Both the position numbers and the translations under genes were made by a program. The notes beneath the pieces are model-generated. The model was not told the origin of the DNA. It did no database searches and worked only from the letters and a program-made list of their open reading frames with translations. Positions 1 to 64,000 of a stretch of 64,000 bases of DNA are shown piece by piece; the stretch's first letter is position 1, and every line of letters starts with the position of its first letter. The stretch comes from Myxococcota bacterium. GTDB lineage: Bacteria; Myxococcota_A; UBA9160; JAFDDA01. Where the stretch lies: assembly GCA_965228475.1 (NCBI GenBank), contig OZ245817.1, positions 1,024,001 through 1,088,000 of the forward strand. The letters are read 5' to 3'.

Positions 1-2
1 TG

Positions 3-3000
3 CGTCGATGGGAGCACTCCTACCGCAACGCGAAGGCCGACCGCCTCCTCGGCGCGCTGGGCTTCGCCACGGTCCTGACGCGCGAGCCGGCCACGAACCG
101 GCTCGACGCGAGACGCCTCGAGCAGCGCCACCCCTTCGTCGGGCGAGCGGAAACCGAGTGGTCCGTTCTGCTGGGAACCGGAGCGCTCGTGGCGATGTCG
201 GAGACCTACTGGGCGGAGCGCCCCTCCGAAGGCGTGACGCTGCCCTACGTCGACGCTCGGATCGACCGCATCTACGACCCCGAGGACGCGGCCGGCGGCC
301 CGCTGGTGACGACGGACACCGTCTTCCTGGTCGACGACTTCGGGTTCGTCACGAGTGCCGACGTCGAGGTGACCGGCCCGAGCGGGCAGCAGGCCGAGAC
401 GCGCGTCGAGGAGAACGTCCTCGCACACGACATCGGGCGATGGGTCCTGGGCCGTGCGACCGAGGTCCGCATCGATCGGGACAACGGGACGGGCGCGATC
501 CAGCGGATCACCGAGCGTGACTTCGACATCGACGGAAGGGTCGTGGAGGTTCGCGAAGACCCCGGAACGCCCGAGGAATCGACCCTGCGGATCGTTCGCG
601 ACTCCCTCGGCAACCCGCTTCGCATGGAGACCGTGCCGCGCGGCGGAGGCACCCCCCGCGTGCAGCAGCTCCAGTGGGACCTGTACGGCATCGCGCCGAC
701 CCTCCTGACCAACGCCCTCGGGCACACGCAGCAGATCTACAGCGATCTTCGCTTCGGTGCGCCCCGGCGCTTGATCGATGCGGACGGCCGGATGACCCAG
801 ATCTTCTACGACGGCTTCGGCCGGGTCGACCGCTCCGTTCGGCCCGATGGGAACGTCGTGTCCTCGATCCGACGCTGGGCAAACGCGGGGAGCCCGGCGG
901 GTGCCGTGTTCTCGGAGCAGATCGTGACGCCGGGGCGACCGGGGGCCCTGACCTTCTTCGACCACTTCGAGCGTCCCATCCTGCGCGCGCAGACCCAGTA
1001 CGACGGGAGTTCGAGCCATCAGCGGTACCACTACGACGAACGCGGAAACCTCGTCGAGAGAACGCGGCCCTACATCCCGGGTGGCACGGTCTACGCCACC
1101 CGAATGGAGTACGACGTCCTGGATCGGCTCCGCGCGCTCGAGACGGATCGCGTCGGCGGAGCCGCCGACCGCTGGGAGATCGACTTCCCGGGCCTCCTGC
1201 GCGTCTCGCGGGATCCGGAGGGGAACGAGCGCACCTTCGCCTGGAGTGCGAGCGGCGACCTCGCGTACAGCGAGGATCCGCTCGGCAACCGCAACGAGTT
1301 CGTCCACGATTCGCTGGGCAACCTCGTCGAAGCCCGGGACGCCGCCGGCATCGTCACGCGCTGGAGCTTCGACCGGCACGGCCGGATCCTGACCTTCGAC
1401 AGCCCCGACGCCGACGCCGACGAGCAGTACCAGTACGACGTCTTCGGACAGGTCTCGCGCGTGATCGACGCCCTCGGCCAGTCGACCTTCTTCAGCTACG
1501 ACGATCTCGGCCGCGTGCTCGGGCGGGAGAGCCCGGAGGGGTTGGTCCGGTACGTGTACGACGGCCCGAACGCCACGGGCAAGCTCGCCGAACTCTGCGG
1601 CCCGGTCGCGGCGCAGACCGGCCCGGGCGGGGAGCCCGTCTATCCGCCCTGCGGCGAGACGGATCTGCAGCAGGAGTACTCGTACGATCTCCTCGGGCGG
1701 CTTCTGGAAGAGCGCCACCGGATCGACGGCAGCGACTATCACTACCGCTACGCCTACGACGCCTTCAGCCGCACGAGCCAGATCGAGATGCCCGAGGATC
1801 CTTCGGACCCGTTCTGGGGCACTCCCTTCACCCTCGCGTTCGTCTACTCGGCGAACCACTACCTGCAGACCGTCGCCGAGCTGAACCCGAGGACCAGCCA
1901 GATGAGGCCCCTCTACCAGCTCGACGCCACGGATCCAGCGAACGGCCCCACGTCCTGGACGCTCGGGAACGGGCACATCCGTGAGCTGGATCTCGACCCG
2001 GCGACGGGCCGGGTGGATCGGATCCTGACTTCGACGCAGCCGGGGTTCGGCGATCTCCAGCACCTGTTGCTGCAGTACGACGGCCTCGATCGCCTGGTCC
2101 GGCGGACGGACGCGGCGCGGGGTGCCCTGCTCTCGGATCCGGGCAGCGGCGGACCCGTGCCGACGGCGCCGTACGACGTCTTCGCCTACGACGATGCCAG
2201 CCGCCTGGTCTCGGCCGAGACCCGTCCGGCGAACGCCTCGTCGAGCACCTTCGCGAGCTACGCCTACGACGGAGCCGGGCGGATCGATCAGAAGGACGGC
2301 TGGATCTACGCCTACGGCGGTGCGCGGCATCAGGTCACGGCGCGCAGCTCGGGCGCACGGACCGAGTTCTTCTCCTACGACGCGAAGGGCCAGATGACCT
2401 CCGGTGCGTCCAAGTCGTTCACGTGGAACTCCTTCGGGCGTCCCGCGCAGGTCGTCGGGACCGGCGGCTTGCAGGGGCGGCGCAGCGACTTCCGCTACGG
2501 CCCGGACCGCCGTCTGCTCGAGCGGACGGACACCGGCTTCCGCGCGGGCGGTGGCGTCGGCACCGTGTCGGTGGAGTCCGTGCTGAAGATCGGCGCGTAC
2601 GCGGAGCTTCGGGACGACGGCAGCGATCGCAGCATGGTCTATCGGATCCCCGGCCCGATCGCGGTCGAGGTGGCACGCCCGACCGGCGGGCCCGCAGCCC
2701 GCACCCACTACTTCTACACGGACGAGATGGGTTCTCCCTCGGTGGTGGCCGACGATGCCGGCGTGCCGGTGGAGCTCCGGAACCACGATGCGTGGGGGGA
2801 GCGGCGCGGTTCCGACTGGGCGTCCCTCGCTTCCACCCCGGAGCCGAGTGACGTCTCGGACCTCGGATACACCGGGCACGATTCGATCGACGGCTTCGGC
2901 TTCGTGCAGGCCGGCATCCGCCTGTACGACCCGGGGCTCGGAAGATTCCTGAGCCGCGACCCGGTCTCCATTCCGGCGAAGGCTCCGGGCCTCGACCCGT

Positions 3001-3932
3001 ACGCCTACGTCTGGAACGAGCCGACGCGGCGAACGGACCCGACGGGGGCGGTGCCCTCCGGCTTCGCGAGCTGTCCGCCGGACTGTCCGACGCCGACGAC
3101 CACCTGGTACGGCGTCACCCGGCCCAAGCCGGCGCCGGTTGCGGCGACCTCCGGAAGCGCTGCCGGCTCCGTCGGCAGGGTGGCGAAGCTGGCGAGTCTT
3201 CCGGCGAGCTTCGTGAAGGACGCGGCCTCGGCCAACCAGCACACGAAGGGCTTCTCGGCGCGCAACATCGCCGCGGGGCGGAACATGAACGCGGGGACCG
3301 ACGTGGTCCAGCTGGACGATTCCGAGCCGGCACCCACGGCGGTGATCGTCTACGGCGTTTCCGAACCTTCGGGACTTCCTCCGTCCGGCCCGCCGAACAA
3401 TCACCCCGAGCCCGGCGATTGGGAAGGCATCTGGGACGCGCTCGTGGCGCTCGACGGTGGCATCACCTTGATGAAGGTGGTCGTCGGCCTCGGCGAAGGC
3501 GCGATCGACGGCGCAGCGGTCTGGGCGGGAGACATCGCACTCGGATCGATCATCGAGGGGCCGTCGATTCCGCTGCTCGGCCACTCGCTCGAGCTAATCG
3601 GGGTCGAGGCGGGCCTCGCGAACCCGATCGGGATGTTCATCCTGTTCTTCTTCTACCCGCAGCAGACGGGCGGGGGGCTCCCGATGGACTGGTGGCAGAA
3701 CAACTATGTACCCTTCGACCCGAACGATCCACGCTTCTACAGCCCCGAGGAGCTTCGGATCATGCAGCAGGTGCAGTGGGAAGAAGCGATCAGCAGCGAC
3801 TACACCCGCCGCGGGCGACCGCTCTCCCACTACAGCCCGGCCACGAACGCGGAGGTGAAGGCTCGCCTCGATGCGATTCCGAAGCCGCCCCAGATGCCCG
3901 GCGGCTCGCCGGTGCAGGGGTTCCTCCGGTAG
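3..3932 (+). CDS. RHS/YD-repeat protein, 5'-truncated by the window edge, with about 290 aa C-terminal extension
   Basis: Frame is open from base 3, upstream of the track start at 189. Many YD repeats (YDGFGR, YDVLDR, YDLLGR), RHS core motifs GYTGH and RLYDPGLGRFLSRDP, and the core end PYAYVWNEPTRRTDPTG. Confidence 0.93.
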   Translation, partial: RRWEHSYRNAKADRLLGALGFATVLTREPATNRLDARRLEQRHPFVGRAETEWSVLLGTGALVAMSETYWAERPSEGVTLPYVDARIDRIYDPEDAAGGPLVTTDTVFLVDDFGFVTSADVEVTGPSGQQAETRVEENVLAHDIGRWVLGRATEVRIDRDNGTGAIQRITERDFDIDGRVVEVREDPGTPEESTLRIVRDSLGNPLRMETVPRGGGTPRVQQLQWDLYGIAPTLLTNALGHTQQIYSDLRFGAPRRLIDADGRMTQIFYDGFGRVDRSVRPDGNVVSSIRRWANAGSPAGAVFSEQIVTPGRPGALTFFDHFERPILRAQTQYDGSSSHQRYHYDERGNLVERTRPYIPGGTVYATRMEYDVLDRLRALETDRVGGAADRWEIDFPGLLRVSRDPEGNERTFAWSASGDLAYSEDPLGNRNEFVHDSLGNLVEARDAAGIVTRWSFDRHGRILTFDSPDADADEQYQYDVFGQVSRVIDALGQSTFFSYDDLGRVLGRESPEGLVRYVYDGPNATGKLAELCGPVAAQTGPGGEPVYPPCGETDLQQEYSYDLLGRLLEERHRIDGSDYHYRYAYDAFSRTSQIEMPEDPSDPFWGTPFTLAFVYSANHYLQTVAELNPRTSQMRPLYQLDATDPANGPTSWTLGNGHIRELDLDPATGRVDRILTSTQPGFGDLQHLLLQYDGLDRLVRRTDAARGALLSDPGSGGPVPTAPYDVFAYDDASRLVSAETRPANASSSTFASYAYDGAGRIDQKDGWIYAYGGARHQVTARSSGARTEFFSYDAKGQMTSGASKSFTWNSFGRPAQVVGTGGLQGRRSDFRYGPDRRLLERTDTGFRAGGGVGTVSVESVLKIGAYAELRDDGSDRSMVYRIPGPIAVEVARPTGGPAARTHYFYTDEMGSPSVVADDAGVPVELRNHDAWGERRGSDWASLASTPEPSDVSDLGYTGHDSIDGFGFVQAGIRLYDPGLGRFLSRDPVSIPAKAPGLDPYAYVWNEPTRRTDPTGAVPSGFASCPPDCPTPTTTWYGVTRPKPAPVAATSGSAAGSVGRVAKLASLPASFVKDAASANQHTKGFSARNIAAGRNMNAGTDVVQLDDSEPAPTAVIVYGVSEPSGLPPSGPPNNHPEPGDWEGIWDALVALDGGITLMKVVVGLGEGAIDGAAVWAGDIALGSIIEGPSIPLLGHSLELIGVEAGLANPIGMFILFFFYPQQTGGGLPMDWWQNNYVPFDPNDPRFYSPEELRIMQQVQWEEAISSDYTRRGRPLSHYSPATNAEVKARLDAIPKPPQMPGGSPVQGFLR

Positions 3933-3998
3933 CAGCCGGAGCGGAGTCATTCCCAAGTGCCTGAAAGTAAACAGACAAGACCCTGCAGCGGAAATAAA

Positions 3999-4072
3999 TC
4001 AGAATTCGCATTCTGAAGCATTGACGGGCTTCAGTCTCGGGCGTATAAACCCGAAACAGAATGCGGGTTCTG
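3999..4072 (+). promoter_or_regulatory. Sigma70-type promoter flanked by two related palindromes (probable TetR operators)
   Basis: TTGACG (4021-4026), 17 bp spacer, TATAAA (4044-4049). Palindromes TCAGAAT-tcgc-ATTCTGA (3999-4016) and CAGAA-tgcggg-TTCTG (4057-4072). Confidence 0.75.
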
Positions 4073-4108
4073 GACAGGCCAGGCCCCGAATTCAGGAGCC
4101 GAGCCCGG

Positions 4109-4797
4109 ATGGCCCAGACCCCCGAACTCCGCTGGATCCGCGAGCCGCGCCAGGCGCGAAGCCGCGAGACCCTCGACCGCATCCTCGAAGCGGCGGAAGG
4201 GCTGGCGGCGGAGAAGGGCTTCGAAGACGCGACCGTCGCGGAGATCGTGCGGCGCGCGGGCTCTTCGGTCGGCGCGTTCTACACGCGCTTCCCGGACAAA
4301 GAGGCGCTCCTCTACGCGCTCTACGACCGCTACCTCGAGCAGGCCCAGGCCACCGCCGACGACGCGCTCGCCCCCGCGCGCTGGGAAGGCGCGGGCGTAC
4401 GCGAGCTGCTCGGCGCGGTCGTGCGCTTCCTCGTCGAGATCTACCGCGAGCGCGGCGGCCTCGTCCGCAACTTCGTCCTGCGCAACCACACCGACGCCGA
4501 GTTCGCCGCGCGCCAGGAGCGCCTCTCGCACTACGTCTCGGACAAGCTCGTCGCCCTGATCCTCGGCCGCGCCGGCGACGAGGTCACCCACCCGGACCCG
4601 CCGCGCGCCATCGCCTTCTGCCTCTCCCTGGTGTTCGCCCAGATCGAGAGCACCGTCCTCTTCGGCGAGACGCGCTCGAGCGCGCTCAGCTTCTCGGACG
4701 AAGAACTCGCCGCCGAGCTCACGCGGGCCTGCCTCGCGTATCTCGGCGTCCAGGCGCCCAACCAACCCACGACACCCACCATCGACGGGAGTTCATC

Positions 4798-4801
<4 letters not shown>
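4109..4801 (+). CDS. TetR/AcrR family transcriptional regulator
   Basis: N-terminal HTH ILEAAEGLAAEKGFEDATVAEIVRRAGSSVGAFYTRFPDKEALL; AGGAG upstream of ATG 4109. Confidence 0.93.
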
Positions 4802-5844
<1,043 letters not shown>

Positions 5845-5857
5845 GAAGCCTGCTCTG

Positions 5858-6303
5858 CTACTCCGCCAGGTAAGCCGGCCCGAACGCCTTGAGCGCCGCG
5901 ACCAGGCGCGGGGCGATGGCGGCGACCTTCTCGAGGTGGGTTCGCGTGGCGGCCCAGCCGACGTAGCTGAGCGTCCGCGCCAGGAAGAAGGCCGGGAGGA
6001 GCGCGAGATGCTCGTCCGGGAGCGGGCGGCGCTCGCGGAATCCGGCCACCATGGCGGCGGTGCAGAGTTCAGGTTCGAGTTCGGGCTCACCGAGCAGATC
6101 GAACAGGCCCGCCGCGAAATCGAAGAGCACCCAGCCTTCGCCGCAGTCGTCGAAGTCGATGAGGCGCAGGCCGCCGTCGCTGACTATCAGGTTCTCGGGC
6201 AGGTAGTCGCCGTGGCAAAGGCCGTAGCGGTCCGGGGTCTGCCCGAAGGCCTAGAGGTCGGCGCGCAGGCGCTCGACGAGACGGTGCTGCTCGTCGGTCG
6301 CCG
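5858..6303 (-). pseudogene. Truncated APH/homoserine kinase type II-like phosphotransferase
   Basis: Minus frame reads ...RLRADL*AFGQTPDRYGLCHGDYLPENLIV...LIDFDDCGEGW, with HGD..PEN and DFDD motifs. In-frame TAG at 6251-6253; no N-terminal half visible. Confidence 0.75.
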
Positions 6304-6691
6304 CAACGATGCGAGAAGAGGAAACGGCCGACAGTGCCTCGCCGCCGAAAGCTCCGTCTACTGCACAGCTGATGCGGGGATCGTTCACCTAGGTCGCCCG
6401 GGACGTCGCCATCCGCCTCAATCGCTTGGGCCCCGGTTTCATCGACACGGCTAAGGTGCGTGTTGCCGAGAGCTTGGCTTCTTGGCAGGCGAAGATCATG
6501 GTGCCTCCAAGACTCTACGCTGAAGCGAGATCCTTCAAGCGTCACCAGGATGTGACACAGAGGCACATCACGCCGAGCATAGGCCGCGGACGAAAAGTGG
6601 TAGGGTGGCGGACGCGGCCGCAATAGATAGAACGGTCGGGTGCATCCGGAATCGGCTGCGCTTCAGAAGCCTGCCCTGACGGAGGTTCGCC

Positions 6692-8986
6692 ATGAAGCTC
6701 TCTACCGAGATCTCAACTCAGGCATTTGACATCCGTACGGAAGAAGAGCTGCGAGCTTGGCTTGTCGAGGTCGATCGGTCGGTCGGGGGGCTAGCGTGGA
6801 CTCCGGTTGGCGGCATCGAGAACAACGTGCATGCGGTCGAGGTTGCGAGCGATCCGGCTGCCGCTCTAGTAGAGAACGTTACCAACGCGATTGACGCCAT
6901 CTTGGATCTCGAGGCTCAGCGAGCCGAATCCACAGCGGCGAGCCCTCACGAAGCGGCGCGAGCGTGGCTCAAGGTGCCGGCTGGCGGCGTCAGCGGTATG
7001 AAGGTGGATGAGCGGCAGCGCCTCGCCGACTCGATCCTGATCTCCAATCATGAGTCGGGTAAGGCAGATCGGCCCACCGTGACGGTCCAGGATCGTGGAT
7101 GCGGCCAGCACCCGGACGACTTCAGCTCCACGCTGATGTCGTTGATGGCTTCGAACAAGAAGTCAAAGAATCATCAGATGGGTGTCTACAACGCCGGCGC
7201 AGCCGCAACCTATGTGTTCTGTCCGTACACGATTGTAGTGTCGCGTTGTGCACCCTCGTTGCTCGGCGGGCGAAGCGACGAGATCGGCTTCACCGTCGTT
7301 CGTTACGATCCGCTCGATCCCGACAGGTACAAGTCGGGTACATATCTCTATTGCACAGATGCGAAGGGTGGGATCCTGCGGCTGGCCTTGAAAGGCGGGA
7401 CTCTTCCGAGACTCGAGTGGGGAACCTATGTCAAGCACGTCGCCTACGACCTCCCCGACAACGGTCGCGCCGCGCACGAGCCCAAGGCCAGCCTACATCA
7501 CCTCCTGAATTCGGCTCTGCCCGACCCCGCACTGCCCTTCTGGGTGGAAGAGAAACGCGAGGATCGGTTCAGCGGGGTTCGAGCCGGCGGAGAGCGCCGC
7601 GTGATCACTGGCTTAGTGGCGCGCCTGGGGCGGAAGGGCACCTGCGAATACCACGATGAGCGCTTCGTCTCGCTTGGTCTGGAGAACGGTAGCGTACTGC
7701 TCAGATACTTCGTGCTGGACGCTGACCAAGATCCGGATGCATTCACCTCGAAGCATCAAGGCCTCTCTTTCCTTCTCAACGGCCAACGCCATGGCATGAA
7801 GGACCGGTACTGGGTGAAGCGAAACACCGGGCTCAACTACCTTTGGCGTCGCCTGGTCATCCTTGTGGACTGCAATGGGTTATCGAGCAGCGCGAAGCGC
7901 CAGGTGTTTGCTTCAACGCGGGAGTCGAGCAAGGAGAGTGAATTCGCTCGGTCGATCGTCGCGCGGGTCAAGGACGAGTTGAGCAGTGACGATGAACTCA
8001 CAGCACTCGATGAGGAAGCGCGACAGAGGACACTCTCAGCTGCGACCAGCGCAGTCTCGAAGAAAGTGAAGAAGCAGCTAGCGGGCCAGATCTCCGCTTT
8101 CCTGAGCGGCACCGGGCCGGGAAACAAGGGGGGTGCGGAGGCGCCGGCGGGTCGTCTTCGCAAGCCTCCGGTGCGTCGCGACACCGATGATACTGACATG
8201 CTTTCCGTGCCCGACACGATCAAACTTCTGAGCGACCCAATCCGCATTCGCGCAGGTACGACTGCACCCGTCTACCTCGAGATCAACGGCAAGAACGGAT
8301 TTCTCCCAAAGCATGATGAAGCTCTGACGGTGGTGGTTGGCCCCGAGTTGAAAGATACGGTCCGCTTGAGATCTAAGGGGCGGCTGATGGGCGGAAGGGT
8401 TCGGCTGATGATGGAGTCGGACAAGGAGGCGCCGCTCAAGCTCTCTAGCTTCCAGGTCGCTCTTGTAGCTCCCGAGCTGAGCCTTGCGTTGATCGCGAGC
8501 GGTTCGATCGAGGTTCGGGCTCCGAAGAGGACGAAGAAGGAGGAGTCCAAGAAGCGCGGCGGTGAGGCCGATATCGAGGTCAACTGGATCCAGCGCGCGG
8601 GTTGGGAAAAACAGGTTCCGCCGTGGACCGAGAACGTGGCCGGGGAGTGTGTCTTGGAGCGGAAGGACCCGAGTAACCCTAGGGCGATCACTCGCGCCGA
8701 GTTCCAGCTGAACGAGGCCTTCAAGCCGCTGGAGGATGTTCTCCAAGCAAAGAAGGTTGGTGAAGACGCACGACAGCGTTTCTATGATGCGTATATCATG
8801 CCAGTCTGTTGGGGCTTCTTTATGCAAGCGACAGCGGAGCTTCAGCGTGAGCAGCAAGCCGATGCCGAGGGGACGGAACTAGCCATTTCGGATGAATACC
8901 TGCAGGGCGAGCGGGAACGCTTAGCTCGCACGATCCTTCTGGCAATGGAGCCCGGCTTGGCAGCGGCCGTACGAGGTGAGGAGTAA
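6692..8986 (+). CDS. GHKL (MORC/Hsp90-like) ATPase-domain protein
   Basis: N box LVENVTNAIDA, G1 box VQDRGCG, divergent G2-like GVYNAGAAAT; GGAGG RBS before ATG 6692; long unassigned C-terminal region. Confidence 0.75.
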   Translation: MKLSTEISTQAFDIRTEEELRAWLVEVDRSVGGLAWTPVGGIENNVHAVEVASDPAAALVENVTNAIDAILDLEAQRAESTAASPHEAARAWLKVPAGGVSGMKVDERQRLADSILISNHESGKADRPTVTVQDRGCGQHPDDFSSTLMSLMASNKKSKNHQMGVYNAGAAATYVFCPYTIVVSRCAPSLLGGRSDEIGFTVVRYDPLDPDRYKSGTYLYCTDAKGGILRLALKGGTLPRLEWGTYVKHVAYDLPDNGRAAHEPKASLHHLLNSALPDPALPFWVEEKREDRFSGVRAGGERRVITGLVARLGRKGTCEYHDERFVSLGLENGSVLLRYFVLDADQDPDAFTSKHQGLSFLLNGQRHGMKDRYWVKRNTGLNYLWRRLVILVDCNGLSSSAKRQVFASTRESSKESEFARSIVARVKDELSSDDELTALDEEARQRTLSAATSAVSKKVKKQLAGQISAFLSGTGPGNKGGAEAPAGRLRKPPVRRDTDDTDMLSVPDTIKLLSDPIRIRAGTTAPVYLEINGKNGFLPKHDEALTVVVGPELKDTVRLRSKGRLMGGRVRLMMESDKEAPLKLSSFQVALVAPELSLALIASGSIEVRAPKRTKKEESKKRGGEADIEVNWIQRAGWEKQVPPWTENVAGECVLERKDPSNPRAITRAEFQLNEAFKPLEDVLQAKKVGEDARQRFYDAYIMPVCWGFFMQATAELQREQQADAEGTELAISDEYLQGERERLARTILLAMEPGLAAAVRGEE

Positions 8987-8988
8987 GT

Positions 8989-9225
8989 ATGGCATTGGTA
9001 AGCAGGATCGAGCGATCAGGTCGAAGCTCGGGGTCGGCGCACGGAGAGACCTACTGCGAGGTCACTGTTTTCACGGATGACGAGGGTGCGCGGTATCTCC
9101 AGCTGGACACCCATGGCTCGAAGACTCGGAAGATGCCCGGCAAGGTCAGCCAGTCACTCCAGCTCAATCGCGATGGAGCGCTAGCGCTGAAGCGCCACCT
9201 TGAGAAGGCATTCCCCGGCCTCTAA
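8989..9225 (+). CDS. Small hypothetical protein (78 aa)
   Basis: Starts 2 nt after the ATPase stop with GAGGAG upstream. The LQLDTHGS...PGKVSQSLQL pattern resembles a small conserved family I recall from defence loci (unverified). Confidence 0.7.
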   Translation: MALVSRIERSGRSSGSAHGETYCEVTVFTDDEGARYLQLDTHGSKTRKMPGKVSQSLQLNRDGALALKRHLEKAFPGL

Positions 9226-10466
9226 GGGCCGACCGACAGTTCTTCTGAGTCTTCCGCTCGACGTCCGGGCCCCTTGCCGGTGCCTGGATGCTGTGCGTGC
9301 TCTCCGATCAGGCCGCGATACTCGTCGGGGAACTCGGCTGTCGGTTCAGCTTCAGGCGGTTCGCCGCGATCCGGGGGCGCCAGCTTCGGCCCACGGCGGA
9401 GGCGCTCGTTTCCCAAGAGTTGGCGGCGGATCTCTAGGGCGAGGACCTCTGAGAGCAGCGAGGGGACCGCGTTCCCGAGCATCCGCTGAATCTCATTTCT
9501 GCCGCAGTCGAACCGGAGGCCGTCCGGAAAGGTCTGCAAGCGGCAGAGTTCTTGAGGCGTCAGGCGCCGGTTCTTCCAGTGAAACGGCCCCGTTGCGGTC
9601 CCCGGTTGAGCTTGCAGCGTCCACGCAGGCAGCTGCTTGGAGAGCTTGAGTAGAAAGTTCCAATACCGGCGGCGCCAACCGAACAGGGGAAGGCCACCAC
9701 CGCGATCGGTGTGCCAGAGGTAGTTCTGTCCCTCCGGAATCGTGGGCAGGAGCCCGCCCCAGCGGCCACCGACGATGAGCGATTCGTCAAGCCGAGGCTC
9801 CTCAAGGTCTCCGATCGCGTCCCAAGCTGTTCGATAGCGCTCGCGGCGCCTGAAGAGATCAAGAGAGGATTGCTGTTCGTGGGTAGGCTCCGGAAACTCG
9901 AACGTGTTCCCATCGCGGCTTCCAATCAAGAACACCCGCTCTCTGAGTTGCGGCACGCCGTAGTCGGCAGCGTTGAGGGAAGCCCAAGAGACCCGGTAGC
10001 GGGTTTTCGCACGAGCGTTGATCGCCTCGATACCGTCCAGCAACAGCGAAAGACCCTCGTCCTTTCCCTGGTACGCAAGCCCGCGCACATTCTCGAGCAA
10101 GAAGACCCGAGGCTTCGTCTCTTCGAGAATGCGGAGATAGGCGGATAGAGTGTTCGACCGCGGGTCGTCAAGCCGGTCCGCGTCTCCCCCTGCCCAGTAG
10201 CCGGACTTGGAGAATGGCTGGCAGGGTGGCCCTCCGATCAGCACATCGGCCTGACCCTTGCGGAGTCCCGCCTTTCGAAGAACCTGTCGCGATGTGACAT
10301 CGTGGACGTCCTCTTCGATCAGGGGCCACCGCTTGCGATTCAGTCCAACGGTTCGACAAGCGGTCCGGTCGAACTCGAGAGCGACCGAGGTTCGGAAGCC
10401 GGCCGACTCGAACCCGAAGTCGAGCCCTCCGATCCCAGTGAAAAGGCTAATTACAGTCGGCTTCAA
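9222..10466 (-). CDS. DNA (cytosine-5)-methyltransferase
   Basis: Motif I SLFTGIGGLD, motif IV GGPPCQPFS, motif VI ENV, motif VIII QLRERVF, motifs IX/X RLQTFPD and GNAVP; TTG start. Confidence 0.96.
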   Translation of the reverse strand: MKPTVISLFTGIGGLDFGFESAGFRTSVALEFDRTACRTVGLNRKRWPLIEEDVHDVTSRQVLRKAGLRKGQADVLIGGPPCQPFSKSGYWAGGDADRLDDPRSNTLSAYLRILEETKPRVFLLENVRGLAYQGKDEGLSLLLDGIEAINARAKTRYRVSWASLNAADYGVPQLRERVFLIGSRDGNTFEFPEPTHEQQSSLDLFRRRERYRTAWDAIGDLEEPRLDESLIVGGRWGGLLPTIPEGQNYLWHTDRGGGLPLFGWRRRYWNFLLKLSKQLPAWTLQAQPGTATGPFHWKNRRLTPQELCRLQTFPDGLRFDCGRNEIQRMLGNAVPSLLSEVLALEIRRQLLGNERLRRGPKLAPPDRGEPPEAEPTAEFPDEYRGLIGEHAQHPGTGKGPGRRAEDSEELSVGP

Positions 10467-10552
10467 ACTCTCACCCCGTCGAGCATATAATCCTTCATTT
10501 CCGAAAGGTTGCGAAGGGCAATTCCGACCGGGGAGGTTTCGTTAGATACGCG

Positions 10553-11089
10553 ATGAAAACACGAAAATCCGAAGCTGTCAAAACCGATGAGCGGGAGCCC
10601 GCGGTTGCGGCCGGAGCACGGGCAGCCACAGGACCAGAACCCCTCGTGCTTGCAATGTTCTCTCGGATGTCGCTCGAGGTGGAGTACATACGTACCAAGG
10701 AAGTCCTCAATAATGAGCTTCCCACGTGGGCCGCTGTCAGGGGCGACCCCCAAGAAGAACTGTCGGATCTACTCCGAGACGTTGGTTTGGACACGACTGA
10801 GTCGATGTATCTCCAGGCGATTCTAGACAAGGTTGAGGCTCGGGAGGGCAGGTTCTCCGTTGGTCGGTTGAGTTCGCTCGAGGATGACGAGGCCGATCTG
10901 ACCTCGCTACCAAGGGTTGCCCGAGAGACGGTCCGGTGCACCATGCTATACCGGTTGGGCCGCCAGGCCTGTCTGACTGACGCACACGCCTGGCGCATCC
11001 CTCTTGCATTCGCGGCGCAAAACTGGTGGTTCGAAAACCGCTGCCTGCGGGATCGGGGTCCAGAGGGTTTCGGAGGGAGGGCGGTCTGA
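10553..11089 (+). CDS. Hypothetical protein
   Basis: 178-aa ORF divergent from the MTase; TGATG stop/start overlap with the next gene; no recognisable motif. Confidence 0.55.
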   Translation: MKTRKSEAVKTDEREPAVAAGARAATGPEPLVLAMFSRMSLEVEYIRTKEVLNNELPTWAAVRGDPQEELSDLLRDVGLDTTESMYLQAILDKVEAREGRFSVGRLSSLEDDEADLTSLPRVARETVRCTMLYRLGRQACLTDAHAWRIPLAFAAQNWWFENRCLRDRGPEGFGGRAV

Positions 11090-12222
11090 TGCGTCGCTAC
11101 AAGGTCGCCCGACGCGGAACCGCCGTTGACTTCATTCATCGCGCGATTGAGAAGGGGGGCGGGAAGATCCTCTCGCCCGCCGACCCCCGAAGCGCGCCGT
11201 TCGAAGTCCGGATACGCACGCCAGCCGGCGAGACATTGGATCTGGTCTGCTACGCGTTCACCGCGAACAAGTACCGACAGGCTGGCCGACCATCCGACGA
11301 GCATCGATTCCAGCTCAAGTATGGGAGTGACACGAAGGGCTACCACAAGTTGCACGTGCCCGAGACCACCTCCCAGGTGACTCTAATGTTCGGAGTCCAC
11401 CTAGAAGAGAAGCTTTTCATCGCCTGCGACCCTGAAATGCACCGGTGGACTCGTTTCTTTCGCTCCGTAGAGTTCAAGTCGAGTGATCTGGCTCTCGCGA
11501 AGCAGAAGGGCTGGCACGGCTGGGAGCGGGAGCGCTCGATTGCGCGACGCAGGCTCGTGATGCCACGGGAGTCGTTCCAGACCGAGATCTTGCTCGGATT
11601 TCGACCCGAGCACTTCCTGCGCTACGTCGCGTTTGAGCGAATCGCAACCGGGGAAGACCCTGGTGAGCGGCTCCTGCTCGCCGACAAGATGGGCTCCGAG
11701 CCAGTCCCGAAGAAGGGAGGGGCTCATCCACTCGAGACAGAACTAGGTCTCAGTGCGAACCAGATTCTAGACCTGATCGGTGGTGCATTTCGGCTCCACG
11801 CTGCGGTGCGGGGGAGCGCAGCAGAGCATCATCTGGGCGAACACCTTCGTTCTCTATCTGCGTTCAAGAAAGTGGAGCCGCTTGACAAGGACGGACAACC
11901 CGATTTTTCGGTCGAAACCAACTCGGGGGAGTCCGTCCTAGTCGAGTGCAAGAATGTCCTGCGCAAGACGACGAAGGGGGCAGTGCCGGTTGTCGATTTC
12001 CAGAAAACGAGGGTCTCAAAGGGTGACGCCTGTACTCGCTACTACCGCCACGACCAGTTTCAGATTCTCGCCGCCTGCCTTCACCCGGTGAGCGAGAACT
12101 GGGATTTCCGTTTCTGTAGACTCGGAGACCTTGCACCCCACAAGAAGTGCAAAGGAAGAATCGCTCCGAGGGTTCTCGTCGAAGGCTCAGGCTGGACGCC
12201 CAGTATTCTGGATCTGATCTAG
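11089..12222 (+). CDS. Putative PD-(D/E)XK restriction endonuclease with an extra N-terminal domain
   Basis: C-terminal AAEHHL...GQPDFSV...LVECKNV catalytic pattern; GGAGG RBS; next to a C5 MTase. Confidence 0.7.
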   Translation: MRRYKVARRGTAVDFIHRAIEKGGGKILSPADPRSAPFEVRIRTPAGETLDLVCYAFTANKYRQAGRPSDEHRFQLKYGSDTKGYHKLHVPETTSQVTLMFGVHLEEKLFIACDPEMHRWTRFFRSVEFKSSDLALAKQKGWHGWERERSIARRRLVMPRESFQTEILLGFRPEHFLRYVAFERIATGEDPGERLLLADKMGSEPVPKKGGAHPLETELGLSANQILDLIGGAFRLHAAVRGSAAEHHLGEHLRSLSAFKKVEPLDKDGQPDFSVETNSGESVLVECKNVLRKTTKGAVPVVDFQKTRVSKGDACTRYYRHDQFQILAACLHPVSENWDFRFCRLGDLAPHKKCKGRIAPRVLVEGSGWTPSILDLI

Positions 12223-12540
12223 GCTTGATCCGGGACTTGCGCCGCCCCCTCCCGAGCCCGCTCCTTGATCCTCACCATCTGCCAGGCGAACCCGCCCGGG
12301 AAGTACGTCAGCCACTCCATGTAGTCGCCGGTGCGGTCGACCGTTCGGAGGGCGGCGCAGTACTTGTCGCCGTCCTTGTTGTAGGAGATCGGGAGCTCGA
12401 AGAGGAACTTGAAGTCGTGACCGTGCTGGTAGGAGCGGGGGTTGTCAGCATCCACGCCGTGCGGCCGTTGCCGTCTAAGAATGGGTGGGTCCAGACGAGG
12501 CGGTGCTGGGTGAAGCCTCTCAGGCGACGGGGTGATCCAG
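12219..12540 (-). pseudogene. Fic family remnant (frameshifted, truncated)
   Basis: Minus strand encodes QHRLVWTHPFLDGNGRTA (motif at 12487-12461) in one frame and a Fic-like C-terminus (GHDFKFLF...GDYMEWLTYF) in another. Confidence 0.8.
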
Positions 12541-12571
12541 AAAACAGGTTGGCTTCTTCTGCGCATTCGAT

Positions 12572-14371
12572 CTAGAGGGACTCGTAGTAGCTCCTCAGCT
12601 TCTGAGCCATGAGCACGCGACGTTTGGCGAGGAAGTCCTGGTATCCGGAGACAGTCAGGTCGCTGACGTCCGTCGGGATGCAGTGCATAGAGAAGTTTCG
12701 AGCCAGTTCCTCGGCATCGACGATCCCTCCGAGCGTGCGAGTCCCGCCCCGGACCTGCGCCCGGACGGTCTCGAAATACTCTGCGGGCGGTGTGTTCCCG
12801 ATCCGGATATTGATCTCCTGCTGCATGTAGACCAGGTTGGCGATCTGGTTGTACTGGCCCCGTTTGAGGCCCTTCTTCTTGAGGTAGTCCCGCGGGAATA
12901 GGTGGTGGACGTCCCCCCGATGCTCCAGCAGATCCTGTACCGTGATGTCACGGGAGAGAAAGCCCTTGTCAGCTGCCTTGACCTGCGATGCCCAGTAGAG
13001 GCCCATGAAGCGGCTGGTCATGACGCCCGTGTCGAGTTCTTGGACCAGCCCCACGGTCCAGAACGCATCCGATAGATCGGCGGACTCAAGGCTCTCAAGG
13101 TACTCGTGAAAGGCTCGATTCTCGATCTGCCGAACGTCATAGTCGAACTGGGTCTCTGACGATCCCGAGTAGCGCCCCGTCAACAAACTCATCGCGATCC
13201 AGCGCCGAACGAAAGACTCGATCTGATGAGGTTGGTAGTCTTTTCTCTCAGACAGCATCAGGTAGAGGATGTACGCGAAGTTCAGGACGTTCTGCGATCG
13301 AATCAGTCCGGTACGAATGAAACCGCCAGATCGAACGATCATGAGGAAGCGCTTGAAGCGCGTTTCGTTCATCGCCCCCTGAACGCCACCGGTCAGTTTC
13401 GCGAAGCTCGCTCCCGCGATCTCGTCGACGTACTGCCGCGTCTCGAAGTTTCGCCCTGAAAGGAGGGCGACCAGATCGGAAAGCTTTCCTCGGCCGAACT
13501 TTGACGTGAACGCCACGCGCAGGAGGTCGCTGTAGTCCGGATCGTAGAGATCGTCCTTCTCGTTCTTCAGCCATGCGAGCCGTGGGTACCAGGCGGACCT
13601 CGCAAAGTCGGCATCGTTCTCGACGATCGCATCGTGTGCTTCCGGTGCGACGGCAAGGTGGCAGAAGTAGTCGATCGCCTTCCGGAGTTCGGCCCCGCCA
13701 TACTTCTGGTCGGCTGCAATCTTTGACATGGCGAAGTCGGCCTGGCTAAGCACCACGCCCTTGGAGTTGATTCGAATGAAGATCTCGGTGACGGTCTCGA
13801 TGTCGAGGTCGCCATCGAGTTGGATGAGCCCGATCTGGCGATTGCTGAGATCGACGAGCTGCTGAAAGCTCGATTGAACGACGCGACGGTCAGCCTCGAC
13901 GTTCTGCTCGCAGAACGCATCGACTGCATCGAAGAGATTGACCTGCCGGTCCACGAACCCAGCAATGTCTTGAATCCACGCCTTGTCCTTCAAGATGGCC
14001 GGGTTCGAAACCTCGAAACGTTGAGTCAGCGGTTCAAAGGCGATCTTGATCCGAACGCGGCGGTAGTCTCGGTTGACGACCTGCTCACCTAGCAACGCTG
14101 CGGTCAGTGCCGTCACGCGCTGCTGGCCGTCGATAAGAATCTTGCGCCCGCCTGAAGAGCTACCGTCCTTGAGCCTGACATCGGGGTTCTGCCAGGCGAT
14201 CAGATAGCCCACCGGATAACCGTGATAGAGGGAGTCCATGAGGTCTCTAACCTTGCTGGAGTCCCAGACGAACGGTCGCTGGATCTCCGGAATCGCGATC
14301 TCGCCCGCCTTGACCCAAGCGAGGATCGTGCTGACCAAGTGCTGGTTGACCTCGTACTTTTGACTCTTCAT
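12572..14371 (-). CDS. GmrSD-like DUF262 protein with C-terminal HNH-like domain
   Basis: IPEIQRPFVW and LIDGQQRVT (DUF262 motifs); DVHHLFP...NQIANLV...N C-terminal motif; ATG 14371 with GAGG upstream. Confidence 0.88.
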   Translation of the reverse strand: MKSQKYEVNQHLVSTILAWVKAGEIAIPEIQRPFVWDSSKVRDLMDSLYHGYPVGYLIAWQNPDVRLKDGSSSGGRKILIDGQQRVTALTAALLGEQVVNRDYRRVRIKIAFEPLTQRFEVSNPAILKDKAWIQDIAGFVDRQVNLFDAVDAFCEQNVEADRRVVQSSFQQLVDLSNRQIGLIQLDGDLDIETVTEIFIRINSKGVVLSQADFAMSKIAADQKYGGAELRKAIDYFCHLAVAPEAHDAIVENDADFARSAWYPRLAWLKNEKDDLYDPDYSDLLRVAFTSKFGRGKLSDLVALLSGRNFETRQYVDEIAGASFAKLTGGVQGAMNETRFKRFLMIVRSGGFIRTGLIRSQNVLNFAYILYLMLSERKDYQPHQIESFVRRWIAMSLLTGRYSGSSETQFDYDVRQIENRAFHEYLESLESADLSDAFWTVGLVQELDTGVMTSRFMGLYWASQVKAADKGFLSRDITVQDLLEHRGDVHHLFPRDYLKKKGLKRGQYNQIANLVYMQQEINIRIGNTPPAEYFETVRAQVRGGTRTLGGIVDAEELARNFSMHCIPTDVSDLTVSGYQDFLAKRRVLMAQKLRSYYESL

Positions 14372-14430
14372 TAGGGCGGACCTCATCGACGGGGAATCAG
14401 GCGGGGTCTTCGCAGACGGAGTGCACGCTA

Positions 14431-15246
14431 TCAATTCGAAGGAAAGTACTTCTTCGAGAAGGACGCCAGATGTTCCTCGAGGAACTCGTCGCCCTTGGCC
14501 TGTTCGAGCAACCGCTGGTGGAGTGATTCGAGTCCGACCGGCGTCACGCACTGTCCCCAGTCGCTTTTCAGGCCATGATGGAATCCGTCGGCTTTTTCCG
14601 CGAGTTTTCGATTCGCTCGGGGGAATACCAGGAACAACCGATCGTTCCGATCGGCATGTAGATGCCAGAGGTTTCTCAATAGCTGGTAGCGTTTGAAGAA
14701 TTCCTCTTCCGTCTCGAGCCATCTGCTGGCAACGCGGCCCTCTAGCCGCGGGCGATACACGGCGTCGTACTTCTTGCGCCGCCTGTCATTTGGCTTGGCG
14801 GTCCCGAACTCGCTCTCGGTGAGCTTCAGCTCGAAGAATAGCTGGCTGCCCGATTCGAGCTGGAGCCAGAGGTCGAAGTTCGTGCCTTCCTCCGCGTCGG
14901 GCACACGCTCAAACTCCCAGCTTGAGATCGACTCTGCTGTGACGCCCAACGCCTTCAGCAGCACCGCGGCCGGCTCCGGTCCGGCGCCAAGGAATGGGAA
15001 GAACAGGTTGAAGCCCATCGCCTGGGACGAGTTCAGGTGGTGGAAGTCTCGGTGGAGCTTCGGTCGGCGGAACCAATCCCAGAAATCGTCGTGGATCGTC
15101 TCGAGGATGTTCTTGTCCTGCTCCAACTCCGGGAGGATATGGGGGTAGGGCTGCTTCTTCCGCCTCCACAGCCCGTCCTTGCGGACGCCCAGGTGGTCGC
15201 GCTTGTACTTGGCAAGGTGATCTCTCAGCGCCGCGCGATATCCCAT
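14431..15246 (-). CDS. Putative PD-(D/E)XK-like restriction endonuclease (PGN_0703-like)
   Basis: HLNSSQAMGFNLF, FE...GTNFD...FFELKLTESEFG and YQLLRN pattern; GAGGAGG RBS. Confidence 0.65.
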   Translation of the reverse strand: MGYRAALRDHLAKYKRDHLGVRKDGLWRRKKQPYPHILPELEQDKNILETIHDDFWDWFRRPKLHRDFHHLNSSQAMGFNLFFPFLGAGPEPAAVLLKALGVTAESISSWEFERVPDAEEGTNFDLWLQLESGSQLFFELKLTESEFGTAKPNDRRRKKYDAVYRPRLEGRVASRWLETEEEFFKRYQLLRNLWHLHADRNDRLFLVFPRANRKLAEKADGFHHGLKSDWGQCVTPVGLESLHQRLLEQAKGDEFLEEHLASFSKKYFPSN

Positions 15247-15501
15247 GGGCGTCGTCCTCCTCCCTCAGCATGGCAGACCCCGGGCTCTTGGTGGCCGTCG
15301 ATCGCTCGCTGCCACCGGCTGTCGCGTTTCACCTCATGCCGGCTCAAGATCAGAGGCGCGCTCCGGCCCGCGGCCAGGGTCCGTACTACGTGATTCCCTG
15401 GGCCGCAGAGTCCTGAGGCGTGGGCGGCTCGGAGGTGGCGCCAAGCGGAGCGGACTGGGCTCGGGAAGCAGATTGACAAGGAATCCGCGTTGGGGCGACG
15501 A

Positions 15502-16284
15502 CTAGCGTTCTCCTGGCGCGCCTTCCGCCGCTTCGAGTTCGCGCGCCTTCGAGAGCGCTGAGGCGACCAGTCCGGTGGGTACGGCGACCACGCCGAGCCC
15601 CACCATCAGTACCGTGAAGGTGAAGACGCGCCCGCCGGCCGTGACGGGGAAGATGTCGCCGTAGCCGACGGTCGTCAGGGTGGCGACGGCCCACCACAGA
15701 CTGTGGAAGACCGAGGCGAACTCCTCCGGCTGTGCCTCGCGCTCGAAGTAGTAGATGCCGACTGCCGAGAGATAGAGCACCACGAGCGCGAGGCACGCGA
15801 ACAAGATGAGCTCTTCCTTGGCGATCTGAGCCGCGAGGCGGAAGCGTCGGATGGCCCGGCTGTAACGCGCGAGCTTGAAAACCCGGAAGACCCGAAGCAG
15901 CCGGAAGGCACGGACGGACCGCAGGTCGATGCCCAGGGCCAGGTAGAAGGGCAGGATCGCGATCAGGTCCACGATCCCGAAGAAGCTGAAGATGAAAGAG
16001 GCCTTCCGGTCCGCGACGAGGATCCGAAGGACGTACTCGATGGTGAAGAGACCGACAACGACGGCCTCGAGCACACCGAGCGCGCGTCGCCACGAAGGAT
16101 CCAGGTTCGGGAGCGTCTCGATCGAGAAGGAAACCAGCGACAGCACGACCAGCGCCTGGACGGTCAGGTCGAAGGCCCGCCCCGCCCGCGTCTCTGTGGA
16201 CTCTACGATCTGCTTCAGGCTCAAACGGCCCCCCGCCCCGCTCTCAGATCGCGGGATTCTCTCCCGGTCCGATGTCGGGTTCAA
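15502..16284 (-). CDS. Voltage-gated-type potassium channel / ion transporter
   Basis: Six hydrophobic segments, S4-like RSVRAFRLLRVFRVFK, filter TTVGYGD; start uncertain. Confidence 0.9.
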   Translation of the reverse strand: MNPTSDRERIPRSESGAGGRLSLKQIVESTETRAGRAFDLTVQALVVLSLVSFSIETLPNLDPSWRRALGVLEAVVVGLFTIEYVLRILVADRKASFIFSFFGIVDLIAILPFYLALGIDLRSVRAFRLLRVFRVFKLARYSRAIRRFRLAAQIAKEELILFACLALVVLYLSAVGIYYFEREAQPEEFASVFHSLWWAVATLTTVGYGDIFPVTAGGRVFTFTVLMVGLGVVAVPTGLVASALSKARELEAAEGAPGER

Positions 16285-16396
16285 TCCTGGAGGGGCGTCG
16301 TCTCGGCGATGGATTGGGCCGTGCCGTCCACAGGCTTGCCCTGACCAGGGTCGCGAAGGAACCGGTGGATCCAGTTGCGATCGCGCTGAGGATATG

Positions 16397-16465
16397 TGGA
16401 GCCGACGAGCGGATTTGAACCGCTGACCTGCTGATTACGAATCAGTCGCTCTGGCTTTCGCCGGC
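16397..16465 (-). tRNA. Degenerate tRNA-Thr(CGT) copy lacking a D-arm; probable att site
   Basis: Minus strand GCCGGCG AAAGCCAGAGCG ACTGA TTCGTAA TCAGC AGGTC AGCGG TTCAAAT CCGCT CGTCGGC TCCA. Anticodon loop, T-arm and CCA are intact; no D-stem; 69 nt. Confidence 0.85.
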
Positions 16466-16560
16466 CTACCACCGACTACCCTCCGTCGCGATATCAGCAA
16501 CATATCCAATAGGTTGTTGATCGCTGCGTGAAGCCGGCGTACCCTGGGTTTCACCCCTTC

Positions 16561-16581
16561 GTGCTTGCCATGTGCTTGCCA
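16561..16581 (+). repeat. Tandem 10-bp direct repeat, probable integrase arm-type sites
   Basis: GTGCTTGCCA-T-GTGCTTGCCA between the tRNA remnant and the integrase start. Confidence 0.65.
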
Positions 16582-16596
16582 GCGGGAGCGCTCCGG

Positions 16597-17787
16597 GTGC
16601 CGAAGCTCACCAAGAGGACGGTCGATGCAGCGCCGATCAAGGAGCGCGACTACGTCCTCTGGGACGAGGCTCTTCCCCGATTCGGGCTCCGGGTCCGCTC
16701 GTCAGGAACCAAGACCTACGTCGTCCAGTACCGGGCCAAGGGCCGCACCCGCCACCTCACGGTTGGGCGCCATGGCGTGCTCACGCCCGACCAGGCCCGG
16801 CGCGCAGCCCTGAAGCTCCTAGCCGAGGTCGAGAGGGGAGGGGACCCCTCTCGGGAGCGGGCGGCGGCGCGACGGGCCTCCACGGTTGCGGAACTCTGCG
16901 AGCGGTACCTGGAGGAGCATGCACGGCCACGAAAGAAGCCCCGCAGCGTGAGCGAGGATGAGCGGCTGATCGAGAGCTTCATCCTCAAGGCGATCGGTCC
17001 TCGAAAGATCGGGGAGGTCGAGCGGGCTGACATCTACCGAATCCGCAAGAGACTCAGCGCGACTCCGTACCAGGCCAATCGGGTCCTCTCTCTGCTCTCG
17101 AAGATGTTCAACCTGGCCGAACGCTGGAGCCTGCGGCCCGATGGGACCAATCCGGTACGGCACGTCGAGCGGTTCCCCGAGCGGAAGCGGGACCGGTTCT
17201 TGAGCGAGGAAGAGATGGCGCGCCTTGGAACGGCGCTGGACCAACTTGGCCGCAAGGGCCGGGTGTCGGAGGCGGCGGCAGCGGCGATCCGCCTTCTGGT
17301 CTTTACGGGCTGCCGGGTTACTGAAATCTTGTCGCTCCGTTGGGAGGACGTGGACCTCGACCGTCGCTGTCTCCGGCTGACTGAGTCGAAGACGGGACCG
17401 AAGGTGTTTCCGCTCAACACCCCTGCTTTGGAGGTTCTGGCCAGTCTCGATTCGAGCACTGGTCCATGGGTGATCCCAGGCCGAAAGCCGGGCGCTCCTC
17501 TGGTCAATCTGGCCAAGCCATGGCAACGGCTCTGCGATCAGGCCGAGCTCGCGGACGTGCGTCTTCACGACCTACGACATTCCTTTGCCAGCGTTGGCGC
17601 GGGTTCGGGCCACACCCTTCTGGTCATCGGAACCTTGCTCGGTCACACTCAGGCGGCGACCACGCAACGATACGCTCACCTCTCGGACGATCCGGTCCGA
17701 GCAGCATCGGAGACGATCGGGAAGCGAATCGCAGCTGCCATGGCTGGCAAGGACGCAAAGCTCACTCCACTCGTTGCGCGTCGCTGA
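16597..17787 (+). CDS. int: Tyrosine recombinase/integrase with N-terminal arm-binding domain
   Basis: KLTKRTVDA...LWDEALPRFGLRV arm domain; catalytic TGCR, HDLRH, LLGH and TQRY. GTG 16597 chosen over track start 16528. Confidence 0.95.
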   Translation: MPKLTKRTVDAAPIKERDYVLWDEALPRFGLRVRSSGTKTYVVQYRAKGRTRHLTVGRHGVLTPDQARRAALKLLAEVERGGDPSRERAAARRASTVAELCERYLEEHARPRKKPRSVSEDERLIESFILKAIGPRKIGEVERADIYRIRKRLSATPYQANRVLSLLSKMFNLAERWSLRPDGTNPVRHVERFPERKRDRFLSEEEMARLGTALDQLGRKGRVSEAAAAAIRLLVFTGCRVTEILSLRWEDVDLDRRCLRLTESKTGPKVFPLNTPALEVLASLDSSTGPWVIPGRKPGAPLVNLAKPWQRLCDQAELADVRLHDLRHSFASVGAGSGHTLLVIGTLLGHTQAATTQRYAHLSDDPVRAASETIGKRIAAAMAGKDAKLTPLVARR

Positions 17788-18249
17788 CGTTGGCTAGAAG
17801 GTGTCCTCCAGCTCGATGCTCAGATCGCCACAGAAGGCCATCTTCGATCACGGGCGCAGTGGGCTGACTTCGAGTTGTCCAACCTTCTAGCGGCGACGGG
17901 ACTTGTGGAACGCCGGAGACTCTACTCCGGCCCTTCCTCGTCCTCGAAGTCGATCTCCTCGGTCGGAAAGAGCACGGTCAGCGCTCGGGGGTAGTCGGCG
18001 AGCCCGAGAGCGAAGACAGCCCCTCGTCCACAGGACGACGACGGGGGCCCTCGTTCCACCTGGCGACATGCCGGCGCTTTCGACGCAGATCTCTCTGAGC
18101 GGATCTGGAGCGAGCGCTCGACCCGATCTTTCGCTGATCCGTCCAGTCGGATCTTCCGATGGACACAGGGCGTGTGGGGGTCGTTCGCGACACCTGGGCG
18201 AATTGGTTCGAGGCTCCCGGCGCCATCGAGCTCGGGCTAGCCTCGCTCC

Positions 18250-19044
18250 ATGCGAGACCGGGCTTGGACCGGGAATCTGACGATGGGTTCTGGCTGGGCG
18301 CTTTTCATAGGAGCCCCGGGCCAGAACGAGCAGCACGAACACCAAGCTCTTCAGCTTTGCGTGTCGGGGGCAGGTCCCTTGCGCGCGACGCCGACCGAAG
18401 GCGCTCCCGTCGTTGGGCATGCAATCGCCATCGCGACGCGCACGTCGCACGCGATCGACGCGGACGGCGGGCCGCTCGCCTTGCTTTACCTCGAGCCGGA
18501 GGGTGAGCACGGCAGCGTGCTCTCCCGCGCACTCGACCCGGTCGGTCTGCTTTCCGCTCCGGAGAAGGCGACGCTCCCGGTTCGCCACGCCGTGGCCTCC
18601 GTGGAAATGAGCCTCTTGGGGCCGCAGGAAGCGTCCCGGCTTCGCGAAGCCATCGTCGCTCTCTGGCTCGACAGCCTGTCTGCCCCGGGTTCGGAGGCAA
18701 CCGCGACCGATCCTCGCGTCGCGGAAGCCAGGCGGATCGTTCGCAGCCGCCTTTCGGATGGCCGAATCTCGGCCGATGATGTGGCTCGAGCGGTCTCTCT
18801 CTCGCCGAGTCGGCTTGCTGCGTTGTTCCGAAAGGAAACCGGAGTTCCCCTGCGGGCGTTCGTCCTCTGGGCTCGGCTCCAGCAGGCCGTCGAGGCCGTG
18901 TCGGCTGGCCGGTCGTTGACCGAGGCGGCCCTCGAGGCGGGTTTCTCGGACTCCGCTCACCTCGCTCGGACCTTCCGTCGCATGTTCGGCACGACCCTCA
19001 CCCAGGGGGTCGGCCAGCTCCGGATCCAGGTGTCTGGCCTCTGA
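18250..19044 (+). CDS. AraC family transcriptional regulator
   Basis: C-terminal LSPSRLAALFRKETG...AALEAGFSDSAHLARTFRRMFG. Confidence 0.92.
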   Translation: MRDRAWTGNLTMGSGWALFIGAPGQNEQHEHQALQLCVSGAGPLRATPTEGAPVVGHAIAIATRTSHAIDADGGPLALLYLEPEGEHGSVLSRALDPVGLLSAPEKATLPVRHAVASVEMSLLGPQEASRLREAIVALWLDSLSAPGSEATATDPRVAEARRIVRSRLSDGRISADDVARAVSLSPSRLAALFRKETGVPLRAFVLWARLQQAVEAVSAGRSLTEAALEAGFSDSAHLARTFRRMFGTTLTQGVGQLRIQVSGL

Positions 19045-19146
19045 GGCACCTCGGCGCCAAGGCGCCATGGGACGCAATCGGTTCGTTCAAGCGGCAATCG
19101 TCCCCTCCCCGCATGCTGCGACGCGAGCTGCAAGGAGGACTCGTCC

Positions 19147-20004
19147 ATGGAGCGCCTGCATAGCCTGGTCCAGATCGGTTTCGTACCGGCCTTCGGCCTC
19201 GGGTTCGGTGGCCTCGCCATCGCCGGGGTTTCCGCCGGCTGGGGCTGGCTGTCTCTCGTCCTCGTCGTGCTGGCGGCCATCGCTGTCTCGTACGCGGCCG
19301 AACGGCTCCTCCCCTACCAAAGGACTTGGAACGAATCGCGAGGGGATTCCGGGCGCGACGTTCTCCATGCCATCGTCAACGAGGGCTCGGCGATCGCGTC
19401 GGTGGCCCTGCTCCCGGTGCTGGCAGTCGCCCTCGAGGGCGTTGCGCTCGCGCCCTGGCCCGCCGAGTGGCCCTTCGTGCTCCAGGTGATCGCCGCGATC
19501 GCTGTCTTCGACCTGGGGGTCACGCTCGCCCACTACGCCAGCCATCGCTTCGAGCTCCTCTGGCGGTTCCATGCGGTGCATCACAGCGTCGAGCGGATGT
19601 ATGGGCTCAACGGCCTGATGAAGCACCCGGTCCACCAGGCCATCGAGATGACCGTGGGGGTCGCACCGCTTCTGCTCTTCGGTCTGCCACCCGAGGTTGC
19701 CAGGGCCCTGGCGGTCTGCACGGCGCTTCAACTGCTGCTGCAACACTCGAACGTGGACTATCGGCTGGGGCCGCTGCGTCGCGTCCTGGCCCTGGCCGAA
19801 ATCCACCGCTTCCACCACCGCGGCGAGCCGGGCTTGGGGGACGTGAACTTCGGCCTCTTCACCACACTCGGCGATCGCCTCCTCGGCACGACGTACGACG
19901 ACCCGGCAGCTCCCCAGCTCGACTCGGGAGACCTCGGGATCCATGCGGAGCCCGACTACCCGGTGGCGTGGGCGGCTCAGATGGTCGAACCGTTCCGCGC
20001 TTGA
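19147..20004 (+). CDS. Sterol desaturase / fatty acid hydroxylase family protein
   Basis: His boxes HYASH, HAVHH, QH and HRFHH; membrane segments. Confidence 0.9.
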   Translation: MERLHSLVQIGFVPAFGLGFGGLAIAGVSAGWGWLSLVLVVLAAIAVSYAAERLLPYQRTWNESRGDSGRDVLHAIVNEGSAIASVALLPVLAVALEGVALAPWPAEWPFVLQVIAAIAVFDLGVTLAHYASHRFELLWRFHAVHHSVERMYGLNGLMKHPVHQAIEMTVGVAPLLLFGLPPEVARALAVCTALQLLLQHSNVDYRLGPLRRVLALAEIHRFHHRGEPGLGDVNFGLFTTLGDRLLGTTYDDPAAPQLDSGDLGIHAEPDYPVAWAAQMVEPFRA

Positions 20005-20202
20005 GGCCGAAGCGTTGCCGGCGACAAGGCTCTTGGAACGCCCTGATGAGTCCAGGGGCTTCGTCGTGGTCGATCAGTCGCGGGCGCACGTCTACTACAC
20101 GGGCATCACGACGGATCGTCCCTTGGTGAACGTGAATCACCTGCCTGTCTTCAGTGCAGTGCGGCGCTGGGTCGAGGCCATCCGCGAGGCTTGAGGTTGC
20201 TC

Positions 20203-20652
20203 TCATCCATCGTCCTGAGGGAGAAGACGTTCGACGCCGACGAGCTGCGCCCGGATCCGCACGATCTCGGCCCGAAACGCTTCGCTCTCGAGCTCGAGGT
20301 CGTCGAGGCCGGAGGCGATCTCGGCGACATCACGCATCGCCTTGTCGATCGCTTTGCTCTTCAGGGGCTTCGTGCGGGCGATCAGGTCCAGGATCTGGCG
20401 TCCGAGCCGCGCCGTTCGTTCCCGGGCCTCTTCGGTGCGTCCCTCGCCGAGTGCGCGCTCCATCCCGTTCAGATTGGTACGCACGGCGAGAATCGTGAAC
20501 TCGGGTGCGCCGGCCTTCTCGCTCGAACCGGAGGCCGAGCCTCGCTCGTTGATCTTCGTTCCGAAGTGGCGCTCCTTTCCGTGGGCGCTCGAGACCGTGG
20601 GGTGGCCTCCGGCGACGACGAGAATCGCCAGCAAACCGAACCAAAGGCGCAT
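20203..20652 (-). CDS. Secreted helical hypothetical protein
   Basis: TGATG coupling to the cusA stop; signal peptide MRLWFGLLAILVVAGG; amphipathic helices. Confidence 0.65.
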   Translation of the reverse strand: MRLWFGLLAILVVAGGHPTVSSAHGKERHFGTKINERGSASGSSEKAGAPEFTILAVRTNLNGMERALGEGRTEEARERTARLGRQILDLIARTKPLKSKAIDKAMRDVAEIASGLDDLELESEAFRAEIVRIRAQLVGVERLLPQDDG

Positions 20653-23600
20653 CACTTCGCTTCCTCCGAGGCTTCCTCGGGAAGCCCGCGGCTTCGCACC
20701 AGGGCGAACAAGACCGGGATTACCACGAGGGTGAGCACGGTCGCCGAAACCAGGCCGCCCACCATGGGTGCCGCGATCCGGCGCATCGTCTCGGAACCGG
20801 TACCCGAGCCCCACATGATCGGGAGGAGCCCCACGATGGTGGACGTGACGGTCATCATGATCGGCCGGACGCGGAGACCGGCTCCCTCGCGAACGGCCGC
20901 CAGGAGGTCCTTCCGACTTCGCAGGCGGTCTTCGCGCTCAAAGCGTGAGACGGCTTCCTCGAGGAACACCAGCAAAATGACGCCAAGCTCAGCCGAGACG
21001 CCCGCCAGTGCGATGAACCCGACGCCCACGGCAACGCTCAGGTCGTAGTCGAGCGCCCAGAGAAGCCACACGCCGCCCACGAGCCCGAATGGGAGCGTGA
21101 GCATCACGATGAGCGTGTCTGAGAGCCTTCGAAAGTTGAGGTACAGGAGCAGGAAGATGATGCCCAGCGTGATCGGCACGACGATCCGCAGCCGCTCGGC
21201 TGCGCGCTCCATGTACTCGTACTGTCCGCTCCAGACGAGGCTGTAGCCCGCCGGCATCGAGAGCTCACTGGCCAAGGTCTTCTTGGCACGGTTGACCCAC
21301 GTTCCCACGTCGACGCCGGCGAGGTCGACGTAGATCCACGCGTTGAGACGCGCATTCTCGCTCTTGATCGAGGGCGGACCCTTCCGGATCTGGATGTCCG
21401 CAAGCTGGTGGAGCGGGATCTGGGCCCCCGTCGGCGTCGGGACGAGAACGCGCCGCAGCATGGAGAGGTTGTCGCGCAGCTCCCGCGAGTAGCGCAGGTT
21501 CACGGGATAGCGCTCGAGGCCTTCGACCGTGAAGGTGACGTTGCGCCCGCCAATGGCCGACTGGATCACGTCCTGGACGTCGCTCACCGAGAGCCCATAG
21601 CGCGCGATCTCACGGCGATCGATGTCGTAGTCGAGGTAGTTGCCGCCGACCACCCGCTCGGCGTAGACGCTGAGGGTGCCGGGCTCGCTCCGAAGAATGG
21701 CTTCGATCTCGGCCCCGAGCTTCTCGAGGACCTCGAGGTCGGGACCGGCGACCTTGATGCCGACGGGCGTCTTGATACCAGTCGAGAGCATGTCGATCCG
21801 CGTCTTGATCGGCATCGTCCACGCATTCGTCACGCCAGGTAGCCGGACCGCCTGATCGAGCTCGTCGATCAGCTTCTGGACCGTCATTCCGGGCCGCCAT
21901 TCTTCCGGCGGCTTCAACGTGATCGTCGTCTCGATCATGGAGAGAGGCGCCGGGTCGGTCGCCGTCTCGGCCCGACCGATCTTCCCGAACACGTGATGCA
22001 CTTCGGGAAACTGCCGGATCATCCGGTCGGTCTGCTGGAGGATCTCGCGCGCCTTGGTGATCGAGATCCCCGGCAGCGTGGTCGGCATGTAGAGCAGGTC
22101 GCCCTCGTTGAGCGGCGGCATGAACTCGGAGCCCAGCTGTCGCAACGGCACGAGGGTGACGATCAGAACGGCCAGCGCGCCCGCGAGCACGACCAGCTTC
22201 CGCCGAAGCACGAAGCGGATCACGGGCGCATAGAGCCAGAGCAGAAACCGGTTCAGCGGGTTCCGGTGCTCGGGGACGATCCGTCCCCGGATGAACCAGA
22301 CCATCAGCAGGGGCACGATCGTGATCGCCAGGAACGCGGCGCCTGCCATGGCGTAGGTCTTGGTGAAGGCGAGCGGCGAGAAGAGCCGTCCCTCCTGAGC
22401 CTGGAGGCTGAAGACCGGCAGGAAGGAGACTGTGATGATCAGCAGCGAGAAGAAGAGAGACGGGCCGACTTCCGTCGCTGCGTCGATCAGGATCTCGGTG
22501 CGCGGCTTCTTGCCTTCGTCGCGTTCGAGATGCTTGTGGGCATTCTCGACCATCACCACCGCCGCATCGACCATCGCTCCGATGGCGATCGCGATTCCAC
22601 CGAGCGACATGATGTTGGCGTTGAGACCCTGGTGGTACATCACGATGAAGGAGACGAGGATGCCCAACGGGAGTGTCAGGATTGCGACGAACGCGCTTCG
22701 GAGATGGACGAGGAAAAGTACGCAGACGAGGGCCACGATGGCGACCTCTTCGAGCAACTTCTCCTGAAGGTTGTCCACGGCTCGTTCGATCAGCGTCGAT
22801 CGGTCGTAGACTTCGACGATCTCGACGCCTTCCGGAAGGCCCGCCTTGAGTGTCTCGAGCTTCGCCTTGACGTTGCGGATGACGTCGAGCGCATTTTCGC
22901 CGAAGCGCATCACGACGATCCCAGAGGCAACTTCGCCTTCGCCGTTCAGATCCGTCAGGCCGCGCCGGAGCTCAGGCCCCATGTGGACGTGGGCCACATC
23001 GCGAATGAGCACCGGCGTCCCGCGCCCGTCCGTCCCGATTGCAATCTGTTCCAGATCCTCGACGGACTCGACGTAGCCGCGCCCTCGGACCATGAACTCC
23101 GTCTCGGCCATCTCGATCAGACGGCCGCCGACGTCGTTGTTGCCGCGTTGGATCGCGCGGTGGACCTGCGAGAGGGGGATCCCATAGGCCGACAGCGCAT
23201 TCGGATCCGCTTCGACCTGGTACTGACGGACGAAGCCGCCGAGTGACGCGACCTCGGAGACGCCGGGAACGGTCTGGAGCTCGTAGCGGAGGTACCAGTC
23301 CTGGATCGAGCGCAGGTCCGCAAGATCCCGCTCGCCGGTCCGGTCGACGAGGGCGTACTGGTAGACCCATCCGACGCCAGTCGCATCGGGCCCGAGAGTG
23401 GGGGTTATTCCTGGCGGCAGGCGGCCCGAGACGAAGTTCAGATACTCGAGCACCCGCGACCGCGCCCAGTACAGATCGGTTCCGTCCTCGAAGATCACGT
23501 AGACGAACGAGAATCCGAAGAATGAGTACCCGCGCACGATCTTGGCGAACGGGACGGCCAGCATCGCCGTAGTGAGCGGGTAGGTGACCTGGTCCTCGAC

Positions 23601-23780
23601 CACCTGCGGAGCCTGGCCCGGGAACTCAGTAAAGACGATCACCTGGACGTCGGACAGGTCAGGGATCGCGTCGAGTGGCATGTTGACGGTGGCATACCCA
23701 CCCCACAGGATCAGGCCGACGGTCGCGAGACCGACGAGCAGCGGGTTCCGCGCCGAGGCGGCGATGATCCGTCTCAGCAT
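20652..23780 (-). CDS. cusA: CusA/SilA family heavy-metal RND permease
   Basis: LDAIPDLSDVQVI, GPDATGVGWV, EFMPPLNEG, DPAPLSMIET, MPIKTRIDML (Cu/Ag Met triad context), AMVDAAVVMVEN. Confidence 0.96.
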   Translation of the reverse strand: MLRRIIAASARNPLLVGLATVGLILWGGYATVNMPLDAIPDLSDVQVIVFTEFPGQAPQVVEDQVTYPLTTAMLAVPFAKIVRGYSFFGFSFVYVIFEDGTDLYWARSRVLEYLNFVSGRLPPGITPTLGPDATGVGWVYQYALVDRTGERDLADLRSIQDWYLRYELQTVPGVSEVASLGGFVRQYQVEADPNALSAYGIPLSQVHRAIQRGNNDVGGRLIEMAETEFMVRGRGYVESVEDLEQIAIGTDGRGTPVLIRDVAHVHMGPELRRGLTDLNGEGEVASGIVVMRFGENALDVIRNVKAKLETLKAGLPEGVEIVEVYDRSTLIERAVDNLQEKLLEEVAIVALVCVLFLVHLRSAFVAILTLPLGILVSFIVMYHQGLNANIMSLGGIAIAIGAMVDAAVVMVENAHKHLERDEGKKPRTEILIDAATEVGPSLFFSLLIITVSFLPVFSLQAQEGRLFSPLAFTKTYAMAGAAFLAITIVPLLMVWFIRGRIVPEHRNPLNRFLLWLYAPVIRFVLRRKLVVLAGALAVLIVTLVPLRQLGSEFMPPLNEGDLLYMPTTLPGISITKAREILQQTDRMIRQFPEVHHVFGKIGRAETATDPAPLSMIETTITLKPPEEWRPGMTVQKLIDELDQAVRLPGVTNAWTMPIKTRIDMLSTGIKTPVGIKVAGPDLEVLEKLGAEIEAILRSEPGTLSVYAERVVGGNYLDYDIDRREIARYGLSVSDVQDVIQSAIGGRNVTFTVEGLERYPVNLRYSRELRDNLSMLRRVLVPTPTGAQIPLHQLADIQIRKGPPSIKSENARLNAWIYVDLAGVDVGTWVNRAKKTLASELSMPAGYSLVWSGQYEYMERAAERLRIVVPITLGIIFLLLYLNFRRLSDTLIVMLTLPFGLVGGVWLLWALDYDLSVAVGVGFIALAGVSAELGVILLVFLEEAVSRFEREDRLRSRKDLLAAVREGAGLRVRPIMMTVTSTIVGLLPIMWGSGTGSETMRRIAAPMVGGLVSATVLTLVVIPVLFALVRSRGLPEEASEEAK

Positions 23781-23783
23781 CCG

Positions 23784-25469
23784 TTACTCCTGCGTGTGCC
23801 CGGCACGAGGATCGGACGCGTCGTGCCCAGCGTGCGGATCCTTGCTCTCGGGCATCGGCATCTGGTGTCCGGCATGCGGGTCGGGCATCTCGTGCCCCGC
23901 GTGAAGATCGGCTTCCTCGGGCATGGGCATGGTGTGTCCCGTGTGGGGGTCTTCGGCGTCGGGCATCGCGTGTCCCGCGTGGGGATCCTTGGCGTCGGGC
24001 ATCCCGTGTCCCGCGTGGGGATCTTTGGCGTCGGGCATCCCGTGTGCCGCGTGGGAATCTTTGGCGTCGGGCATCACGTGCCCCGCGTGGGGATCCGCTT
24101 TGTCGGGCATGGGCATGGTATGCCCCGCATGAGGGTCGCTCTGCTCGGCGGACGGCATGTCGTGCCCGGCATGCTCTTCGCCCGACGACTCCGGGCTTGC
24201 GAGCATCTTCTGAACGGCTTCCTGGAGACGGCTCTCGCTGTCGATGAGGAACTGACCCGAGGTCACGATCCGCTCGCCTTCGGCGAGCCCCTCGGTCACC
24301 TCGATCCAGCCGTCGCCTGCGTCGATGCCGAGCCGGACGTTCCGTGGTTCGAACCGTCCCTCGCCGGCCGAAACAATCGCAAGCATCCGCTGTCCCGAGC
24401 GCAGGATCGCCTCCTCCGGCACCGCCAGAACATCCTCCTGGACCTTCGTGTCGATGGTCACGTTGGCGAACATGTCCGGCTTGAGAACGAGCCCTGGGTT
24501 CGGGAACTCGAGCCGGACGCGGGCCGTTCGGGTCTTGGGGTCGAGGAAGGGGTACACGTAGGTCACCTCGCCCTCGAAATCCTGGCCTGGGAGGTAACTG
24601 AGCTCTGCAATCCCGCGTTGGCCCACGGAGATCCACGGAAGCTCGTACTCGTAGACGTCGGCATAGACCCAGATGTGCGAGAGGTCTGCCACCGTGTAGA
24701 GGCGCATGTTCGGGTCGACTTCCATTCCTTCGCGCGCCATCAGGTCGACCACCACACCGGGCCCCGGTGCGTAGAGCGTCAGGTTCTTGCGCACCTTGCC
24801 GGTCTCGAGCAGCCGGCGGATGTCTCGCTCGGGGATGTCCCACAGCTCGAGGCGACGCTTGCTGGCCCGAAAGAGCGCCTCCCCGCTCTCCACGACGTCC
24901 TTGAAAGCACTCTTCGCGGTCGCGTCCCGGTAGCGGACGGCTTGAAGCAGCTCCTCCTGCGTCGATACGAGCTCAGGCGAGTAGATTTCCAGCATCGGCT
25001 GCCCGCGCTCGACCATCTCCCCTTCGTACTCGACATGGAGTTTCTCGATCCACCCTTGGATCTTCGTGTGGACGTGATCGACGCGCCGCTCGTCGTAGGC
25101 GACGCGCCCGACGGCGCGTACCCTGCGCGAGAGATCTCGGCGTTCCACCGGTGCCATGCGGACGCCCATGCTCTGAACCAGCGAGGGGTCGATGCGGACG
25201 CCCCCCCCGCCGACGGCGGATTCCTCGCCCGGGCAGACGGGCACGAGATCCATGCCCATGGGGCTCTTCCCGGGCTCGTCCCGCACGTAGGTCGGGTCCA
25301 TGGGCGCCTTCCAGTAGAGTGCCTCGGCGCCGCCGGGGCAGGGGCCTGATCCGCTCGACGCGGCAGTGGACTCGCCGCCAGCCGGCTCCCTTCGGCTCCC
25401 GGCCCACCAGCCGCCACCGGCGGCCACCGCAACCAAGGCGATCACAACGATCAGGTGTGCCGGTCTCAT
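23784..25469 (-). CDS. cusB: CusB family periplasmic adaptor with His/Met-rich repeat tail
   Basis: YWKAPMDP...PGKSPMGMDLVP metal motif, IYSPELVSTQEE, LKPDMF, SGQFLIDSES; ATGA overlap with the upstream gene. Confidence 0.93.
   Translation of the reverse strand: MRPAHLIVVIALVAVAAGGGWWAGSRREPAGGESTAASSGSGPCPGGAEALYWKAPMDPTYVRDEPGKSPMGMDLVPVCPGEESAVGGGGVRIDPSLVQSMGVRMAPVERRDLSRRVRAVGRVAYDERRVDHVHTKIQGWIEKLHVEYEGEMVERGQPMLEIYSPELVSTQEELLQAVRYRDATAKSAFKDVVESGEALFRASKRRLELWDIPERDIRRLLETGKVRKNLTLYAPGPGVVVDLMAREGMEVDPNMRLYTVADLSHIWVYADVYEYELPWISVGQRGIAELSYLPGQDFEGEVTYVYPFLDPKTRTARVRLEFPNPGLVLKPDMFANVTIDTKVQEDVLAVPEEAILRSGQRMLAIVSAGEGRFEPRNVRLGIDAGDGWIEVTEGLAEGERIVTSGQFLIDSESRLQEAVQKMLASPESSGEEHAGHDMPSAEQSDPHAGHTMPMPDKADPHAGHVMPDAKDSHAAHGMPDAKDPHAGHGMPDAKDPHAGHAMPDAEDPHTGHTMPMPEEADLHAGHEMPDPHAGHQMPMPESKDPHAGHDASDPRAGHTQE
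23787..24180 (-). repeat. Coding tandem repeat, about 11 copies of DPHAGHxMP-like units
   Basis: Units of 27-42 bp; central ones have 36-bp period (DPHAGHGMPDAK). Confidence 0.9.
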
Positions 25470-26779
25470 CGCAGCGGCGCCCCCAGGCTCGCCTCGAGCG
25501 CGGCGAAGGAGCTCCTTCGGTCGGCAGTCGCCCGCTCCAGTCGCAGCTGCGCGTTCAGCAGCCGCACCTGGCTGTCGATCAGGCTCAGGAAATCCACCTT
25601 GTCCACCTCGTAGCCGGCTCGGCTCGAGTCCAGCGATTGTCGGGCCTGCGGGAGAAGCCCGGTTTCGACCAGCATCACCTCCCGATCGGCTCGCTGCAAA
25701 TCTGCGTACCGCGCGCGCAGCGAGTCGCGGAGCTGCGCCCGCGCCTGCCGATACTCGGCGTGACTCCGACGGAGCAAGGCATCTCGCTCCGCAACCTGCG
25801 ATCGCCACTTCCGCCGGTTGACGGGGAGTCGCACGGTCACGTTCGCCCCGATGAAGTCGTCTCCATCGACGGGATCGCCCGACACCCGTTCTCGGACCCG
25901 GTAGCCGAACCCGAGATCGAAGTCCGGATAGCCTTCCAGGCGGGCTACTCGCTTTCGATGCTCCGCCTCTTCGGTCCGCGCCGCGTGCGCGCGAAGGCGC
26001 GGGCTGGTCGACTCGAGCCGGTCGAGCAGGACGGACAGGGACGGGAGGGCTGCCGTCTCACGCACGGGAGCCGTTCGGGGCAGGGGAATGGAGGGCGGCA
26101 GGTCCAGGAGGCTCGCGAGGCGTGCCTCGGCGGAGCGTATCGCTGCTTCACGCATCAGCTGCTCGTCCAGCAGCTCCGTGAGCGTCACCTGTGCCCGCAT
26201 CACGTCCTGCTGCAGACCTTCGCCGACCTGGTACTTGGCTTCTGCGATCTTCGCGAGCTGCCTCAGCAGGCCGACGTTCTCGATGGTGACGTCGAGCGCC
26301 CGCTGGGCGAAGCCGAGCTCGACCCACGCGCGTTCGACCGCGGCGCGGATCCGCTGGGACTGGTCTCCGAGATCCTCCACGGCGGCGTCGGCTGCCGAAC
26401 GCGCGGCATCACGCTGCCGGCCGAGCAGCCCGGGGAACGGGAGCCGCTGGCTGAGCCCGAGCTGCTGGCCCGAGAGAGGCGTTGAATCGAGGTCCAGGTC
26501 GCCGGTGGGGACGTTGCTCAGCTCGTAGCGAAAGCGCGGGTCGGGAAGCGCGCCTGCCGGGTACACGCGTTCCGTTGCCGCCTCCGCTGCCGTTCGGGCA
26601 ACCTCGAGGGTTGGGTTGGTCGCTTCGGCTCGCTCCAAACACCACTCGAGCGGGAGGGGCTCGGGCGGCACTTCGGCAGCGCCTCTCGTTGCTGCGAGCG
26701 TCCCCATCACGAGAGCGATCACGATCTGACATCGGCTCGCCCAGAACGCCACCGGGCGTCCTCCTCGATCTCTCCTCAT
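25466..26779 (-). CDS. TolC-family outer membrane factor (CusC role)
   Basis: AGALPDP, SQRLPFPG, AKYQVGEG, AGYEVDKVDFLSLIDSQ; upstream of cusBA; start uncertain. Confidence 0.9.
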   Translation of the reverse strand: MRRDRGGRPVAFWASRCQIVIALVMGTLAATRGAAEVPPEPLPLEWCLERAEATNPTLEVARTAAEAATERVYPAGALPDPRFRYELSNVPTGDLDLDSTPLSGQQLGLSQRLPFPGLLGRQRDAARSAADAAVEDLGDQSQRIRAAVERAWVELGFAQRALDVTIENVGLLRQLAKIAEAKYQVGEGLQQDVMRAQVTLTELLDEQLMREAAIRSAEARLASLLDLPPSIPLPRTAPVRETAALPSLSVLLDRLESTSPRLRAHAARTEEAEHRKRVARLEGYPDFDLGFGYRVRERVSGDPVDGDDFIGANVTVRLPVNRRKWRSQVAERDALLRRSHAEYRQARAQLRDSLRARYADLQRADREVMLVETGLLPQARQSLDSSRAGYEVDKVDFLSLIDSQVRLLNAQLRLERATADRRSSFAALEASLGAPLR

Positions 26780-26830
26780 TCCACTTTCTCCTCGGCTGCC
26801 ATGGCTCCCCGCTCGGATGCGCGGGAGGCC

Positions 26831-27142
26831 TCAGGCCGGCAGCTTGAAGTGGAGAGAATCGAGGTTCGAGGCCCTCTCTTCCAGTCGCGATGTCTGGGGC
26901 TGGGAATGGCCAGCGTGGTCGAACTCGCCGGCGCGGTGATAACGGAGCCAGAAGAAGGTCGTGCAGATGGCCGTCGCGGTCGCACCGACTACGAGGATCC
27001 AACCCGCTGCTCGGAGGAGGCTCGCCGAGCGCTCGCGACCCACGTGCAGGAGCACGAGGCCTGCCGCCACCAGGCCCAACTCGGCCAGGAAGGCAATGTC
27101 GCCCAGGAACTGCGCCAACGGGTTCTCCTTTCTGCCGGTCAC
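26831..27142 (-). CDS. Small two-helix membrane protein
   Basis: Two hydrophobic segments; first ORF after the promoter motif at 27182-27158. Confidence 0.6.
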   Translation of the reverse strand: MTGRKENPLAQFLGDIAFLAELGLVAAGLVLLHVGRERSASLLRAAGWILVVGATATAICTTFFWLRYHRAGEFDHAGHSQPQTSRLEERASNLDSLHFKLPA

Positions 27143-27157
27143 CCAGCACCCGTCTAA

Positions 27158-27214
27158 TACGGAGCGGGGGAGCGGCCGTGACGCGGCCCGTCACGCCAGC
27201 CGCCGCTTCGCGTA
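27158..27214. promoter_or_regulatory. Back-to-back ECF-type promoter motifs
   Basis: Minus GTCACG-N15-CGTA (27182-27158) and plus GTCACG-N15-CGTA (27190-27214). Confidence 0.8.
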
Positions 27215-27250
27215 GTACCGGGCAGGGCGGTGGTGGGAGGAGAACGCGGC

Positions 27251-27481
27251 ATGGAAGAACCCGAACGGGCCTATGTGCCTCAGGAGCCCTCGACGGGTCT
27301 TGGAGCGTCGGGACGCTTGGCCTTCGCCGTCTTCGCGTTGGCGGCCGCCTACTTCCTGTGGACCGAGCACCGCGCCCACGTGATCGAGTTTCTCCCCTGG
27401 GGGATCCTTGCGCTGTGCCCGCTGATGCACGTGTTCATGCACCGTGGCCATGGTGGCCACCGCGGGGGCGGTGCGTCGTGA
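27251..27481 (+). CDS. DUF2933 family small membrane protein
   Basis: AAYFLWTEHRAHV...LALCPLMHVFMHRGHGGH; GGAGGAG RBS. Confidence 0.85.
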   Translation: MEEPERAYVPQEPSTGLGASGRLAFAVFALAAAYFLWTEHRAHVIEFLPWGILALCPLMHVFMHRGHGGHRGGGAS

Positions 27482-28137
27482 GTCATGGGTCCGACTACGG
27501 CCTCTGGTCGCTCGTCCTGATCAACTCGGCTGTCTTCATCCTGTTCGCCTTCAGCTTTGCCAAGCCGCAGACCACGCGGGACTGGCGGTCGTTTGGGGCG
27601 TTCTCGGCGTTCCTGGTGGCGCTGTTCGCCGAGATGTATGGCTTCCCGCTAACGATCTATCTCCTTTCGGGCTGGCTCGGCCGGCGGTTTCCGGAGACCG
27701 ATCTCTTCTCGCACGAGTCGGGCCACCTGTGGCACACGCTCTTCGGCTGGGAGGGCGACCCCCATCTCGATCCCTTCCACATCGTGAGCTACGCGCTGAT
27801 CGGCGGGGGCTTCTGGCTACTCTCGATCTCCTGGCCGGTCCTCTACCGGGCGCAGAGGGAGGGTCGCCTGGCGACCACGGGCCCGTACGCCCGAGTGCGC
27901 CATCCGCAGTATCTGGGCTTCATCGCGATCCTCGCGGGCTTCCTCTTTCAGTGGCCGACGCTGATCACGCTGGCGATGTTCCCGGTTCTCGTCTTCATGT
28001 ACGTGCGCCTGGCTCTTCGCGAGGAGCGAGAGGCCACGGCCGAGTTCGGTCAGGAATACGAAGCGTACGCCCAACGCACGCCGCGCTGGATCCCGGCCTT
28101 CTCGCGCACCTCTCGGGCCGAGAGCCCGGCCTCATGA
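27478..28137 (+). CDS. Isoprenylcysteine carboxyl methyltransferase family membrane protein
   Basis: ALFAEMYGFPLTIY, LATTGPYARVRHPQY, REE...FG..Y..Y; GTGA overlap with the DUF2933 gene. Confidence 0.88.
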   Translation: MSHGSDYGLWSLVLINSAVFILFAFSFAKPQTTRDWRSFGAFSAFLVALFAEMYGFPLTIYLLSGWLGRRFPETDLFSHESGHLWHTLFGWEGDPHLDPFHIVSYALIGGGFWLLSISWPVLYRAQREGRLATTGPYARVRHPQYLGFIAILAGFLFQWPTLITLAMFPVLVFMYVRLALREEREATAEFGQEYEAYAQRTPRWIPAFSRTSRAESPAS

Positions 28138-28147
28138 GGCATCCGGT

Positions 28148-28972
28148 GTGCGATCGATCGGCGGTGGGACGTCTGCACCGGGGGCGTTCGAGGTTGGACC
28201 GATGATGACCCCGAAGACCGCGTCTCTCGCACCCTGGCAGCGCGTCGTCAAGGCGTTCGCACGTCCGCTGGTCCGCCGCGCGACCCGAGAGATCCTGCAG
28301 GGGCGACTGCTCGATCCGGAAGACGCCAGCCGAGGGCGCTGGCTCCGCTCGGACGTCCGAGCGTTTCGCGGCGCCACTTGGCAGCGAGTCGACGAACTCC
28401 TGCCCAGGGCCGGCCTGGACCGGCTCCCCACCTGGGGAAGCCGGCTGAACGTTTTCATGGCGGTCGTCACGACCGCGGCCTACCAGGAGATGCTCGACCG
28501 TGGCATCTCCCGCGACTACGCCGCGACGCTCGTCGGCGACGTCGGCTGGAAGATCTACGCGTGGATGCTCACGGCATCGGCGATTCCTGCCCGTCTGCTG
28601 ACCCGATCGCCGGAGCGGCGGCTGCGCTGGACGCTCGACCTGCTGATGTGGTTCCCGTTCAGCGCGCCGGGTGCGCCGGCCTACGAGGTCCGGGCCTGGA
28701 ACGACGGCGAGAGGGTCTTCACCTATTGGACCCATTGCCCGCCCCAAACCTTCGTACGCTCGCTGGTGGACGCTGGCAACGACCGCGGCGAGCTCGACGC
28801 TTTCTTTCGTTCCTGGTGTCTATACGACTGGGCCGGAGCCGACCTCCTCGTTGGCGATGGCGAGCGCGGGCACTACGAACGGCCGCGCACTCTCTCTCGC
28901 GGGGACGACGTGTGCGACATGTGCTGGTGGGCTCGTCGATGCGCCGACAGAGGCGTCGAGACGACCGATTGA
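28148..28972 (+). CDS. Hypothetical protein, ATC-hydrolase-like C-terminal Cys pattern
   Basis: HCPP...WCLYD...RPRTLSRGDDVCD; true start may be ATG 28202. Confidence 0.6.
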   Translation: MRSIGGGTSAPGAFEVGPMMTPKTASLAPWQRVVKAFARPLVRRATREILQGRLLDPEDASRGRWLRSDVRAFRGATWQRVDELLPRAGLDRLPTWGSRLNVFMAVVTTAAYQEMLDRGISRDYAATLVGDVGWKIYAWMLTASAIPARLLTRSPERRLRWTLDLLMWFPFSAPGAPAYEVRAWNDGERVFTYWTHCPPQTFVRSLVDAGNDRGELDAFFRSWCLYDWAGADLLVGDGERGHYERPRTLSRGDDVCDMCWWARRCADRGVETTD

Positions 28973-29003
28973 ACCTAGCCTCTTGCGGCAGAAGGGAATC
29001 ACC

Positions 29004-29345
29004 ATGATGAGGAATGCGATCGTACTGGCCGTGGGCCTGATGCTGGCCCTCGGCGGGCCCTCGGCGTTGGCTGAGATGGACCACTCGGGGCACGGCTCGA
29101 GCTCCGCAAAGAAGATGGACCACGGGTCGATGGGACACGGTGGGATGTCCCACGGCAAGGGCGTGCACGCGATGCACACCCAGATGCAGGCCCTCCACGA
29201 CCACTCGAAGATGATGGAAGAGATGAAGGATGGCGCCGCGCTCCGGGAGGAGATGAAGAAGCACATGCGGATGATGGACGAAATGATGGAGATGATGATG
29301 CAACACACCATGAAGCTGGGAGCCAGCGGCCAGCCGGGCTCCTGA
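29004..29345 (+). CDS. Secreted Met/His-rich small protein
   Basis: Signal peptide ending ALA-EMDH; MDHGSMGHGGMSH and HMRMMDEMMEMMMQH. Confidence 0.8.
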   Translation: MMRNAIVLAVGLMLALGGPSALAEMDHSGHGSSSAKKMDHGSMGHGGMSHGKGVHAMHTQMQALHDHSKMMEEMKDGAALREEMKKHMRMMDEMMEMMMQHTMKLGASGQPGS

Positions 29346-29532
29346 GTAACCCGACCGGAATCGCGGATCAACGCGACGGAAGGGCCGGTCGAGCGTCGAT
29401 TGTAGAATCGAGCAGACGAGGCCGGCGGTCGGATGGAGCGAGCGACCTCACGCGCCGACGGTCCAGGAGCAGCCTGGCGCGTGGCTTGCACCAAGAGTGC
29501 TCGTTCGATGACTTGAGCGAAAGTAGGGAGAG

Positions 29533-31428
29533 GTGGCCATCCGAAAGAACCAGTTGAGCTGGACGCTCAGGAAGTGGTCGCGTCGTGCATTCATTCGAGC
29601 GATGGCCGCTGCGGGCGCGGGTGCCTGGGCCTTGCCGACGGCGCGCGCCGGTGCAGGGCAGATCCGGCGCGCCGGGGTTCCGACCGAGCTGGTGGCGACC
29701 GATCCCGGTGGGATCGACCTGGTTCTCGAGCGCAGCCCGCTGCTCGTCGGAGGGAGGCTCGGCAACGCCATCACTCTGAACGGCTCCATCCCGGGGCCCG
29801 TGATCCGCATGCAGGAGGGCGGCGAGGCGCTCATTCGCGTCCACAACCGGATGGCCGAGTCCACGTCGATCCACTGGCACGGGATCCTGCTGCCCTACAC
29901 GATGGACGGCGTTCCCGGCATCAGCTTCCCCGGAATTCCAGCGGGTGAGACGTTCACCTATCGCTATCCGGTCGTGCAGAACGGTAGCTACTGGTACCAC
30001 AGTCATACGGGGCTCCAGGAGCAGCTGGGTCACTACGGCCAGCTGACCGTCGAGCCGGCGGGGCGGGATCCGGTCGAGTACGACGTCGAGTACTCCGTGG
30101 TTCTCTCCGATTGGACCTTCGAAGATCCGCACACCGTGCTTCGGAACCTCAAGACGATCGAAGGCTACTACAACTATCAGCGTCCCACGGTCGCCAACGT
30201 CGACGACCAGATGGCGGCGACCGGCATGAGCCTGAGCGACGTGATCCGGGAGCGTCTCCGCTGGCAGCGGATGCGCATGGATCCCACCGACATCGCGGAC
30301 ATCACGGGGGCGACCTTCACCTACCTGATGAACGGCCATGCACCCGAAGAGAACTGGACCGCCATCGCACGGCCCGGCGACCGGGTTCGGCTGCGCATCG
30401 TCAACGCCTCGACGATGACCTTCTACGACTTCCGCGTTCCCGGGCTGCCGATGACGGTCGTGCAGGCCGACGGCCAGAACGTCCAACCGGTCGAGACCGA
30501 CGAGCTCCGTATCGCAGTCGCCGAGACGTATGACGTGATCGTGACGCTGCCGGATGACCGCGCCCGCACGCTCTTCGCCGAGACTATGGATCGCAGCGGC
30601 TACGCGCGCGGGACCCTGGCACCCAGACGCGGCATGGCCGCGGCCGTGCCCGAGCGGCGGCGGCGTCCGATGCTGACGATGGCAGAGATGGGCATCATGC
30701 ACGGGATGAGTGGCCACGGAGCAGGTGCGGGCACGGGCCACGGGATGGGTGGCCACGAAGCAACTGCGGGCATGGACCACGGCGACACGGATGCGACCTC
30801 TGCACACACGGACGCGGGAACCCCGCAGCACCACGGTGAGGCTCTGCCGATCACGCGGCTTCCCGAACGCATCGCGCACGGGCCGGACGGACACGGTCCG
30901 GGCAGCATCACCATGGCCGCCACGGCCTATCGTCAGCTCGACGACCCCGGCGTAGGCCTCGGGGACGACGGCCGCCGCGTCCTGACCTACGGGCAGCTTC
31001 GCTGCCTGAACGCCCCTTCCGACCGTCGCCCTCCCACCCGCCAGTTCGACCTCCATCTGACGGGCAACATGCACAAGTACATCTGGGGATTCGACGGCAA
31101 GAAGTGGTCCGAGTCCGACATGATCCGCTTCCAGTACGGGGAGCGGCTCCGGATCAACATGATCAACGACACGATGATGTCGCACCCCATCCACCTCCAC
31201 GGGATGTGGATGGACCTCTACGCCGGAGCGGACGACTACGGCGACAACCCGCGCAAGCACACGGTGAACGTGCAGCCGGCGGAGCTTCTGAGCGTCGACA
31301 TCAGCGTGGATGCCCCGGGGCAGTGGGCCTTCCATTGCCACCTGCTCTACCACATGGAAATGGGCATGTTTCGCACGGTCGCCGTGGTGCGCTCGCTCGA
31401 AGGAGGCCCGGTCGATGTGGGCGCGTAG
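29533..31428 (+). CDS. copA: CopA/PcoA multicopper oxidase (Tat-exported)
   Basis: SRRAFI Tat motif; HWHG, YWYHSH, HPIHLHG and HCHLLYHM copper motifs. Confidence 0.96.
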   Translation: MAIRKNQLSWTLRKWSRRAFIRAMAAAGAGAWALPTARAGAGQIRRAGVPTELVATDPGGIDLVLERSPLLVGGRLGNAITLNGSIPGPVIRMQEGGEALIRVHNRMAESTSIHWHGILLPYTMDGVPGISFPGIPAGETFTYRYPVVQNGSYWYHSHTGLQEQLGHYGQLTVEPAGRDPVEYDVEYSVVLSDWTFEDPHTVLRNLKTIEGYYNYQRPTVANVDDQMAATGMSLSDVIRERLRWQRMRMDPTDIADITGATFTYLMNGHAPEENWTAIARPGDRVRLRIVNASTMTFYDFRVPGLPMTVVQADGQNVQPVETDELRIAVAETYDVIVTLPDDRARTLFAETMDRSGYARGTLAPRRGMAAAVPERRRRPMLTMAEMGIMHGMSGHGAGAGTGHGMGGHEATAGMDHGDTDATSAHTDAGTPQHHGEALPITRLPERIAHGPDGHGPGSITMAATAYRQLDDPGVGLGDDGRRVLTYGQLRCLNAPSDRRPPTRQFDLHLTGNMHKYIWGFDGKKWSESDMIRFQYGERLRINMINDTMMSHPIHLHGMWMDLYAGADDYGDNPRKHTVNVQPAELLSVDISVDAPGQWAFHCHLLYHMEMGMFRTVAVVRSLEGGPVDVGA

Positions 31429-32320
31429 CCACCGCCGCTGGCTGGCCCTGATGGCGAGTCTCGCCTGGGCCGGGGGCGCGATGGCCGAGGAGCGCCCGTT
31501 GCCGACCACCGAGGGTCGGCCCGACCATCGCGCGTCGACCAACGAGCACCGTCGTCCGCCCGAGGTCCACCCCGAGAGTCCGGCGCTTCCGGACGGGATG
31601 TCGCTCGATGAGGTCCTCGATCGCGCGAGCCAGCCGCCGCCCGATCACTTTCCGGATCCCGTTCCCGACGACGCGCTCCGGGCCTTCCTGCTCTTCGAGC
31701 AGCTCGAGTATCGACTGCAGGACGGCGGCAAGGACGAGCTGGGCTGGGAGGGACAGGGCTGGATCGGTCTCGACTACCACAAGCTGTGGGTGAAGCTTGA
31801 GGGCGAGGCGGTCTTCGACGGGCCAGACGCGGGGGAGTCCGAGATCGACCTGCTCTACTCGTGCCTCGTCACCCCCTTCTGGAACGCGCAGATCGGCGTT
31901 CAATACGCGAGCGAGTGGGAGGGCGACGGCTACGACGATCGCTGGTCCGCGGCGTTTTCGCTCCAGGGCCTCGCGCCCGGGATGTTCGAGCTAGACACCT
32001 CGCTCTACCTATCCGAACGTGGCGATCTCACGGCTGCGATCGAAGGCGAGTACAACCTTCGATTGACACAGCGCCTGGTGCTCCAGCCGCGCGTGGAGTT
32101 CGGCTTCGCCGCGCAGGACGTGTCCGAACGCGAGCTCGGCGCCGGCATGACCGACGCCAACCTCGACCTCCGGCTGCGATACGAGGCCGAGCGCGAGATC
32201 GCGCCCTATGTGGGCGTCCGCTACCGCATGCTCGTGGGAGAGACCGGGAACCTGGCAGAGGCGAGCGGAGGCGACGACGACGCGATCTTCGGCTTCGTCG
32301 GGCTTCGCCTTGCGTTCTGA
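31415..32320 (+). CDS. copB: CopB/PcoB outer membrane copper resistance protein
   Basis: EQLEYR, GWIGLDYHKLWVKLEGE, QGLAP, LTQRLVLQPR, REIAPYVG, terminal F. Confidence 0.92.
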   Translation: MWARSHRRWLALMASLAWAGGAMAEERPLPTTEGRPDHRASTNEHRRPPEVHPESPALPDGMSLDEVLDRASQPPPDHFPDPVPDDALRAFLLFEQLEYRLQDGGKDELGWEGQGWIGLDYHKLWVKLEGEAVFDGPDAGESEIDLLYSCLVTPFWNAQIGVQYASEWEGDGYDDRWSAAFSLQGLAPGMFELDTSLYLSERGDLTAAIEGEYNLRLTQRLVLQPRVEFGFAAQDVSERELGAGMTDANLDLRLRYEAEREIAPYVGVRYRMLVGETGNLAEASGGDDDAIFGFVGLRLAF

Positions 32321-32377
32321 TCGGGGCGGTCGGAGGGCTGGTGATGCGAGCCTCGGGCCGCGCCCGATCGCTGTCCC

Positions 32378-32989
32378 ATGATCTCGGTCCAGGCCCGCAT
32401 CGCGCTGTTCAATCTGATCCTGTGCACGGCGCCGTACCTCGGCCTGCGCGCATATCTATCGCTTGGCATGCACGACACCGCGGTCGCGGTAGCGCGGCCA
32501 TCCTCCTGGCTGCTCGGATGTCTGTTCGTTCTCGGCGCTGCGATCCCCACAGCAGGCGTGCTATGGACGCTGCGCTCGGTGGTTCGCGACCGGTTGCACT
32601 TCCGCCTGTCGGGCCTGCTCGAGTCGTATGCAGTCCTGATCGTACTGTTCGCAAGCGGCTACGCGATCGTCCAAGCCAGCCAGCTCGGGAGCAGCTTCAC
32701 CGGGATGCCGGTCCTGTGGGCGGCCGACGATCCGCAGACCCTCGGGGTCCACGTCGGTCGGCTGCACGAGGTGTTCTTCGAGTCACTCTACCTGAGCGCC
32801 ATGACGATCACGACGGTGGGCTACGGCGACGTCGCTCCGCTGACTCCGATGGGGAAGATCCTCACGGCCGTGGAGGGGCTCGCCGGGATCGGCTTCGTCG
32901 GCGTCGCATTGGGCCACTACTTCTCCGTATGTCTCCGGCGGGATCGTCCGGAGCGCTCGCTCCGCCGGTCGCGTCGGCCAGGACGATGA
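32378..32989 (+). CDS. Potassium channel family protein
   Basis: YLSAMTITTVGYGDVAP pore motif with flanking helices. Confidence 0.8.
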   Translation: MISVQARIALFNLILCTAPYLGLRAYLSLGMHDTAVAVARPSSWLLGCLFVLGAAIPTAGVLWTLRSVVRDRLHFRLSGLLESYAVLIVLFASGYAIVQASQLGSSFTGMPVLWAADDPQTLGVHVGRLHEVFFESLYLSAMTITTVGYGDVAPLTPMGKILTAVEGLAGIGFVGVALGHYFSVCLRRDRPERSLRRSRRPGR

Positions 32990-33038
32990 CCCTCGATCCG
33001 CGCGGGTGGCATCGGTGGCGGTGCCGACGGGGAGCGGT

Positions 33039-34397
33039 ATGAGTCGGACCAGCAACCACGACACCGGTCGCGAAGGGGGCGGGGACTCCCAGTACCAAGG
33101 GGGGAGCCTCTCGCTTGTCGGCGCCGTGGCGATGGGCACGGGGGTGATGATCGGCGCTGGCGTCTTCGCGCTCACGGGCCAGATTGCGGAGCAGGCGGGC
33201 GGCCTCTTCCCCTACGCCTTCCTAGCAGCCGCCGGCGTGACCGGCTTCAGCGCCTACTCCTACGTCAAGCTGTCCAACGCCCATCCGTCCGCGGGCGGCA
33301 TCGCGATGTATCTCGAGAAGGCCTACGGCAAGTGCGTGGTGACCGCCGGCTGTGCGTTGTTGATGTACTTCTCGATGGTCATCAACGAGAGCCTCGTCGC
33401 TCGCACCTTCGGCACCTACGTGCTGCAGCTCTCCACGCTCGGCCAGGATCACTGGCTGGTGCCCGCACTCGGCGTGGGCCTTCTGGCATTCGCATTCCTC
33501 GTGAACATCGCAGGCAACCGCGTCATCGGTTCGTTCTCGCTGGCCATGGCGGCAGTCAAGATCGGCGGAATCGCGGTGTTCGCGATCGCCGGTCTGTGGG
33601 TAGCCGACTTCTCGGGTGCGGGTCTCGCCTCGACGAGGGAAGCCGGGCCCGGCGGATTCCTGGCCAGCATCGCCCTGGGCATCCTGGCCTACAAGGGGTT
33701 CACGACGATCACCAACAGCGGCGCCGAGCTCGAGGACCCGCATCGAAACGTCGGGCGCGCGATCGTCGTCTCGATCTCGATCTGCGTGGCGCTCTACTTT
33801 CTGATGGCGTGGGCCGTGGCGAGTGCCCTCGGCCTCGGGGAGATCATCGAGGCGAAGGACTACGCTCTCGCCGAGGCGGCGCGTCCTGCCGTCGGGCGGG
33901 CGGGCGTCTGGTTCACCGTGGGGCTCGCAATCGCGGCAACCGTTTCGGGGGTTATCGCCAGCGTGTTCGCCGTCTCCCGGATGCTGGCGATGCTCACCGA
34001 TATGGAGCTCGTTCCGCACCGTCACTTCGGCATGCCGGGCAGGATCCAGAGCCACACGCTCGTCTACACGATCGTGCTCGCCATGGTGCTCACGATTTTC
34101 TTTGACCTTAGCCGAATCGCGTCGCTCGGCGCGATCTTCTACATCGTGATGGACATCGCCGTGCACTGGGGCGTCCTGCGCCGTCTGCGCAGCGAGATCG
34201 AAGCGAACCCTGCGATCGTGGCCACGGCGATCGTCCTCGACGTGGTCGTGCTCTGTGCGTTCATGGCCCTCAAGGCCCAGAGCGACCCGCTCGTGGTCTA
34301 CGTCTCGCTGGCTGGAATGGCAGCGATCTTCGGCGGCGAGTGGATCTTCCTCCGGCGGGTCGGAGGCGATCCGGGGACGGGCTCCGGCGACAGTTGA
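33039..34397 (+). CDS. APC family amino acid permease
   Basis: GTGVMIGAGVFALTG, PSAGG, AYKGFTTITNSGAE; many hydrophobic segments. Confidence 0.9.
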   Translation: MSRTSNHDTGREGGGDSQYQGGSLSLVGAVAMGTGVMIGAGVFALTGQIAEQAGGLFPYAFLAAAGVTGFSAYSYVKLSNAHPSAGGIAMYLEKAYGKCVVTAGCALLMYFSMVINESLVARTFGTYVLQLSTLGQDHWLVPALGVGLLAFAFLVNIAGNRVIGSFSLAMAAVKIGGIAVFAIAGLWVADFSGAGLASTREAGPGGFLASIALGILAYKGFTTITNSGAELEDPHRNVGRAIVVSISICVALYFLMAWAVASALGLGEIIEAKDYALAEAARPAVGRAGVWFTVGLAIAATVSGVIASVFAVSRMLAMLTDMELVPHRHFGMPGRIQSHTLVYTIVLAMVLTIFFDLSRIASLGAIFYIVMDIAVHWGVLRRLRSEIEANPAIVATAIVLDVVVLCAFMALKAQSDPLVVYVSLAGMAAIFGGEWIFLRRVGGDPGTGSGDS

Positions 34398-34499
34398 GAG
34401 TATCCTCACAGCGTCTCCGAGGCAGCAGAGAGGCCCACGAACGCCGTGCCAAGTCAGAAAGCCATACTCGGAGGTCCGGACGCTCTGCGCGCTGTGGTG

Positions 34500-34524
34500 G
34501 TCACCGCGACGCGTCCCCTCCGTA
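34500..34524 (+). promoter_or_regulatory. ECF-type promoter motif
   Basis: GTCACC-N15-CGTA. Confidence 0.75.
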
Positions 34525-34620
34525 ATTTACATGCAACACCGCGGCGCTACCGATGGAACGAAGGGGCTCCGCTCCTGTTGCTGACGGGGGAGGCTCCTGC
34601 GGCGATGCGGGACACCCCGG

Positions 34621-35313
34621 TTGGGGATGAAACATGCATCACGATCCGCGACGAAACGCGCCCCGCCCATGAGCGGCCATCCCGACGTAGGCATCTCCGA
34701 CGAGGTCGAGCGGACGCGGCGGCTCTATCGTTGGGTCGCGCCCTTCTACGACACGTTCCGCCGGCTCTGGAGTCGCTGGACCCAGCCTGTGGAGGATGCT
34801 CTGGACGCCTGGTTTCGTGAACGCATCGGTCCGTCGAGCCGCATCCTCGAGCTGGCGCCCGGCACCGGCATCAATGTCGATCGGTTGCTTCGCCACGCGC
34901 CCGACTTCACCTCCTACCTGGGAATCGACTCGAGCCCGGAGATGCTCGATCGGGCCCGGGAGCGGAGCGGCGGGGACGCGCGGATGGAGCTTCGCCTCGG
35001 CGACGCGACGGATCTCGGCGGTGTCGCAGGAGCGTTCGACTTCATCGTCTGCACGTGGCTGCTCTCCCATCTCGACGCGCCCGCGGAGCTGGTGCGCGAC
35101 GCCGTCGGGCGGCTCGCTCCGGGCGGTTCGGCGGTATTCGTGTTCTTCTCGGCACCTCTGAACCCTGTCCGCCGCGGTGTCCTGTCGGCTCTCGGCCGCC
35201 CGTTTCGATACCGCTTCGTTGACGCCGAGACGCTGCGCGGCATCCCCAATCTCGAGAGCCTGGAGATCTGCGCCGGCGGGATGGCGACGGTCGCCTCGTT
35301 CCGCGCGCCGTGA
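34621..35313 (+). CDS. Class I SAM-dependent methyltransferase
   Basis: ILELAPGTG, GIDSSPEML, GDATDL, FDFIV, LAPGG; true start may be ATG about 34670. Confidence 0.88.
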   Translation: MGMKHASRSATKRAPPMSGHPDVGISDEVERTRRLYRWVAPFYDTFRRLWSRWTQPVEDALDAWFRERIGPSSRILELAPGTGINVDRLLRHAPDFTSYLGIDSSPEMLDRARERSGGDARMELRLGDATDLGGVAGAFDFIVCTWLLSHLDAPAELVRDAVGRLAPGGSAVFVFFSAPLNPVRRGVLSALGRPFRYRFVDAETLRGIPNLESLEICAGGMATVASFRAP

Positions 35314-35327
35314 TTTCGTTGGTGACT

Positions 35328-36041
35328 CTAGTGGTGCTTGTAGAATCCAACTCCTCGAATGTCTGGCCACGATGTAGTCAGATGGCAGGCGTAGCACTCC
35401 CGCACCTCCGCATGCGGCTGCCGGGCGACCTTGGCCGAGAGCATCTTGAAGTGCTCCATGTAGTGGCTGGGCGGCGCTTGGTGGCACTGGGCGCAGTCTC
35501 GAGAGCGCGGCGTCGGATGTGCGAACGCGGGGACGTCCCAGGTGTTCGTCTCGTGGCAGTCGATGCATTCGCTGCCGAAGAGGTCGAAGTGCGTGTCCTG
35601 GTTCCCGTGGCAGGCGGCGCAGGCCAAGGAGTTCAAGGATCCGTCGCCACGCGACGTCGTCTCGCCGCGAGGCCAATCCGCGGCGATCCTCGCGAGGAGC
35701 TCGTGGTCGAGCGGTGCCCGCAGGCGGGAGGGGACGACGTGCTCGACGTGGCAGTCGGCACAGACCGCCGCCTCGGCGTGGAACGCGGTCGTCTGCCGCT
35801 GGACCAGCCGACCGTTCAACGCGTGGCAGGCGATACAGCCGTCGGCCTCGACGCCTCGGATCGGCTGGTGACAGTCACTGCATTCGAGGGCGAGGCGCTG
35901 GTGTGCTGGATCGAGCGGCCCGGGCTCACTCTGGGTTTCGACCCAGCCCCAGGCACCGCGCAGCGACGGGTCGTCGCAGCCCTGGAAGCCCGGTGCCAGG
36001 CATGCGACGAGGGCCAGAACTCGGGCGGCCGTCCAGCGCAC
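35328..36041 (-). CDS. Seven-heme cytochrome c
   Basis: Seven CxxCH motifs (CSDCH, CIACH, CADCH, CAACH, CIDCH, CAQCH, CYACH); N-terminal signal with possible lipobox. Confidence 0.9.
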   Translation of the reverse strand: MRWTAARVLALVACLAPGFQGCDDPSLRGAWGWVETQSEPGPLDPAHQRLALECSDCHQPIRGVEADGCIACHALNGRLVQRQTTAFHAEAAVCADCHVEHVVPSRLRAPLDHELLARIAADWPRGETTSRGDGSLNSLACAACHGNQDTHFDLFGSECIDCHETNTWDVPAFAHPTPRSRDCAQCHQAPPSHYMEHFKMLSAKVARQPHAEVRECYACHLTTSWPDIRGVGFYKHH

Positions 36042-36043
36042 GC

Positions 36044-36802
36044 CTAGAGCCAGCGCAGCCCGAGCCGAAGCTCGATCGCGACGTGCAGGGTCAGGAGCAG
36101 GTAGAGCGCGAACGTGAGGACGATGTGGATCCGAAGCCAGCGCGAGAACCAGGAGCGGAGGGTCTCTCCGGTTCGAAGGGCCGACTCGACCTCCGCCAGC
36201 GCGTCGGCGACTCGGAGGGCGCGCTGAACGGGAAGTTGGCCCAGCGTCGGGTCGCTCGGTCGATCGAAGAGCATCCCCCCGAGCCAGGTCCGGATTGGTC
36301 CCGCGAGCGGCACGAAGAGGGCGGACTGACCAGGGCTGGAGCGCACGACGGCGGCCAGCTCTGCATACTCCCGCTGGAGGCCGTCGCGCAGCTTCCGTTG
36401 GTCGCGGACGTCTTCACCGATCGCTCGCATCAAGTAGCGCCCGACGAACCCGCTCATCGCCACGATGAGCATGGAGGCGGTCAGCGCGATCCCGATCCGG
36501 CTCTCGAACCGATGCCCCGTGTGCAGGAGCGCGAGGATCGGGCCCAGGATCCCCGCGTAGATGTGCCAGGCCAGCAGCGTTCGCAGCGGGACCCTCTGGG
36601 TGATCGCTCTTCGGAGCGGCTTGATCCGCTTGACCGCGACGTAGGCCAGCGGGACGGTCATCAGCAGCGCTGCGGCGATCCCGAGCGCGGAGCCGGCCAG
36701 ACTTCCCGGGAAGCGCGGCGAGCGATGGAGCAGGAAGCCCAGCCAGAGCAGCAGCATCAGGGCAACGAGCCCTCCGATGACGAGACGCTCCCGCTCGCGC
36801 AC
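36044..36802 (-). CDS. Membrane protein, putative heme-b / ferric-reductase-like
   Basis: Hydrophobic helices with paired His 13 residues apart (WHIYAGILGPILALLH; IHIVLTFALYLLLTLH); GTG start 2 nt after the upstream stop. Confidence 0.72.
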   Translation of the reverse strand: MRERERLVIGGLVALMLLLWLGFLLHRSPRFPGSLAGSALGIAAALLMTVPLAYVAVKRIKPLRRAITQRVPLRTLLAWHIYAGILGPILALLHTGHRFESRIGIALTASMLIVAMSGFVGRYLMRAIGEDVRDQRKLRDGLQREYAELAAVVRSSPGQSALFVPLAGPIRTWLGGMLFDRPSDPTLGQLPVQRALRVADALAEVESALRTGETLRSWFSRWLRIHIVLTFALYLLLTLHVAIELRLGLRWL

Positions 36803-36804
36803 GG

Positions 36805-38721
36805 CTAGGCGTCCACCTCGAGGTCGGCTGTGGCCCGCGCCTGGCAGGCGAGGACGAGCCCTGCCGCCCGATCCTCGTCGTCGAGCCCGTCGTCGATCTC
36901 CATCGTGACCTCGCCAGAGAGGAGCTTCACGGTGCAGCTCCCGCAGGTGCCCGAGCGACACGACCATTCGATCTCTACGTCGACCGATTCCGCCGCGTCG
37001 AGGATCGTACGGCCGGCCGGGAGCGGCGCCGATTTCTTGGAGCGCGCAAAGGTCACGCTCGGCGCATTCGCTGGAGACACCTCCCGGAGCGCGATCGGCG
37101 GCGGCAGAGGAGCGACTGGGCCGAAGGACTCGAAACGGATCCGTTCGCGCGCCACGCCCAGCTCGAGCAGGAAGTCGCGCGTCGCGTCCATCATCGCCTT
37201 CGGTCCGCACAGGTGGACTCGTCGAGAGGCAATGTCCGGCAGCACCTCGCGGACGAGATCGGAGCCGATGCGGCCGGTGCGGCCGCGCCAGTCGGTTCCC
37301 TCCGGCTTCGACGCGGTCGCCACGACGCGGAGGTTCGGGTGTCGACGCGATAGACGCTCGAGCTCCTCGCGGAAGACGAAGTCTGCCGGAGTCCGGAAGC
37401 CGAAGAAGAGTGTGATCTTGCCGCCCCAGCCGCTGTCCGTCAGGTAGCGGATGACGCTCATCAGGGGCGTGATCCCAATCCCGCAGGCGATCAGGACGAT
37501 CGATGGATCCTCTTCGCCGGTGAAGGTGAATCGGCCGTAGGGAGCTGCGATTCGGAGTTCATCGCCTGCCGCCAGCGCGTCGTGCAGGTGGCGCGAGACC
37601 ACCCCTTCGGGCTCGCGCTTCACCGAGATCTCGCAGTAGGCACCCTGCGTAGGCGACGAAGCGATGGTGTACGAGCGCTTCACCAATGGGGCCGCCTCGC
37701 CGTGGGCCGGGACGAGGACGTTCATGAACTGGCCTGGGAGGTAGTCGAAGGGGAGCGGCCCCCCGTCGACAGCCGTCAAGCGGAAGGTCTTCACGTCCGG
37801 GGTCTCTCCGAAGATGCCGGCGACGCGCATCCGGGTCGAGCAGGGGTTCTTGCAGCCACCGCACGCCCCTGTCTTGCGCAGCTGCTCGAAGGCAGCGGCG
37901 CTATTCGCCGGCCCGGTCGCCCTCCGAACCGGCGCTGGTGAGCGAGCGGCACCCGAGTCGGCGTTTTCGGAGGGTGGTGCCGGATCCGGCGTCTCTGCGG
38001 GCTGATGTGCCAGCTCCCCCAGCAGCGCCGCCGCTCGACGCATCCTGTGGACGTGCATCGCGAGCATGCCGGCGGCCAACGTCGTGACGAATGCCATCGC
38101 GAAGAGGTGAAACCAAGTCAGACCCAACGGGCCACTCACCCGCTCGGCGCCGGCTCCCGTCAGGCCCATCTCGCCACGGAACCACCCGAGCGCGATCTCT
38201 CGAGGCTCTCTTCCCGCGGCGAGGGCCTGCGAGGTCGCAAGGCCGCTCTCGAGCTCGTCGAGTCCAGCCCGCGCTTCGGCCACAGCTTCCGACAGGTCGG
38301 CTCGGTCTCCCTCGCGCGTGGCCGTGTCGAGCGCCTCGATGCCACGCGCAAGGCGTTCGGCGCCATCGGCTCGCCGCCTGGCCGCGCGCTCCAACAGCTC
38401 GCGCTCGTGGTCCTCGGACAGATCCTCGAGCCGCATCATCTCGGGGTAGAGTTCCCGGGGCGGAGGGACGCCCATCCGCTCCATCATCGCGTCCATGTTG
38501 CCCATTCCACCGCCGGCCATCGGGGGCTCGCCCGGCTGAGGCCTTGATGACGCTCCCGGGGGGCCTCCAGGATGGTGCGATTCGTGCTCCGTCGAGTCGG
38601 TCTGCGCCCCGACGCCGCCCGCCAGGACTACCAATCCGGCCACCGCGGCAAGCGTTCCGGCCACGGAGGCCACCGGGTGGGTCGACCGAATCCGGCCGCA
38701 GGGGATCGCCTTCCGTCTCAC
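36805..38721 (-). CDS. Membrane-anchored FNR-type FAD/NAD(P) oxidoreductase with C-terminal 2Fe-2S ferredoxin
   Basis: RSYTIASSP, GVVSRHLH, GIGITP, LCGP, ESF; CRSGTCGSC...LAC; N-terminal signal, helical domain and one TM. Confidence 0.9.
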   Translation of the reverse strand: MRRKAIPCGRIRSTHPVASVAGTLAAVAGLVVLAGGVGAQTDSTEHESHHPGGPPGASSRPQPGEPPMAGGGMGNMDAMMERMGVPPPRELYPEMMRLEDLSEDHERELLERAARRRADGAERLARGIEALDTATREGDRADLSEAVAEARAGLDELESGLATSQALAAGREPREIALGWFRGEMGLTGAGAERVSGPLGLTWFHLFAMAFVTTLAAGMLAMHVHRMRRAAALLGELAHQPAETPDPAPPSENADSGAARSPAPVRRATGPANSAAAFEQLRKTGACGGCKNPCSTRMRVAGIFGETPDVKTFRLTAVDGGPLPFDYLPGQFMNVLVPAHGEAAPLVKRSYTIASSPTQGAYCEISVKREPEGVVSRHLHDALAAGDELRIAAPYGRFTFTGEEDPSIVLIACGIGITPLMSVIRYLTDSGWGGKITLFFGFRTPADFVFREELERLSRRHPNLRVVATASKPEGTDWRGRTGRIGSDLVREVLPDIASRRVHLCGPKAMMDATRDFLLELGVARERIRFESFGPVAPLPPPIALREVSPANAPSVTFARSKKSAPLPAGRTILDAAESVDVEIEWSCRSGTCGSCTVKLLSGEVTMEIDDGLDDEDRAAGLVLACQARATADLEVDA

Positions 38722-38777
38722 GCACGCTCCTGGGATGGACCTGCACCTCCACGGGAGAGGGCCTCGCTCGATGGGAA

Positions 38778-38802
38778 TACGGGCAATGTCATCGGACGGG
38801 AC
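38778..38802 (-). promoter_or_regulatory. ECF-type promoter motif with one mismatch
   Basis: GTCCCG-N15-CGTA followed by TT on the minus strand. Confidence 0.6.
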
Positions 38803-38832
38803 GGAGGAACGCCGTCTAACCGCCAGGTCCCC

Positions 38833-39903
38833 TCAGAACGCCGCGGTGAGGTCCCGGTCGTCGACCCTCAGCGCGGTGATCACACCGTCCAGATCGACTC
38901 CCTGGTGGCTGTGAACGATTCCGGCGGGAAGGTCGCCTCGTAGGACCTGGCGAACACACTCGCTGGCCACGACCGCGGTCATGCGAGCCTCCCGGCGCCC
39001 CGCGATGGAGAACTGGACACGTCTCGGCGCCCCGTTCGCATCGGTTCCGGTGGCCCGAGCCGCGACCCTGCAATGATCCGAGCCTCTGGCGGCACGCTGG
39101 AGGAGCGCGACGGTGGCGGCTCGCCATGGGTTGCGGCGAAGCACGGCACCGAGGGGCCGGCGAGAAGCCTGGGCGAGCAGCCACGTCCAGAAGCCGCTCC
39201 CAAAACGGATCCAAGACGAGACGGACCCGACGTCGAGAGTGCGCGCGAGAACGTGTTGGTCCGCGAAGTTGAAGCGATACATCGCGCTGGGACGAGATTC
39301 GCCCGGAAGGTCGAAACGTAGTATGTCGCCGAAGCTCCGTACGTTCTTCCTCTGCCCTTCTTCGAGCACCTCGTACGGGGCATCGAGATTGTCGAGGATC
39401 CATCCCAAGGCAGCCGCCCCGTGGTCGTCCCCGAAGCCGACATCGATCAGGAGGTCGATCCGTTCGGTCGCGGCCAAGGCGTCGTGGGCTCGCACGGCCA
39501 GGAGGTTCGTCAATCCCGGTGCCACGCCCACGCTCAACAGCGCTGTGGCGCCATGCCGACGCGCCGTGCCGTCGAGGCGCTCAACCTCCGTGAAGAAGTG
39601 ATCATTGGCGGTGATGTCCACGTAGTGGATCCGTCGAGCCAGGCACGATGAGGCAAACCGAGTGTTGACCTGATCGATGCATACCACGACCAGCACTATC
39701 CCCTCGAGCGCGTCGCTGGCGTTGGATGAGGAGAGATCGACGGCCCGGCCTATGGCACCGTTTCCGACGGTTCGCGCGGCCGACACCGCCCGGGCGCCGT
39801 CGCGCCCGCCAATACAGACGCGGCCGGGATAGCGGCCGGCCAGGCGCGCCGCGATCTTTGCGCCGACCTTTCCGTAGCCACCGACGACGAGAATGCGCCC
39901 CAT
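38833..39903 (-). CDS. Saccharopine dehydrogenase-like NAD(P)-binding oxidoreductase
   Basis: ILVVGGYGKVG, HYVDIT, SVGVAPGLTNLLA. Confidence 0.85.
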   Translation of the reverse strand: MGRILVVGGYGKVGAKIAARLAGRYPGRVCIGGRDGARAVSAARTVGNGAIGRAVDLSSSNASDALEGIVLVVVCIDQVNTRFASSCLARRIHYVDITANDHFFTEVERLDGTARRHGATALLSVGVAPGLTNLLAVRAHDALAATERIDLLIDVGFGDDHGAAALGWILDNLDAPYEVLEEGQRKNVRSFGDILRFDLPGESRPSAMYRFNFADQHVLARTLDVGSVSSWIRFGSGFWTWLLAQASRRPLGAVLRRNPWRAATVALLQRAARGSDHCRVAARATGTDANGAPRRVQFSIAGRREARMTAVVASECVRQVLRGDLPAGIVHSHQGVDLDGVITALRVDDRDLTAAF

Positions 39904-39980
39904 TCCCACGCCTGCGCGTCGTCTCGATTCCATCGAAGAGCCTGAACCTCCTGCTGGCAACCGCAGGCATCCATCGATCC

Positions 39981-40041
39981 TACGGCCCGTGGGAACCGCG
40001 GTGACCTGTGTCCGGCGTCACCGATCCGTCGCCGGCCCGTA
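39981..40041. promoter_or_regulatory. Back-to-back ECF-type promoter motifs
   Basis: Minus GTCACC-N15-CGTA (40005-39981) and plus GTCACC-N15-CGTA (40017-40041). Confidence 0.8.
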
Positions 40042-40072
40042 TTCCCGCCCAACTGGAGAGGGAGAGAGTGCC

Positions 40073-41380
40073 ATGGAAGCCGCGGATGTCTTCGAGGATG
40101 CAGTCAGCCGTCTGGTTCGGATCGGAGAAGATGCCGGCCTGAACTCGGAGACCCTCGCCGCATTGCAGCGTCCGCAGTCGCTCCACGAGGCGACTCTACC
40201 GGTCCGGATGGACGACGGGGGCACGCGCCACTTCCAGGCCTTCCGCTGCCGCTACAGCGACGTCCTGGGCCCGGCCAAGGGCGGGATCCGCTTCCATCCG
40301 AAGGTGAGCTCCGCCGAGGTCCGGGCGCTGGCGCTCTGGATGACGCTCAAGTGCGCCGTCGTCGGGATTCCGTTCGGAGGCGGCAAGGGCGGGGTCGTCG
40401 TCGATCCCAAGGGGCTGTCGCGTCTCGAGCTCGAGCGGCTCTCGCGCGCCTACATGCGGGCCATGGCCGACGTGGTGGGCCCCGATCGGGACGTCCCGGC
40501 GCCCGACGTCTACACGAACGAGCGGATCATGGGCTGGATGGCGGACGAGTACGAAGAGATCCGCCGGGCCAAGGCCCCGGCCGTCATCACGGGGAAGCCC
40601 ATCGAGCTCGGCGGGAGCCTGGGGCGCGACGAAGCGACGGGCCGCGGCGCCTTCCTCGTGCTTCAGGATCTGGCCAAGCGGCGCGGGCTTAGCCCCGGCG
40701 ATACGCGGATTGCCATCCAGGGGTTCGGAAACGCCGGCTCGCAGGTCGGACGTCTTCTCCAGGGCGCGGGCTATCGCGTGATCGCCGTCTCCGATTCCAA
40801 GGGCGGCGTGTTCGCGGGCGATGGCCTCGACGTCGAAGCGCTGCACCGGGAGAAGCAGGCGAGCTGCGGGCTGGGCGGCGTCTACTGCGAAGCCTCGGTC
40901 CGGAGCTGCTGTGGGCCCGCCAACGTGGAGCCGATCTCCAATGCCGATCTCCTGGAGCTTGACGTGGATGTCCTGATTCCGGCCGCGCTCGAGGGCGTGA
41001 TCGGCCAGGAGAACGTCGAGCGCGTGAGGGCACCGATCGTCCTCGAGGTTGCGAATGGGCCGGTCCGCAGCGAGGTCGACGCCCGCTTGGACGAGCGGGG
41101 AATCCTCGTCGTTCCCGACGTCCTCGCCAACGCCGGCGGCGTGGTCGTCAGCTACTTCGAGTGGGTCCAGAACCGACAGGGCCTGTCGTGGGGCCTCCCC
41201 GAGGTCCGGGACCGTCTGCGATCGGTGCTGGCCGAGGCCTTCGAGGTCGTGTGGGACTGTTGGCAGGCGGAGGGCGGCTCCATGCGACGAGCCGCCTACG
41301 TGACGTCACTGCGCCGTCTCGAAGCCGCACTCGCCGCGCACGGAGCGCGCGAGTACTTCGTCGAGCCGGTTCGCCGATGA
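40073..41380 (+). CDS. gdhA: Glu/Leu/Phe/Val dehydrogenase (glutamate dehydrogenase-like)
   Basis: GPAKGGIRFHP, MTLKCA, GGGKGG, DVPAPD, QGFGNAG, EVANGP, NAGGVVVSYFEWVQN. Confidence 0.94.
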   Translation: MEAADVFEDAVSRLVRIGEDAGLNSETLAALQRPQSLHEATLPVRMDDGGTRHFQAFRCRYSDVLGPAKGGIRFHPKVSSAEVRALALWMTLKCAVVGIPFGGGKGGVVVDPKGLSRLELERLSRAYMRAMADVVGPDRDVPAPDVYTNERIMGWMADEYEEIRRAKAPAVITGKPIELGGSLGRDEATGRGAFLVLQDLAKRRGLSPGDTRIAIQGFGNAGSQVGRLLQGAGYRVIAVSDSKGGVFAGDGLDVEALHREKQASCGLGGVYCEASVRSCCGPANVEPISNADLLELDVDVLIPAALEGVIGQENVERVRAPIVLEVANGPVRSEVDARLDERGILVVPDVLANAGGVVVSYFEWVQNRQGLSWGLPEVRDRLRSVLAEAFEVVWDCWQAEGGSMRRAAYVTSLRRLEAALAAHGAREYFVEPVRR

Positions 41381-41399
41381 GCGCCGGTGACAGCGATCG

Positions 41400-42107
41400 A
41401 TGAACGTCGCGATGGACGACGAGCGCGTACCGTCGGTGGTCCGAGAGAGCGTCCGCACCGGCATCTTCCAGGCCATCCGCCGGGACGTGGAGCTGCGCGG
41501 CGGGCGGACGGCCCACCTGCTGCTCATGGCGGCCGCCCTCGGCGTCGCCGGTGCCGTCGGCGTAACGGCCCTGGTCTCGGGCCACCCCTTCGATCACCAT
41601 CCCCCTTGGCATGTGACGGTCGTCAGCTCGGTATGGGCTGGTCTCCTGTTCGTGAGCTTCGCGGTCGTCCTGCTCGAAATCCGTACGCCACGATTGCAGC
41701 TCGCGAAATCCGCTGCCGTAGGGATCCTCGGCCTCGGGGTCGCCGGCCTCTGCGGTGCCGCCTGCCCGGACCCTCACTTTCTGATCTGGTGGTCCACCAC
41801 GCCCGTAGGGGACGCGGCGGCCCGCGCCGGGGGGCCCGCGGCGAGTGCGTTCTGTCTCGGCCTGCTCAGCACGGCGGGTTTCGCCACGGTCGCCGCGTTC
41901 GTCGTGCTTGGCCCCGCCGGTTGGGACCGGTCGACGCGGCTGCTCTCGGCGGCCTTCCTACTCCTGCTCCTGCTGCCCGGCGTGGCACTCCAGTCCGTCG
42001 GGGCGTCGTGGCTCAGCTTCGCCGCGTGGGCAATCGGAGCGGGGGGCGGTGCAATCGTGGGAGTCGGGGTCGGCCACCGCACGCGAGTTCGGCTGGTCGC
42101 CCAATAG
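41400..42107 (+). CDS. Membrane protein, putative anti-sigma factor, orphan paralog of 59960-60670
   Basis: Shares [22 protein letters not shown], CGAxCPDxHFL and PGVALQS with 59960-60670. Confidence 0.7.
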   Translation: MNVAMDDERVPSVVRESVRTGIFQAIRRDVELRGGRTAHLLLMAAALGVAGAVGVTALVSGHPFDHHPPWHVTVVSSVWAGLLFVSFAVVLLEIRTPRLQLAKSAAVGILGLGVAGLCGAACPDPHFLIWWSTTPVGDAAARAGGPAASAFCLGLLSTAGFATVAAFVVLGPAGWDRSTRLLSAAFLLLLLLPGVALQSVGASWLSFAAWAIGAGGGAIVGVGVGHRTRVRLVAQ

Positions 42108-42121
42108 GAGAGGGGCACGTC

Positions 42122-42838
42122 ATGTCACGGTCCATTCAATGGCTTCTCGTCGTCGTTGCGGGCATCTGGATCGGCTGTGCCGACCCGGTCGCCGAGCCAC
42201 GGGCCGATGGTGTCGTTGCCGAGCGGCATCGACGTGAAGCGGAAGCCCATTCGGAGGATGCCGAGGCCCATTCGAGGCGGTACGACCCCCGGGCAGGAGC
42301 TCCGAGCTACGGGGGGGCGGGCCCTTCTTCCGGCACCTGGACCCCCGACGGAGACTGGGAAGACGACCGGGACTGGAACGACGACTTGTACTGGGACATG
42401 CAGCAGTACAACCCCAGCATCCGGCATGCGCTCGAGGCCGAGGAGCACGAGCGGCGCGCGCGCGAGCATCTCGAGGTCGCACGCGAGCTGGAAGCCTTCG
42501 AGCGCCGCGAGTGCAGGGCCTTCCCTGTCGAGACGCGCGCGCTCTGCCCCTTGCTGGGACCGATCGAATCCGTCGAAGAGATCGCGGGCGGAGTTCGCCT
42601 CCACCTGGCGGCCGACGTCGACGTGAACGCCGTCGTCGCGCACATGCGCTGTCACGTGGCTTTCGCCCGGACTCGAGACCACATCGGAATGGATCAGTGC
42701 CCGCTCTATCTCGAGAGCGTCCGAGTCAAGCGGCTGGCCCGAACGCGGAGCGTCGATCTGCTCGCTTCCGGAAAAGCGGCCATCCGGGAGCTCCGACGCA
42801 GGGCACGCACCCATGTTCGACGCGGGAGCGCGCGGTGA
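42122..42838 (+). CDS. Putative lipoprotein, His/Cys-containing hypothetical
   Basis: Signal ending IWIG-C; HMRCH and CPL motifs; AGGAG upstream. Confidence 0.7.
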   Translation: MSRSIQWLLVVVAGIWIGCADPVAEPRADGVVAERHRREAEAHSEDAEAHSRRYDPRAGAPSYGGAGPSSGTWTPDGDWEDDRDWNDDLYWDMQQYNPSIRHALEAEEHERRAREHLEVARELEAFERRECRAFPVETRALCPLLGPIESVEEIAGGVRLHLAADVDVNAVVAHMRCHVAFARTRDHIGMDQCPLYLESVRVKRLARTRSVDLLASGKAAIRELRRRARTHVRRGSAR

Positions 42839-43896
42839 TGTCTCGACGCCGAGCGAGCCTCGGGTTGTTGGGCGCCTGGGCTTTGACGGTCTCGGCCCCT
42901 GTCCTCGCCGCCGACGCCTCGGCTGATCCCGATCTGACGACCGCCTACCAGCAGGTGGCTCGCTCGGTGGCGATGGTCGTAGTGCGCGGCGTGCGTCCCA
43001 CGCTCGACCCGCCCGGGCCGATGCTGGCGCGGACCGAGTGGAGCGGAAGCGGCTTCGCGATCCAACCCGGCCTCGTGGTCACGAACTACCATGTGATCGA
43101 GCACGCGATGGCCATCGAGGTGCATCTCCGCAATGGGCGCTCGGCCCGGGCCCGCGTCGTCGGAACCGCTCCGGGCCTCGATCTCGCGCTGCTTGCCGTC
43201 GGGTTCGACGAAGAGGATCTGGCTCCCGTCTCGGTCCGGTCGGGGGCTCGCCTCGAGATCGGGCAGACCGTGGTCGCGGTCAGCCATCCACTCGGGCTCC
43301 AGCACTCGGTGAGCGCCGGTGTCGTCAGCGGCTTGAGGCGGGAGCTGCCCGGGACGGAGCTCGGCTCGAACCTCATTCAGTTCGACGCTGCGATCAACCC
43401 CGGCCAGAGCGGAGGGCCTCTCGTGGACAGCGACGGCCGGGTTGTGGGCGTGACCACGGCCAAGGTTCTCGAAGCGGAGGGCATAGGGCTGGCGATTCCG
43501 ATCGACGTCGTGGAGGCGGTGGTGCCGGACCTGGTGCGGATGGGCCACCCACTCCGGCACCAGGTCGGAATCAGCGGAGTCACCATCGACCCCGACCTGG
43601 CAGTCCTCTTCGACATCCCGGTCGATTGGGGTTTCCTGGTCGAGCGCGTGGAAGAGGGGAGTCTCGCCGAGGGGATCGGCCTGCGACATGGAGAACGGAT
43701 CGTTCACCTCGGGGGGCATTCGTTCGTCCTGGGCGGGGACATCATCGTTGCGATCGGCGAGGAGTTGATTCGTGGTCCCGGTGACCTGTTGCGAATCCTG
43801 AGTACGCTGAGAGAAGGCGAGACCCTTCAGCTCGAGGTGCTCGGCGCGACGGGGCACCGAACCGTGGCTCTCGAGCTTCCTCCCATGGAACACTAG
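42838..43896 (+). CDS. HtrA/DegP-like serine protease with PDZ domain
   Basis: GSGF, TNYHV, DLALL, DAAINPGQSGGPL; C-terminal GDIIVAI; TGATG coupling. Confidence 0.92.
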   Translation: MSRRRASLGLLGAWALTVSAPVLAADASADPDLTTAYQQVARSVAMVVVRGVRPTLDPPGPMLARTEWSGSGFAIQPGLVVTNYHVIEHAMAIEVHLRNGRSARARVVGTAPGLDLALLAVGFDEEDLAPVSVRSGARLEIGQTVVAVSHPLGLQHSVSAGVVSGLRRELPGTELGSNLIQFDAAINPGQSGGPLVDSDGRVVGVTTAKVLEAEGIGLAIPIDVVEAVVPDLVRMGHPLRHQVGISGVTIDPDLAVLFDIPVDWGFLVERVEEGSLAEGIGLRHGERIVHLGGHSFVLGGDIIVAIGEELIRGPGDLLRILSTLREGETLQLEVLGATGHRTVALELPPMEH

Positions 43897-43900
43897 CGCT

Positions 43901-44335
43901 GTGTGGCTGCGTGGAGTTCGAAGGTACATGGGCGCATCCGTCGTGGGGAACCTCGTCTGGGAGACGGCTCACGTCCCTCTCTACACCCTGTGGACGGAGG
44001 GCTCTCCGAGCCAGATCGCCTTCGCCGTTCTGCACTGTACCGGCGGCGACATTCTCATCGCACTGTCCTGCCTGATGGGTGCTCTCGTGCTCGTGGGCAA
44101 CTCGCGGTGGCCAGCAGAGCGTTTCCTTCCGGTCGCCGGGTTCGCGATGGTGTCCGGCCTGCTTTACACGGTCTTCAGCGAGTGGCTGAACGTCGAACTC
44201 CGGCAGTCGTGGGCGTATGCGCCTTCGATGCCGACGCTCCCGCCCCTCGGGACGGGGCTCACGCCAGTCCTCCAATGGGTCGTCGTTCCGTCTGTCGCCT
44301 TGGCGTTCGTCCGGCGCGCGCAGCGGCCCGCGTGA
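43901..44335 (+). CDS. Hypothetical membrane protein
   Basis: Four hydrophobic segments; NLVWETAHVPLY, HCTGGD, SEWLNV. Confidence 0.7.
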   Translation: MWLRGVRRYMGASVVGNLVWETAHVPLYTLWTEGSPSQIAFAVLHCTGGDILIALSCLMGALVLVGNSRWPAERFLPVAGFAMVSGLLYTVFSEWLNVELRQSWAYAPSMPTLPPLGTGLTPVLQWVVVPSVALAFVRRAQRPA

Positions 44336-44349
44336 GAGGCGACGCTCGG

Positions 44350-44850
44350 CTAGTGCCCGTGAGAGTTGGCGCCTGGAAGGCTGCCTCCCGGGTACTGAGC
44401 CGCGATCATGCGCAGAGCGCGGTCGATCCGCTTCAGGTCGGCGAGCAGAATGCGCTCGTCGCCGCTGTCGGCAACCTCGACGAGGTGCTCCGAGATCTTC
44501 GACAGCTGGATGGCGCCGCTTCTGGCGCGCGTTCGTTTCGCCCCCGATGGATCGGCCGTCACCCGCTGGAGTACCAGCGCGAGCGGCCCGATCTTCCGAG
44601 CGGCCGCTCGAATCCGGGCGGGCCTCTTCGTAGCGATCCCGTCTTCGATCTCACCCCGTGCGGTCAGGAGATCGCGCCAGGCCCCCAAGAACTCGGGCGG
44701 AGGCTCGGGAACGGGCGAAGGGGCGCTCCCCGCGGAGCCTCCCCCAGGGCTGCCGTGGGCCATCGCAGCCCCAGGCAGGAGGGCAAGAGCTGCCATCGCC
44801 GCGCAGACTGCGGAAAGAACCGGACGCTCGGCCACCCTTCTCTTCATCAC
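44350..44850 (-). CDS. Secreted helical-bundle protein, homologous to the N-domain of 57443-58330
   Basis: Signal ending AMA-HG; GAWRDL...KRTR...QL...ADSGD...LKRID...AQYP. Confidence 0.75.
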   Translation of the reverse strand: MMKRRVAERPVLSAVCAAMAALALLPGAAMAHGSPGGGSAGSAPSPVPEPPPEFLGAWRDLLTARGEIEDGIATKRPARIRAAARKIGPLALVLQRVTADPSGAKRTRARSGAIQLSKISEHLVEVADSGDERILLADLKRIDRALRMIAAQYPGGSLPGANSHGH

Positions 44851-44896
44851 GTGTTCGACGTCCTGTCGTCGGAGGATTCGTTCACCATGGACCCAC

Positions 44897-44921
44897 TACG
44901 ACTGGCGAAGGCAATGGTGAC
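44897..44921 (-). promoter_or_regulatory. ECF-type promoter motif
   Basis: GTCACC-N15-CGTA on the minus strand. Confidence 0.78.
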
Positions 44922-44954
44922 AGCCGCGACGAGTGGTCTCGAACGGAGCAACCG

Positions 44955-45491
44955 ATGAAGCGTCGAATCCAACGCCGTCAGGCCCAGCTGCGTCGTTCGC
45001 ACGCGGCGCGCCACACTGGAGCCGCACAGAACCGACTTCTCTGGCTTCTCGTCGGGGGATCTGTCGTGATCGCGGTGGTGACGATTGCGGTCTGGTACTC
45101 GACTCGCCAAGAACAGGGGGTCGTCGTCGATCCGACGCCCGTGACGCCAGAGCGCATCTCCCAGGGAGAGAAGGTGTACGCCGACCATTGTGCCTCCTGC
45201 CACGGCGCCGACCTCGAGGGACAGCCAGATTGGAAGAACCGGCTGCCGAGCGGGGCGTATCCTGCGCCACCTCACGATGAGACCGGTCACACCTGGCACC
45301 ACCCGGACGAGTTCCTGTTCGACGTCGTCAAGCGCGGAGGGCAGCCCACCGCGCCTAGGGGTTTCGTGAGCGCGATGCCTGCGTTCGGCGACGTCCTCTC
45401 GGATGACGAGATCTGGGCCGTGCTCGCGTTCATCAAGAGCCGCTGGTCCGACGATGCCAGGAAGTGGCAGCGACTTCAGTCGCGGCGCTGA
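44955..45491 (+). CDS. Membrane-anchored monoheme cytochrome c
   Basis: TM helix, CASCH, PAPPHDETGHTWHH, MPAF. Confidence 0.9.
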   Translation: MKRRIQRRQAQLRRSHAARHTGAAQNRLLWLLVGGSVVIAVVTIAVWYSTRQEQGVVVDPTPVTPERISQGEKVYADHCASCHGADLEGQPDWKNRLPSGAYPAPPHDETGHTWHHPDEFLFDVVKRGGQPTAPRGFVSAMPAFGDVLSDDEIWAVLAFIKSRWSDDARKWQRLQSRR

Positions 45492-45507
45492 AGGGTGCAG
45501 CCTCAGC

Positions 45508-46719
45508 CTAGGGAGTCGCCGAGAAGACCTCCCGTGGCTGGGAGATTCCCTTCAGTTCACGACGACCCAGAGTTTCGTAGTCGCCACCTTCTCGGCGAAC
45601 GAAATCCTCCGACGCCACGATCCCTGAAGGGGCGCGCTTGCTCAGTGATTCGATTCGTGTCACGAGGTTGACGGCCGGACCGATCACCGTGAAGTCCAGC
45701 CGATCCGATGCCCCCACGTTCCCGAACAGCACGTCACCCACGTGGAGAGCCACGCCGCAAGCAAGATCGAAGTCCGGCTCCTTCCGGCGTCGATCCGCCA
45801 TGGCGCGTTGGGCCTCGCGCGCGACCCGCAGCGCCCGACGGGCCGTCGGGCAGGCGCGGCGGTGACCGACCGGGCACGGGAAGACCGCGAGCAAGCCGTC
45901 GCCGATGAACTTCAGGATCTCGCCTCCAGCGGCCTGGACGGGGCGCGCGATCGTTTCGAAGTACCGGTCGAGGAGATCGGTCAAACGCGGAACCGCCGTC
46001 TCCTCGGAGAGCGGAGTGAAGTCCCGAAGGTCCGAGTAGAAGAGAACCGCGTGGATCATCTCGGATTCGCCGCGGCGGATGGAGCCGCGAAGTACGCTTT
46101 CGGCCGCGCTCTTCCCCAAGTAGGTGCGAAGGAGGGTTCGTACCAGAGCCCGTGTCTCGTGGAGGTCGGCGGCGGGCGCGAAGGCGTCCGTCGCGCGGCG
46201 CAAGCTCGCTAGGTTCGCCTTCGAGAAGCCCTCAGGTCGCTGCGTTCCGAGCACGAGGGCGGCCGGCCCCTGGACCCACCTCGGAACCGGCGCGATCAGG
46301 AAGTGGGTGATTCCGTGGGCCTTCAGGTCTCGCACCAGGGCATCGTCTCGCGGCTCCGGGGTTGCGATCAAGTGGCGGTCGATTGCCGAGAGACCGCTCC
46401 ACATCTGCGAGACGAGCACGTCGTCTTGTTTCGAGCTCGGCTCTCGCTTCTCGGCCCGCCGCACGGCCCGGCCGGCGGTCCGTGTCCATTTGTAGGTTCG
46501 CGTCTCCGGCGTGGGGCTGAGGTGCAGGGAGTGCATGGAGAGCCAGTCCACTTCGATCCCGGCGTCCTGCAAAGCCCCGGCGAAACCCTCGAGAAGCTCC
46601 CCGAGATCCTCTACCAACCCCGCGCGCGTGAGCATCCATTCGCGAACACTCGGGGTCCCCGGCCCCACTAGGGCGTCTCCGGATCCCGCTCCAGAGCCTT
46701 CGCCTCGGCCGCGTGCCAC
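45508..46719 (-). CDS. Class III adenylate/guanylate cyclase with N-terminal sensory-like region
   Basis: FYSDLRDFT, KFIGDGLLAVF, GNVG, DFTVIGPAVNLVTRIE; start uncertain. Confidence 0.9.
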   Translation of the reverse strand: MARGRGEGSGAGSGDALVGPGTPSVREWMLTRAGLVEDLGELLEGFAGALQDAGIEVDWLSMHSLHLSPTPETRTYKWTRTAGRAVRRAEKREPSSKQDDVLVSQMWSGLSAIDRHLIATPEPRDDALVRDLKAHGITHFLIAPVPRWVQGPAALVLGTQRPEGFSKANLASLRRATDAFAPAADLHETRALVRTLLRTYLGKSAAESVLRGSIRRGESEMIHAVLFYSDLRDFTPLSEETAVPRLTDLLDRYFETIARPVQAAGGEILKFIGDGLLAVFPCPVGHRRACPTARRALRVAREAQRAMADRRRKEPDFDLACGVALHVGDVLFGNVGASDRLDFTVIGPAVNLVTRIESLSKRAPSGIVASEDFVRREGGDYETLGRRELKGISQPREVFSATP

Positions 46720-47348
46720 GCTGCCGCCTTCTCGGCGGCACGAGCGCGACGCCGCGCGTCGTTCGCGCCCTGTAGGTCGCCGTTCGCTTCCAGGAGATCG
46801 GCGAACTGCGAGCGGGCGCGGGAAATCTCCCTCTCCATTCCGGCGATCCTCCGGTGGTGGTCCACCAGACGCCTCAGATCCCCGCCCGTAGGTCCCGCGG
46901 TCTCCGAAACGACGATCTTGCCCCGCATCTCGCGACCTCCCGGGACAGGCCGCGGTGGGCGCGTGGCCGTGTCGAGCTGCTCGACCACGTAGCCGTAGGT
47001 GCCAGGCTCCAGGAGGCAGAGGCTCGCCGCTTCGAGCGGTTGCACGGGGCTGGCGACGAGATAACCCTCCAGCGCAAGCCGGAAATGCGAAGGCTCACGA
47101 CATCGCACCCGGGTCGAGGCGTCCGGCTCGAGCCGGATGCGAACGGGGGTCCGGGCGTAGTTGAGCCACACGATCGCGTCCCGGGTCGTGGCGAGGCGGA
47201 TGCCGGGATCCAGATCCGTTCGCGAGACCCGAACCGTGACGTGATCACGGCCTGCATGCTCGTGTCGATCTTCGGAGCTAGCCGCCGCGCTGGGTCCCGT
47301 GGCGACGGCCGCGAGCAGGAGCACGACGATCCAACGCTTCCGTTCCAT
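46668..47348 (-). CDS. Secreted hypothetical protein (cupredoxin-like beta region plus helical tail)
   Basis: Signal peptide, HEHAGRDH, IVWLN, EPGTYGYVV, RGKIVV; GGAGG upstream. Confidence 0.65.
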   Translation of the reverse strand: MERKRWIVVLLLAAVATGPSAAASSEDRHEHAGRDHVTVRVSRTDLDPGIRLATTRDAIVWLNYARTPVRIRLEPDASTRVRCREPSHFRLALEGYLVASPVQPLEAASLCLLEPGTYGYVVEQLDTATRPPRPVPGGREMRGKIVVSETAGPTGGDLRRLVDHHRRIAGMEREISRARSQFADLLEANGDLQGANDARRRARAAEKAAAWHAAEAKALERDPETP

Positions 47349-47374
47349 CCCAGCCTCCACGTGCAATCACCACT

Positions 47375-47404
47375 GCCGGCCCGGCCTTGGGGCGCCGGGC
47401 CGGC
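47375..47404. repeat. Intergenic GC-rich hairpin
   Basis: GCCGGCCCGGC-cttggggc-GCCGGGCCGGC, 11-bp perfect stem, no U-tract. Confidence 0.7.
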
Positions 47405-47411
47405 CAGGGCG

Positions 47412-47759
47412 CTAGCGCTTCTTCGCCTCTGCCTCGTGGAGCTCCGCCAGGGCCTCGTACTCCTCGGCCATGCCGGCGTATCGATCCGAGATGCTCTGGC
47501 AGTGCTGCTTCATGCGAGCGCGCTGAACGTGCTTTCCACCCCCGTAGGTCATGCCCATCCGTTCGTGGCGCTCCCGCTCCTGGCGCGCTTCCTCGGCCTT
47601 CGCGCGGTAGTGCTTCGCGAGTGCCATGTGCTGGGCCGGCGTCTCGGCCATCTCGACCACGAGCTGTTCGAGGGAGTGGCCGTCTTCGCCCGCGCTAGCG
47701 ATCCCGCCGGGAGCGACCAGGGCCAACACGAACAGGGTTGCAACGATCTTCTTTGCCAT
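47412..47759 (-). CDS. Secreted small helical His/Met-containing protein
   Basis: Signal ending ASA; ETPAQHMALAKHY...HERM...MKQHC...LAELH; AAGGA RBS. Confidence 0.8.
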   Translation of the reverse strand: MAKKIVATLFVLALVAPGGIASAGEDGHSLEQLVVEMAETPAQHMALAKHYRAKAEEARQERERHERMGMTYGGGKHVQRARMKQHCQSISDRYAGMAEEYEALAELHEAEAKKR

Positions 47760-47826
47760 CAGAATTCCTTTCGATCTTCCGCCCACCCAGGCGCGCACCG
47801 TACGGTAGGGGGGCGGCAGCGAGTAG

Positions 47827-47851
47827 TACGGGAGCCCGCGGCGCAGGTGAC
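47827..47851 (-). promoter_or_regulatory. ECF-type promoter motif
   Basis: GTCACC-N15-CGTA on the minus strand. Confidence 0.78.
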
Positions 47852-47871
47852 GCACGTGCCGATTCGTCGCC

Positions 47872-49098
47872 CTACCTCGCGCCAGGGGGCCACGTCGCCC
47901 GCAAGAGGCCGGGGCCGAGAAGCGTCGTCGCGGTGATGACTAGAACCAGGGCGCTGAAGAGATCCGGTGCCAGGATGCGCTCGGCGAGGCCGACCTGAGC
48001 GAAGATCAGCCCGACTTCGCCACGGGGGACGAGGGCGCTTCCAACGGCGAGTCGAGGCGCCTCTAGCCCTCGGACGAGACAGGGTGCTGCCAGCTTGCCG
48101 GCCACGGCCGCGACGGTCAGGAGGCCTGCGAGCCCGAGCATCGCTCGCCCCTCGGCCGTGGCCCACGACAAGGCGTCGAACGAGATCGAAGCTCCGACGA
48201 GGACGAAGAAGACCGGTGTGAAGAGCTCGATCAAGGGCTCGAGCTCCGACGTGATCCACTCGCGCTCGGGGTGGCGAGCAAGCGCGACGCCCGCGGCGTA
48301 GGCGCCGATGATCATCTCGAGCCCCGAAGCTTCGGCCGCCGCAGCGGTCAGCAGCAGGGCGCTGAAGACCAGCACGAGGAGCGAAGTCCGCGCGCCGGTC
48401 CACCGAGTCAGCCAAAGACTCGCCCGGGCGATCGACCGCCCGGCCAGAAGGGCGAGGATCAAGAATGTCGCGGCCCGCGCCACCGCGGTGACCACTTCCA
48501 TGGGGATGTTGGTGGAGGACTGGCCCAGCCCGATCAGCGCGGCCAGGAGAACGAGTCCGACAACGTCGTCGATGACCGACGCCCCGAGGATCAGCGTGCT
48601 CGTCCGGCTCGCGCCTGCCCCGAGTTCCTCGAGGACGGAGGCGGTGACCCCGATGCTCGTTGCCGTGAGCGTCGCGCCGACGAAGATCGCCGGGATCGTT
48701 GGCAAGCCCAGCAACAGGGCTGCCAGGGTGCCGAGAAGGAGCGGCGCGAGCATCCCGAAGGCGGCGAGCAGGAATGCCGGACGCGCGACCCGGCGTGCAT
48801 CGTCGAGGCGAGTCTCGAGACCGATCCGGAAAAGCAGGACGCACAGCCCGATCTGCGCGAGATCGGGAAGCGCAGATCCGCTGTCGCCGTGAGCCCCATC
48901 CGTCACGAGCCCCAAAACGGCAGGGCCCAGACAGACGCCCGCAAGAAGATGCCCGACGACTGCGGGAAGCTTCGCGCGGCGGGCCAGCGCCCCGAACAGC
49001 ATTGCTGTCAGGAGGATCACGGGTAGCAACCAGTGGAGTCCCACGAGTCCCTCCGACGCCGAGAGCGCAAGGATCCGCCCATTGGCGGTCGACCCCAT
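47872..49098 (-). CDS. Cation:proton antiporter (CPA2 family)
   Basis: LLFRIGLET, TATSIGVT, GASVIDDVVG, PRGEVGLIFA; start uncertain. Confidence 0.9.
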   Translation of the reverse strand: MGSTANGRILALSASEGLVGLHWLLPVILLTAMLFGALARRAKLPAVVGHLLAGVCLGPAVLGLVTDGAHGDSGSALPDLAQIGLCVLLFRIGLETRLDDARRVARPAFLLAAFGMLAPLLLGTLAALLLGLPTIPAIFVGATLTATSIGVTASVLEELGAGASRTSTLILGASVIDDVVGLVLLAALIGLGQSSTNIPMEVVTAVARAATFLILALLAGRSIARASLWLTRWTGARTSLLVLVFSALLLTAAAAEASGLEMIIGAYAAGVALARHPEREWITSELEPLIELFTPVFFVLVGASISFDALSWATAEGRAMLGLAGLLTVAAVAGKLAAPCLVRGLEAPRLAVGSALVPRGEVGLIFAQVGLAERILAPDLFSALVLVITATTLLGPGLLRATWPPGAR

Positions 49099-49186
49099 GC
49101 GCCGAGGCCAGGATACACATCGAGCTGAAGTCGAAGCGTTCGACCCTGCGGCCGATCGACATACTCCGGATTTTTCTTGCGCCCCG

Positions 49187-49211
49187 GTCACCCCGTCACG
49201 GCTGGTCCGTA
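49187..49211 (+). promoter_or_regulatory. ECF-type promoter motif
   Basis: GTCACC-N15-CGTA. Confidence 0.78.
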
Positions 49212-49247
49212 TTTTGTTTACGGGGGCCCGAACTGGGGAGGGGCAAG

Positions 49248-50585
49248 GTGTCACACCGCGTTTGGCGATGGACTCGAGGATTGCTGGTCCTGGGCGCCCT
49301 CGGACTCGCTGCGCCGCAAGAGAGCCGAGGTGACGCGTTCGAAGAGCTCAAGGAGCTCGTTCGGGAGCAGAGCAAGCAGATCCAGGCGCTCCAAGACCAG
49401 GTCCGGCGGCTCGAGGACGACGCTGCGGCGCCGGTCTCGCGGCAGGTCGTCGACACGATCGACGAGAGGATCATCGACTTCGAGAACCACCCGAGTTCGA
49501 AGCTGTTCATCAGCGGCTACGGGGCGATGGGGTACAACGACTCGGACGACGAAGACGGCTCCTTCGGGGCATTGTTCGTCCCGATATTCCACTACCAGCT
49601 CAGCGACCGGCTTCACCTGACGGGCGAGGTCGAGTTCGACCTGCGCGGGGACGACCTCGACATCGAAGTCGAGTACGCCCAGATCGACTTCCTGCTGAAC
49701 GACTATCTCACCGTCACCGCAGGGAAGTTCCTGCTTCCCTTCAACGCATTTAGCGAGCGGATCCACCCCGCGTGGATCAACAAGCTCCCCTCGCTGCCGC
49801 CGATCTACGGGTCTCACGGGAGTGGCGGCGGCATCATCCCCGTTCTGAGTGATACCGGGCTCCAGCTGCGAGGAGGCGCGCGGCTCCCCTTCTCGCTCGG
49901 CGAGAACGAGCCCCGGTTGAACTACAACTTCTACGTCGTCAACGGGCCCCGAATCGAGCCCGAGTCGGAGGAAGACGAGCGCTTCGAACATCTCGCAGAG
50001 TTCCTCGAGGCCGAAGGGGCGATCGTGAGCGCGGACGATCTGCTCGAGGAGCTCGAGATCGGCCACGGCGAAGGCACGGAGATCGAGTTCGGGGAGACCT
50101 TCCGCGACAACAACAGCAACAAGGCGATCGGCGGGCGCATGGGGTTCCTGCCGGTGCCCTGGCTCGAGGCCGGCGGCTCGTTCATGCGGGGCGAGTTCGA
50201 CGACGGCGATGACCTCGACTTCCACATGTACGGATTCGATCTCGGTGCGAGGGTGGGCCCCTTCGACCTTCGCGGCGAGTACATCCGGCTCTCCTATGAG
50301 CTCGAAGAGGGCGGGACGGAGCGAACCGACGGCTTCTATACCCAGGTGGCCATGAAGCTCCGGGACGCGATCGAGCACTTCGGCGCCGCCAGTCCGCCGG
50401 TCATCGACCGCACGGAGCTCGTCTTGCGATACGGCCAGGTCGACAACGGCGCCGACTACGACGAGATCAGCCCGGGGATCGTCTACTGGATTCGGCCGTC
50501 GGTGCCGCTGAAGCTGGCCTACTCGTTCCGAAACGGAGACCGAGACGACGACGAGCTGCAAGTTCAGCTCGCGTTCGGCTTCTGA
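49248..50585 (+). CDS. Outer membrane beta-barrel porin-like protein
   Basis: Signal, short coiled coil, amphipathic strands (EYAQIDF, AGKFLLPF), C-terminal QLAFGF, acidic loop. Confidence 0.8.
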   Translation: MSHRVWRWTRGLLVLGALGLAAPQESRGDAFEELKELVREQSKQIQALQDQVRRLEDDAAAPVSRQVVDTIDERIIDFENHPSSKLFISGYGAMGYNDSDDEDGSFGALFVPIFHYQLSDRLHLTGEVEFDLRGDDLDIEVEYAQIDFLLNDYLTVTAGKFLLPFNAFSERIHPAWINKLPSLPPIYGSHGSGGGIIPVLSDTGLQLRGGARLPFSLGENEPRLNYNFYVVNGPRIEPESEEDERFEHLAEFLEAEGAIVSADDLLEELEIGHGEGTEIEFGETFRDNNSNKAIGGRMGFLPVPWLEAGGSFMRGEFDDGDDLDFHMYGFDLGARVGPFDLRGEYIRLSYELEEGGTERTDGFYTQVAMKLRDAIEHFGAASPPVIDRTELVLRYGQVDNGADYDEISPGIVYWIRPSVPLKLAYSFRNGDRDDDELQVQLAFGF

Positions 50586-50592
50586 GGAGGGG

Positions 50593-51150
50593 GTGATGCT
50601 TCGCTACCTGATCTTCGTTCCCGTCCTGCTCGCGGTTGCCTGTTCCGGCTCGGGCACTCCGCGCCAGGCGCCGATCGACGGCGCGACGGTCTACGCGAAC
50701 AACTGCAACCGCTGCCACGAGTTTCGCTCGCCGACGGAGTTCAATGGGCCGCAGTGGTCGATCATCTCGACGCACATGCGTCTGGTCGGCGGGATGCCCG
50801 CGGACGAGTCACGGGCGGTCTACGAGTATCTGAAGTCACAGCACCACCCTCCCTACGTGCCCGATGGGGCGGAAGGGGCTTCGCTTTCGGTCGATCCCGA
50901 CTCAGGCCGAGCGCTCGTCCACGAGCGCGGGTGCATCGGCTGCCACGTGGTGGAAGGGCGGGGCGGCAAGATGGGGCCCTCGCTCGACCGCATCTCCGAG
51001 CGACGGTCCGAGGAGTTCGTGGTGCAGCAGATCCTCGACCCCAAGGCGAACAACACCACGAGCCTCATGCCCAATCTCGGGCTCTCTCGGGCCGACGCCC
51101 AGGCGATCTGGGCCTACCTGAGTAGCCTGGATGGAGGAGGCGGAGTCTGA
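50593..51150 (+). CDS. Diheme cytochrome c lipoprotein
   Basis: Lipobox LAVAC; CNRCH...HM and CIGCH...MP; GAGGAGG RBS. Confidence 0.9.
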   Translation: MMLRYLIFVPVLLAVACSGSGTPRQAPIDGATVYANNCNRCHEFRSPTEFNGPQWSIISTHMRLVGGMPADESRAVYEYLKSQHHPPYVPDGAEGASLSVDPDSGRALVHERGCIGCHVVEGRGGKMGPSLDRISERRSEEFVVQQILDPKANNTTSLMPNLGLSRADAQAIWAYLSSLDGGGGV

Positions 51151-51307
51151 TTCCTCATGGCTCGGGGAGGCGGAAGAGGCCGTCCATTCACGTTCGCGGC
51201 CGCGAACCCGCGGCGCAGCTGCGGCATCTCAAGTCGTCGTGCCGGGTGGCCGATCGTGGGCGTACGGCGTCAGGGTGGCGTACCTTCGGTCGGCAGGAGC
51301 CAGCCAG

Positions 51308-51739
51308 ATGAGACTCAGGGCAGCGATCGCATTTGCCTTCATCTTGAGTGGGACAGCCCCCTTCGACGCCGAAGCGTGCGGAACGGACGCGGCTGAGATC
51401 CTCCCTCCTGCGGCCGGCGCCTCGCACGAAGATCACGAGCATTCGCACGCCGCCGGTGCTTCCCACGGGAGCCCGGTTCACGCCGAGGTGCCTGGTCCGA
51501 ACTCGCATGAGCACCCGGACGACCACGGCTCTTCCTGCTGTCGTGCCGACGCGGGGAGCCAGCCGATCCTTCTGGGTGCACAGACGCCTGCGCCGCGCGT
51601 CCATTGGGTCTCGATCGCTGTCGATCCTGCCCCTGGCGTCGGTTGGCAGAGCCCCAGCATCGAGCGGAGCCGGGCGCGGTGGCTCGAGCCACCGCCACCG
51701 GACCCCTACGCGAAGACGCGCCGACCCCTTCTCATCTGA
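51308..51739 (+). CDS. His/Cys-rich exported protein (CzcI/DUF2946-like position)
   Basis: Signal, HEDHEHSH, HEHPDDH, CC, C-terminal EPPPPDP; directly upstream of a czcC-like gene. Confidence 0.65.
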   Translation: MRLRAAIAFAFILSGTAPFDAEACGTDAAEILPPAAGASHEDHEHSHAAGASHGSPVHAEVPGPNSHEHPDDHGSSCCRADAGSQPILLGAQTPAPRVHWVSIAVDPAPGVGWQSPSIERSRARWLEPPPPDPYAKTRRPLLI

Positions 51740-51809
51740 TCCCCTTCAGGTTCGAACGCCGTAGCGGCGCTTCCCGGCACGTCCCGGGTTTCTCGAATCT
51801 GGAGGAGAC

Positions 51810-53091
51810 ATGCGATCCGCTTTCTACGCCGTCCTCGTGGCGGCGTGGGCCCTCGGGACCCCAGGCCCCGCAAGGGCCGAGTCAGCCCAGTATGCACTGA
51901 CGGCCGAAGAGGCCGTTCGTGAGGCCCTGGTCGCCAACCGCGACCTCCAGGCTGCACGGCGCGATCGAGGCCGCACGTGGGCGGCGGCTCCAGGCTGGCC
52001 GGCTCGAGAACCCCGAGCTCGAGCTGGCCTACGCCGACGACTTCGCCTTCGAGTCCAACGGCGAGCGCACCGCGTCGGTGGCCTTCTCGCAGAGCTTCCC
52101 CGTGACCGCGCGCCTCTCCCGCGAGAGGAAGGTCGCGGCGAAGGACGTCGAGATCGCGGCGGCGGAGGTCCACAACTTCGCTCGCGAGCTCGTGGCCGAG
52201 GTCGAGAGCGCCTTCTACCGCGCCAGAACCTGGGACGAGCGGCTCGCAGTCAACCAGGAGCTCATCGGCTCGGTGCGAGCTGTCGAGCAGGCCACTGGCC
52301 GCAGATTGCAAGCCGCCGAGGTTTCTCCGGCCGAGGTGAGCCTCCTGCGGATCGAACGGCTGCGCCTGGAGCAGGAGTCGGTGCGGCTTGGGCAGCAGGC
52401 CGAGGTCTCCCGCGCGACCCTCGCGCGACTGCTCGGTCGAGACGCACCCGGGTCGCTCGAGCTCGTCGGGGAGCTCGACCCGGGCAACTCGCCGGCGGGT
52501 TCTCCGGGTCGGATCCGTCCGGACCTGGAGGCGGCGAGCCGCGGCGTCGAGCGGGCCGAGGCCGACCGCGCCCTGGCGCGCAGCGAGGCCTGGGAGGATT
52601 GGACGGTGGCCTTCGGCTACGACCGCGAGCGCGCCGTCTTCGATCGCCCGATCGGCGTCAAGGAGGACGAGTTCCTCGGCTTTGGACTCCGCATTCCGCT
52701 CCCCCTGTGGAACCGGCAGCAAGGCCGGATCGCCGAGGCCGAGGCCGAGTTCCGGCGGGCTCGCCACGCGCACGGCGCCCTGGCGCTCCGCGTCGACGAG
52801 GAGGTTCGGGTCGCCCAAGCCGAATTCGAAGCCCTCCGGGCGAATGTCGATGCCTATGCGGACTCGATCCTTCCCGAGGTTTCGCGCACGCGTGAGCTCA
52901 TTGAGCGCGGATATCGTGAGGGCCTGGTCGGGATCGCCGACCTCCTTCAGGCGCAGCGCCAATTCAACGAGACGCGCTCTCTCTACCTGACGCTGCTTGG
53001 CGATCTCCGCGCGGCGGCGATCTCGCTCGAGGCGGCCGTCGGCTCGAGCCCACATCTTCGCGCCGCACCTGGCGCCCGAGGCACACCATGA
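51810..53091 (+). pseudogene. CzcC-like TolC protein, frameshifted near 51960
   Basis: First frame gives signal plus EALVANRDLQAAR; the continuation AIEAARGRRLQAGRLENPEL is in another frame (gct gca cgg C gcg atc gag). Confidence 0.85.
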
Positions 53092-54236
53092 AGCGGCGAA
53101 TCCTGCTCCACGCGCTGGCCGCGCTGCTGCTCGCAACTCCGGCCCACGCCCACGAAGGCGAGGATCACGCGGCCGCGCCGGGGACAGAGGGGGCCGCAGT
53201 CGCCGGCGGGGGGCCGATCGAGGTCTCCGAGGTCGCCCAGCGCAACCTCGGCCTCGTCGTGGTCGAAGCCGACCTCCAGCCGATCGATACGACGCTGCGG
53301 GTGATCGGCGAGATCCAGGCCGACCCGGCGCGCTCGGGCACCGTCACGAGCCGCATATCGGGCCGCGTCTCCGGGGTCTTCGCCCAGGAAGGTGAGAGCG
53401 TCGAGAAAGGGGAGCCGATCGTCGAGGTCGAGAGCCTCCAGCTCGGGGATCCGCCGCCCCGCGCCCGCTACCGCTCGCCCGTGGCCGGCGTCGTGACGGA
53501 TCGACACGTCGTCCTCGGAGCCGACGTGAGTCCGAGCCAGCATCTCTTCGAGATCGCGGACCTGACGGAGGTTCTGGCGGTCGGGCGCATCTTCGAGGGG
53601 CAGGTCGGTCGAGTCGCCGTGGACCAGAAGGTGCGCGTTCGCGTCCCGAGCTACCCGGGTGAGGTCTTCGAAGGGGTCGTCGACCGGCTCGGCGGGAAGC
53701 TCGATCCGAATACGCGTTCGCTGGCGCTCTACGCTCGCGTCGCAAACCCCACGGGCCGCCTTCGGCCGCACATGCGCGCCACCCTGACCGTGGTCACGGG
53801 AGGCGCCGACCTCGCCCTCGCCGTGCCGTGAAGCGCGGTGCTCGGCGAGGCAGGGCACCTGTTCGTGTTCGTGCAGGACGAGGAGCAGGCGACGCGCTTC
53901 GAGCGTCGGCCGGTCGTACTCGGCGTCGAGAACGACCGCGCCGTCGAGGTGGTCGACGGGCTCCTCCCGGGCGAACGGGTCGTCTCGCAGGGCAACTACT
54001 CGCTCCAATATCTGGCGCCCGTGGCCGACGAGACGGCGGATCACGAGCACGAATCCTCAGCGAACGAGTCTCACGAGGGCTCGGTCGCTCCCGAAAGCGT
54101 TCCTCTCGAGTCAGGCGCGCGGCGAGGCGTGGTCGTCTGGGGGCTCGGTGCGGTGGGGCTGCTCCTGCTGGGCGGCGCGGCTCTCCACGCCGTCCGCACC
54201 CGCTCAGGCAGGCCGCGCGAGGTTTCGCGGCCATGA
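53088..54236 (+). pseudogene. CzcB-like adaptor interrupted by an in-frame TGA
   Basis: LAVP*SAVLGEAG with TGA at 53829-53831; track ORFs 53088-53831 and 53838-54236 share a frame. Confidence 0.88.
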
Positions 54237-57200
54237 TGAGCCGGCTGATCGAGTTCTCGCTGCGGAACCGGCTCTTCGTCGTGGCGGCTGCCACGCTCGT
54301 CTTCGTCTACGGGGCCTTCGTGCTCCGGGATCTGCCGGTAGACGTGTTCCCCGACCTGAATCGCCCGCTCGTCACGGTGCTCACCGAGGCCCCGGGCCTC
54401 GCACCGGAGGAGGTGGAGACGTTGGTGACGTGGCCGCTAGAGACGGCGGTCAACGGGGCGCCAGGTGTCATGCGCGTGCGGTCGAACTCGGGGATCGGGC
54501 TCTCGATCCTGTTCGTGGAGTTCGACTGGGGCATGGACATCTACCGGGCGCGCCAGCTCGTCCAGGAGCGCATCCAGCTAGCCGCCGAGCGCCTGCCCGA
54601 AGAGATCACGCCGGTCATGGGGCCAATCTCTTCGATCATGGGCGAGATCCTGCTGATCGGCGTCTCGAGCCCCGAGGGCCGGACACCGCCGATGGAACTC
54701 CGCACGATCGCCGACTGGGAGATCCGACAGAGGCTCCTGACCATTCCCGGCGTGGCGCAGGTGATTCCCATCGGCGGCGGCGTCAAGCAGTACCAGGTCC
54801 TGGCGGACCCCGAGCGCATGGCGGCCTACGGCGTCACCCTCGAAGAGGTCCTCGACGCGGCAGAGCGGTCTCAGGTGAACACGCCGGGCGGGTTCCTCAA
54901 CGCGGGGCACCGCGAGGCGCTCGTCCGCAACATCGCCCGCACGCGCGACATCGACGAGATCGCCGCCACCGTGGTCGCTACCCACGGCGAGGTCCCCGTT
55001 CGGCTGGGGGATGTAGCCCGCGTCGCCTTCGACCGACAGATCATGCGGGGCGACGCGGGCGTCGACGGGCGGCCCGCGGTCATCGTCTCCGTGCAGAAGC
55101 AGCCCGGTGTCGACACGGTGGCGTTGACCGAACGCGTCGAAGCCGCCCTCGCGGAGATCGGCCGGGGTCTGCCCAAGGACGTCGAGCTGAGCGTCCTCTT
55201 CAAACAGGCTCGCTTCATCGACGCTGCGATTGCCAACGTCGAAGAAGCGATTCGGGACGGGGCGGTCATGGTCGTGATCGTCCTGTTTCTCTTCCTCCTC
55301 AACGTGCGCACGACGCTGATTACCCTCACGGCGATCCCCTTGTCCTTCGTCGCGACTGCGATCTTCTTCCAGTTCGCGGGAATCTCGATCAACACGATGA
55401 CCCTGGGTGGCCTCGCCGTCGCCATCGGCATGGTCGTGGACGATGCGATCGTCGATGTCGAGAACGTCTTCCGGCGGCTGCGCGAGAACCGGCACGCCGA
55501 GCGGCCCCGGCCCGTGCTCCGGGTGATCGCCGACGCGTCGGCCGAGGTCCGCAACTCGATCCTGTTCGCGACCCTGCTGATCGTGCTGGTCTTCATCCCC
55601 CTGTTCGGCCTCGCCGGGATCGAGGGCCGGCTCTTCGCTCCGATCGGCATTGCCACCATCGTCGCCATGATCGCCTCGTTCGTGGTCTCCCTGACCGTGA
55701 TCCCGGCTCTCTGCTCGTACCTGCTTCCACGGATGAAGCGAATGGAGACGGAGGAGGACGGCTGGCTCGTGCGTCACCTGAAGGACCTCGATCGTCGCTT
55801 CCTGCTCGGCCCGGCGCTCGACCACCCGCTGTGGGCGGCTGGCATCGCGGCCGTGCTGGTCGCGGGCTCGCTGGCCCTCTACCCCGTGATGGGCAAGGAG
55901 TTCCTGCCCGAGTTCAACGAAGGGACCGCGACCATCAACGTGCTCGTGGCCCCGGGCACTTCGCTGGAGGAGTCGAACCGGACCGGCGCGATCGCCGAGC
56001 GTCTCTTGCTTGCGGTCCCGGAGATCGAGAAGACCGGGCGCCGCACGGGCCGGGCGGAGCTCGACGAACACGCCGAGGGCGTCCACTACACCGAGATCGA
56101 CGTCGACTTGAAGCCCTCCGAGCGCTCCCGTGAGGCGATCCTGGAAGACGTCCGTGAGAAGCTCGGCGGCATTCCCGGAATCGCTCTGAATGTCGGCCAG
56201 CCGATCTCCCATCGGCTCGATCACATGCTCTCCGGCGTCCGGGCCCAGGTCGCCGTCAAGCTTTTCGGAGATGACCTAGGCCTGCTCCGGGCCAAGGCCG
56301 CCGAGCTGGAAGCGGCGCTGGGCGAGGTTCCGGGCGTCGTGGACCTCCAGACGGAGAAGCAGGTGCTCGTACCGCAGGTGCGGATCGCGCTCGACCGGAA
56401 GCGGGCGCAGCTCTACGGCGTGCAGGTCGGCGACCTCGCCGAGCTCCTCGAGACGGCTCTCAACGGGCGCATCGTGGGGCAGGTCCTCGATGGCCAGCGC
56501 ACCTACGACGTCTACGTCTGGTACGACGAACCCCACCGTCGCGACGTCGAGGCGATTGGCCAGATGTTGGTTGACACGCCCTCGGGCGAGAAGGTCCCGC
56601 TGGCCCTGCTGGCGGACGTCCTCGAGGCCAAGGGCCCGAACATCATCAACCGCGAGAACGTGCGGCGGCGGATCGTCGTCTCCGCGAACGTATCGGGGCG
56701 CGACCTCGGGTCGACCGTCGCGGAGATGCAGTCGGCCGCGGCGGACGTCGACCTCCCCCAGGGCTACTCGGTGAGCTTCGAGGGGCAGTTTCAGAGCCAG
56801 CAGGAAGCGACCCGTCTGATCGCGCTGCTGAGCGGCTTCACGCTCGCGACCATGTTCCTCCTGCTCTACACCCACTTCCGCAGTGCGGTGATCGTGGCGC
56901 AGGTGCTGCTGAACGTTCCGCTCGCCTTCATCGGGGGGCTGGCGCTCACCTGGTGGTGGGTCGGGACCGTGTCGGTCGCGACGCTCGTGGGCCTCATCAC
57001 CCTGGCCGGGATAGCCTCGCGGAACACCATCATGATGATCTCCCACTATCTCCATCTGATGGAGCACGAGGGGGAGCGCTTCGACCGGGAGATGATCGTC
57101 CGCGGCTCCCTGGAGCGGCTCGTTCCCGTCACGATGACCGCACTCGTTTCGGGGATTGCGCTGATCCCCCTCGTGCTGGCCGCCGGCGAGCCGGGCAAGG

Positions 57201-57403
57201 AGATCCTCTATCCCGTTGCTGTCGTGATCATCGGGGGCCTGCTGAGCTCGACGCTGCTGGACATGGCAGTCACTCCCGCCGTGTTCCTGCGCTTCGGCCA
57301 CCGCGCGGCCGCTCGCTATCTCGCGCGCGAGAGTGGGGACCCGCTCGATGCGGTCCCCGCACCGGCGCCACGCAGCGTGGCGCCGATGAAGGATTCCACG
57401 TAG
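54233..57403 (+). CDS. CusA/CzcA family heavy-metal RND permease
   Basis: LPVDVFPDLN, GMVVDDAIVDVEN, GRAELDEHAEG, ISHRLDHMLSG, ERLVPVTMT; ATGA overlap with the adaptor. Confidence 0.95.
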   Translation: MMSRLIEFSLRNRLFVVAAATLVFVYGAFVLRDLPVDVFPDLNRPLVTVLTEAPGLAPEEVETLVTWPLETAVNGAPGVMRVRSNSGIGLSILFVEFDWGMDIYRARQLVQERIQLAAERLPEEITPVMGPISSIMGEILLIGVSSPEGRTPPMELRTIADWEIRQRLLTIPGVAQVIPIGGGVKQYQVLADPERMAAYGVTLEEVLDAAERSQVNTPGGFLNAGHREALVRNIARTRDIDEIAATVVATHGEVPVRLGDVARVAFDRQIMRGDAGVDGRPAVIVSVQKQPGVDTVALTERVEAALAEIGRGLPKDVELSVLFKQARFIDAAIANVEEAIRDGAVMVVIVLFLFLLNVRTTLITLTAIPLSFVATAIFFQFAGISINTMTLGGLAVAIGMVVDDAIVDVENVFRRLRENRHAERPRPVLRVIADASAEVRNSILFATLLIVLVFIPLFGLAGIEGRLFAPIGIATIVAMIASFVVSLTVIPALCSYLLPRMKRMETEEDGWLVRHLKDLDRRFLLGPALDHPLWAAGIAAVLVAGSLALYPVMGKEFLPEFNEGTATINVLVAPGTSLEESNRTGAIAERLLLAVPEIEKTGRRTGRAELDEHAEGVHYTEIDVDLKPSERSREAILEDVREKLGGIPGIALNVGQPISHRLDHMLSGVRAQVAVKLFGDDLGLLRAKAAELEAALGEVPGVVDLQTEKQVLVPQVRIALDRKRAQLYGVQVGDLAELLETALNGRIVGQVLDGQRTYDVYVWYDEPHRRDVEAIGQMLVDTPSGEKVPLALLADVLEAKGPNIINRENVRRRIVVSANVSGRDLGSTVAEMQSAAADVDLPQGYSVSFEGQFQSQQEATRLIALLSGFTLATMFLLLYTHFRSAVIVAQVLLNVPLAFIGGLALTWWWVGTVSVATLVGLITLAGIASRNTIMMISHYLHLMEHEGERFDREMIVRGSLERLVPVTMTALVSGIALIPLVLAAGEPGKEILYPVAVVIIGGLLSSTLLDMAVTPAVFLRFGHRAAARYLARESGDPLDAVPAPAPRSVAPMKDST

Positions 57404-57442
57404 CGCCGGTCGAGGCGCTCGAACAAGGATGGAGGTAGGAAG

Positions 57443-58330
57443 ATGTCGAGGACGAAGTACCTGGGTCGCCTCGTTGCGATCGCCGCTCTGGCGCTGCCGG
57501 TCGCGGTGGGTGCGGACGGCGGCCAAGAGGCGCCGGGATCGGAGCACGGGGGCCACGGCGGGCATCACTCCGGGCACGCCGCTACGAGCTCCCTGTCCGG
57601 TGCCTGGGCTGCTCTGACCGGGGCGCGAGACGCCATCGCGAAGGACGTCGAGTCAGGCGCTCTGGGCGAGATCCACGCCAAGGCCGAGCCTCTACCGGGC
57701 TACGTGGCCGCTCTCCTCGAGCACTCCGGACGCCTCGACGCCGCGAAGCGCGCCCGGGTCGAGGGTGCGGCCAGGCAGCTGGAACGGGTTGCGGACGCCC
57801 TCCACGTGGCGGCCGACGGAAACGACGCCCCGCGGACGCGGAAGGAGCTGAAGCGCCTCGACAGCCTCCTCGACCTGATCCGCGCGCAGTATCCGGCCGG
57901 CGCGCTTGTGGAGAAGGAGCATGGCCACGAGGGGCACTCTTGGGCGCCGGCCGCCGATGGCGACGGCCATGGCCACGGGCGACCGCCGGTAGGAGTCGTC
58001 GAGGCCGAGCCCGCAGCGACGCTGCGCGTTCGCGCGCTCGATCCCTTCCGCTTCGAGCCGGCTCGCCTCGAGCTGAAAGCCGGAGTGGCGACCCGCATCG
58101 AGCTGGAGAATGCGGGAGCCACCCAGCACGCCCTGGTCGTGAGAACTCCCGACGGGGGCCGGGATTGGATCCATCTCCACGTTGGCCCGGGCGAGACGCA
58201 GGGAGCGACCTATCGGCTCGACGAGGTCGGCACCTATCCGGTGGTGTGCACCGTTCCGGGCCACGCCGAGGGTGGCATGATCGGGGAGATCATCGTCTCC
58301 GATTCTCGCGCGGAGCCCCATGTTCACTGA
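57443..58330 (+). CDS. Secreted helical-bundle plus cupredoxin fusion protein
   Basis: Signal, His-rich linkers; type-1 Cu ligands QHAL...CTVPGHAEGGM; GGAGG upstream. Confidence 0.85.
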   Translation: MSRTKYLGRLVAIAALALPVAVGADGGQEAPGSEHGGHGGHHSGHAATSSLSGAWAALTGARDAIAKDVESGALGEIHAKAEPLPGYVAALLEHSGRLDAAKRARVEGAARQLERVADALHVAADGNDAPRTRKELKRLDSLLDLIRAQYPAGALVEKEHGHEGHSWAPAADGDGHGHGRPPVGVVEAEPAATLRVRALDPFRFEPARLELKAGVATRIELENAGATQHALVVRTPDGGRDWIHLHVGPGETQGATYRLDEVGTYPVVCTVPGHAEGGMIGEIIVSDSRAEPHVH

Positions 58331-58347
58331 CGTGATCCGAGCCGGCC

Positions 58348-59106
58348 TTGGCTAGCCAGAGCCGTGGTCAGCGCGCTCGGCGCAGGCGGGGAACCCGAAA
58401 GCGGCACGGCTCGGGCGCGCTTGCGGCCCCCGAGGTCGAAGCCCCTCGAGTCTTCGACCACGGGGTGAAGCTCGTCGCCATTGTGACGATGGTCGCGGAC
58501 CACGTCGGGATGATCTTCTTCCCGGAGGTCGACGCGCTGCGGGTCGTAGGGCGTCTCTCGATGCCGCTCTTCGCGTATCTCGTGGCGGTGGGTATCAAGC
58601 GGACGAGCGATCGGTCTGCCTATCTGTGTCGTCTGTTCGCCCTCTTTGTGTTCTCACAGATCCCCTACGGCCTCTTCGTGGGAGACAAGCTCAACATCTT
58701 CCTTTCGCTCGCCGTTGGTGGCATGACAGCGAGCTTTCTTGCGGATCGGAAACCGGCCTGGGCACTCGTCCTCCTCGCGGCTTTTCTTGGATTCACTTTC
58801 CAGCAACCCGTCTCGTACGGCCAGGTAGGCCCCGCACTCGTCCTTGCCTTCGCTGCTCTACCCGGGCGCCCGATCGCCTCGACGCTGCTGGTGGCCCTCG
58901 TGTTCGCGACGCACGGGCTCCTGACCGGCTCCCATTTCAGCTGGATGGCGATCCCGGTCCTTCCTCTCGTGCCTCTCGTCCTCCGGTACGTCCACTGGAG
59001 GTCGCCCTCCCGTTGGCGATGGGCGTACTGGGCCTATCCGTTCCATCTGGCAGCCTTCTACGGCATTGCCTGGCATCTGGGGATCACACAGCACATCCAG
59101 CGGTGA
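58348..59106 (+). CDS. TraX-family membrane protein
   Basis: KLVAIVTMVADHVG, GRLSMPLFAY, SQIPY, LNIF, YWAYPFHL; start uncertain. Confidence 0.8.
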   Translation: MASQSRGQRARRRRGTRKRHGSGALAAPEVEAPRVFDHGVKLVAIVTMVADHVGMIFFPEVDALRVVGRLSMPLFAYLVAVGIKRTSDRSAYLCRLFALFVFSQIPYGLFVGDKLNIFLSLAVGGMTASFLADRKPAWALVLLAAFLGFTFQQPVSYGQVGPALVLAFAALPGRPIASTLLVALVFATHGLLTGSHFSWMAIPVLPLVPLVLRYVHWRSPSRWRWAYWAYPFHLAAFYGIAWHLGITQHIQR

Positions 59107-59350
59107 GCACGCGCCAGACGAAGATCGTCGCAGGTGGCCAACTAAGGGTTCACGGGCTCCTCGAGTGCGCGCCGAGGGGCGAGAGTCTACCCTCCGGCCC
59201 GATGAGGCAAATCAGCGCAGTCAGGAGCTGCCCCGGGGCATATTGCCCCGACGCTCCCAGCGACGGCCAGCCCCTTTGGAGGGCGTTTCGGCACGCCAGG
59301 TGCAGAAGGAATGCTAGTAAGTTCGGTTCGATCGACGAGGAGTGGGTGAC

Positions 59351-59905
59351 ATGTCCGACTGTGCGCTGGACGGGGCGGCTGACGAAGTCCTCATGGCGCG
59401 TTACGTCGCCGGCGATGCGAACGCGTTCGAGGCGCTGTTCCATCGCTACGAGCGCCGCGCCTACGTCTACTTCCTCAAGCGGACCGGGTCGCCCGAGCGT
59501 TCTCAGGATCTCTACCAGGAGCTCTTCCTTCGGATTCATCGCGCTCGCGACCGGTATGACCCGGCGCGGCCCTTCACTCCGTGGTTCTTCCAGATCGCGA
59601 ACCGGCTGCTCGTGGACGACCATCGCCGAGCCTTTCGAAGTCGCGAGGTGGCCATCGAGGGTCGGGAGCTCAGAGCGAGCGTTTCAGAAGGTGGCGATCG
59701 CCTTGCCGCGCGCGAGCAGCTCGACCGGATCTTCGACGAGCTGTCGCCGGACGAACGCTACGTGCTGCTCTCTGCGAGAGTCGAGGGCATCGGCTACACG
59801 GAGCTCGCCGAGCACCTCGGGAAGTCGGTCGACGCCGTCAAGAAGATGGCGTCGAGGGCCGTCCAGCGGCTGCGGCGCCTCGAGGCGTTGGAGGCCTCCG
59901 GGTAG
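59351..59905 (+). CDS. ECF RNA polymerase sigma factor
   Basis: Region 2 DLYQELFLRIHRAR...WFFQIANRLLVDDHR; region 4 YTELAEHLGKSVDAVKKMASRA. Confidence 0.93.
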   Translation: MSDCALDGAADEVLMARYVAGDANAFEALFHRYERRAYVYFLKRTGSPERSQDLYQELFLRIHRARDRYDPARPFTPWFFQIANRLLVDDHRRAFRSREVAIEGRELRASVSEGGDRLAAREQLDRIFDELSPDERYVLLSARVEGIGYTELAEHLGKSVDAVKKMASRAVQRLRRLEALEASG

Positions 59906-59959
59906 GGGGTCTCGGTCGCGGCCCCAACCTGCTGCAACGGAACAGAGACGAGAGGGAAG

Positions 59960-60670
59960 ATGGTAGGGGACGACGAGCGAACGCCCGTCGATCTGCGCGA
60001 CGGCGTTCGATCTGGGATTCTCGCGACGATCACGCGCGACGTCGAGCTACGGGGCGGCCGGACGGCACGTCTTCTGGCCGCGGCCGGGGTCGCTGGCGTG
60101 GCGGCCGCCGTCGGCGTCACGTTGTTGGTTTCGACCCACCCATTTGACCACCACCCCCCCTGGCACGTGGCGATGTTCAGCGCCGTCTGGGCAGGGCTGC
60201 TCGTGGTGAGCTTCGCCATCGCCTTTCTCGAAGTTCGGACGCCCTCGCTGCCGCTGGCGCGCGCTACTTCCGTAGGCTTGTTGGGTCTCGGACTGGCCGG
60301 GGTGTGCGGGGCCGTTTGCCCGGACCACCATTTCCTCCACTGGTGGTCGGCTTCGTCAGCTGGGGCTCCGCTGACCCAAGCAGGAGGTCTCGCACTCAGT
60401 GCGCTCTGCTTCGGCTTCTGCACGACTCTGCTCGTGGGTCTGATCTCGGCATTTCTGCTTCTGGGTGACCGGGCGCACGCCCACGTTCCCCCGAGCCTCG
60501 CCGCTGCGGTGCTCTTCGTTCTGTTGATTCCTGGCGTGGCGCTGCAATCTTTCGGGACCTCCATCGCGGTGTTCTGCGCCTGGCTGCTGGGGACAGGGAT
60601 CGGAGCCTACGTTGGCGTTGCCGGCGGCGCGCGTCTCGGTGCTCAGATCAAGGCCGCCCGACCGGGCTGA
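59960..60670 (+). CDS. Putative membrane anti-sigma factor with His/Cys motifs
   Basis: Directly downstream of the ECF sigma; short soluble N-terminus, about six TM segments, [19 protein letters not shown]. Confidence 0.72.
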
Positions 60671-60699
60671 GCGGCTCTCGCCATCGCCTTGTCGAGTCT

Positions 60700-60724
60700 G
60701 TCACCGTCGTCCACCACGGCCGTA
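60700..60724 (+). promoter_or_regulatory. ECF-type promoter motif (probably leaderless mRNA)
   Basis: GTCACC-N15-CGTA, with ATG 8 nt downstream. Confidence 0.78.
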
Positions 60725-60732
60725 ATCCGGGC

Positions 60733-61185
60733 ATGCGTGGTATCCGGCTGGGTCTGGCGGCGGTGGTTGGGGCACTTCTGATCCAGCTGGTGCCTCACGG
60801 CCGCGATCATTCGAATCCGCCCGTGACGGTCGAGCCCGATTGGGACGCGCCGGAGACTCGGGAGCTTTTCTTCCGCGCCTGCAGGGATTGCCACAGCAAC
60901 GAGACGATCTGGCCCTGGTACAGCTCGATCGCTCCGATGTCCTGGCTCGTTGCCAGGGACGTGACGGAGGGCCGGTCCCACTTCAACGTCTCGGAGTGGG
61001 GTAGGGAGGGAAACCACGGCGAGGACGCCGCCGACCTGGTGCGGGAAGGGGAGATGCCGCCCTGGTTCTACCTCCCGGCGCACCCCGAGGCGCAGCTCGC
61101 CGAGCAGGACCGGGAGGCGCTCGTGGCCGGCCTGAGGGCCACCTTCGGCGAGGGGGGGCACGAACACCATGACCACGTTCGCTGA
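60733..61185 (+). CDS. Heme-binding-domain cytochrome c (Haem_bd-like)
   Basis: [26 protein letters not shown], His-rich tail. Confidence 0.88.
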
Positions 61186-61193
61186 GGGGGGGC

Positions 61194-61222
61194 TGGACAG
61201 ATACCCCTTGGGGGTATAGGTT
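61194..61222 (+). promoter_or_regulatory. Sigma70 promoter with CsoR-type operator in the spacer
   Basis: TGGACA-17-TAGGTT; palindrome ATACCCC-ttg-GGGGTAT (61201-61217). Confidence 0.85.
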
Positions 61223-61228
61223 CATGGC

Positions 61229-61516
61229 ATGCGTGAAGAAACTCGACAACAAGCCCAGCGGAGGATTCGAAAGATCGCGGGTCAGGTCGCTGGCCTCGAA
61301 CGCATGGTCGATGAGGACCGCTACTGCGTAGACATCCTCCTTCAAGTGGCAGCAGCACGCGCGGCCCTCGACGGCGCGGGCAAACTCCTTCTGAACGCGC
61401 ACCTCGAGACGTGCGTGGCGGAGGCGCTCGCATCCGACAAACCGAAGGCGCGCAAAGAGAAGCTCTCCGAGCTGATGGACGTCTTCTCGAAGTTCGTGCA
61501 CATTGGGGGGCGGTAG
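61229..61516 (+). CDS. csoR: CsoR family copper-sensing repressor
   Basis: [27 protein letters not shown] (Cys-His-Cys ligands). Confidence 0.93.
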
Positions 61517-61517
61517 G

Positions 61518-63827
61518 GTGACTTCCCTGGCTGCGAGCACGGTCGATCCGGTCTGCGGAATGCCAGTCGATCCGTCGGGCCCGCACCGGCACGACTTCGA
61601 AGGCACGACGTACGGATTCTGCTCTGCCGGCTGCCTCTCCCGCTTCCGAGACGACCCCCTTCGCTACATCGCGCGCGCACCGGGTGAGCGGGAGCCGGAG
61701 GCCGCCGCGCCAGGGACGCTCTGGACGTGCCCGATGCATCCGGAAATTGTTTGGGAGGGACCGGGATCCTGTCCGATCTGTGGCATGGCTCTCGAGGCGA
61801 TGACCCCAACCGAGACCGACGACAACCCCGAGCTCGCGGAGATGTCGCGGCGCTTCTGGTTCAGTCTGGTCTTTACGCTGCCGGTCTTCGCCATCGCGAT
61901 GGGCGAGATGTTCCACGGCAGCCCCATCCGGGCTCGGTTCTCTGCCCAGACGCTCACGTGGCTCCAGCTCCTCCTGGGCACGCCCGTCGTGCTTTGGGGC
62001 GGCTGGCCGTTCTTCGTCCGAGGGTGGATGTCCCTACGGACGATGCACCTGAACATGTTCACGCTCATAGCTGTTGGGACGGGTGCGGCATGGCTGTACA
62101 GCACGGTGGCGACGGTGCTGCCCGGCATCTTCCCCGCCTCGTTCCGCGGTGCCGATGGCCAGGTGGCCGTCTACTTCGAAGCGGCTGCGGTGATCGTGAC
62201 GCTCGTGCTTCTCGGCCAGGTGCTCGAGCTTCGAGCGCGGAGCCAAACGGGTGCTGCGATCCGCGCCCTGCTAGGCCTTGCACCGAAAACGGCTCGACGC
62301 CTGAACGACGACGGATCCGAAGAGGACGTGGCGCTCGACCTCGTCCGGGTAGGGGACCGGCTCCGGGTCCGGCCCGGCGAGAAGGTTCCTGTCGATGGCG
62401 TGGTGCTCGAGGGCGACAGTGCGGTCGACGAATCGATGATCACCGGCGAGCCGATCCCGGTGTCGAAGCGCGACGGGGACGAGGTGACGGGCGCCACCGT
62501 CAACGGCACGGGCTCCCTCGTGATTCGGGCCGAGCGGGTTGGGGCAGAGACACTGCTGGCCCAGATCGTCCAGATGGTGGCCGAAGCTCAGCGCAGTCGC
62601 GCGCCGATCCAACGCCTGGCGGATGTCGTCGCCGCCTATTTCGTGCCTGCTGTGATCGGGGTCGCGATGCTTACTGCCATCGTGTGGGGTAGCTGGGGCC
62701 CTGAGCCGCGCATGGCGTACGCACTCATCAGCGCGGTCGCCGTGCTGATCATCGCGTGTCCGTGCGCCTTGGGCCTCGCGACACCGATGTCAATCATGGT
62801 TGCGACGGGCAAGGCGGCGACCGCTGGGGTCCTGTTCAAGAACGCCCAAGCCATCGAGCTCCTGCGGGACGTCGATACCATCGTCGTGGACAAGACGGGC
62901 ACGCTCACGGAGGGCAAGCCCAAGCTGATCGAGGTCGTCGCCACCGAGCCCTTCGACGAAGAGGAGATCTTGAGTCTCGTCGGATCGCTCGAGCGCGCGA
63001 GCGAGCACCCGCTCGCCCAGGCCATCGTCCAGGGCGCGCTCGACCGGGGCATCGCCCTGGCCGCCGCGGAGGGCTTCGAGTCGCGAACGGGCCGCGGCGT
63101 GGTGGGCCGTGTGGCCGGCCGAAAGGTTGGGATCGGGAACCGGCGGCTGATGGGAGAACTGGGCGCTCGCCCCGATGCGCTGGCCGACGCTGCCGACTCC
63201 ATGCGCTCCGATGCGCAGACCGTGATGTACGTGGCCGTGGACGAGGCACTCGGCGGGCTCGTCGGAGTCGCAGATCCAATCAAGGACACGACTGCGGCGG
63301 CGGTGGACGGACTCCATGCCGAGGGGCTTCGGGTCGTGGTGTTGACGGGAGACAACGAGACGACCGCAAGGGCGGTGGCCGCCCGGCTCGGCCTCGACGA
63401 GGTCGTCGCGGACGTGCTGCCCGAGCAGAAGGCCGAGGCTGTCCGCCGACTCCAGGCGGCGGGGCGCATCGTGGCGATGGCCGGCGACGGCGTGAACGAC
63501 GCACCGGCACTGGCGCAAGCCCACGTCGGGATCGCCATGGGGACGGGGACCGACGTCGCCATGGAGAGCGCGGGCGTGACGCTCGTACGAGGCGACCTCC
63601 GGGGGATCCTCCGCGCTCGCCGACTCAGTCGGCAAACCATGCGGAACATCCGTCAGAACCTCTTCTTTGCATTCGTCTACAACGCGCTGGGGGTCCCGGT
63701 CGCGGCTGGCGCTCTTTATCCGACCTTCGGGCTGCTCTTGAGCCCGATGATCGCTGCAGCCGCCATGAGCCTCAGCTCCGTGTCAGTGATCGCGAACTCG
63801 CTCCGACTTCGGACCGTCGATGTCTAG
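61518..63827 (+). CDS. copA: Cu(I)-translocating P1B-type ATPase with YHS and CPMHPE domains
   Basis: DPVCGM...FCS..C, CPMHPE...CPICGM, TGEP, CPC, DKTGT, SEHP, GDGVND, YN, MSLSS. Confidence 0.96.
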
Positions 63828-64000
63828 CCCTCTACGCTATGGGGGGTCTCCAGATGGGTGAATCCGCCGAGCCCCGGGCGCGGCGCTTCTGCCTCCATCG
63901 AATCGAGATGGCTCGAGCCGCGGCGCGCACCGGCTCCCGACTCGGTGGAGATCGAACATCCAAGGAGGTCCGCGCGGCCTCGTGAGGAATCCGACCCATG

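Follow-up and report, generated by a model that had tools for sequence, protein, structure and literature searches.

A Predicted ECF Sigma Factor Regulon for Metal Defense on an Integrative Conjugative Element of a Myxococcota Bacterium

The locus studied here raises the question of what reads a two-part signal that stands before ten gene groups in one stretch of a Myxococcota genome. The window (the whole 64,000-nucleotide stretch analyzed) encodes an ECF sigma factor at 59351, and a first-pass annotation proposed that this sigma factor coordinates a metal-stress regulon on a mobile element. Our comparison of related loci suggests that the signal is very probably a promoter read by the island's own ECF sigma factor.

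RESULTS

A two-part motif is concentrated on the island

GTCACS-N15-CGTA occurs nine times in the window, against a mean of 0.13 and a maximum of 1 in 100 shuffles, in line with a proposed chance expectation of well under one. All nine exact copies were found at the coordinates and on the strands given by the first-pass annotation, and so was its one-mismatch copy, at 38778 (Table 1). The latter is the highest-scoring nonexact site of the window in a weight-matrix scan, and one-mismatch copies as a class reach only about twice the chance level (14 in the window versus 6.6 expected). A recount also bore out CGTAnT in nine of the ten sites and two back-to-back pairs (27182/27190 and 40005/40017). 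As described earlier, the sites are intergenic and point at the next gene: all ten lie outside likely coding sequence, with a same-strand start codon 8 to 145 nt downstream. For the 47851 site, the gene caller's start was too far upstream, and an ATG with a ribosome site at 47759 was used.

A scan of the whole 5.0-Mb genome, which had been proposed as a check, found 16 exact copies. Nine of these are the window copies, all within a 34-kb part of a 112.7-kb integrative conjugative element. The weight-matrix scan of the window revealed no further convincing site and no exact N17 site, and weaker matches were no more frequent than with control spacers. Genome-wide N17 and N14 matches were rejected as codon artifacts because nearly all fall within called genes (33 of 35 and 25 of 26, respectively).

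Table 1. Coordinates of features at the locus (window numbering)
Feature	Position	Strand	Description
Left 49-bp attachment repeat	16397..16445		3' end of tRNA-Thr CGT
Putative ECF promoter site	27158..27182	-	Before small membrane protein and cusC-cusB-cusA
Putative ECF promoter site	27190..27214	+	Before DUF2933 and ICMT-like gene; multicopper oxidase and copB lie farther along this strand
Putative ECF promoter site	34500..34524	+	Before methyltransferase
One-mismatch site (GTCCC)	38778..38802	-	Before FAD/NAD-ferredoxin reductase, membrane protein, multiheme cytochrome
Putative ECF promoter site	39981..40005	-	Before saccharopine-dehydrogenase-like gene
Putative ECF promoter site	40017..40041	+	Before Glu/Leu/Phe/Val dehydrogenase (GDH), second anti-sigma copy, HtrA-like protease
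Second, orphan anti-sigma copy	41400..42107	+	57% identical to 59960; downstream of ECF site
Putative ECF promoter site	44897..44921	-	Before secreted protein without Pfam family (44850-44350)
Small secreted protein	47412..47759	-	His/Met-rich helical hairpin; conserved His/Met/Cys
Putative ECF promoter site	47827..47851	-	Before small secreted protein
Putative ECF promoter site	49187..49211	+	Before porin-like gene, cytochrome c, second RND efflux set, cupredoxin
Dyad, candidate activator site	59235..59249	+	About 40 nt upstream of sigma-54-type element
Sigma-54-type -24/-12 element	59289..59304	+	Upstream of ECF gene
ECF sigma factor	59351..59905	+	184 aa; sigma2 and sigma4 only
Predicted anti-sigma	59960..60670	+	Six membrane helices; N-terminal helix in the cytoplasm; clusters of His and of Cys facing outward
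Putative ECF promoter site	60700..60724	+	Before heme-binding protein, then csoR and Cu-ATPase

Copper genes surround the sites in the window. The island has both Cus-like and Czc-like RND sets, which would fit more than one metal. Its other regulators include CsoR, for which 61201-61217 is a likely operator, and, beyond the window, a kinase and a sigma-54 activator. Therefore, some of the genes answer to other regulators, either instead or as well. The 47851 site had been assigned to a cyclase. The site itself stands, but its direct target is the small secreted protein, and the cyclase starts about 700 nt beyond. This protein has a weak NCBIfam match, below the cutoff, to LIC_10421. Its top fold match is the helical hairpin 5LOS (Z 10.4, rmsd 1.7, 77 residues aligned), which we take to be a His-rich fungal metal-binding protein, and its Atlas matches were unnamed clusters only, all under 0.9. 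The ATG of the heme-binding protein is 8 nt behind its site, and the transcript is probably leaderless. A terminator scan of 49000-64000 stayed at the chance level and thus speaks neither for nor against transcription continuing from 49187 into the sigma gene.

The motif accompanies relatives of the sigma factor

In 791 kb beside relatives of sigma 59351, there are 125 sites, GTCAC-N16-CGTA in 48 and N17 in 77, with other spacers almost absent; these relatives are kin from one class, and the site counts are not independent. Across 26 stretches at the relatives' sigma/anti-sigma genes (342 kb), N16 occurs 30 times and N17 45 times, with zero to two sites for each of the remaining lengths between 11 and 22. 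In 12 more loci kept aside as a held-out set (189 kb), there were 14 N16 and 20 N17 sites, with at least one in every locus. Most of the relatives' sites listed (85/91) lie outside called genes. Two details of the proposed motif hold in the window but not among relatives: all nine exact window copies have 16 bases between GTCAC and CGTA, whereas relatives favor 17, and the sixth base, C or G in those copies, is often T elsewhere (25/125).

Among 36 related sigma genes, 20 have a site in the 200 nt before them; of 23 NrsF-linked sigma genes, none does. Because the motif precedes the sigma gene itself in these relatives, we assign it to sigma 59351. No ECF site stands before the sigma gene in the window, and the same is true of 15 of the 36 relatives even with a spacer of 15 allowed. 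The commonest first genes behind the relatives' sites (n = 96) are those for the small secreted protein (25), sigma (14), CusC (6), anti-sigma (4), and cytochrome c (4). GDH, the saccharopine-dehydrogenase-like gene, the protease, and the cyclase never appear among these 96; GDH, the protease, and the cyclase are local recruits. In most relatives, the neighbors of the sigma gene again include Cus, Cop, Czc-like, CsoR, and Cu-ATPase genes. Regulon membership differs among genomes and includes nonmetal genes. Thus, the comparative evidence upholds the core of the proposal, an ECF promoter read by sigma 59351 on a mobile metal-resistance element, but not its full gene list, because the conserved regulon is narrower.

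The sigma factor appears close to, but distinct from, ECF16

Sigma 59351 matches Sigma70_r2, Sigma70_r4_2, and TIGR02937 over the cutoff, and no named-subfamily model was over the cutoff among the matches listed. It has the sigma2-plus-sigma4-only architecture, of about 180 to 200 aa, expected of ECF group 4. In a quick tree, its clade groups with ECF16 against 14 other ECFs (SH-aLRT 86) but is separate from ECF16 SigF-NrsF (SH-aLRT 100), and the tree is compatible with a clade that is either the sister group of the NrsF-linked sigmas or nested within them. The two share a region-2 signature and differ in the recognition helix, which is KKMASR in the sigma clade versus KVRAHR/KVNIHR in ECF16. 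None of 35 aligned members has the Cys-rich C-terminal extension of CorE-like (ECF238) sigmas.

The promoters also differ: the ECF16 form is GTAAC(C)-N16/17-CG(A/T)A, whereas loci of sigma 59351 carry GTCAC instead. NrsF-linked loci have 17 GTAAC-N16/17-CGTA sites in 84 kb and two GTCAC sites, and three of four proteobacterial references have GTAAC. In the held-out set of 12 island-type loci, there were no GTAAC sites. Apart from the island sigma gene, the host genome contains 12 or more ECF-like genes. One of these is accompanied by a true NrsF partner and shares the -10, and a GTAAC site lies upstream of that NrsF-linked sigma gene.

The adjacent gene encodes a predicted membrane anti-sigma

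Sigma and the product of the next gene, 59960, occur together in 22 of 101 genomes, each being found in 23. As in ECF16 systems, hydropathy and a structure model (pLDDT 90) give this partner six transmembrane helices. Its outward loops lack Lys and Arg and carry a His-rich first loop and a CxxxCPDxH motif; H60, H64, H65, and H69 are conserved in 44 to 48 of 51 members, and C116, C120, and C150 in 45 to 50. The predicted sigma/anti-sigma complex scored 0.83, versus 0.00 for the best of three controls, and the runs agreed in 100% of contacts, with a partner pLDDT of at least 86. The mark for this score was reached by 116 of 157 solved pairs and 2 of 215 mismatched pairs, counts that apply only approximately with our own alignments. 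In the model, the N-terminal helix of the anti-sigma is predicted to bind sigma.

Pfam NrsF (PF06532) matched none of the 51 family members at E values up to 10; in the genome, it matched another locus, not gene 59960. The profile-profile probability against NrsF was 1.6 to 1.8%. Language-model look-alikes were NrsF-labeled clusters (20 to 90% of members), which is a lead only. The two outward cysteines typical of ECF16 partners (equivalents of C131 and C181) are not both present: C150 aligns with NrsF C131 only in a forced global, nonsignificant alignment, there is no conserved Cys near the C181 position, and C116 and C120 are extra. A fold search with the model gave no Foldseek match at E 0.001 and a best Z of 7.3 over two helices, and a plasmid collection contained no match. 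By its sequence, the anti-sigma appears to be a family without annotation but with a clear metal-ligand pattern.

A sigma-54-type element precedes the sigma gene

Upstream of the sigma gene, GG at -24 and GC at -12 stand 10 nt apart on the sense strand. Of the 36 related sigma genes, 29 have such an element upstream, in 2 cases on the opposite strand, whereas none of 23 NrsF-linked ones does; the pattern has 41 sites in the host genome, 37 of them intergenic. In relatives, the ECF site is in tandem, 11 to 15 nt behind the -12 element, and overlaps the sigma-54-type promoter. The window copy has kept the sigma-54-type element, and its overlapping autoregulatory ECF site has decayed. The position of the candidate dyad is conserved in relatives, but its pattern was chosen by eye after inspection, and when the region upstream of the sigma-54-type element was searched without bias, no dyad or 6-mer rose above shuffled sequence. 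The host genome has 27 activator-domain matches. The element's own sigma-54 activator was rejected as a dedicated activator; sigma is present in two of five genomes with copies more than 80% identical.

The predicted regulon lies on an integrative conjugative element

Direct repeats of 49 bp, 112.7 kb apart, bound the element that carries the regulon. An integrase gene at 16528 comes after the left repeat, and the element encodes TrbB/E/L/I, a coupling protein, a DUF3363 relaxase-like protein, and ArdC. It therefore has the integrase, tRNA repeats, type IV secretion genes, coupling protein, and relaxase gene of an integrative conjugative element. In an empty-site comparison, the contig of a same-genus genome diverged directly after the flanking host gene, with no tRNA seen.

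DISCUSSION

We think it likely that GTCAC-N16/17-CGTA is the -35/-10 promoter of sigma 59351, which would run a local envelope metal-defense regulon carried by an integrative conjugative element. In the unstimulated state, the six-helix protein is predicted to hold sigma by its cytoplasmic N-terminal helix. A signal in the periplasm, with copper or a related thiophilic metal as the likeliest candidate, would bind or oxidize the outward His/Cys clusters and free sigma, which would then transcribe the genes for the RND efflux pumps, multicopper oxidase, cytochromes, and small secreted His/Met protein. The second anti-sigma copy, also transcribed, might damp the response. The sigma-54-type promoter presumably feeds the sigma gene, and in most relatives an ECF site overlapping the start of that promoter would add a positive loop, lost in the window copy.

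Could another host sigma factor, most plausibly the NrsF-linked ECF16-like one, read these promoters while the island sigma acts elsewhere? The number of other ECF-like genes, the shared -10, and the missing autoregulatory site in the window are compatible with this. However, we consider it very unlikely because NrsF-linked loci, including the host's own, use GTAAC, which is absent from the held-out island-type loci, and GTCAC sites are concentrated around the loci of the island sigma, often upstream of its gene. It is even harder to see the motif as the operator of an ordinary transcription factor, which we judge extremely improbable. The motif is neither a palindrome nor a repeat, is strand oriented, and tolerates exactly 16 or 17 bases. 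Furthermore, the equivalent motif at NrsF loci agrees with the promoter mapped for SigF, GTAACC-N16-CGAA (PMC3511200).

The assignment to sigma 59351 might be right and the signal different: thiol oxidation or another envelope stress (hypochlorite or peroxide), with the metal genes part of a wider envelope repair. ECF16 members, in the portions of the literature consulted, answer heavy metal or oxidative stress via periplasmic cysteines (PMC7826278, PMC3511200). The forced C150-C131 match and the cytochromes, reductase, and protease among the targets would also fit. Even so, we regard a signal of this kind as rather unlikely, because the extra four-His loop and CxxxCPDxH resemble metal ligands more than a disulfide pair and because metal genes recur beside sigma in most relatives.

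Searches of the literature (the motif with ECF terms; ECF, copper, and Cus; overlapping sigma-54 and ECF promoters) found no description of the island system in the sources consulted, which include part of the 2021 classification. To that extent, the regulon is undescribed, as the first-pass annotation had supposed, but its design closely resembles that of ECF16 SigF-NrsF in Caulobacter crescentus, and the island switch appears from its sequence to be a cousin of that heavy-metal stress switch. In the excerpts available, SigF-NrsF likewise pairs a minimal ECF with a membrane anti-sigma, encoded next to it, that has six helices and outward cysteines, and its heavy-metal regulon is small and local (PMC3511200, PMC7826278). 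The SigF promoter is one base apart from the island motif in each half. In contrast, the island system has GTCAC as its -35, a sigma-54-type promoter on the sigma gene, a partner lacking a Pfam NrsF match and the second NrsF cysteine, and Cus/Cop/Czc-like efflux targets.

Other systems, again as described in the parts of the sources consulted, share single features. In ECF291 CnrH-CnrYX of Cupriavidus metallidurans, an ECF encoded on mobile DNA switches on RND metal efflux (PMC13492112, PMC7826278). Its -10, CCGTATA, resembles the island's CCGTAnT, and ECF291 members adjoin multicopper oxidase and CopB, as here (PMC7826278). However, ECF291 has a one-helix anti-sigma and a separate, upstream periplasmic sensor, whereas one polytopic protein, downstream in the window and in relatives, seems to do both jobs on the island, and an ECF291-like reference is far from the island sigma clade (on a long branch). 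CorE of Myxococcus xanthus is a myxobacterial copper-linked ECF controlling multicopper oxidase and Cu-ATPase, but it senses copper by its own Cys-rich tail and has no anti-sigma known from those excerpts (PMC3107203, PMC10141476); the island sigma lacks the tail and has a membrane partner. The ECF gene hrpL of Pseudomonas syringae is also transcribed from a sigma-54 promoter, with interference between that promoter and HrpL's own, but the HrpL site is divergent and repressing, unlike the tandem island-type site, and the regulon is unrelated (PMC5263251). Finally, the predicted -35 of ECF41, ECF103, ECF250, and ECF288 contains GTCAC, but their -10 elements are CGTC, TCT, GTTATATA, and TGTCTAAT, respectively, they have C-terminal extensions or one-helix anti-sigmas, and their hosts differ (PMC7826278).

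More tentatively, with somewhat more doubt than confidence, we suggest that these sigmas may form an unclassified ECF group confined to one uncultured Myxococcota class, with a new polytopic metal-sensing anti-sigma family. The -35 base (GTCAC versus GTAAC) and the changed recognition helix might insulate it from the co-resident ECF16-type system, and a sigma-54 complex might gate a positive tandem-promoter feedback loop; this loop would have disappeared several times, with the sigma-54 element retained. Where the sigma-54 and ECF promoters overlap, the question arises of how two sigma classes share one start region. The coexistence of GTCAC and GTAAC in a single genome allows the ECF promoter code to be tested in a natural setting and provides a candidate orthogonal switch for engineering. 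For a bacterial class known only from metagenomes, the locus offers a complete predicted switch (sensor, sigma, promoter, and targets) for metal defense, sitting on an element able to move it.

Results

The first-pass annotation had reported nine exact copies of GTCACS-N15-CGTA, and all nine were found in place, each with a same-strand gene ahead of it (genes not checked against Pfam were output of our own dicodon caller, with approximate start positions). Its estimate of well under one chance hit also held, with shuffled sequence giving a mean of 0.13 and a maximum of 1. The nine fall at window 27158-60724, within 33.7 kb, out of 16 exact copies in the host genome (5.0 Mb, one contig). The one-mismatch copy that it had described was present too and, under a weight matrix trained on relatives only, was the top non-exact site at 15.9 bits (exact sites, 16.2 to 23.1). 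The spacer between GTCAC and CGTA is 16 bases in all nine exact window sites; relatives prefer 17 (77/125 sites), even those with the closest sigma.

Among the related loci, 22 of 26 records are titled Myxococcota or Deltaproteobacteria. A partner profile run against 401 genomes of the phylum gave 22 strong matches, every one in the window's own class, and one weak match. The sigma and the partner each occurred in 23 of 101 genomes, 22 of which had both. The 26 stretches around sigma and partner (342 kb) contained 30 GTCAC-N16-CGTA and 45 N17 sites, with 0 to 2 for any other spacer; 13 flanking stretches (260 kb) added 4 and 12, and 85 of these 91 sites lay outside called genes. Twelve fresh loci (189 kb), kept out of all earlier counts, had 14 N16 and 20 N17 sites, with at least one per locus; because the genomes are kin, motif counts are not independent trials. 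Divergent pairs no more than 200 nt apart numbered 24. Of 36 relatives, 20 have a GTCAC site upstream of their sigma gene, and the available part of PMC7776599 describes such a site as the usual mark of ECF autoregulation.

The first downstream gene was callable for 96 of the 125 sites in relatives: small secreted His/Met protein (25), sigma (14), CusC (6), anti-sigma (4), and cytochrome c (4), with fewer in each remaining class and 24 without a match to window genes. GDH, the saccharopine-dehydrogenase-like gene, the protease, and the cyclase, previously proposed as regulon members, were each first behind 0 of 96 sites, and their inclusion in the conserved regulon was not upheld. Genes around the window's sites are cusCBA, multicopper oxidase, copB, a second RND set, cupredoxin, cytochromes, csoR, and a Cu-ATPase. 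The signal is probably copper or a similar metal.

The main rival explanation is that these promoters are read not by the island sigma but by the host's NrsF-linked sigma. The two types share a region-2 signature, and in a rapidly built tree of 77 sigmas (36 island-type, 27 NrsF-linked, and 14 other ECFs; one frameshifted row excluded) they stood together apart from the other ECFs (SH-aLRT 86), with sister and nested placement not separated; the island-type sigmas formed a single group (SH-aLRT 100). Across the phylum, 24 NrsF loci spanning 84 kb contained 17 GTAAC-N16/17-CGTA sites and 2 GTCAC sites. An upstream GTAAC site was present at 8 of 23 NrsF-linked sigma genes and a GTCAC site at 0 of 23; the host's own NrsF-linked sigma gene has GTAAC. 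Six such GTAAC sites occur in the host genome. The sigma4 helix differs (KKMASR in island-type and KVRAHR in NrsF-linked sigmas); according to the accessible text of PMC7776599 it sets −35 specificity, and this change may cause the one-base difference between GTCAC and GTAAC. Because the motif travels with the island sigma and NrsF-linked loci use GTAAC, we are highly confident that GTCAC marks an ECF promoter read by the island sigma, as originally proposed.

The partner has six membrane helices with both termini inside (positive-inside rule). The first outer loop has conserved H60, H64, H65, and H69, and around the second outer loop C116, C120, D122, H124, and C150 are conserved. None of 51 family members matched Pfam NrsF, and profile comparison with NrsF was not significant. 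Its language-model neighbours carry NrsF labels, and one of its cysteines aligns with an NrsF cysteine. Remote kinship with NrsF is likely. Complex prediction placed partner residues 5-28 on sigma residues 18-63 with a score of 0.83 (best control, 0.00). Of the solved pairs, 116 of 157 attained that mark, compared with 2 of 215 mismatched ones. The result is a model, and its score may gain from resemblance to solved sigma/anti-sigma pairs. Contacts agreed 100% between runs, with partner pLDDT at least 86. The prediction supports sigma binding by this segment, and the partner very likely acts as an anti-sigma. A second partner copy behind the 40017 site suggests negative feedback.

The sigma gene's own promoter has a further component. 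GGCAY-N6-TGC, a sigma-54-type element, precedes 29 of the 36 related sigma genes, in 2 cases on the opposite strand, and 0 of 23 NrsF-linked ones. In the 19 relatives with both elements, the ECF −35 comes 11 to 15 nt behind it (14 nt in ten); ten relatives have it without an ECF site. The host genome has 41 GGCAY-N6-TGC sites, 37 intergenic, and several precede what we take, by eye, to be flagellar, pilin, and ammonium-transporter genes, which are usual sigma-54 targets. A dyad about 40 nt upstream, its pattern picked after inspection, scored at least 9/12 in 15 of 30 sequences, window included (control interval, 0; shuffles, 1.8). The window's sigma gene kept the sigma-54-type element and dyad and lost the ECF site.

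Between two 49-bp repeats lie an integrase, trb genes, a coupling protein, and a relaxase-like gene. The enclosed DNA is an integrative conjugative element. Its second metal module lacks the GTCAC motif. The promoter at trbB, with a kinase and a sigma-54 activator a few kb upstream, may place conjugation under sigma-54 control. The palindrome before csoR and the Cu-ATPase gene is presumably of the CsoR-operator type, implying separate control of both. No relative's locus had a TraX-family gene in the corresponding place.

Positions of individual features in the window, on the source genome's single contig (G000:C1), and in one relative
Feature	Position	Detail
Low-GC defence block	window 6692-15246	left of attachment repeat; C5 methylase, MTaX1, GmrSD-like, and REase-ARP genes; 764-aa protein without Pfam family
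49-bp repeat of tRNA-Thr(CGT) 3' end	window 16397-16445	second copy 112.7 kb onward
One-mismatch site	window 38802 (−)	
Second partner copy	window 41400	
TraX-family gene	window 58465-59106	weaker coding bias; between cupredoxin and sigma genes
Dyad	window 59235	
Sigma-54-type element	window 59289	
Island sigma gene	window 59351-59905 (+)	
Partner gene	window 59960-60670 (+)	
Palindrome	window 61201-61217	just ahead of csoR
Sigma-54-type promoter (L121)	G000:C1:1100550	immediately ahead of trbB
GTCAC-N17-CGTA	G000:C1:1119003	intergenic, outside cluster; within element, facing convergent gene
Second metal module (L123, L144)	G000:C1:1144000-1152400	element's far end; ArsR-family regulator, further RND efflux set
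Host NrsF-linked locus (L076)	G000:C1:1776418-1777774	ECF16-like sigma, true NrsF partner, divergent GTAAC-N16/17-CGTA sites
GTCAC-N17-CGTA	G000:C1:2508773	intergenic, outside cluster; 122 nt ahead of same-strand gene; may be remote target
Stretch L037 of relative G094	~9200-10213	frameshifts seem to break sigma and anti-sigma frames; possibly assembly errors

Discussion

The accessible part of the 2021 ECF classification lists GTCAC for ECF41, ECF103, ECF250, and ECF288, a CGTA −10 element for none of these four, and DUF1109 with GTAACC for ECF16. With ECF groups compared by their descriptions, the available literature on the motif, on ECF and copper, and on overlapping sigma-54/ECF promoters yielded no account of this system. 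HrpL is a precedent for an ECF driven by sigma-54 (PMC5263251, in the part available). The island encodes a real, conserved ECF regulon of known design, which would work like ECF16 but fell outside that group on three tested features. Its promoter variant is new, its anti-sigma belongs to a family without annotation, and a tandem sigma-54/ECF promoter is a further feature.

Follow-up and report, generated by a model that had tools for sequence, protein, structure and literature searches.

Three adjacent genes in the window, the 64,000-nucleotide stretch of Myxococcota DNA analyzed here, code for a membrane-anchored reductase (RED), a five-helix membrane protein (MEM) and a multiheme cytochrome c (CYT) that may together form one transmembrane electron chain of copper, and possibly also silver, homeostasis. 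Its likeliest job would be the reduction of Cu(II) to Cu(I) in the periplasm, a reading that we favor with somewhat less than even confidence. The trio is best read as a periplasmic reductase driven by NAD(P)H and of the same kind as the NOX, Fre and STEAP enzymes, with its subunits split and a 2Fe-2S center and seven c-hemes added, and Cu(II) is its most likely substrate. The initial annotation had proposed a wire from NAD(P)H to the periplasm, which is well supported by the invariant cofactor ligands, the predicted topology and the gene linkage. Loss of the His pairs and lack of co-occurrence of the genes elsewhere, which that annotation had named as grounds for refutation, were both looked for and not found. 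Its interpretation as a whole held in part: the wire stood, the extra CGGCKNPC motif proved not to be a family feature, and a role in repair gained no specific support.

Organization and recurrence of the gene cluster

RED (36805..38721; 638 aa, GTG start; from ORF and Pfam data), MEM (36044..36802; 252 aa; from homologs and hydropathy) and CYT (35328..36041; 237 aa; from seven CxxCH motifs and Pfam) are all on the minus strand. The tight packing reported earlier was evident in the sequence, with a gap of 2 nt between each gene pair: the TAG stop of RED is followed by 'cc' and the GTG start of MEM at 36802, and the TAG stop of MEM by 'gc' and the GTG start of CYT at 36041. The three frames showed GC3 values of 0.82-0.87 and GC2 values of 0.47-0.55, values that real genes in a 67% GC genome would show. 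The end of the feature had been placed at 38802, a GTC codon 81 nt past the first in-frame start (GTG 38721), and was corrected. A longer MEM frame (36044-37210), overlapping RED by 406 nt, is possible from the ORF list; the alignment of 25 homologs supports GTG at 36802 as the probable start.

The cluster was compared across 80 related loci, which span about ten phyla. The C-terminal part of RED adjoined MEM in 80/80 loci, and trio order and strand were constant, a recurrence that indicates more than chance. The N-terminal part of RED was found in 73 loci, the seven others beginning inside or just before RED. CYT was found in 76; three of the loci missing it end no more than 27 nt past MEM, and one (L004) has 7 kb of sequence after MEM without a cytochrome. 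The trio is also present on 54 plasmid records, so the genes keep together both across phyla and on plasmids, in line with the proposed chain. Judged by their record titles, most of the hosts are aerobic heterotrophs or nitrifiers.

The sole listing of such a trio that we found in the literature is Supplementary Table 6 of He et al. 2017 (PMC5566968), which gives no function for a cluster type made up of a multiheme cytochrome c, a five-TM protein with two HX13H motifs and an 'other redox protein'. Its Bradyrhizobium japonicum and Rhodopseudomonas palustris TIE-1 rows give 256-258 aa for a 7-heme cytochrome, 231-235 aa for a five-TM protein and 608-702 aa for a redox protein (PMC5566968); the window proteins have 237, 252 and 638 aa, a likeness seen in sizes and counts. 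The table entry consists of sizes and counts, with no copper link, and a role in extracellular electron transfer was judged unlikely there. Homologs on a plasmid of Bradyrhizobium sp. BTAi1 (258 aa with 7 CxxCH, and 247 aa) are 42-43% identical to the window proteins.

The reductase

The domain plan given by the initial annotation for RED (an exported helical domain containing His and Met, a single TM helix and, after it, FAD, NAD and 2Fe-2S domains) was confirmed by Pfam, hydropathy and AlphaFold2. By hydropathy, RED starts with a leader (residues 1-40; 38602..38721) that has a hydrophobic core at 17-35 and ends in GAQ; an aligned 'AQ' stands ahead of the His motif in homologs, and the leader is probably cleaved. 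It is followed by HESHH (residues 46-50; 38572..38586), a putative metal-binding site within the aligned consensus EHxxHHP, whose H46, H49 and H50 were invariant in 22/22 homologs of one alignment and 19/19 of another. The Met-rich stretch PPMAGGGMGNMDAMMERMG (residues 66-84; 38470..38526) has the consensus GGMGGxMxxMMEKMG among homologs and is probably flexible, given its low pLDDT. In the periplasmic helical domain (residues 91-184; 38170..38451) AlphaFold2 predicted helices at 103-137, 140-169 and 173-184; over residues 101-160 most pLDDT values exceeded 90. The N-terminal 295 residues matched no Pfam family, and a fold search of the PDB with the helical domain gave no significant match. 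This exported domain, which had been suggested as a possible gate, could equally be the substrate site.

A transmembrane helix (residues 199-224; 38050..38127), seen by hydropathy, is followed by RMRRAA; H205 in the helix, R229 and A230 are invariant among homologs. This order of leader, exported domain, TM helix and RMRRAA forms part of the predicted topology, in which the FNR/ferredoxin module is cytoplasmic and the cytochrome periplasmic. CGGCKNPC (residues 287-294; 37840..37863) is present in the cytoplasmic linker of the window RED, but among 22 aligned homologs only this protein and that of locus L001 (as CGRCKDPC) carry it, and two others have different Cys-rich inserts; on this distribution the motif is lineage-specific.

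The C-terminal domains matched Pfam above the cut-offs: FAD_binding_6 (residues 308-399; 37525..37800), which includes R349-x-Y351-T, NAD_binding_1 (410-515; 37177..37494; 79.9 bits) and a plant-type 2Fe-2S ferredoxin domain, Fer2 (560-631; 36829..37044). In the alignment of 22 homologs R349, Y351 and S355 of the FAD domain, G414, G416, T418, P419, C505 and G506 of the NAD domain and the ferredoxin cysteines 588, 593, 596 and 626 (22/22) were invariant. The FAD-NAD-2Fe-2S order of the C-terminal 340 residues is that of phthalate-dioxygenase-reductase-type proteins (Hcr, GbcB, PaaE); those are soluble oxygenase partners, whereas RED also has an exported domain, about 200 residues long, and a TM helix. 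The best NCBIfam matches, NADH oxidoreductase PRK10684 and GbcB, were both far under their cut-offs (208 bits against 383).

The membrane protein and the cytochrome

MEM has five hydrophobic segments by hydropathy. Both His-x13-His helices described earlier are present, H80-x13-H94 on helix 3 (36521..36565) and H226-x13-H240 on helix 5 (36083..36127), the latter preceded by W222-x3. The two His pairs and W222 were conserved in 25/25 homologs, as were S117, G118, F119 and G121 of the SGFVG motif (S117-G121; 36440..36454) on helix 4. The mean number of Lys and Arg residues was 5.6 in loop 57-73, 2.0 in loop 26-34 and 1.0 in loop 95-102, a pattern that points to an N-in, C-out topology with helices 3 and 5 parallel. 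We infer that MEM binds heme b and is a probable di-heme b cytochrome. It had 1032 homologs at E<=0.001, and the 120 of them that were listed all lack a Pfam domain; a profile search gave 2020 cluster representatives at the same threshold. Sub-threshold matches to Pfam Ferric_reduct were seen in 15 of 25 family members. MEM itself fell under that cut-off, had a mean AlphaFold2 pLDDT of 72 and matched no PDB entry significantly in either a sequence or a fold search.

Like the ferric-reductase-domain enzymes (PF01794), which include NOX, yeast Fre, STEAP and MsrQ, the trio would hold two hemes b on His pairs of two parallel helices and move electrons outward from an FNR-type NAD(P)H/FAD module. 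It differs from them in having split instead of fused subunits, a 2Fe-2S step between FAD and heme, five helices instead of six, a Pfam score below the cut-off, a seven-heme c extension and, in MEM, a predicted cytoplasmic hairpin of helices, about 90 residues long, that joins helix 4 to helix 5. Some ferric-reductase-domain enzymes reduce Cu(II), and extracytoplasmic heme-mediated reduction of Fe and Cu by membrane reductases has been called widespread (PMC13038864). The PepSY_TM reductases FoxB, FsrB and CrpH are likewise periplasm-facing, heme-b-dependent metal reductases, and CrpH was proposed as a periplasmic copper reductase (PMC13038864). However, they have neither a dedicated NAD(P)H reductase nor a cytochrome c, and CrpH is described as supplying copper to oxidases under scarcity, whereas the trio lies in resistance islands. 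PF03929 matched one of 25 MEM family members (E=0.16), so MEM belongs to a family different from PepSY_TM.

The inner-membrane proteins of PCC3 and PCC4 from Fe(II) oxidisers share with MEM five TM helices, of which helix 4 has SGxxG and helices 3 and 5 have HX13H, and are likewise encoded next to a multiheme cytochrome c (PMC5566968). They differ in helix 3, which has WX3H where MEM has WH, and in their porin, much larger cytochromes and proposed quinone coupling; their own authors describe them as different protein families. This common pattern would suit MEM as a quinone-linked cytochrome b that works in respiration or in extracellular electron transfer, a role proposed for the PCC3/PCC4 proteins, with RED unrelated or merely regulatory. 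We find that very improbable, since membrane-anchored RED adjoins MEM at every locus, record titles point mostly to aerobic heterotrophs or nitrifiers as hosts, and the trio comes without a porin or outer-membrane cytochrome, a cluster form for which the 2017 authors thought extracellular electron transfer a less likely role (PMC5566968).

CYT matched Pfam Cytochrom_c3_2 with 38.3 bits (cut-off 25). The seven CxxCH motifs previously counted, and seven further His residues, were all invariant in 21/21 relatives, and in this alignment each c-heme has a candidate second His ligand. LVAC at residues 11-14, which we take to be a possible lipobox, has its counterpart in a plain hydrophobic N-terminus in the homologs.

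In the reductase chain that we favor, cytoplasmic NAD(P)H would reduce the FAD of RED, and single electrons would pass through its C-terminal 2Fe-2S center to MEM, entering at its inner heme b (H80/H226) and leaving from its outer heme b (H94/H240). CYT, positioned at the periplasmic side of the membrane, would receive them in its seven bis-His c-hemes. The trio would be joined in most relatives by a fourth gene, for a Met/His-rich Spy/CpxP-like periplasmic protein. Cu(II) would be bound at the His sites of the EHxxHHP N-terminus of RED and of this upstream protein, and the resulting Cu(I) would be passed to Met-rich stretches and from there to efflux proteins or carriers specific for Cu(I). 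The scheme starts from observed domains, ligand conservation, linkage of the genes, copper surroundings and a topology read from hydropathy and charge; heme b binding, a physical complex, the direction of flow and the substrate are what we infer in it.

Copper context and the substrate

The gene for the Met/His-rich protein was found in 51/80 loci, where in all but one it lies upstream of the trio and shares its strand (50 loci), and not in the window. The protein has invariant His motifs and a weak Pfam Metal_resist match, and is annotated on plasmids as 'periplasmic heavy metal sensor' or 'Spy/CpxP family'. A gene for a multicopper oxidase (MCO), CopB, a Cu-ATPase or a YHS protein lies within 7 kb of the trio in 46/80 loci; among the 43 loci flanked by 5 kb or more on either side, 32 have one. 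None was present in that range at 34/80 loci, including 11 of the 43 well-flanked ones. MCO was found near the trio in 23/80 loci and CopB in 10/80. At locus L076, MCO and CopB sit between MEM and CYT, and at L058 a Cu-ATPase sits between RED and MEM. Plasmid islands around the trio contain Cus-type RND, copper-binding proteins, MCO and CopB. The window itself contains, on the plus strand at 29533..32320, MCO (29533-31428; Pfam Cu-oxidase_3, Cu-oxidase_2 and Cu-oxidase) and CopB (31310-32320; Pfam CopB), together with two RND/OEP sets, a cupredoxin, a YHS P-type ATPase and a cytochrome c. These copper-resistance neighbors lend support to the metal reduction suggested initially, with Cu(II) as a candidate substrate.

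Several points count against this reading: the 34 loci with none of these copper genes in range, the lack of the Met/His-rich partner in the window, the missing cytochrome at L004, and the failure of MEM to reach the Ferric_reduct cut-off or to match a PDB entry. In addition, Cu(I) is the more toxic ion. Moreover, MCO oxidizes Cu(I) (PMC5566968) and often neighbors the trio, so that a cupric reductase there resembles a futile cycle. This conflict would disappear if the same wire were a broad periplasmic metal reductase, converting Cu(I), Ag(I), Au(III) and others to insoluble metal(0), or reducing several metals unselectively, with detoxification by precipitation and not by Cu(I) efflux. A second His candidate on all seven c-hemes is the pattern of low-potential c3-type cytochromes, which in Desulfovibrio are unselective metal reductases, and islands with Cus/Sil-like RND and Met-rich proteins suit Ag(I) as well as Cu(I). 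We nevertheless consider such a function unlikely: the loci examined showed no porin or outer-membrane partner specific to the trio, and the conserved His/Met modules resemble ion-handling and not nucleation sites.

The wire might instead act on proteins and not on free metal, keeping cupredoxins, c-type cytochromes, MCO or DUF547 partners reduced under copper stress, or drain reactive oxygen species. In 33/33 longer homologs and about 11/80 loci, MEM carries a fused DUF547 domain at its periplasmic C-terminus; at L034 and L056 DUF547 is a separate exported protein within the operon, and in the two sequences examined it has a CxxxxC-type pair. A complete ccm operon lies beside the trio on a Methylophaga plasmid, and a cupredoxin and a cytochrome c lie within the window. 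However, DUF547 is missing from the window and from most of the 80 loci, no protein client is kept across loci, and none of the hemes obviously offers a free coordination position at which O2 or peroxide could react, which makes this function improbable in our view. The repair role suggested initially found no specific support, the core set having no Msr-type or thiol-reductase gene.

Direction of flow and reductant supply

On the Alteromonas plasmid pAM1A3 the trio directly continues into a [NiFe] hydrogenase operon (hynD, hupH, hynS; gaps of 13, 15, -4 and 2 nt), a linkage pointing to a low-potential function of a more general kind. It would also suit inward flow, in which CYT would take electrons from a periplasmic donor (H2 via hydrogenase, Cu(I) or Fe(II)) and the chain would pass them to NAD(P)+ or by another route into metabolism, and related five-TM Hx13H proteins were proposed as inward carriers in Fe(II) oxidisers (PMC5566968). 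On the other hand, hydrogenase genes were found at 0/80 genome loci. Reduction of NAD(P)+ by Cu(I) or Fe(II) requires energy input, and inward electrons oppose the membrane potential. The NAD(P)H-forming neighbors also suit the outward direction, and we hold inward flow to be very unlikely.

For outward flow, reductant would be supplied by neighboring genes for glycogen breakdown and NAD(P)H-forming dehydrogenases. In the window, a Glu/Leu/Phe/Val-type dehydrogenase (39893..41380, plus strand; Pfam ELFV_dehydrog) is divergent from RED; in 7/80 loci a homolog immediately precedes RED and shares its strand. A G6PDH or Glu-type dehydrogenase was found in 14/80 loci and a YHS-fused glycogen phosphorylase in 8/80, and on plasmids glgP, isoamylase, GH15 and type II GAPDH genes lie close to the trio.

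Gene layout of the RED, MEM and CYT genes

On the minus strand of the window, genes for a reductase (RED, 36805-38721, 638 aa), a five-helix membrane protein (MEM, 36044-36802, 252 aa) and a seven-heme cytochrome (CYT, 35328-36041, 237 aa) lie head to tail, each with a GTG start and with two bases separating each stop from the next start. The tightly packed three-gene unit with 2-nt spacing described in the initial annotation is real, except that its upper limit of 38802 was placed too far out, the first in-frame start of RED being the GTG at 38721. For MEM, 24 homologs beginning with an aligned Met fix the start at 36802. GC3 was 0.82-0.87 and GC2 0.47-0.55 in the three frames, indicating that the opposite-strand ORFs over the trio are shadows of a 67% GC genome. 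A scan of 35000-39200 found no promoter or terminator, and no porin-like gene adjoins the trio.

Linkage and distribution of the module

A scan of species-representative genomes gave 166 stretches with a MEM relative, of which 80 loci were retained and searched by tblastn with the proteins of the window. The C-terminal part of RED adjoins MEM in 80/80 loci. The N-terminal part was found in 73, all seven misses being loci that start inside or just before RED. CYT is present in 76 loci; three of the misses stop no more than 27 nt past MEM, and locus L004 lacks it despite 7 kb of sequence after MEM. Gene order and strand are constant across the 80 loci, so that the three genes co-occur elsewhere, the point for which a neighbourhood survey had been proposed initially, and conservation and synteny together make the reading of the trio as an electron wire from NAD(P)H to the periplasm a sound one.

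Judged by record title, the hosts belong to about ten phyla, including Planctomycetota, Nitrospirota, Nitrospinota, Acidobacteriota, Verrucomicrobiota, Myxococcota, Binatota, Hydrogenedentota and Proteobacteria. The locus closest to the window comes from a Myxococcales MAG (61-72% identity). MEM also matched 54 plasmid records (Sphingobium 17, Alteromonas 7, Legionella 5, and others), 27 of them typed as conjugative. The full trio is annotated in five of the seven plasmid regions examined, and seven CxxCH motifs were present in 6/6 plasmid cytochromes translated; the gene table of the Methylocystis plasmid lists no cytochrome. Plasmid pBBta01 of Bradyrhizobium sp. BTAi1 (L084) carries two copies of the module (8169-11442 and 17189-20663). 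An IS3 transposase truncates RED in one copy; the other, which extends beyond the stretch covered, was read as intact and has an upstream 'Spy/CpxP family' gene and a MEM annotated 'iron reductase'.

L004 (3158-10158) is the only locus with ample downstream sequence and no cytochrome gene. The DNA past MEM in this locus is AT-rich and non-coding by look, and may reflect a rearrangement or an assembly join.

The reductase

RED contains FAD_binding_6 (residues 308-399), NAD_binding_1 (410-515) and Fer2 (560-631) domains, scoring 47.6, 79.9 and 62.8 bits, respectively, against Pfam cut-offs of 21-22, and has the features of an FNR-like reductase and of a plant-type ferredoxin, including CX4CX2C...C. 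In an alignment of the window protein with 21 proteins chosen from the 80 related loci, the ferredoxin Cys 588, 593, 596 and 626 are invariant (n=22), as are the R-x-Y-T/S FAD motif and the G-x-G-x-T-P and C-G-P NAD motifs. The nearest NCBIfam equivalogs are PRK10684 (Hcr-like), GbcB and PaaE, and RED falls outside each of these classes (208 bits against a curated cut-off of 383, 206 against 500 and 165 against 421, respectively). These are soluble oxygenase reductases, whereas RED is membrane-anchored and has an exported domain.

The initial annotation had described an exported His/Met helical domain and one transmembrane helix before the FAD, NAD and 2Fe-2S domains, and this arrangement is present in RED. 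Residues 1-237 have no Pfam family, yet are conserved. They open with a hydrophobic leader ending in AQ. Next come H46, H49 and H50, all three invariant (consensus EHxxHHP), then a stretch rich in Gly and Met (GGMGGxMxxMMEKMG in consensus) and a bundle of helices, whose model has pLDDT mostly >90 across residues 101-160. A transmembrane helix that holds the invariant H205 and is followed by KMRRAA completes the region. By this layout, the His/Met domain is predicted to lie outside and the FNR-ferredoxin module inside the membrane. On the other hand, the CGGCKNPC motif that had been stressed initially is not conserved, being found in 2/22 proteins, those of the window and of its closest locus L001 (CGRCKDPC); two other RED proteins of the alignment carry unrelated Cys-rich inserts.

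Against Pfam Metal_resist (CpxP/Spy/CnrX), one of 19 sequences of the exported domain gave a match (E=0.93), which places the domain outside that family. The best match of its profile to PDB sequences was an unrelated fusion protein (E 0.083), and Foldseek of the N-terminal model returned 0 matches at E<=0.001. An Atlas search with the N-terminal part gave scores of 0.82. CnrX/NccX chains make up nine of the Foldseek rows listed for this model, at E 0.5-2.5, and are a lead only. An origin of the exported domain as a copy, fused to RED, of the Met-rich periplasmic protein encoded upstream in most relatives was also considered and is unsupported, since hhalign of the two families gave a probability of 19% over 11 columns.

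The membrane protein

A word-indexed search found 1032 MEM relatives at E<=0.001; among the 120 matches listed none has a Pfam domain, and the names are 'hypothetical' and, once, 'Iron reductase'. When the family profile was run against 1.84 billion cluster representatives, 2020 of them matched at E<=0.001 and 517 at E<=1e-10; an Atlas search returned only unnamed or 'Iron reductase' clusters. The window protein was aligned with 24 relatives picked as a spread from the 120 listed. In this alignment H26, H80, H94, H97, H226 and H240, together with S117, G118, F119 and G121, are invariant (25/25), which bears out the two His-x13-His helices (H80/H94 and H226/H240) noticed initially.

MEM has five hydrophobic segments by hydropathy and five membrane-length helices in the model. 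Lys plus Arg averaged 5.6 in loop 57-73, against 2.0 in loop 26-34 and 1.0 in loop 95-102; this implies a cytoplasmic N-terminus, a long helical hairpin (126-218) that is likewise cytoplasmic, and a periplasmic C-terminus. Helices 3 and 5 are then parallel, which places H80 and H226 near the inner face of the membrane and H94 and H240 near the outer face.

The ferric reductase domain is a six-helix domain with two His pairs about 13 residues apart on parallel transmembrane helices. Judged by its sequence, MEM has such pairs as putative heme sites, but on five helices rather than six. The window protein scored 13.3 bits (E=0.09) with Pfam PF01794, below the gathering score of 28 bits, and 15/25 members matched this family, all under the cut-off (best E=0.0022), so that MEM lies outside PF01794 as defined. 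It likewise lies outside PepSY_TM (PF03929), which was matched by 1/25 members (E=0.16) and not by the window protein. The family profile found nothing below E=1 among PDB sequences, and Foldseek of the model against the PDB gave 0 matches at E<=0.001, the top rows being ABC-transporter and BAR-domain helices because the long hairpin drives them. By analogy with ferric-reductase domains (PMC5566968), the His geometry of MEM would be that of two stacked b-hemes. Prediction of a complex of MEM, RED residues 190-638 and two hemes scored 0.01 against a mark of 0.32, a value that speaks neither for nor against binding.

Three further invariant His residues, H26 (36725-36727) and H97 (36512-36514) of MEM and H205 (38107-38109) of RED, are placed at the outer face of the membrane, and two b-hemes can be ligated without them. 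From their positions, an additional site for a metal or a heme could exist where RED, MEM and CYT meet. A more distant MEM subfamily of about 242 aa (P0219, P0226, P0241, P0247 and P0262) retains both Hx13H pairs, SGIVG and a C-terminal YYGLRW.

All 33 of the longer MEM relatives (33/33) are DUF547 fusions, and none of them is fused to FNR or cytochrome c. DUF547 is carried on the periplasmic C-terminus of MEM in about 11/80 loci (L014, L016, L017, L022, L030, L032, L038, L043, L044, L061 and L066), and a separate exported DUF547 protein is encoded between RED and MEM in L034 (6145-6996) and L056 (3473-4294). Both DUF547 sequences examined have an N-C-x4-C-P pair. Protein P0178 (465 aa), in which the NAD and Fer2 end of RED is joined to a full MEM, reads as a frameshift artefact rather than a natural fusion, because the ferredoxin domain is truncated and gives way to Arg-rich sequence at the join.

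The cytochrome

The seven CxxCH motifs initially reported for CYT were kept in all 21 sequences compared, in which seven further His (47, 88, 101, 113, 151, 175 and 193) are also invariant. This number would be enough for seven bis-His hemes, with these His as putative second axial ligands. CYT scored 38.3 bits with Pfam Cytochrom_c3_2 (cut-off 25) and has the features of a c3-type multiheme cytochrome. Its homologs start with a hydrophobic anchor; the window copy has a short leader and a possible lipobox.

Relation to described gene clusters

In He et al. 2017 (PMC5566968), five-TM HX13H proteins are recognised by their five transmembrane helices, by WX3HX13H on helices 3 and 5, by an SGxxG motif on helix 4 and by a multiheme cytochrome c encoded next to them. 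MEM follows this pattern in SGFVG (117-121), W222-x3-H226-x13-H240 and the adjoining CYT, and differs on helix 3, where W79-H80-x13-H94 stands in place of WX3H. The same paper mentions multiheme cytochromes that it leaves unassigned and that neighbour five-TM HX13H proteins and 'another redox protein'. One cluster type in Supplementary Table 6 of PMC5566968 comprises a 7-heme cytochrome of about 258 aa, a five-TM HX13H protein of about 235 aa and a redox protein of 600-700 aa, with no porin; the window trio (237, 252 and 638 aa) matches this type in sizes and heme count. Such trios are listed for Bradyrhizobium japonicum and Rhodopseudomonas palustris TIE-1, and the authors give no function (PMC5566968). 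No functional study of the module was found in the full-text literature, subscription journals and bioRxiv supplements lying outside the search, and the module is functionally uncharacterised. The copper and glycogen/NAD(P)H links, the exported His/Met domain of RED and the plasmid spread are in no paper found by full-text search.

Copper and metabolic neighbours

All ORFs of the 80 loci were clustered, and targeted tblastn and Pfam searches followed. A Met/Gly-rich exported protein is encoded in 51/80 loci, in 50 of them directly upstream and on the same strand. This Met-rich partner has the invariant motif ALPGFPGASHIYHIGxTGFFLDHxEH and an LTxEQR tail; the one member scanned gave 27.2 bits (E=4.8e-6) with Pfam Metal_resist, whose gathering score is 29.2, and its homologs on plasmids bear the annotations 'Spy/CpxP family protein refolding chaperone' or 'periplasmic heavy metal sensor'. 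A multicopper oxidase (MCO) is found near the module in 23/80 loci, a Cu P-type ATPase in 15/80, CopB in 10/80, a TolC-like protein in 9/80 and a small CBM48-like protein in 19/80. Glycogen phosphorylase fused to a copper-type YHS domain was found in 8/80 loci, G6PDH near the module in 7/80, and a Glu-type dehydrogenase in 7/80, always directly upstream of RED.

In 46/80 loci, one or more of MCO, ATPase, CopB and YHS lies within 7 kb. A rough estimate, rather than a calculation, assuming a handful of copper genes per genome, puts a copper gene in a few percent of random 14-kb stretches, against the 57% seen. Of the 43 loci flanked on each side by 5 kb or more, 32 have MCO, ATPase, CopB or YHS and 39 the Met-rich protein. 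Copper genes also interrupt the module, MCO and CopB sitting between MEM and CYT in L076, and a Cu-ATPase with DUF5676 and ICMT companions between RED and MEM in L058.

The plasmid islands have similar contents. That of Sphingobium has a Cus-type RND system with a copper-binding protein, a MerR-type regulator, MCO, CopB and a four-helix-bundle copper-binding protein; that of Variovorax has MCO, CopB and GH15; that of Methylophaga has a Cu-ATPase, DUF411, a full ccm operon and glgP; and that of Pontibacter has glgP, isoamylase, type II GAPDH and RND/TolC.

In several phyla, genes for glycogen breakdown and for NAD(P)H formation are repeatedly found next to the module (L001, L014, L018, L046, L053, L057, L063, L064 and others), and genes of the same kinds occur at the plasmid loci L081, L084, L086 and L087. 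The recurring neighbours include glucoamylase/GH15, isoamylase, debranching enzyme and type II GAPDH. The glycogen and dehydrogenase neighbours suggest a supply of reductant under metal stress.

The window itself reads as a metal-resistance island (20652-29494 and 48699-63827). MCO and CopB lie 3 kb downstream of CYT, CopB (31310-32320) belonging to the MCO pair, and a Glu-type dehydrogenase gene lies just upstream of RED. On the minus strand are an RND pump (20652-23780) and an OEP (25466-26779), and on the plus strand an ICMT-like methyltransferase (27484-28134). Further along are a cytochrome c (50593-51150), a second OEP (51919-53091), a second RND pump (53828-57403), a cupredoxin-like protein (57443-58330), an ECF sigma factor (59342-59905), a Haem_bd protein (60733-61185) and a YHS-HMBD P-type ATPase (61503-63827). 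The window has no gene for the Met-rich partner.

Proposed electron path and acceptor

In the path proposed, NAD(P)H would reduce FAD in RED, and the 2Fe-2S domain of RED would pass single electrons to the inner heme b of MEM; the outer heme b would receive them next and deliver them to the seven hemes of CYT. Membrane potential favours outward electron flow, a direction that the NAD(P)H-forming neighbours also fit. Alongside the domains, invariant ligands, linkage, sidedness and copper context observed for the module, a role as an NAD(P)H-to-periplasm conduit is quite probable, and the module quite likely acts in copper homeostasis. We regard it as a split, extended variant of the NOX/Fre/STEAP transmembrane reductases, carried in mobile copper-resistance islands.

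His-rich ligand sets are those expected for Cu(II), and Met-rich sets those expected for Cu(I). Cu(II) would be the favoured electron acceptor because, the cytochrome aside, the periplasmic modules that are conserved are His-rich and Met-rich, because copper genes are interleaved with the module, and because heme-based extracytoplasmic Fe/Cu reductases are an established kind (PMC13038864). The main objection to Cu(II) reduction is the frequent MCO neighbour, since MCO catalyses the reaction opposite to cupric reduction (PMC5566968). Possible answers are that Cu(I) is made for Cu(I)-specific efflux, that the two enzymes work under different oxygen regimes, or that reduction proceeds past Cu(I). 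That the module is specifically a Cu(II) reductase is put forward tentatively, with the balance leaning against it; conduit, copper homeostasis and Cu(II) reduction taken together, as the best explanation, come to a little under an even chance.

Linkage to an Alteromonas hydrogenase

Plasmid pAM1A3 of Alteromonas macleodii (L083, 7213-14711) carries the Met-rich gene, RED, MEM, CYT and then a gene for a 407-aa multi-TM protein, after which come hynD, hupH, hynS and hyp genes of a [NiFe] hydrogenase (gaps of 13, 15, -4 and 2 nt). This linkage was examined in one of the seven Alteromonas records, and hydrogenase genes were found in none of the 80 genome loci. According to PMC3701524, 'orf2' is needed for best activity of the Alteromonas hydrogenase in E. 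coli; the passages available from papers on this hydrogenase do not name its physiological electron partner. The module may be the missing electron partner of this well-studied enzyme. Since the module of pAM1A3 runs into hydrogenase genes, which warns against too narrow a copper reading, the wire may connect NAD(P)(H) in a general way with periplasmic redox partners of low potential, copper being the use to which it has most often been put.

Possible place in periplasmic copper handling

Models of how bacteria handle periplasmic copper invoke oxidation by multicopper oxidases, efflux and chaperones, and to our knowledge lack a dedicated electron source for the periplasm. The module is widespread (2020 cluster representatives, about ten phyla, 54 plasmid records), is annotated only 'hypothetical', 'iron reductase' or '2Fe-2S cluster-binding protein', and occurs in cultured hosts that are not pathogens, such as Sphingobium, Variovorax, Alteromonas and Tautonia. 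CrpH, the only periplasmic copper reductase proposed so far, is still hypothetical (PMC13038864). Should the present reading be right, the module would account for the setting of the Cu(I)/Cu(II) balance outside the cytoplasm, tie metal stress to carbohydrate reserves and reveal a new way to build a NOX-like transmembrane reductase.

A broader reading, less likely than not, would make the module an unrecognised mobile arm of copper resistance, an NAD(P)H-spending reducing system that sets the redox state of periplasmic copper and is partly fed from glycogen via the copper-sensing YHS-fused glycogen phosphorylase and dedicated dehydrogenases. It would correspond in bacteria to the Fre/STEAP cupric reductases of eukaryotes, with its parts on separate subunits and with a 2Fe-2S cluster and a seven-heme wire as extensions, with the exported His/Met domain of RED as substrate site, possibly as a copper-dependent switch via H205 of the transmembrane helix, and it would have been recruited by the periplasmic [NiFe] hydrogenase of Alteromonas.

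Other features of the window

The left end of the window encodes an RHS-repeat protein of 1247 aa (189-3932). The stretch 6001-16000 has a GC content of 0.59-0.62, against 0.67-0.70 elsewhere, and is possibly foreign DNA; it includes, on the minus strand, genes for a REase-ARP/PD-(D/E)XK nuclease (14431-15246) and an ion channel (15502-16284).
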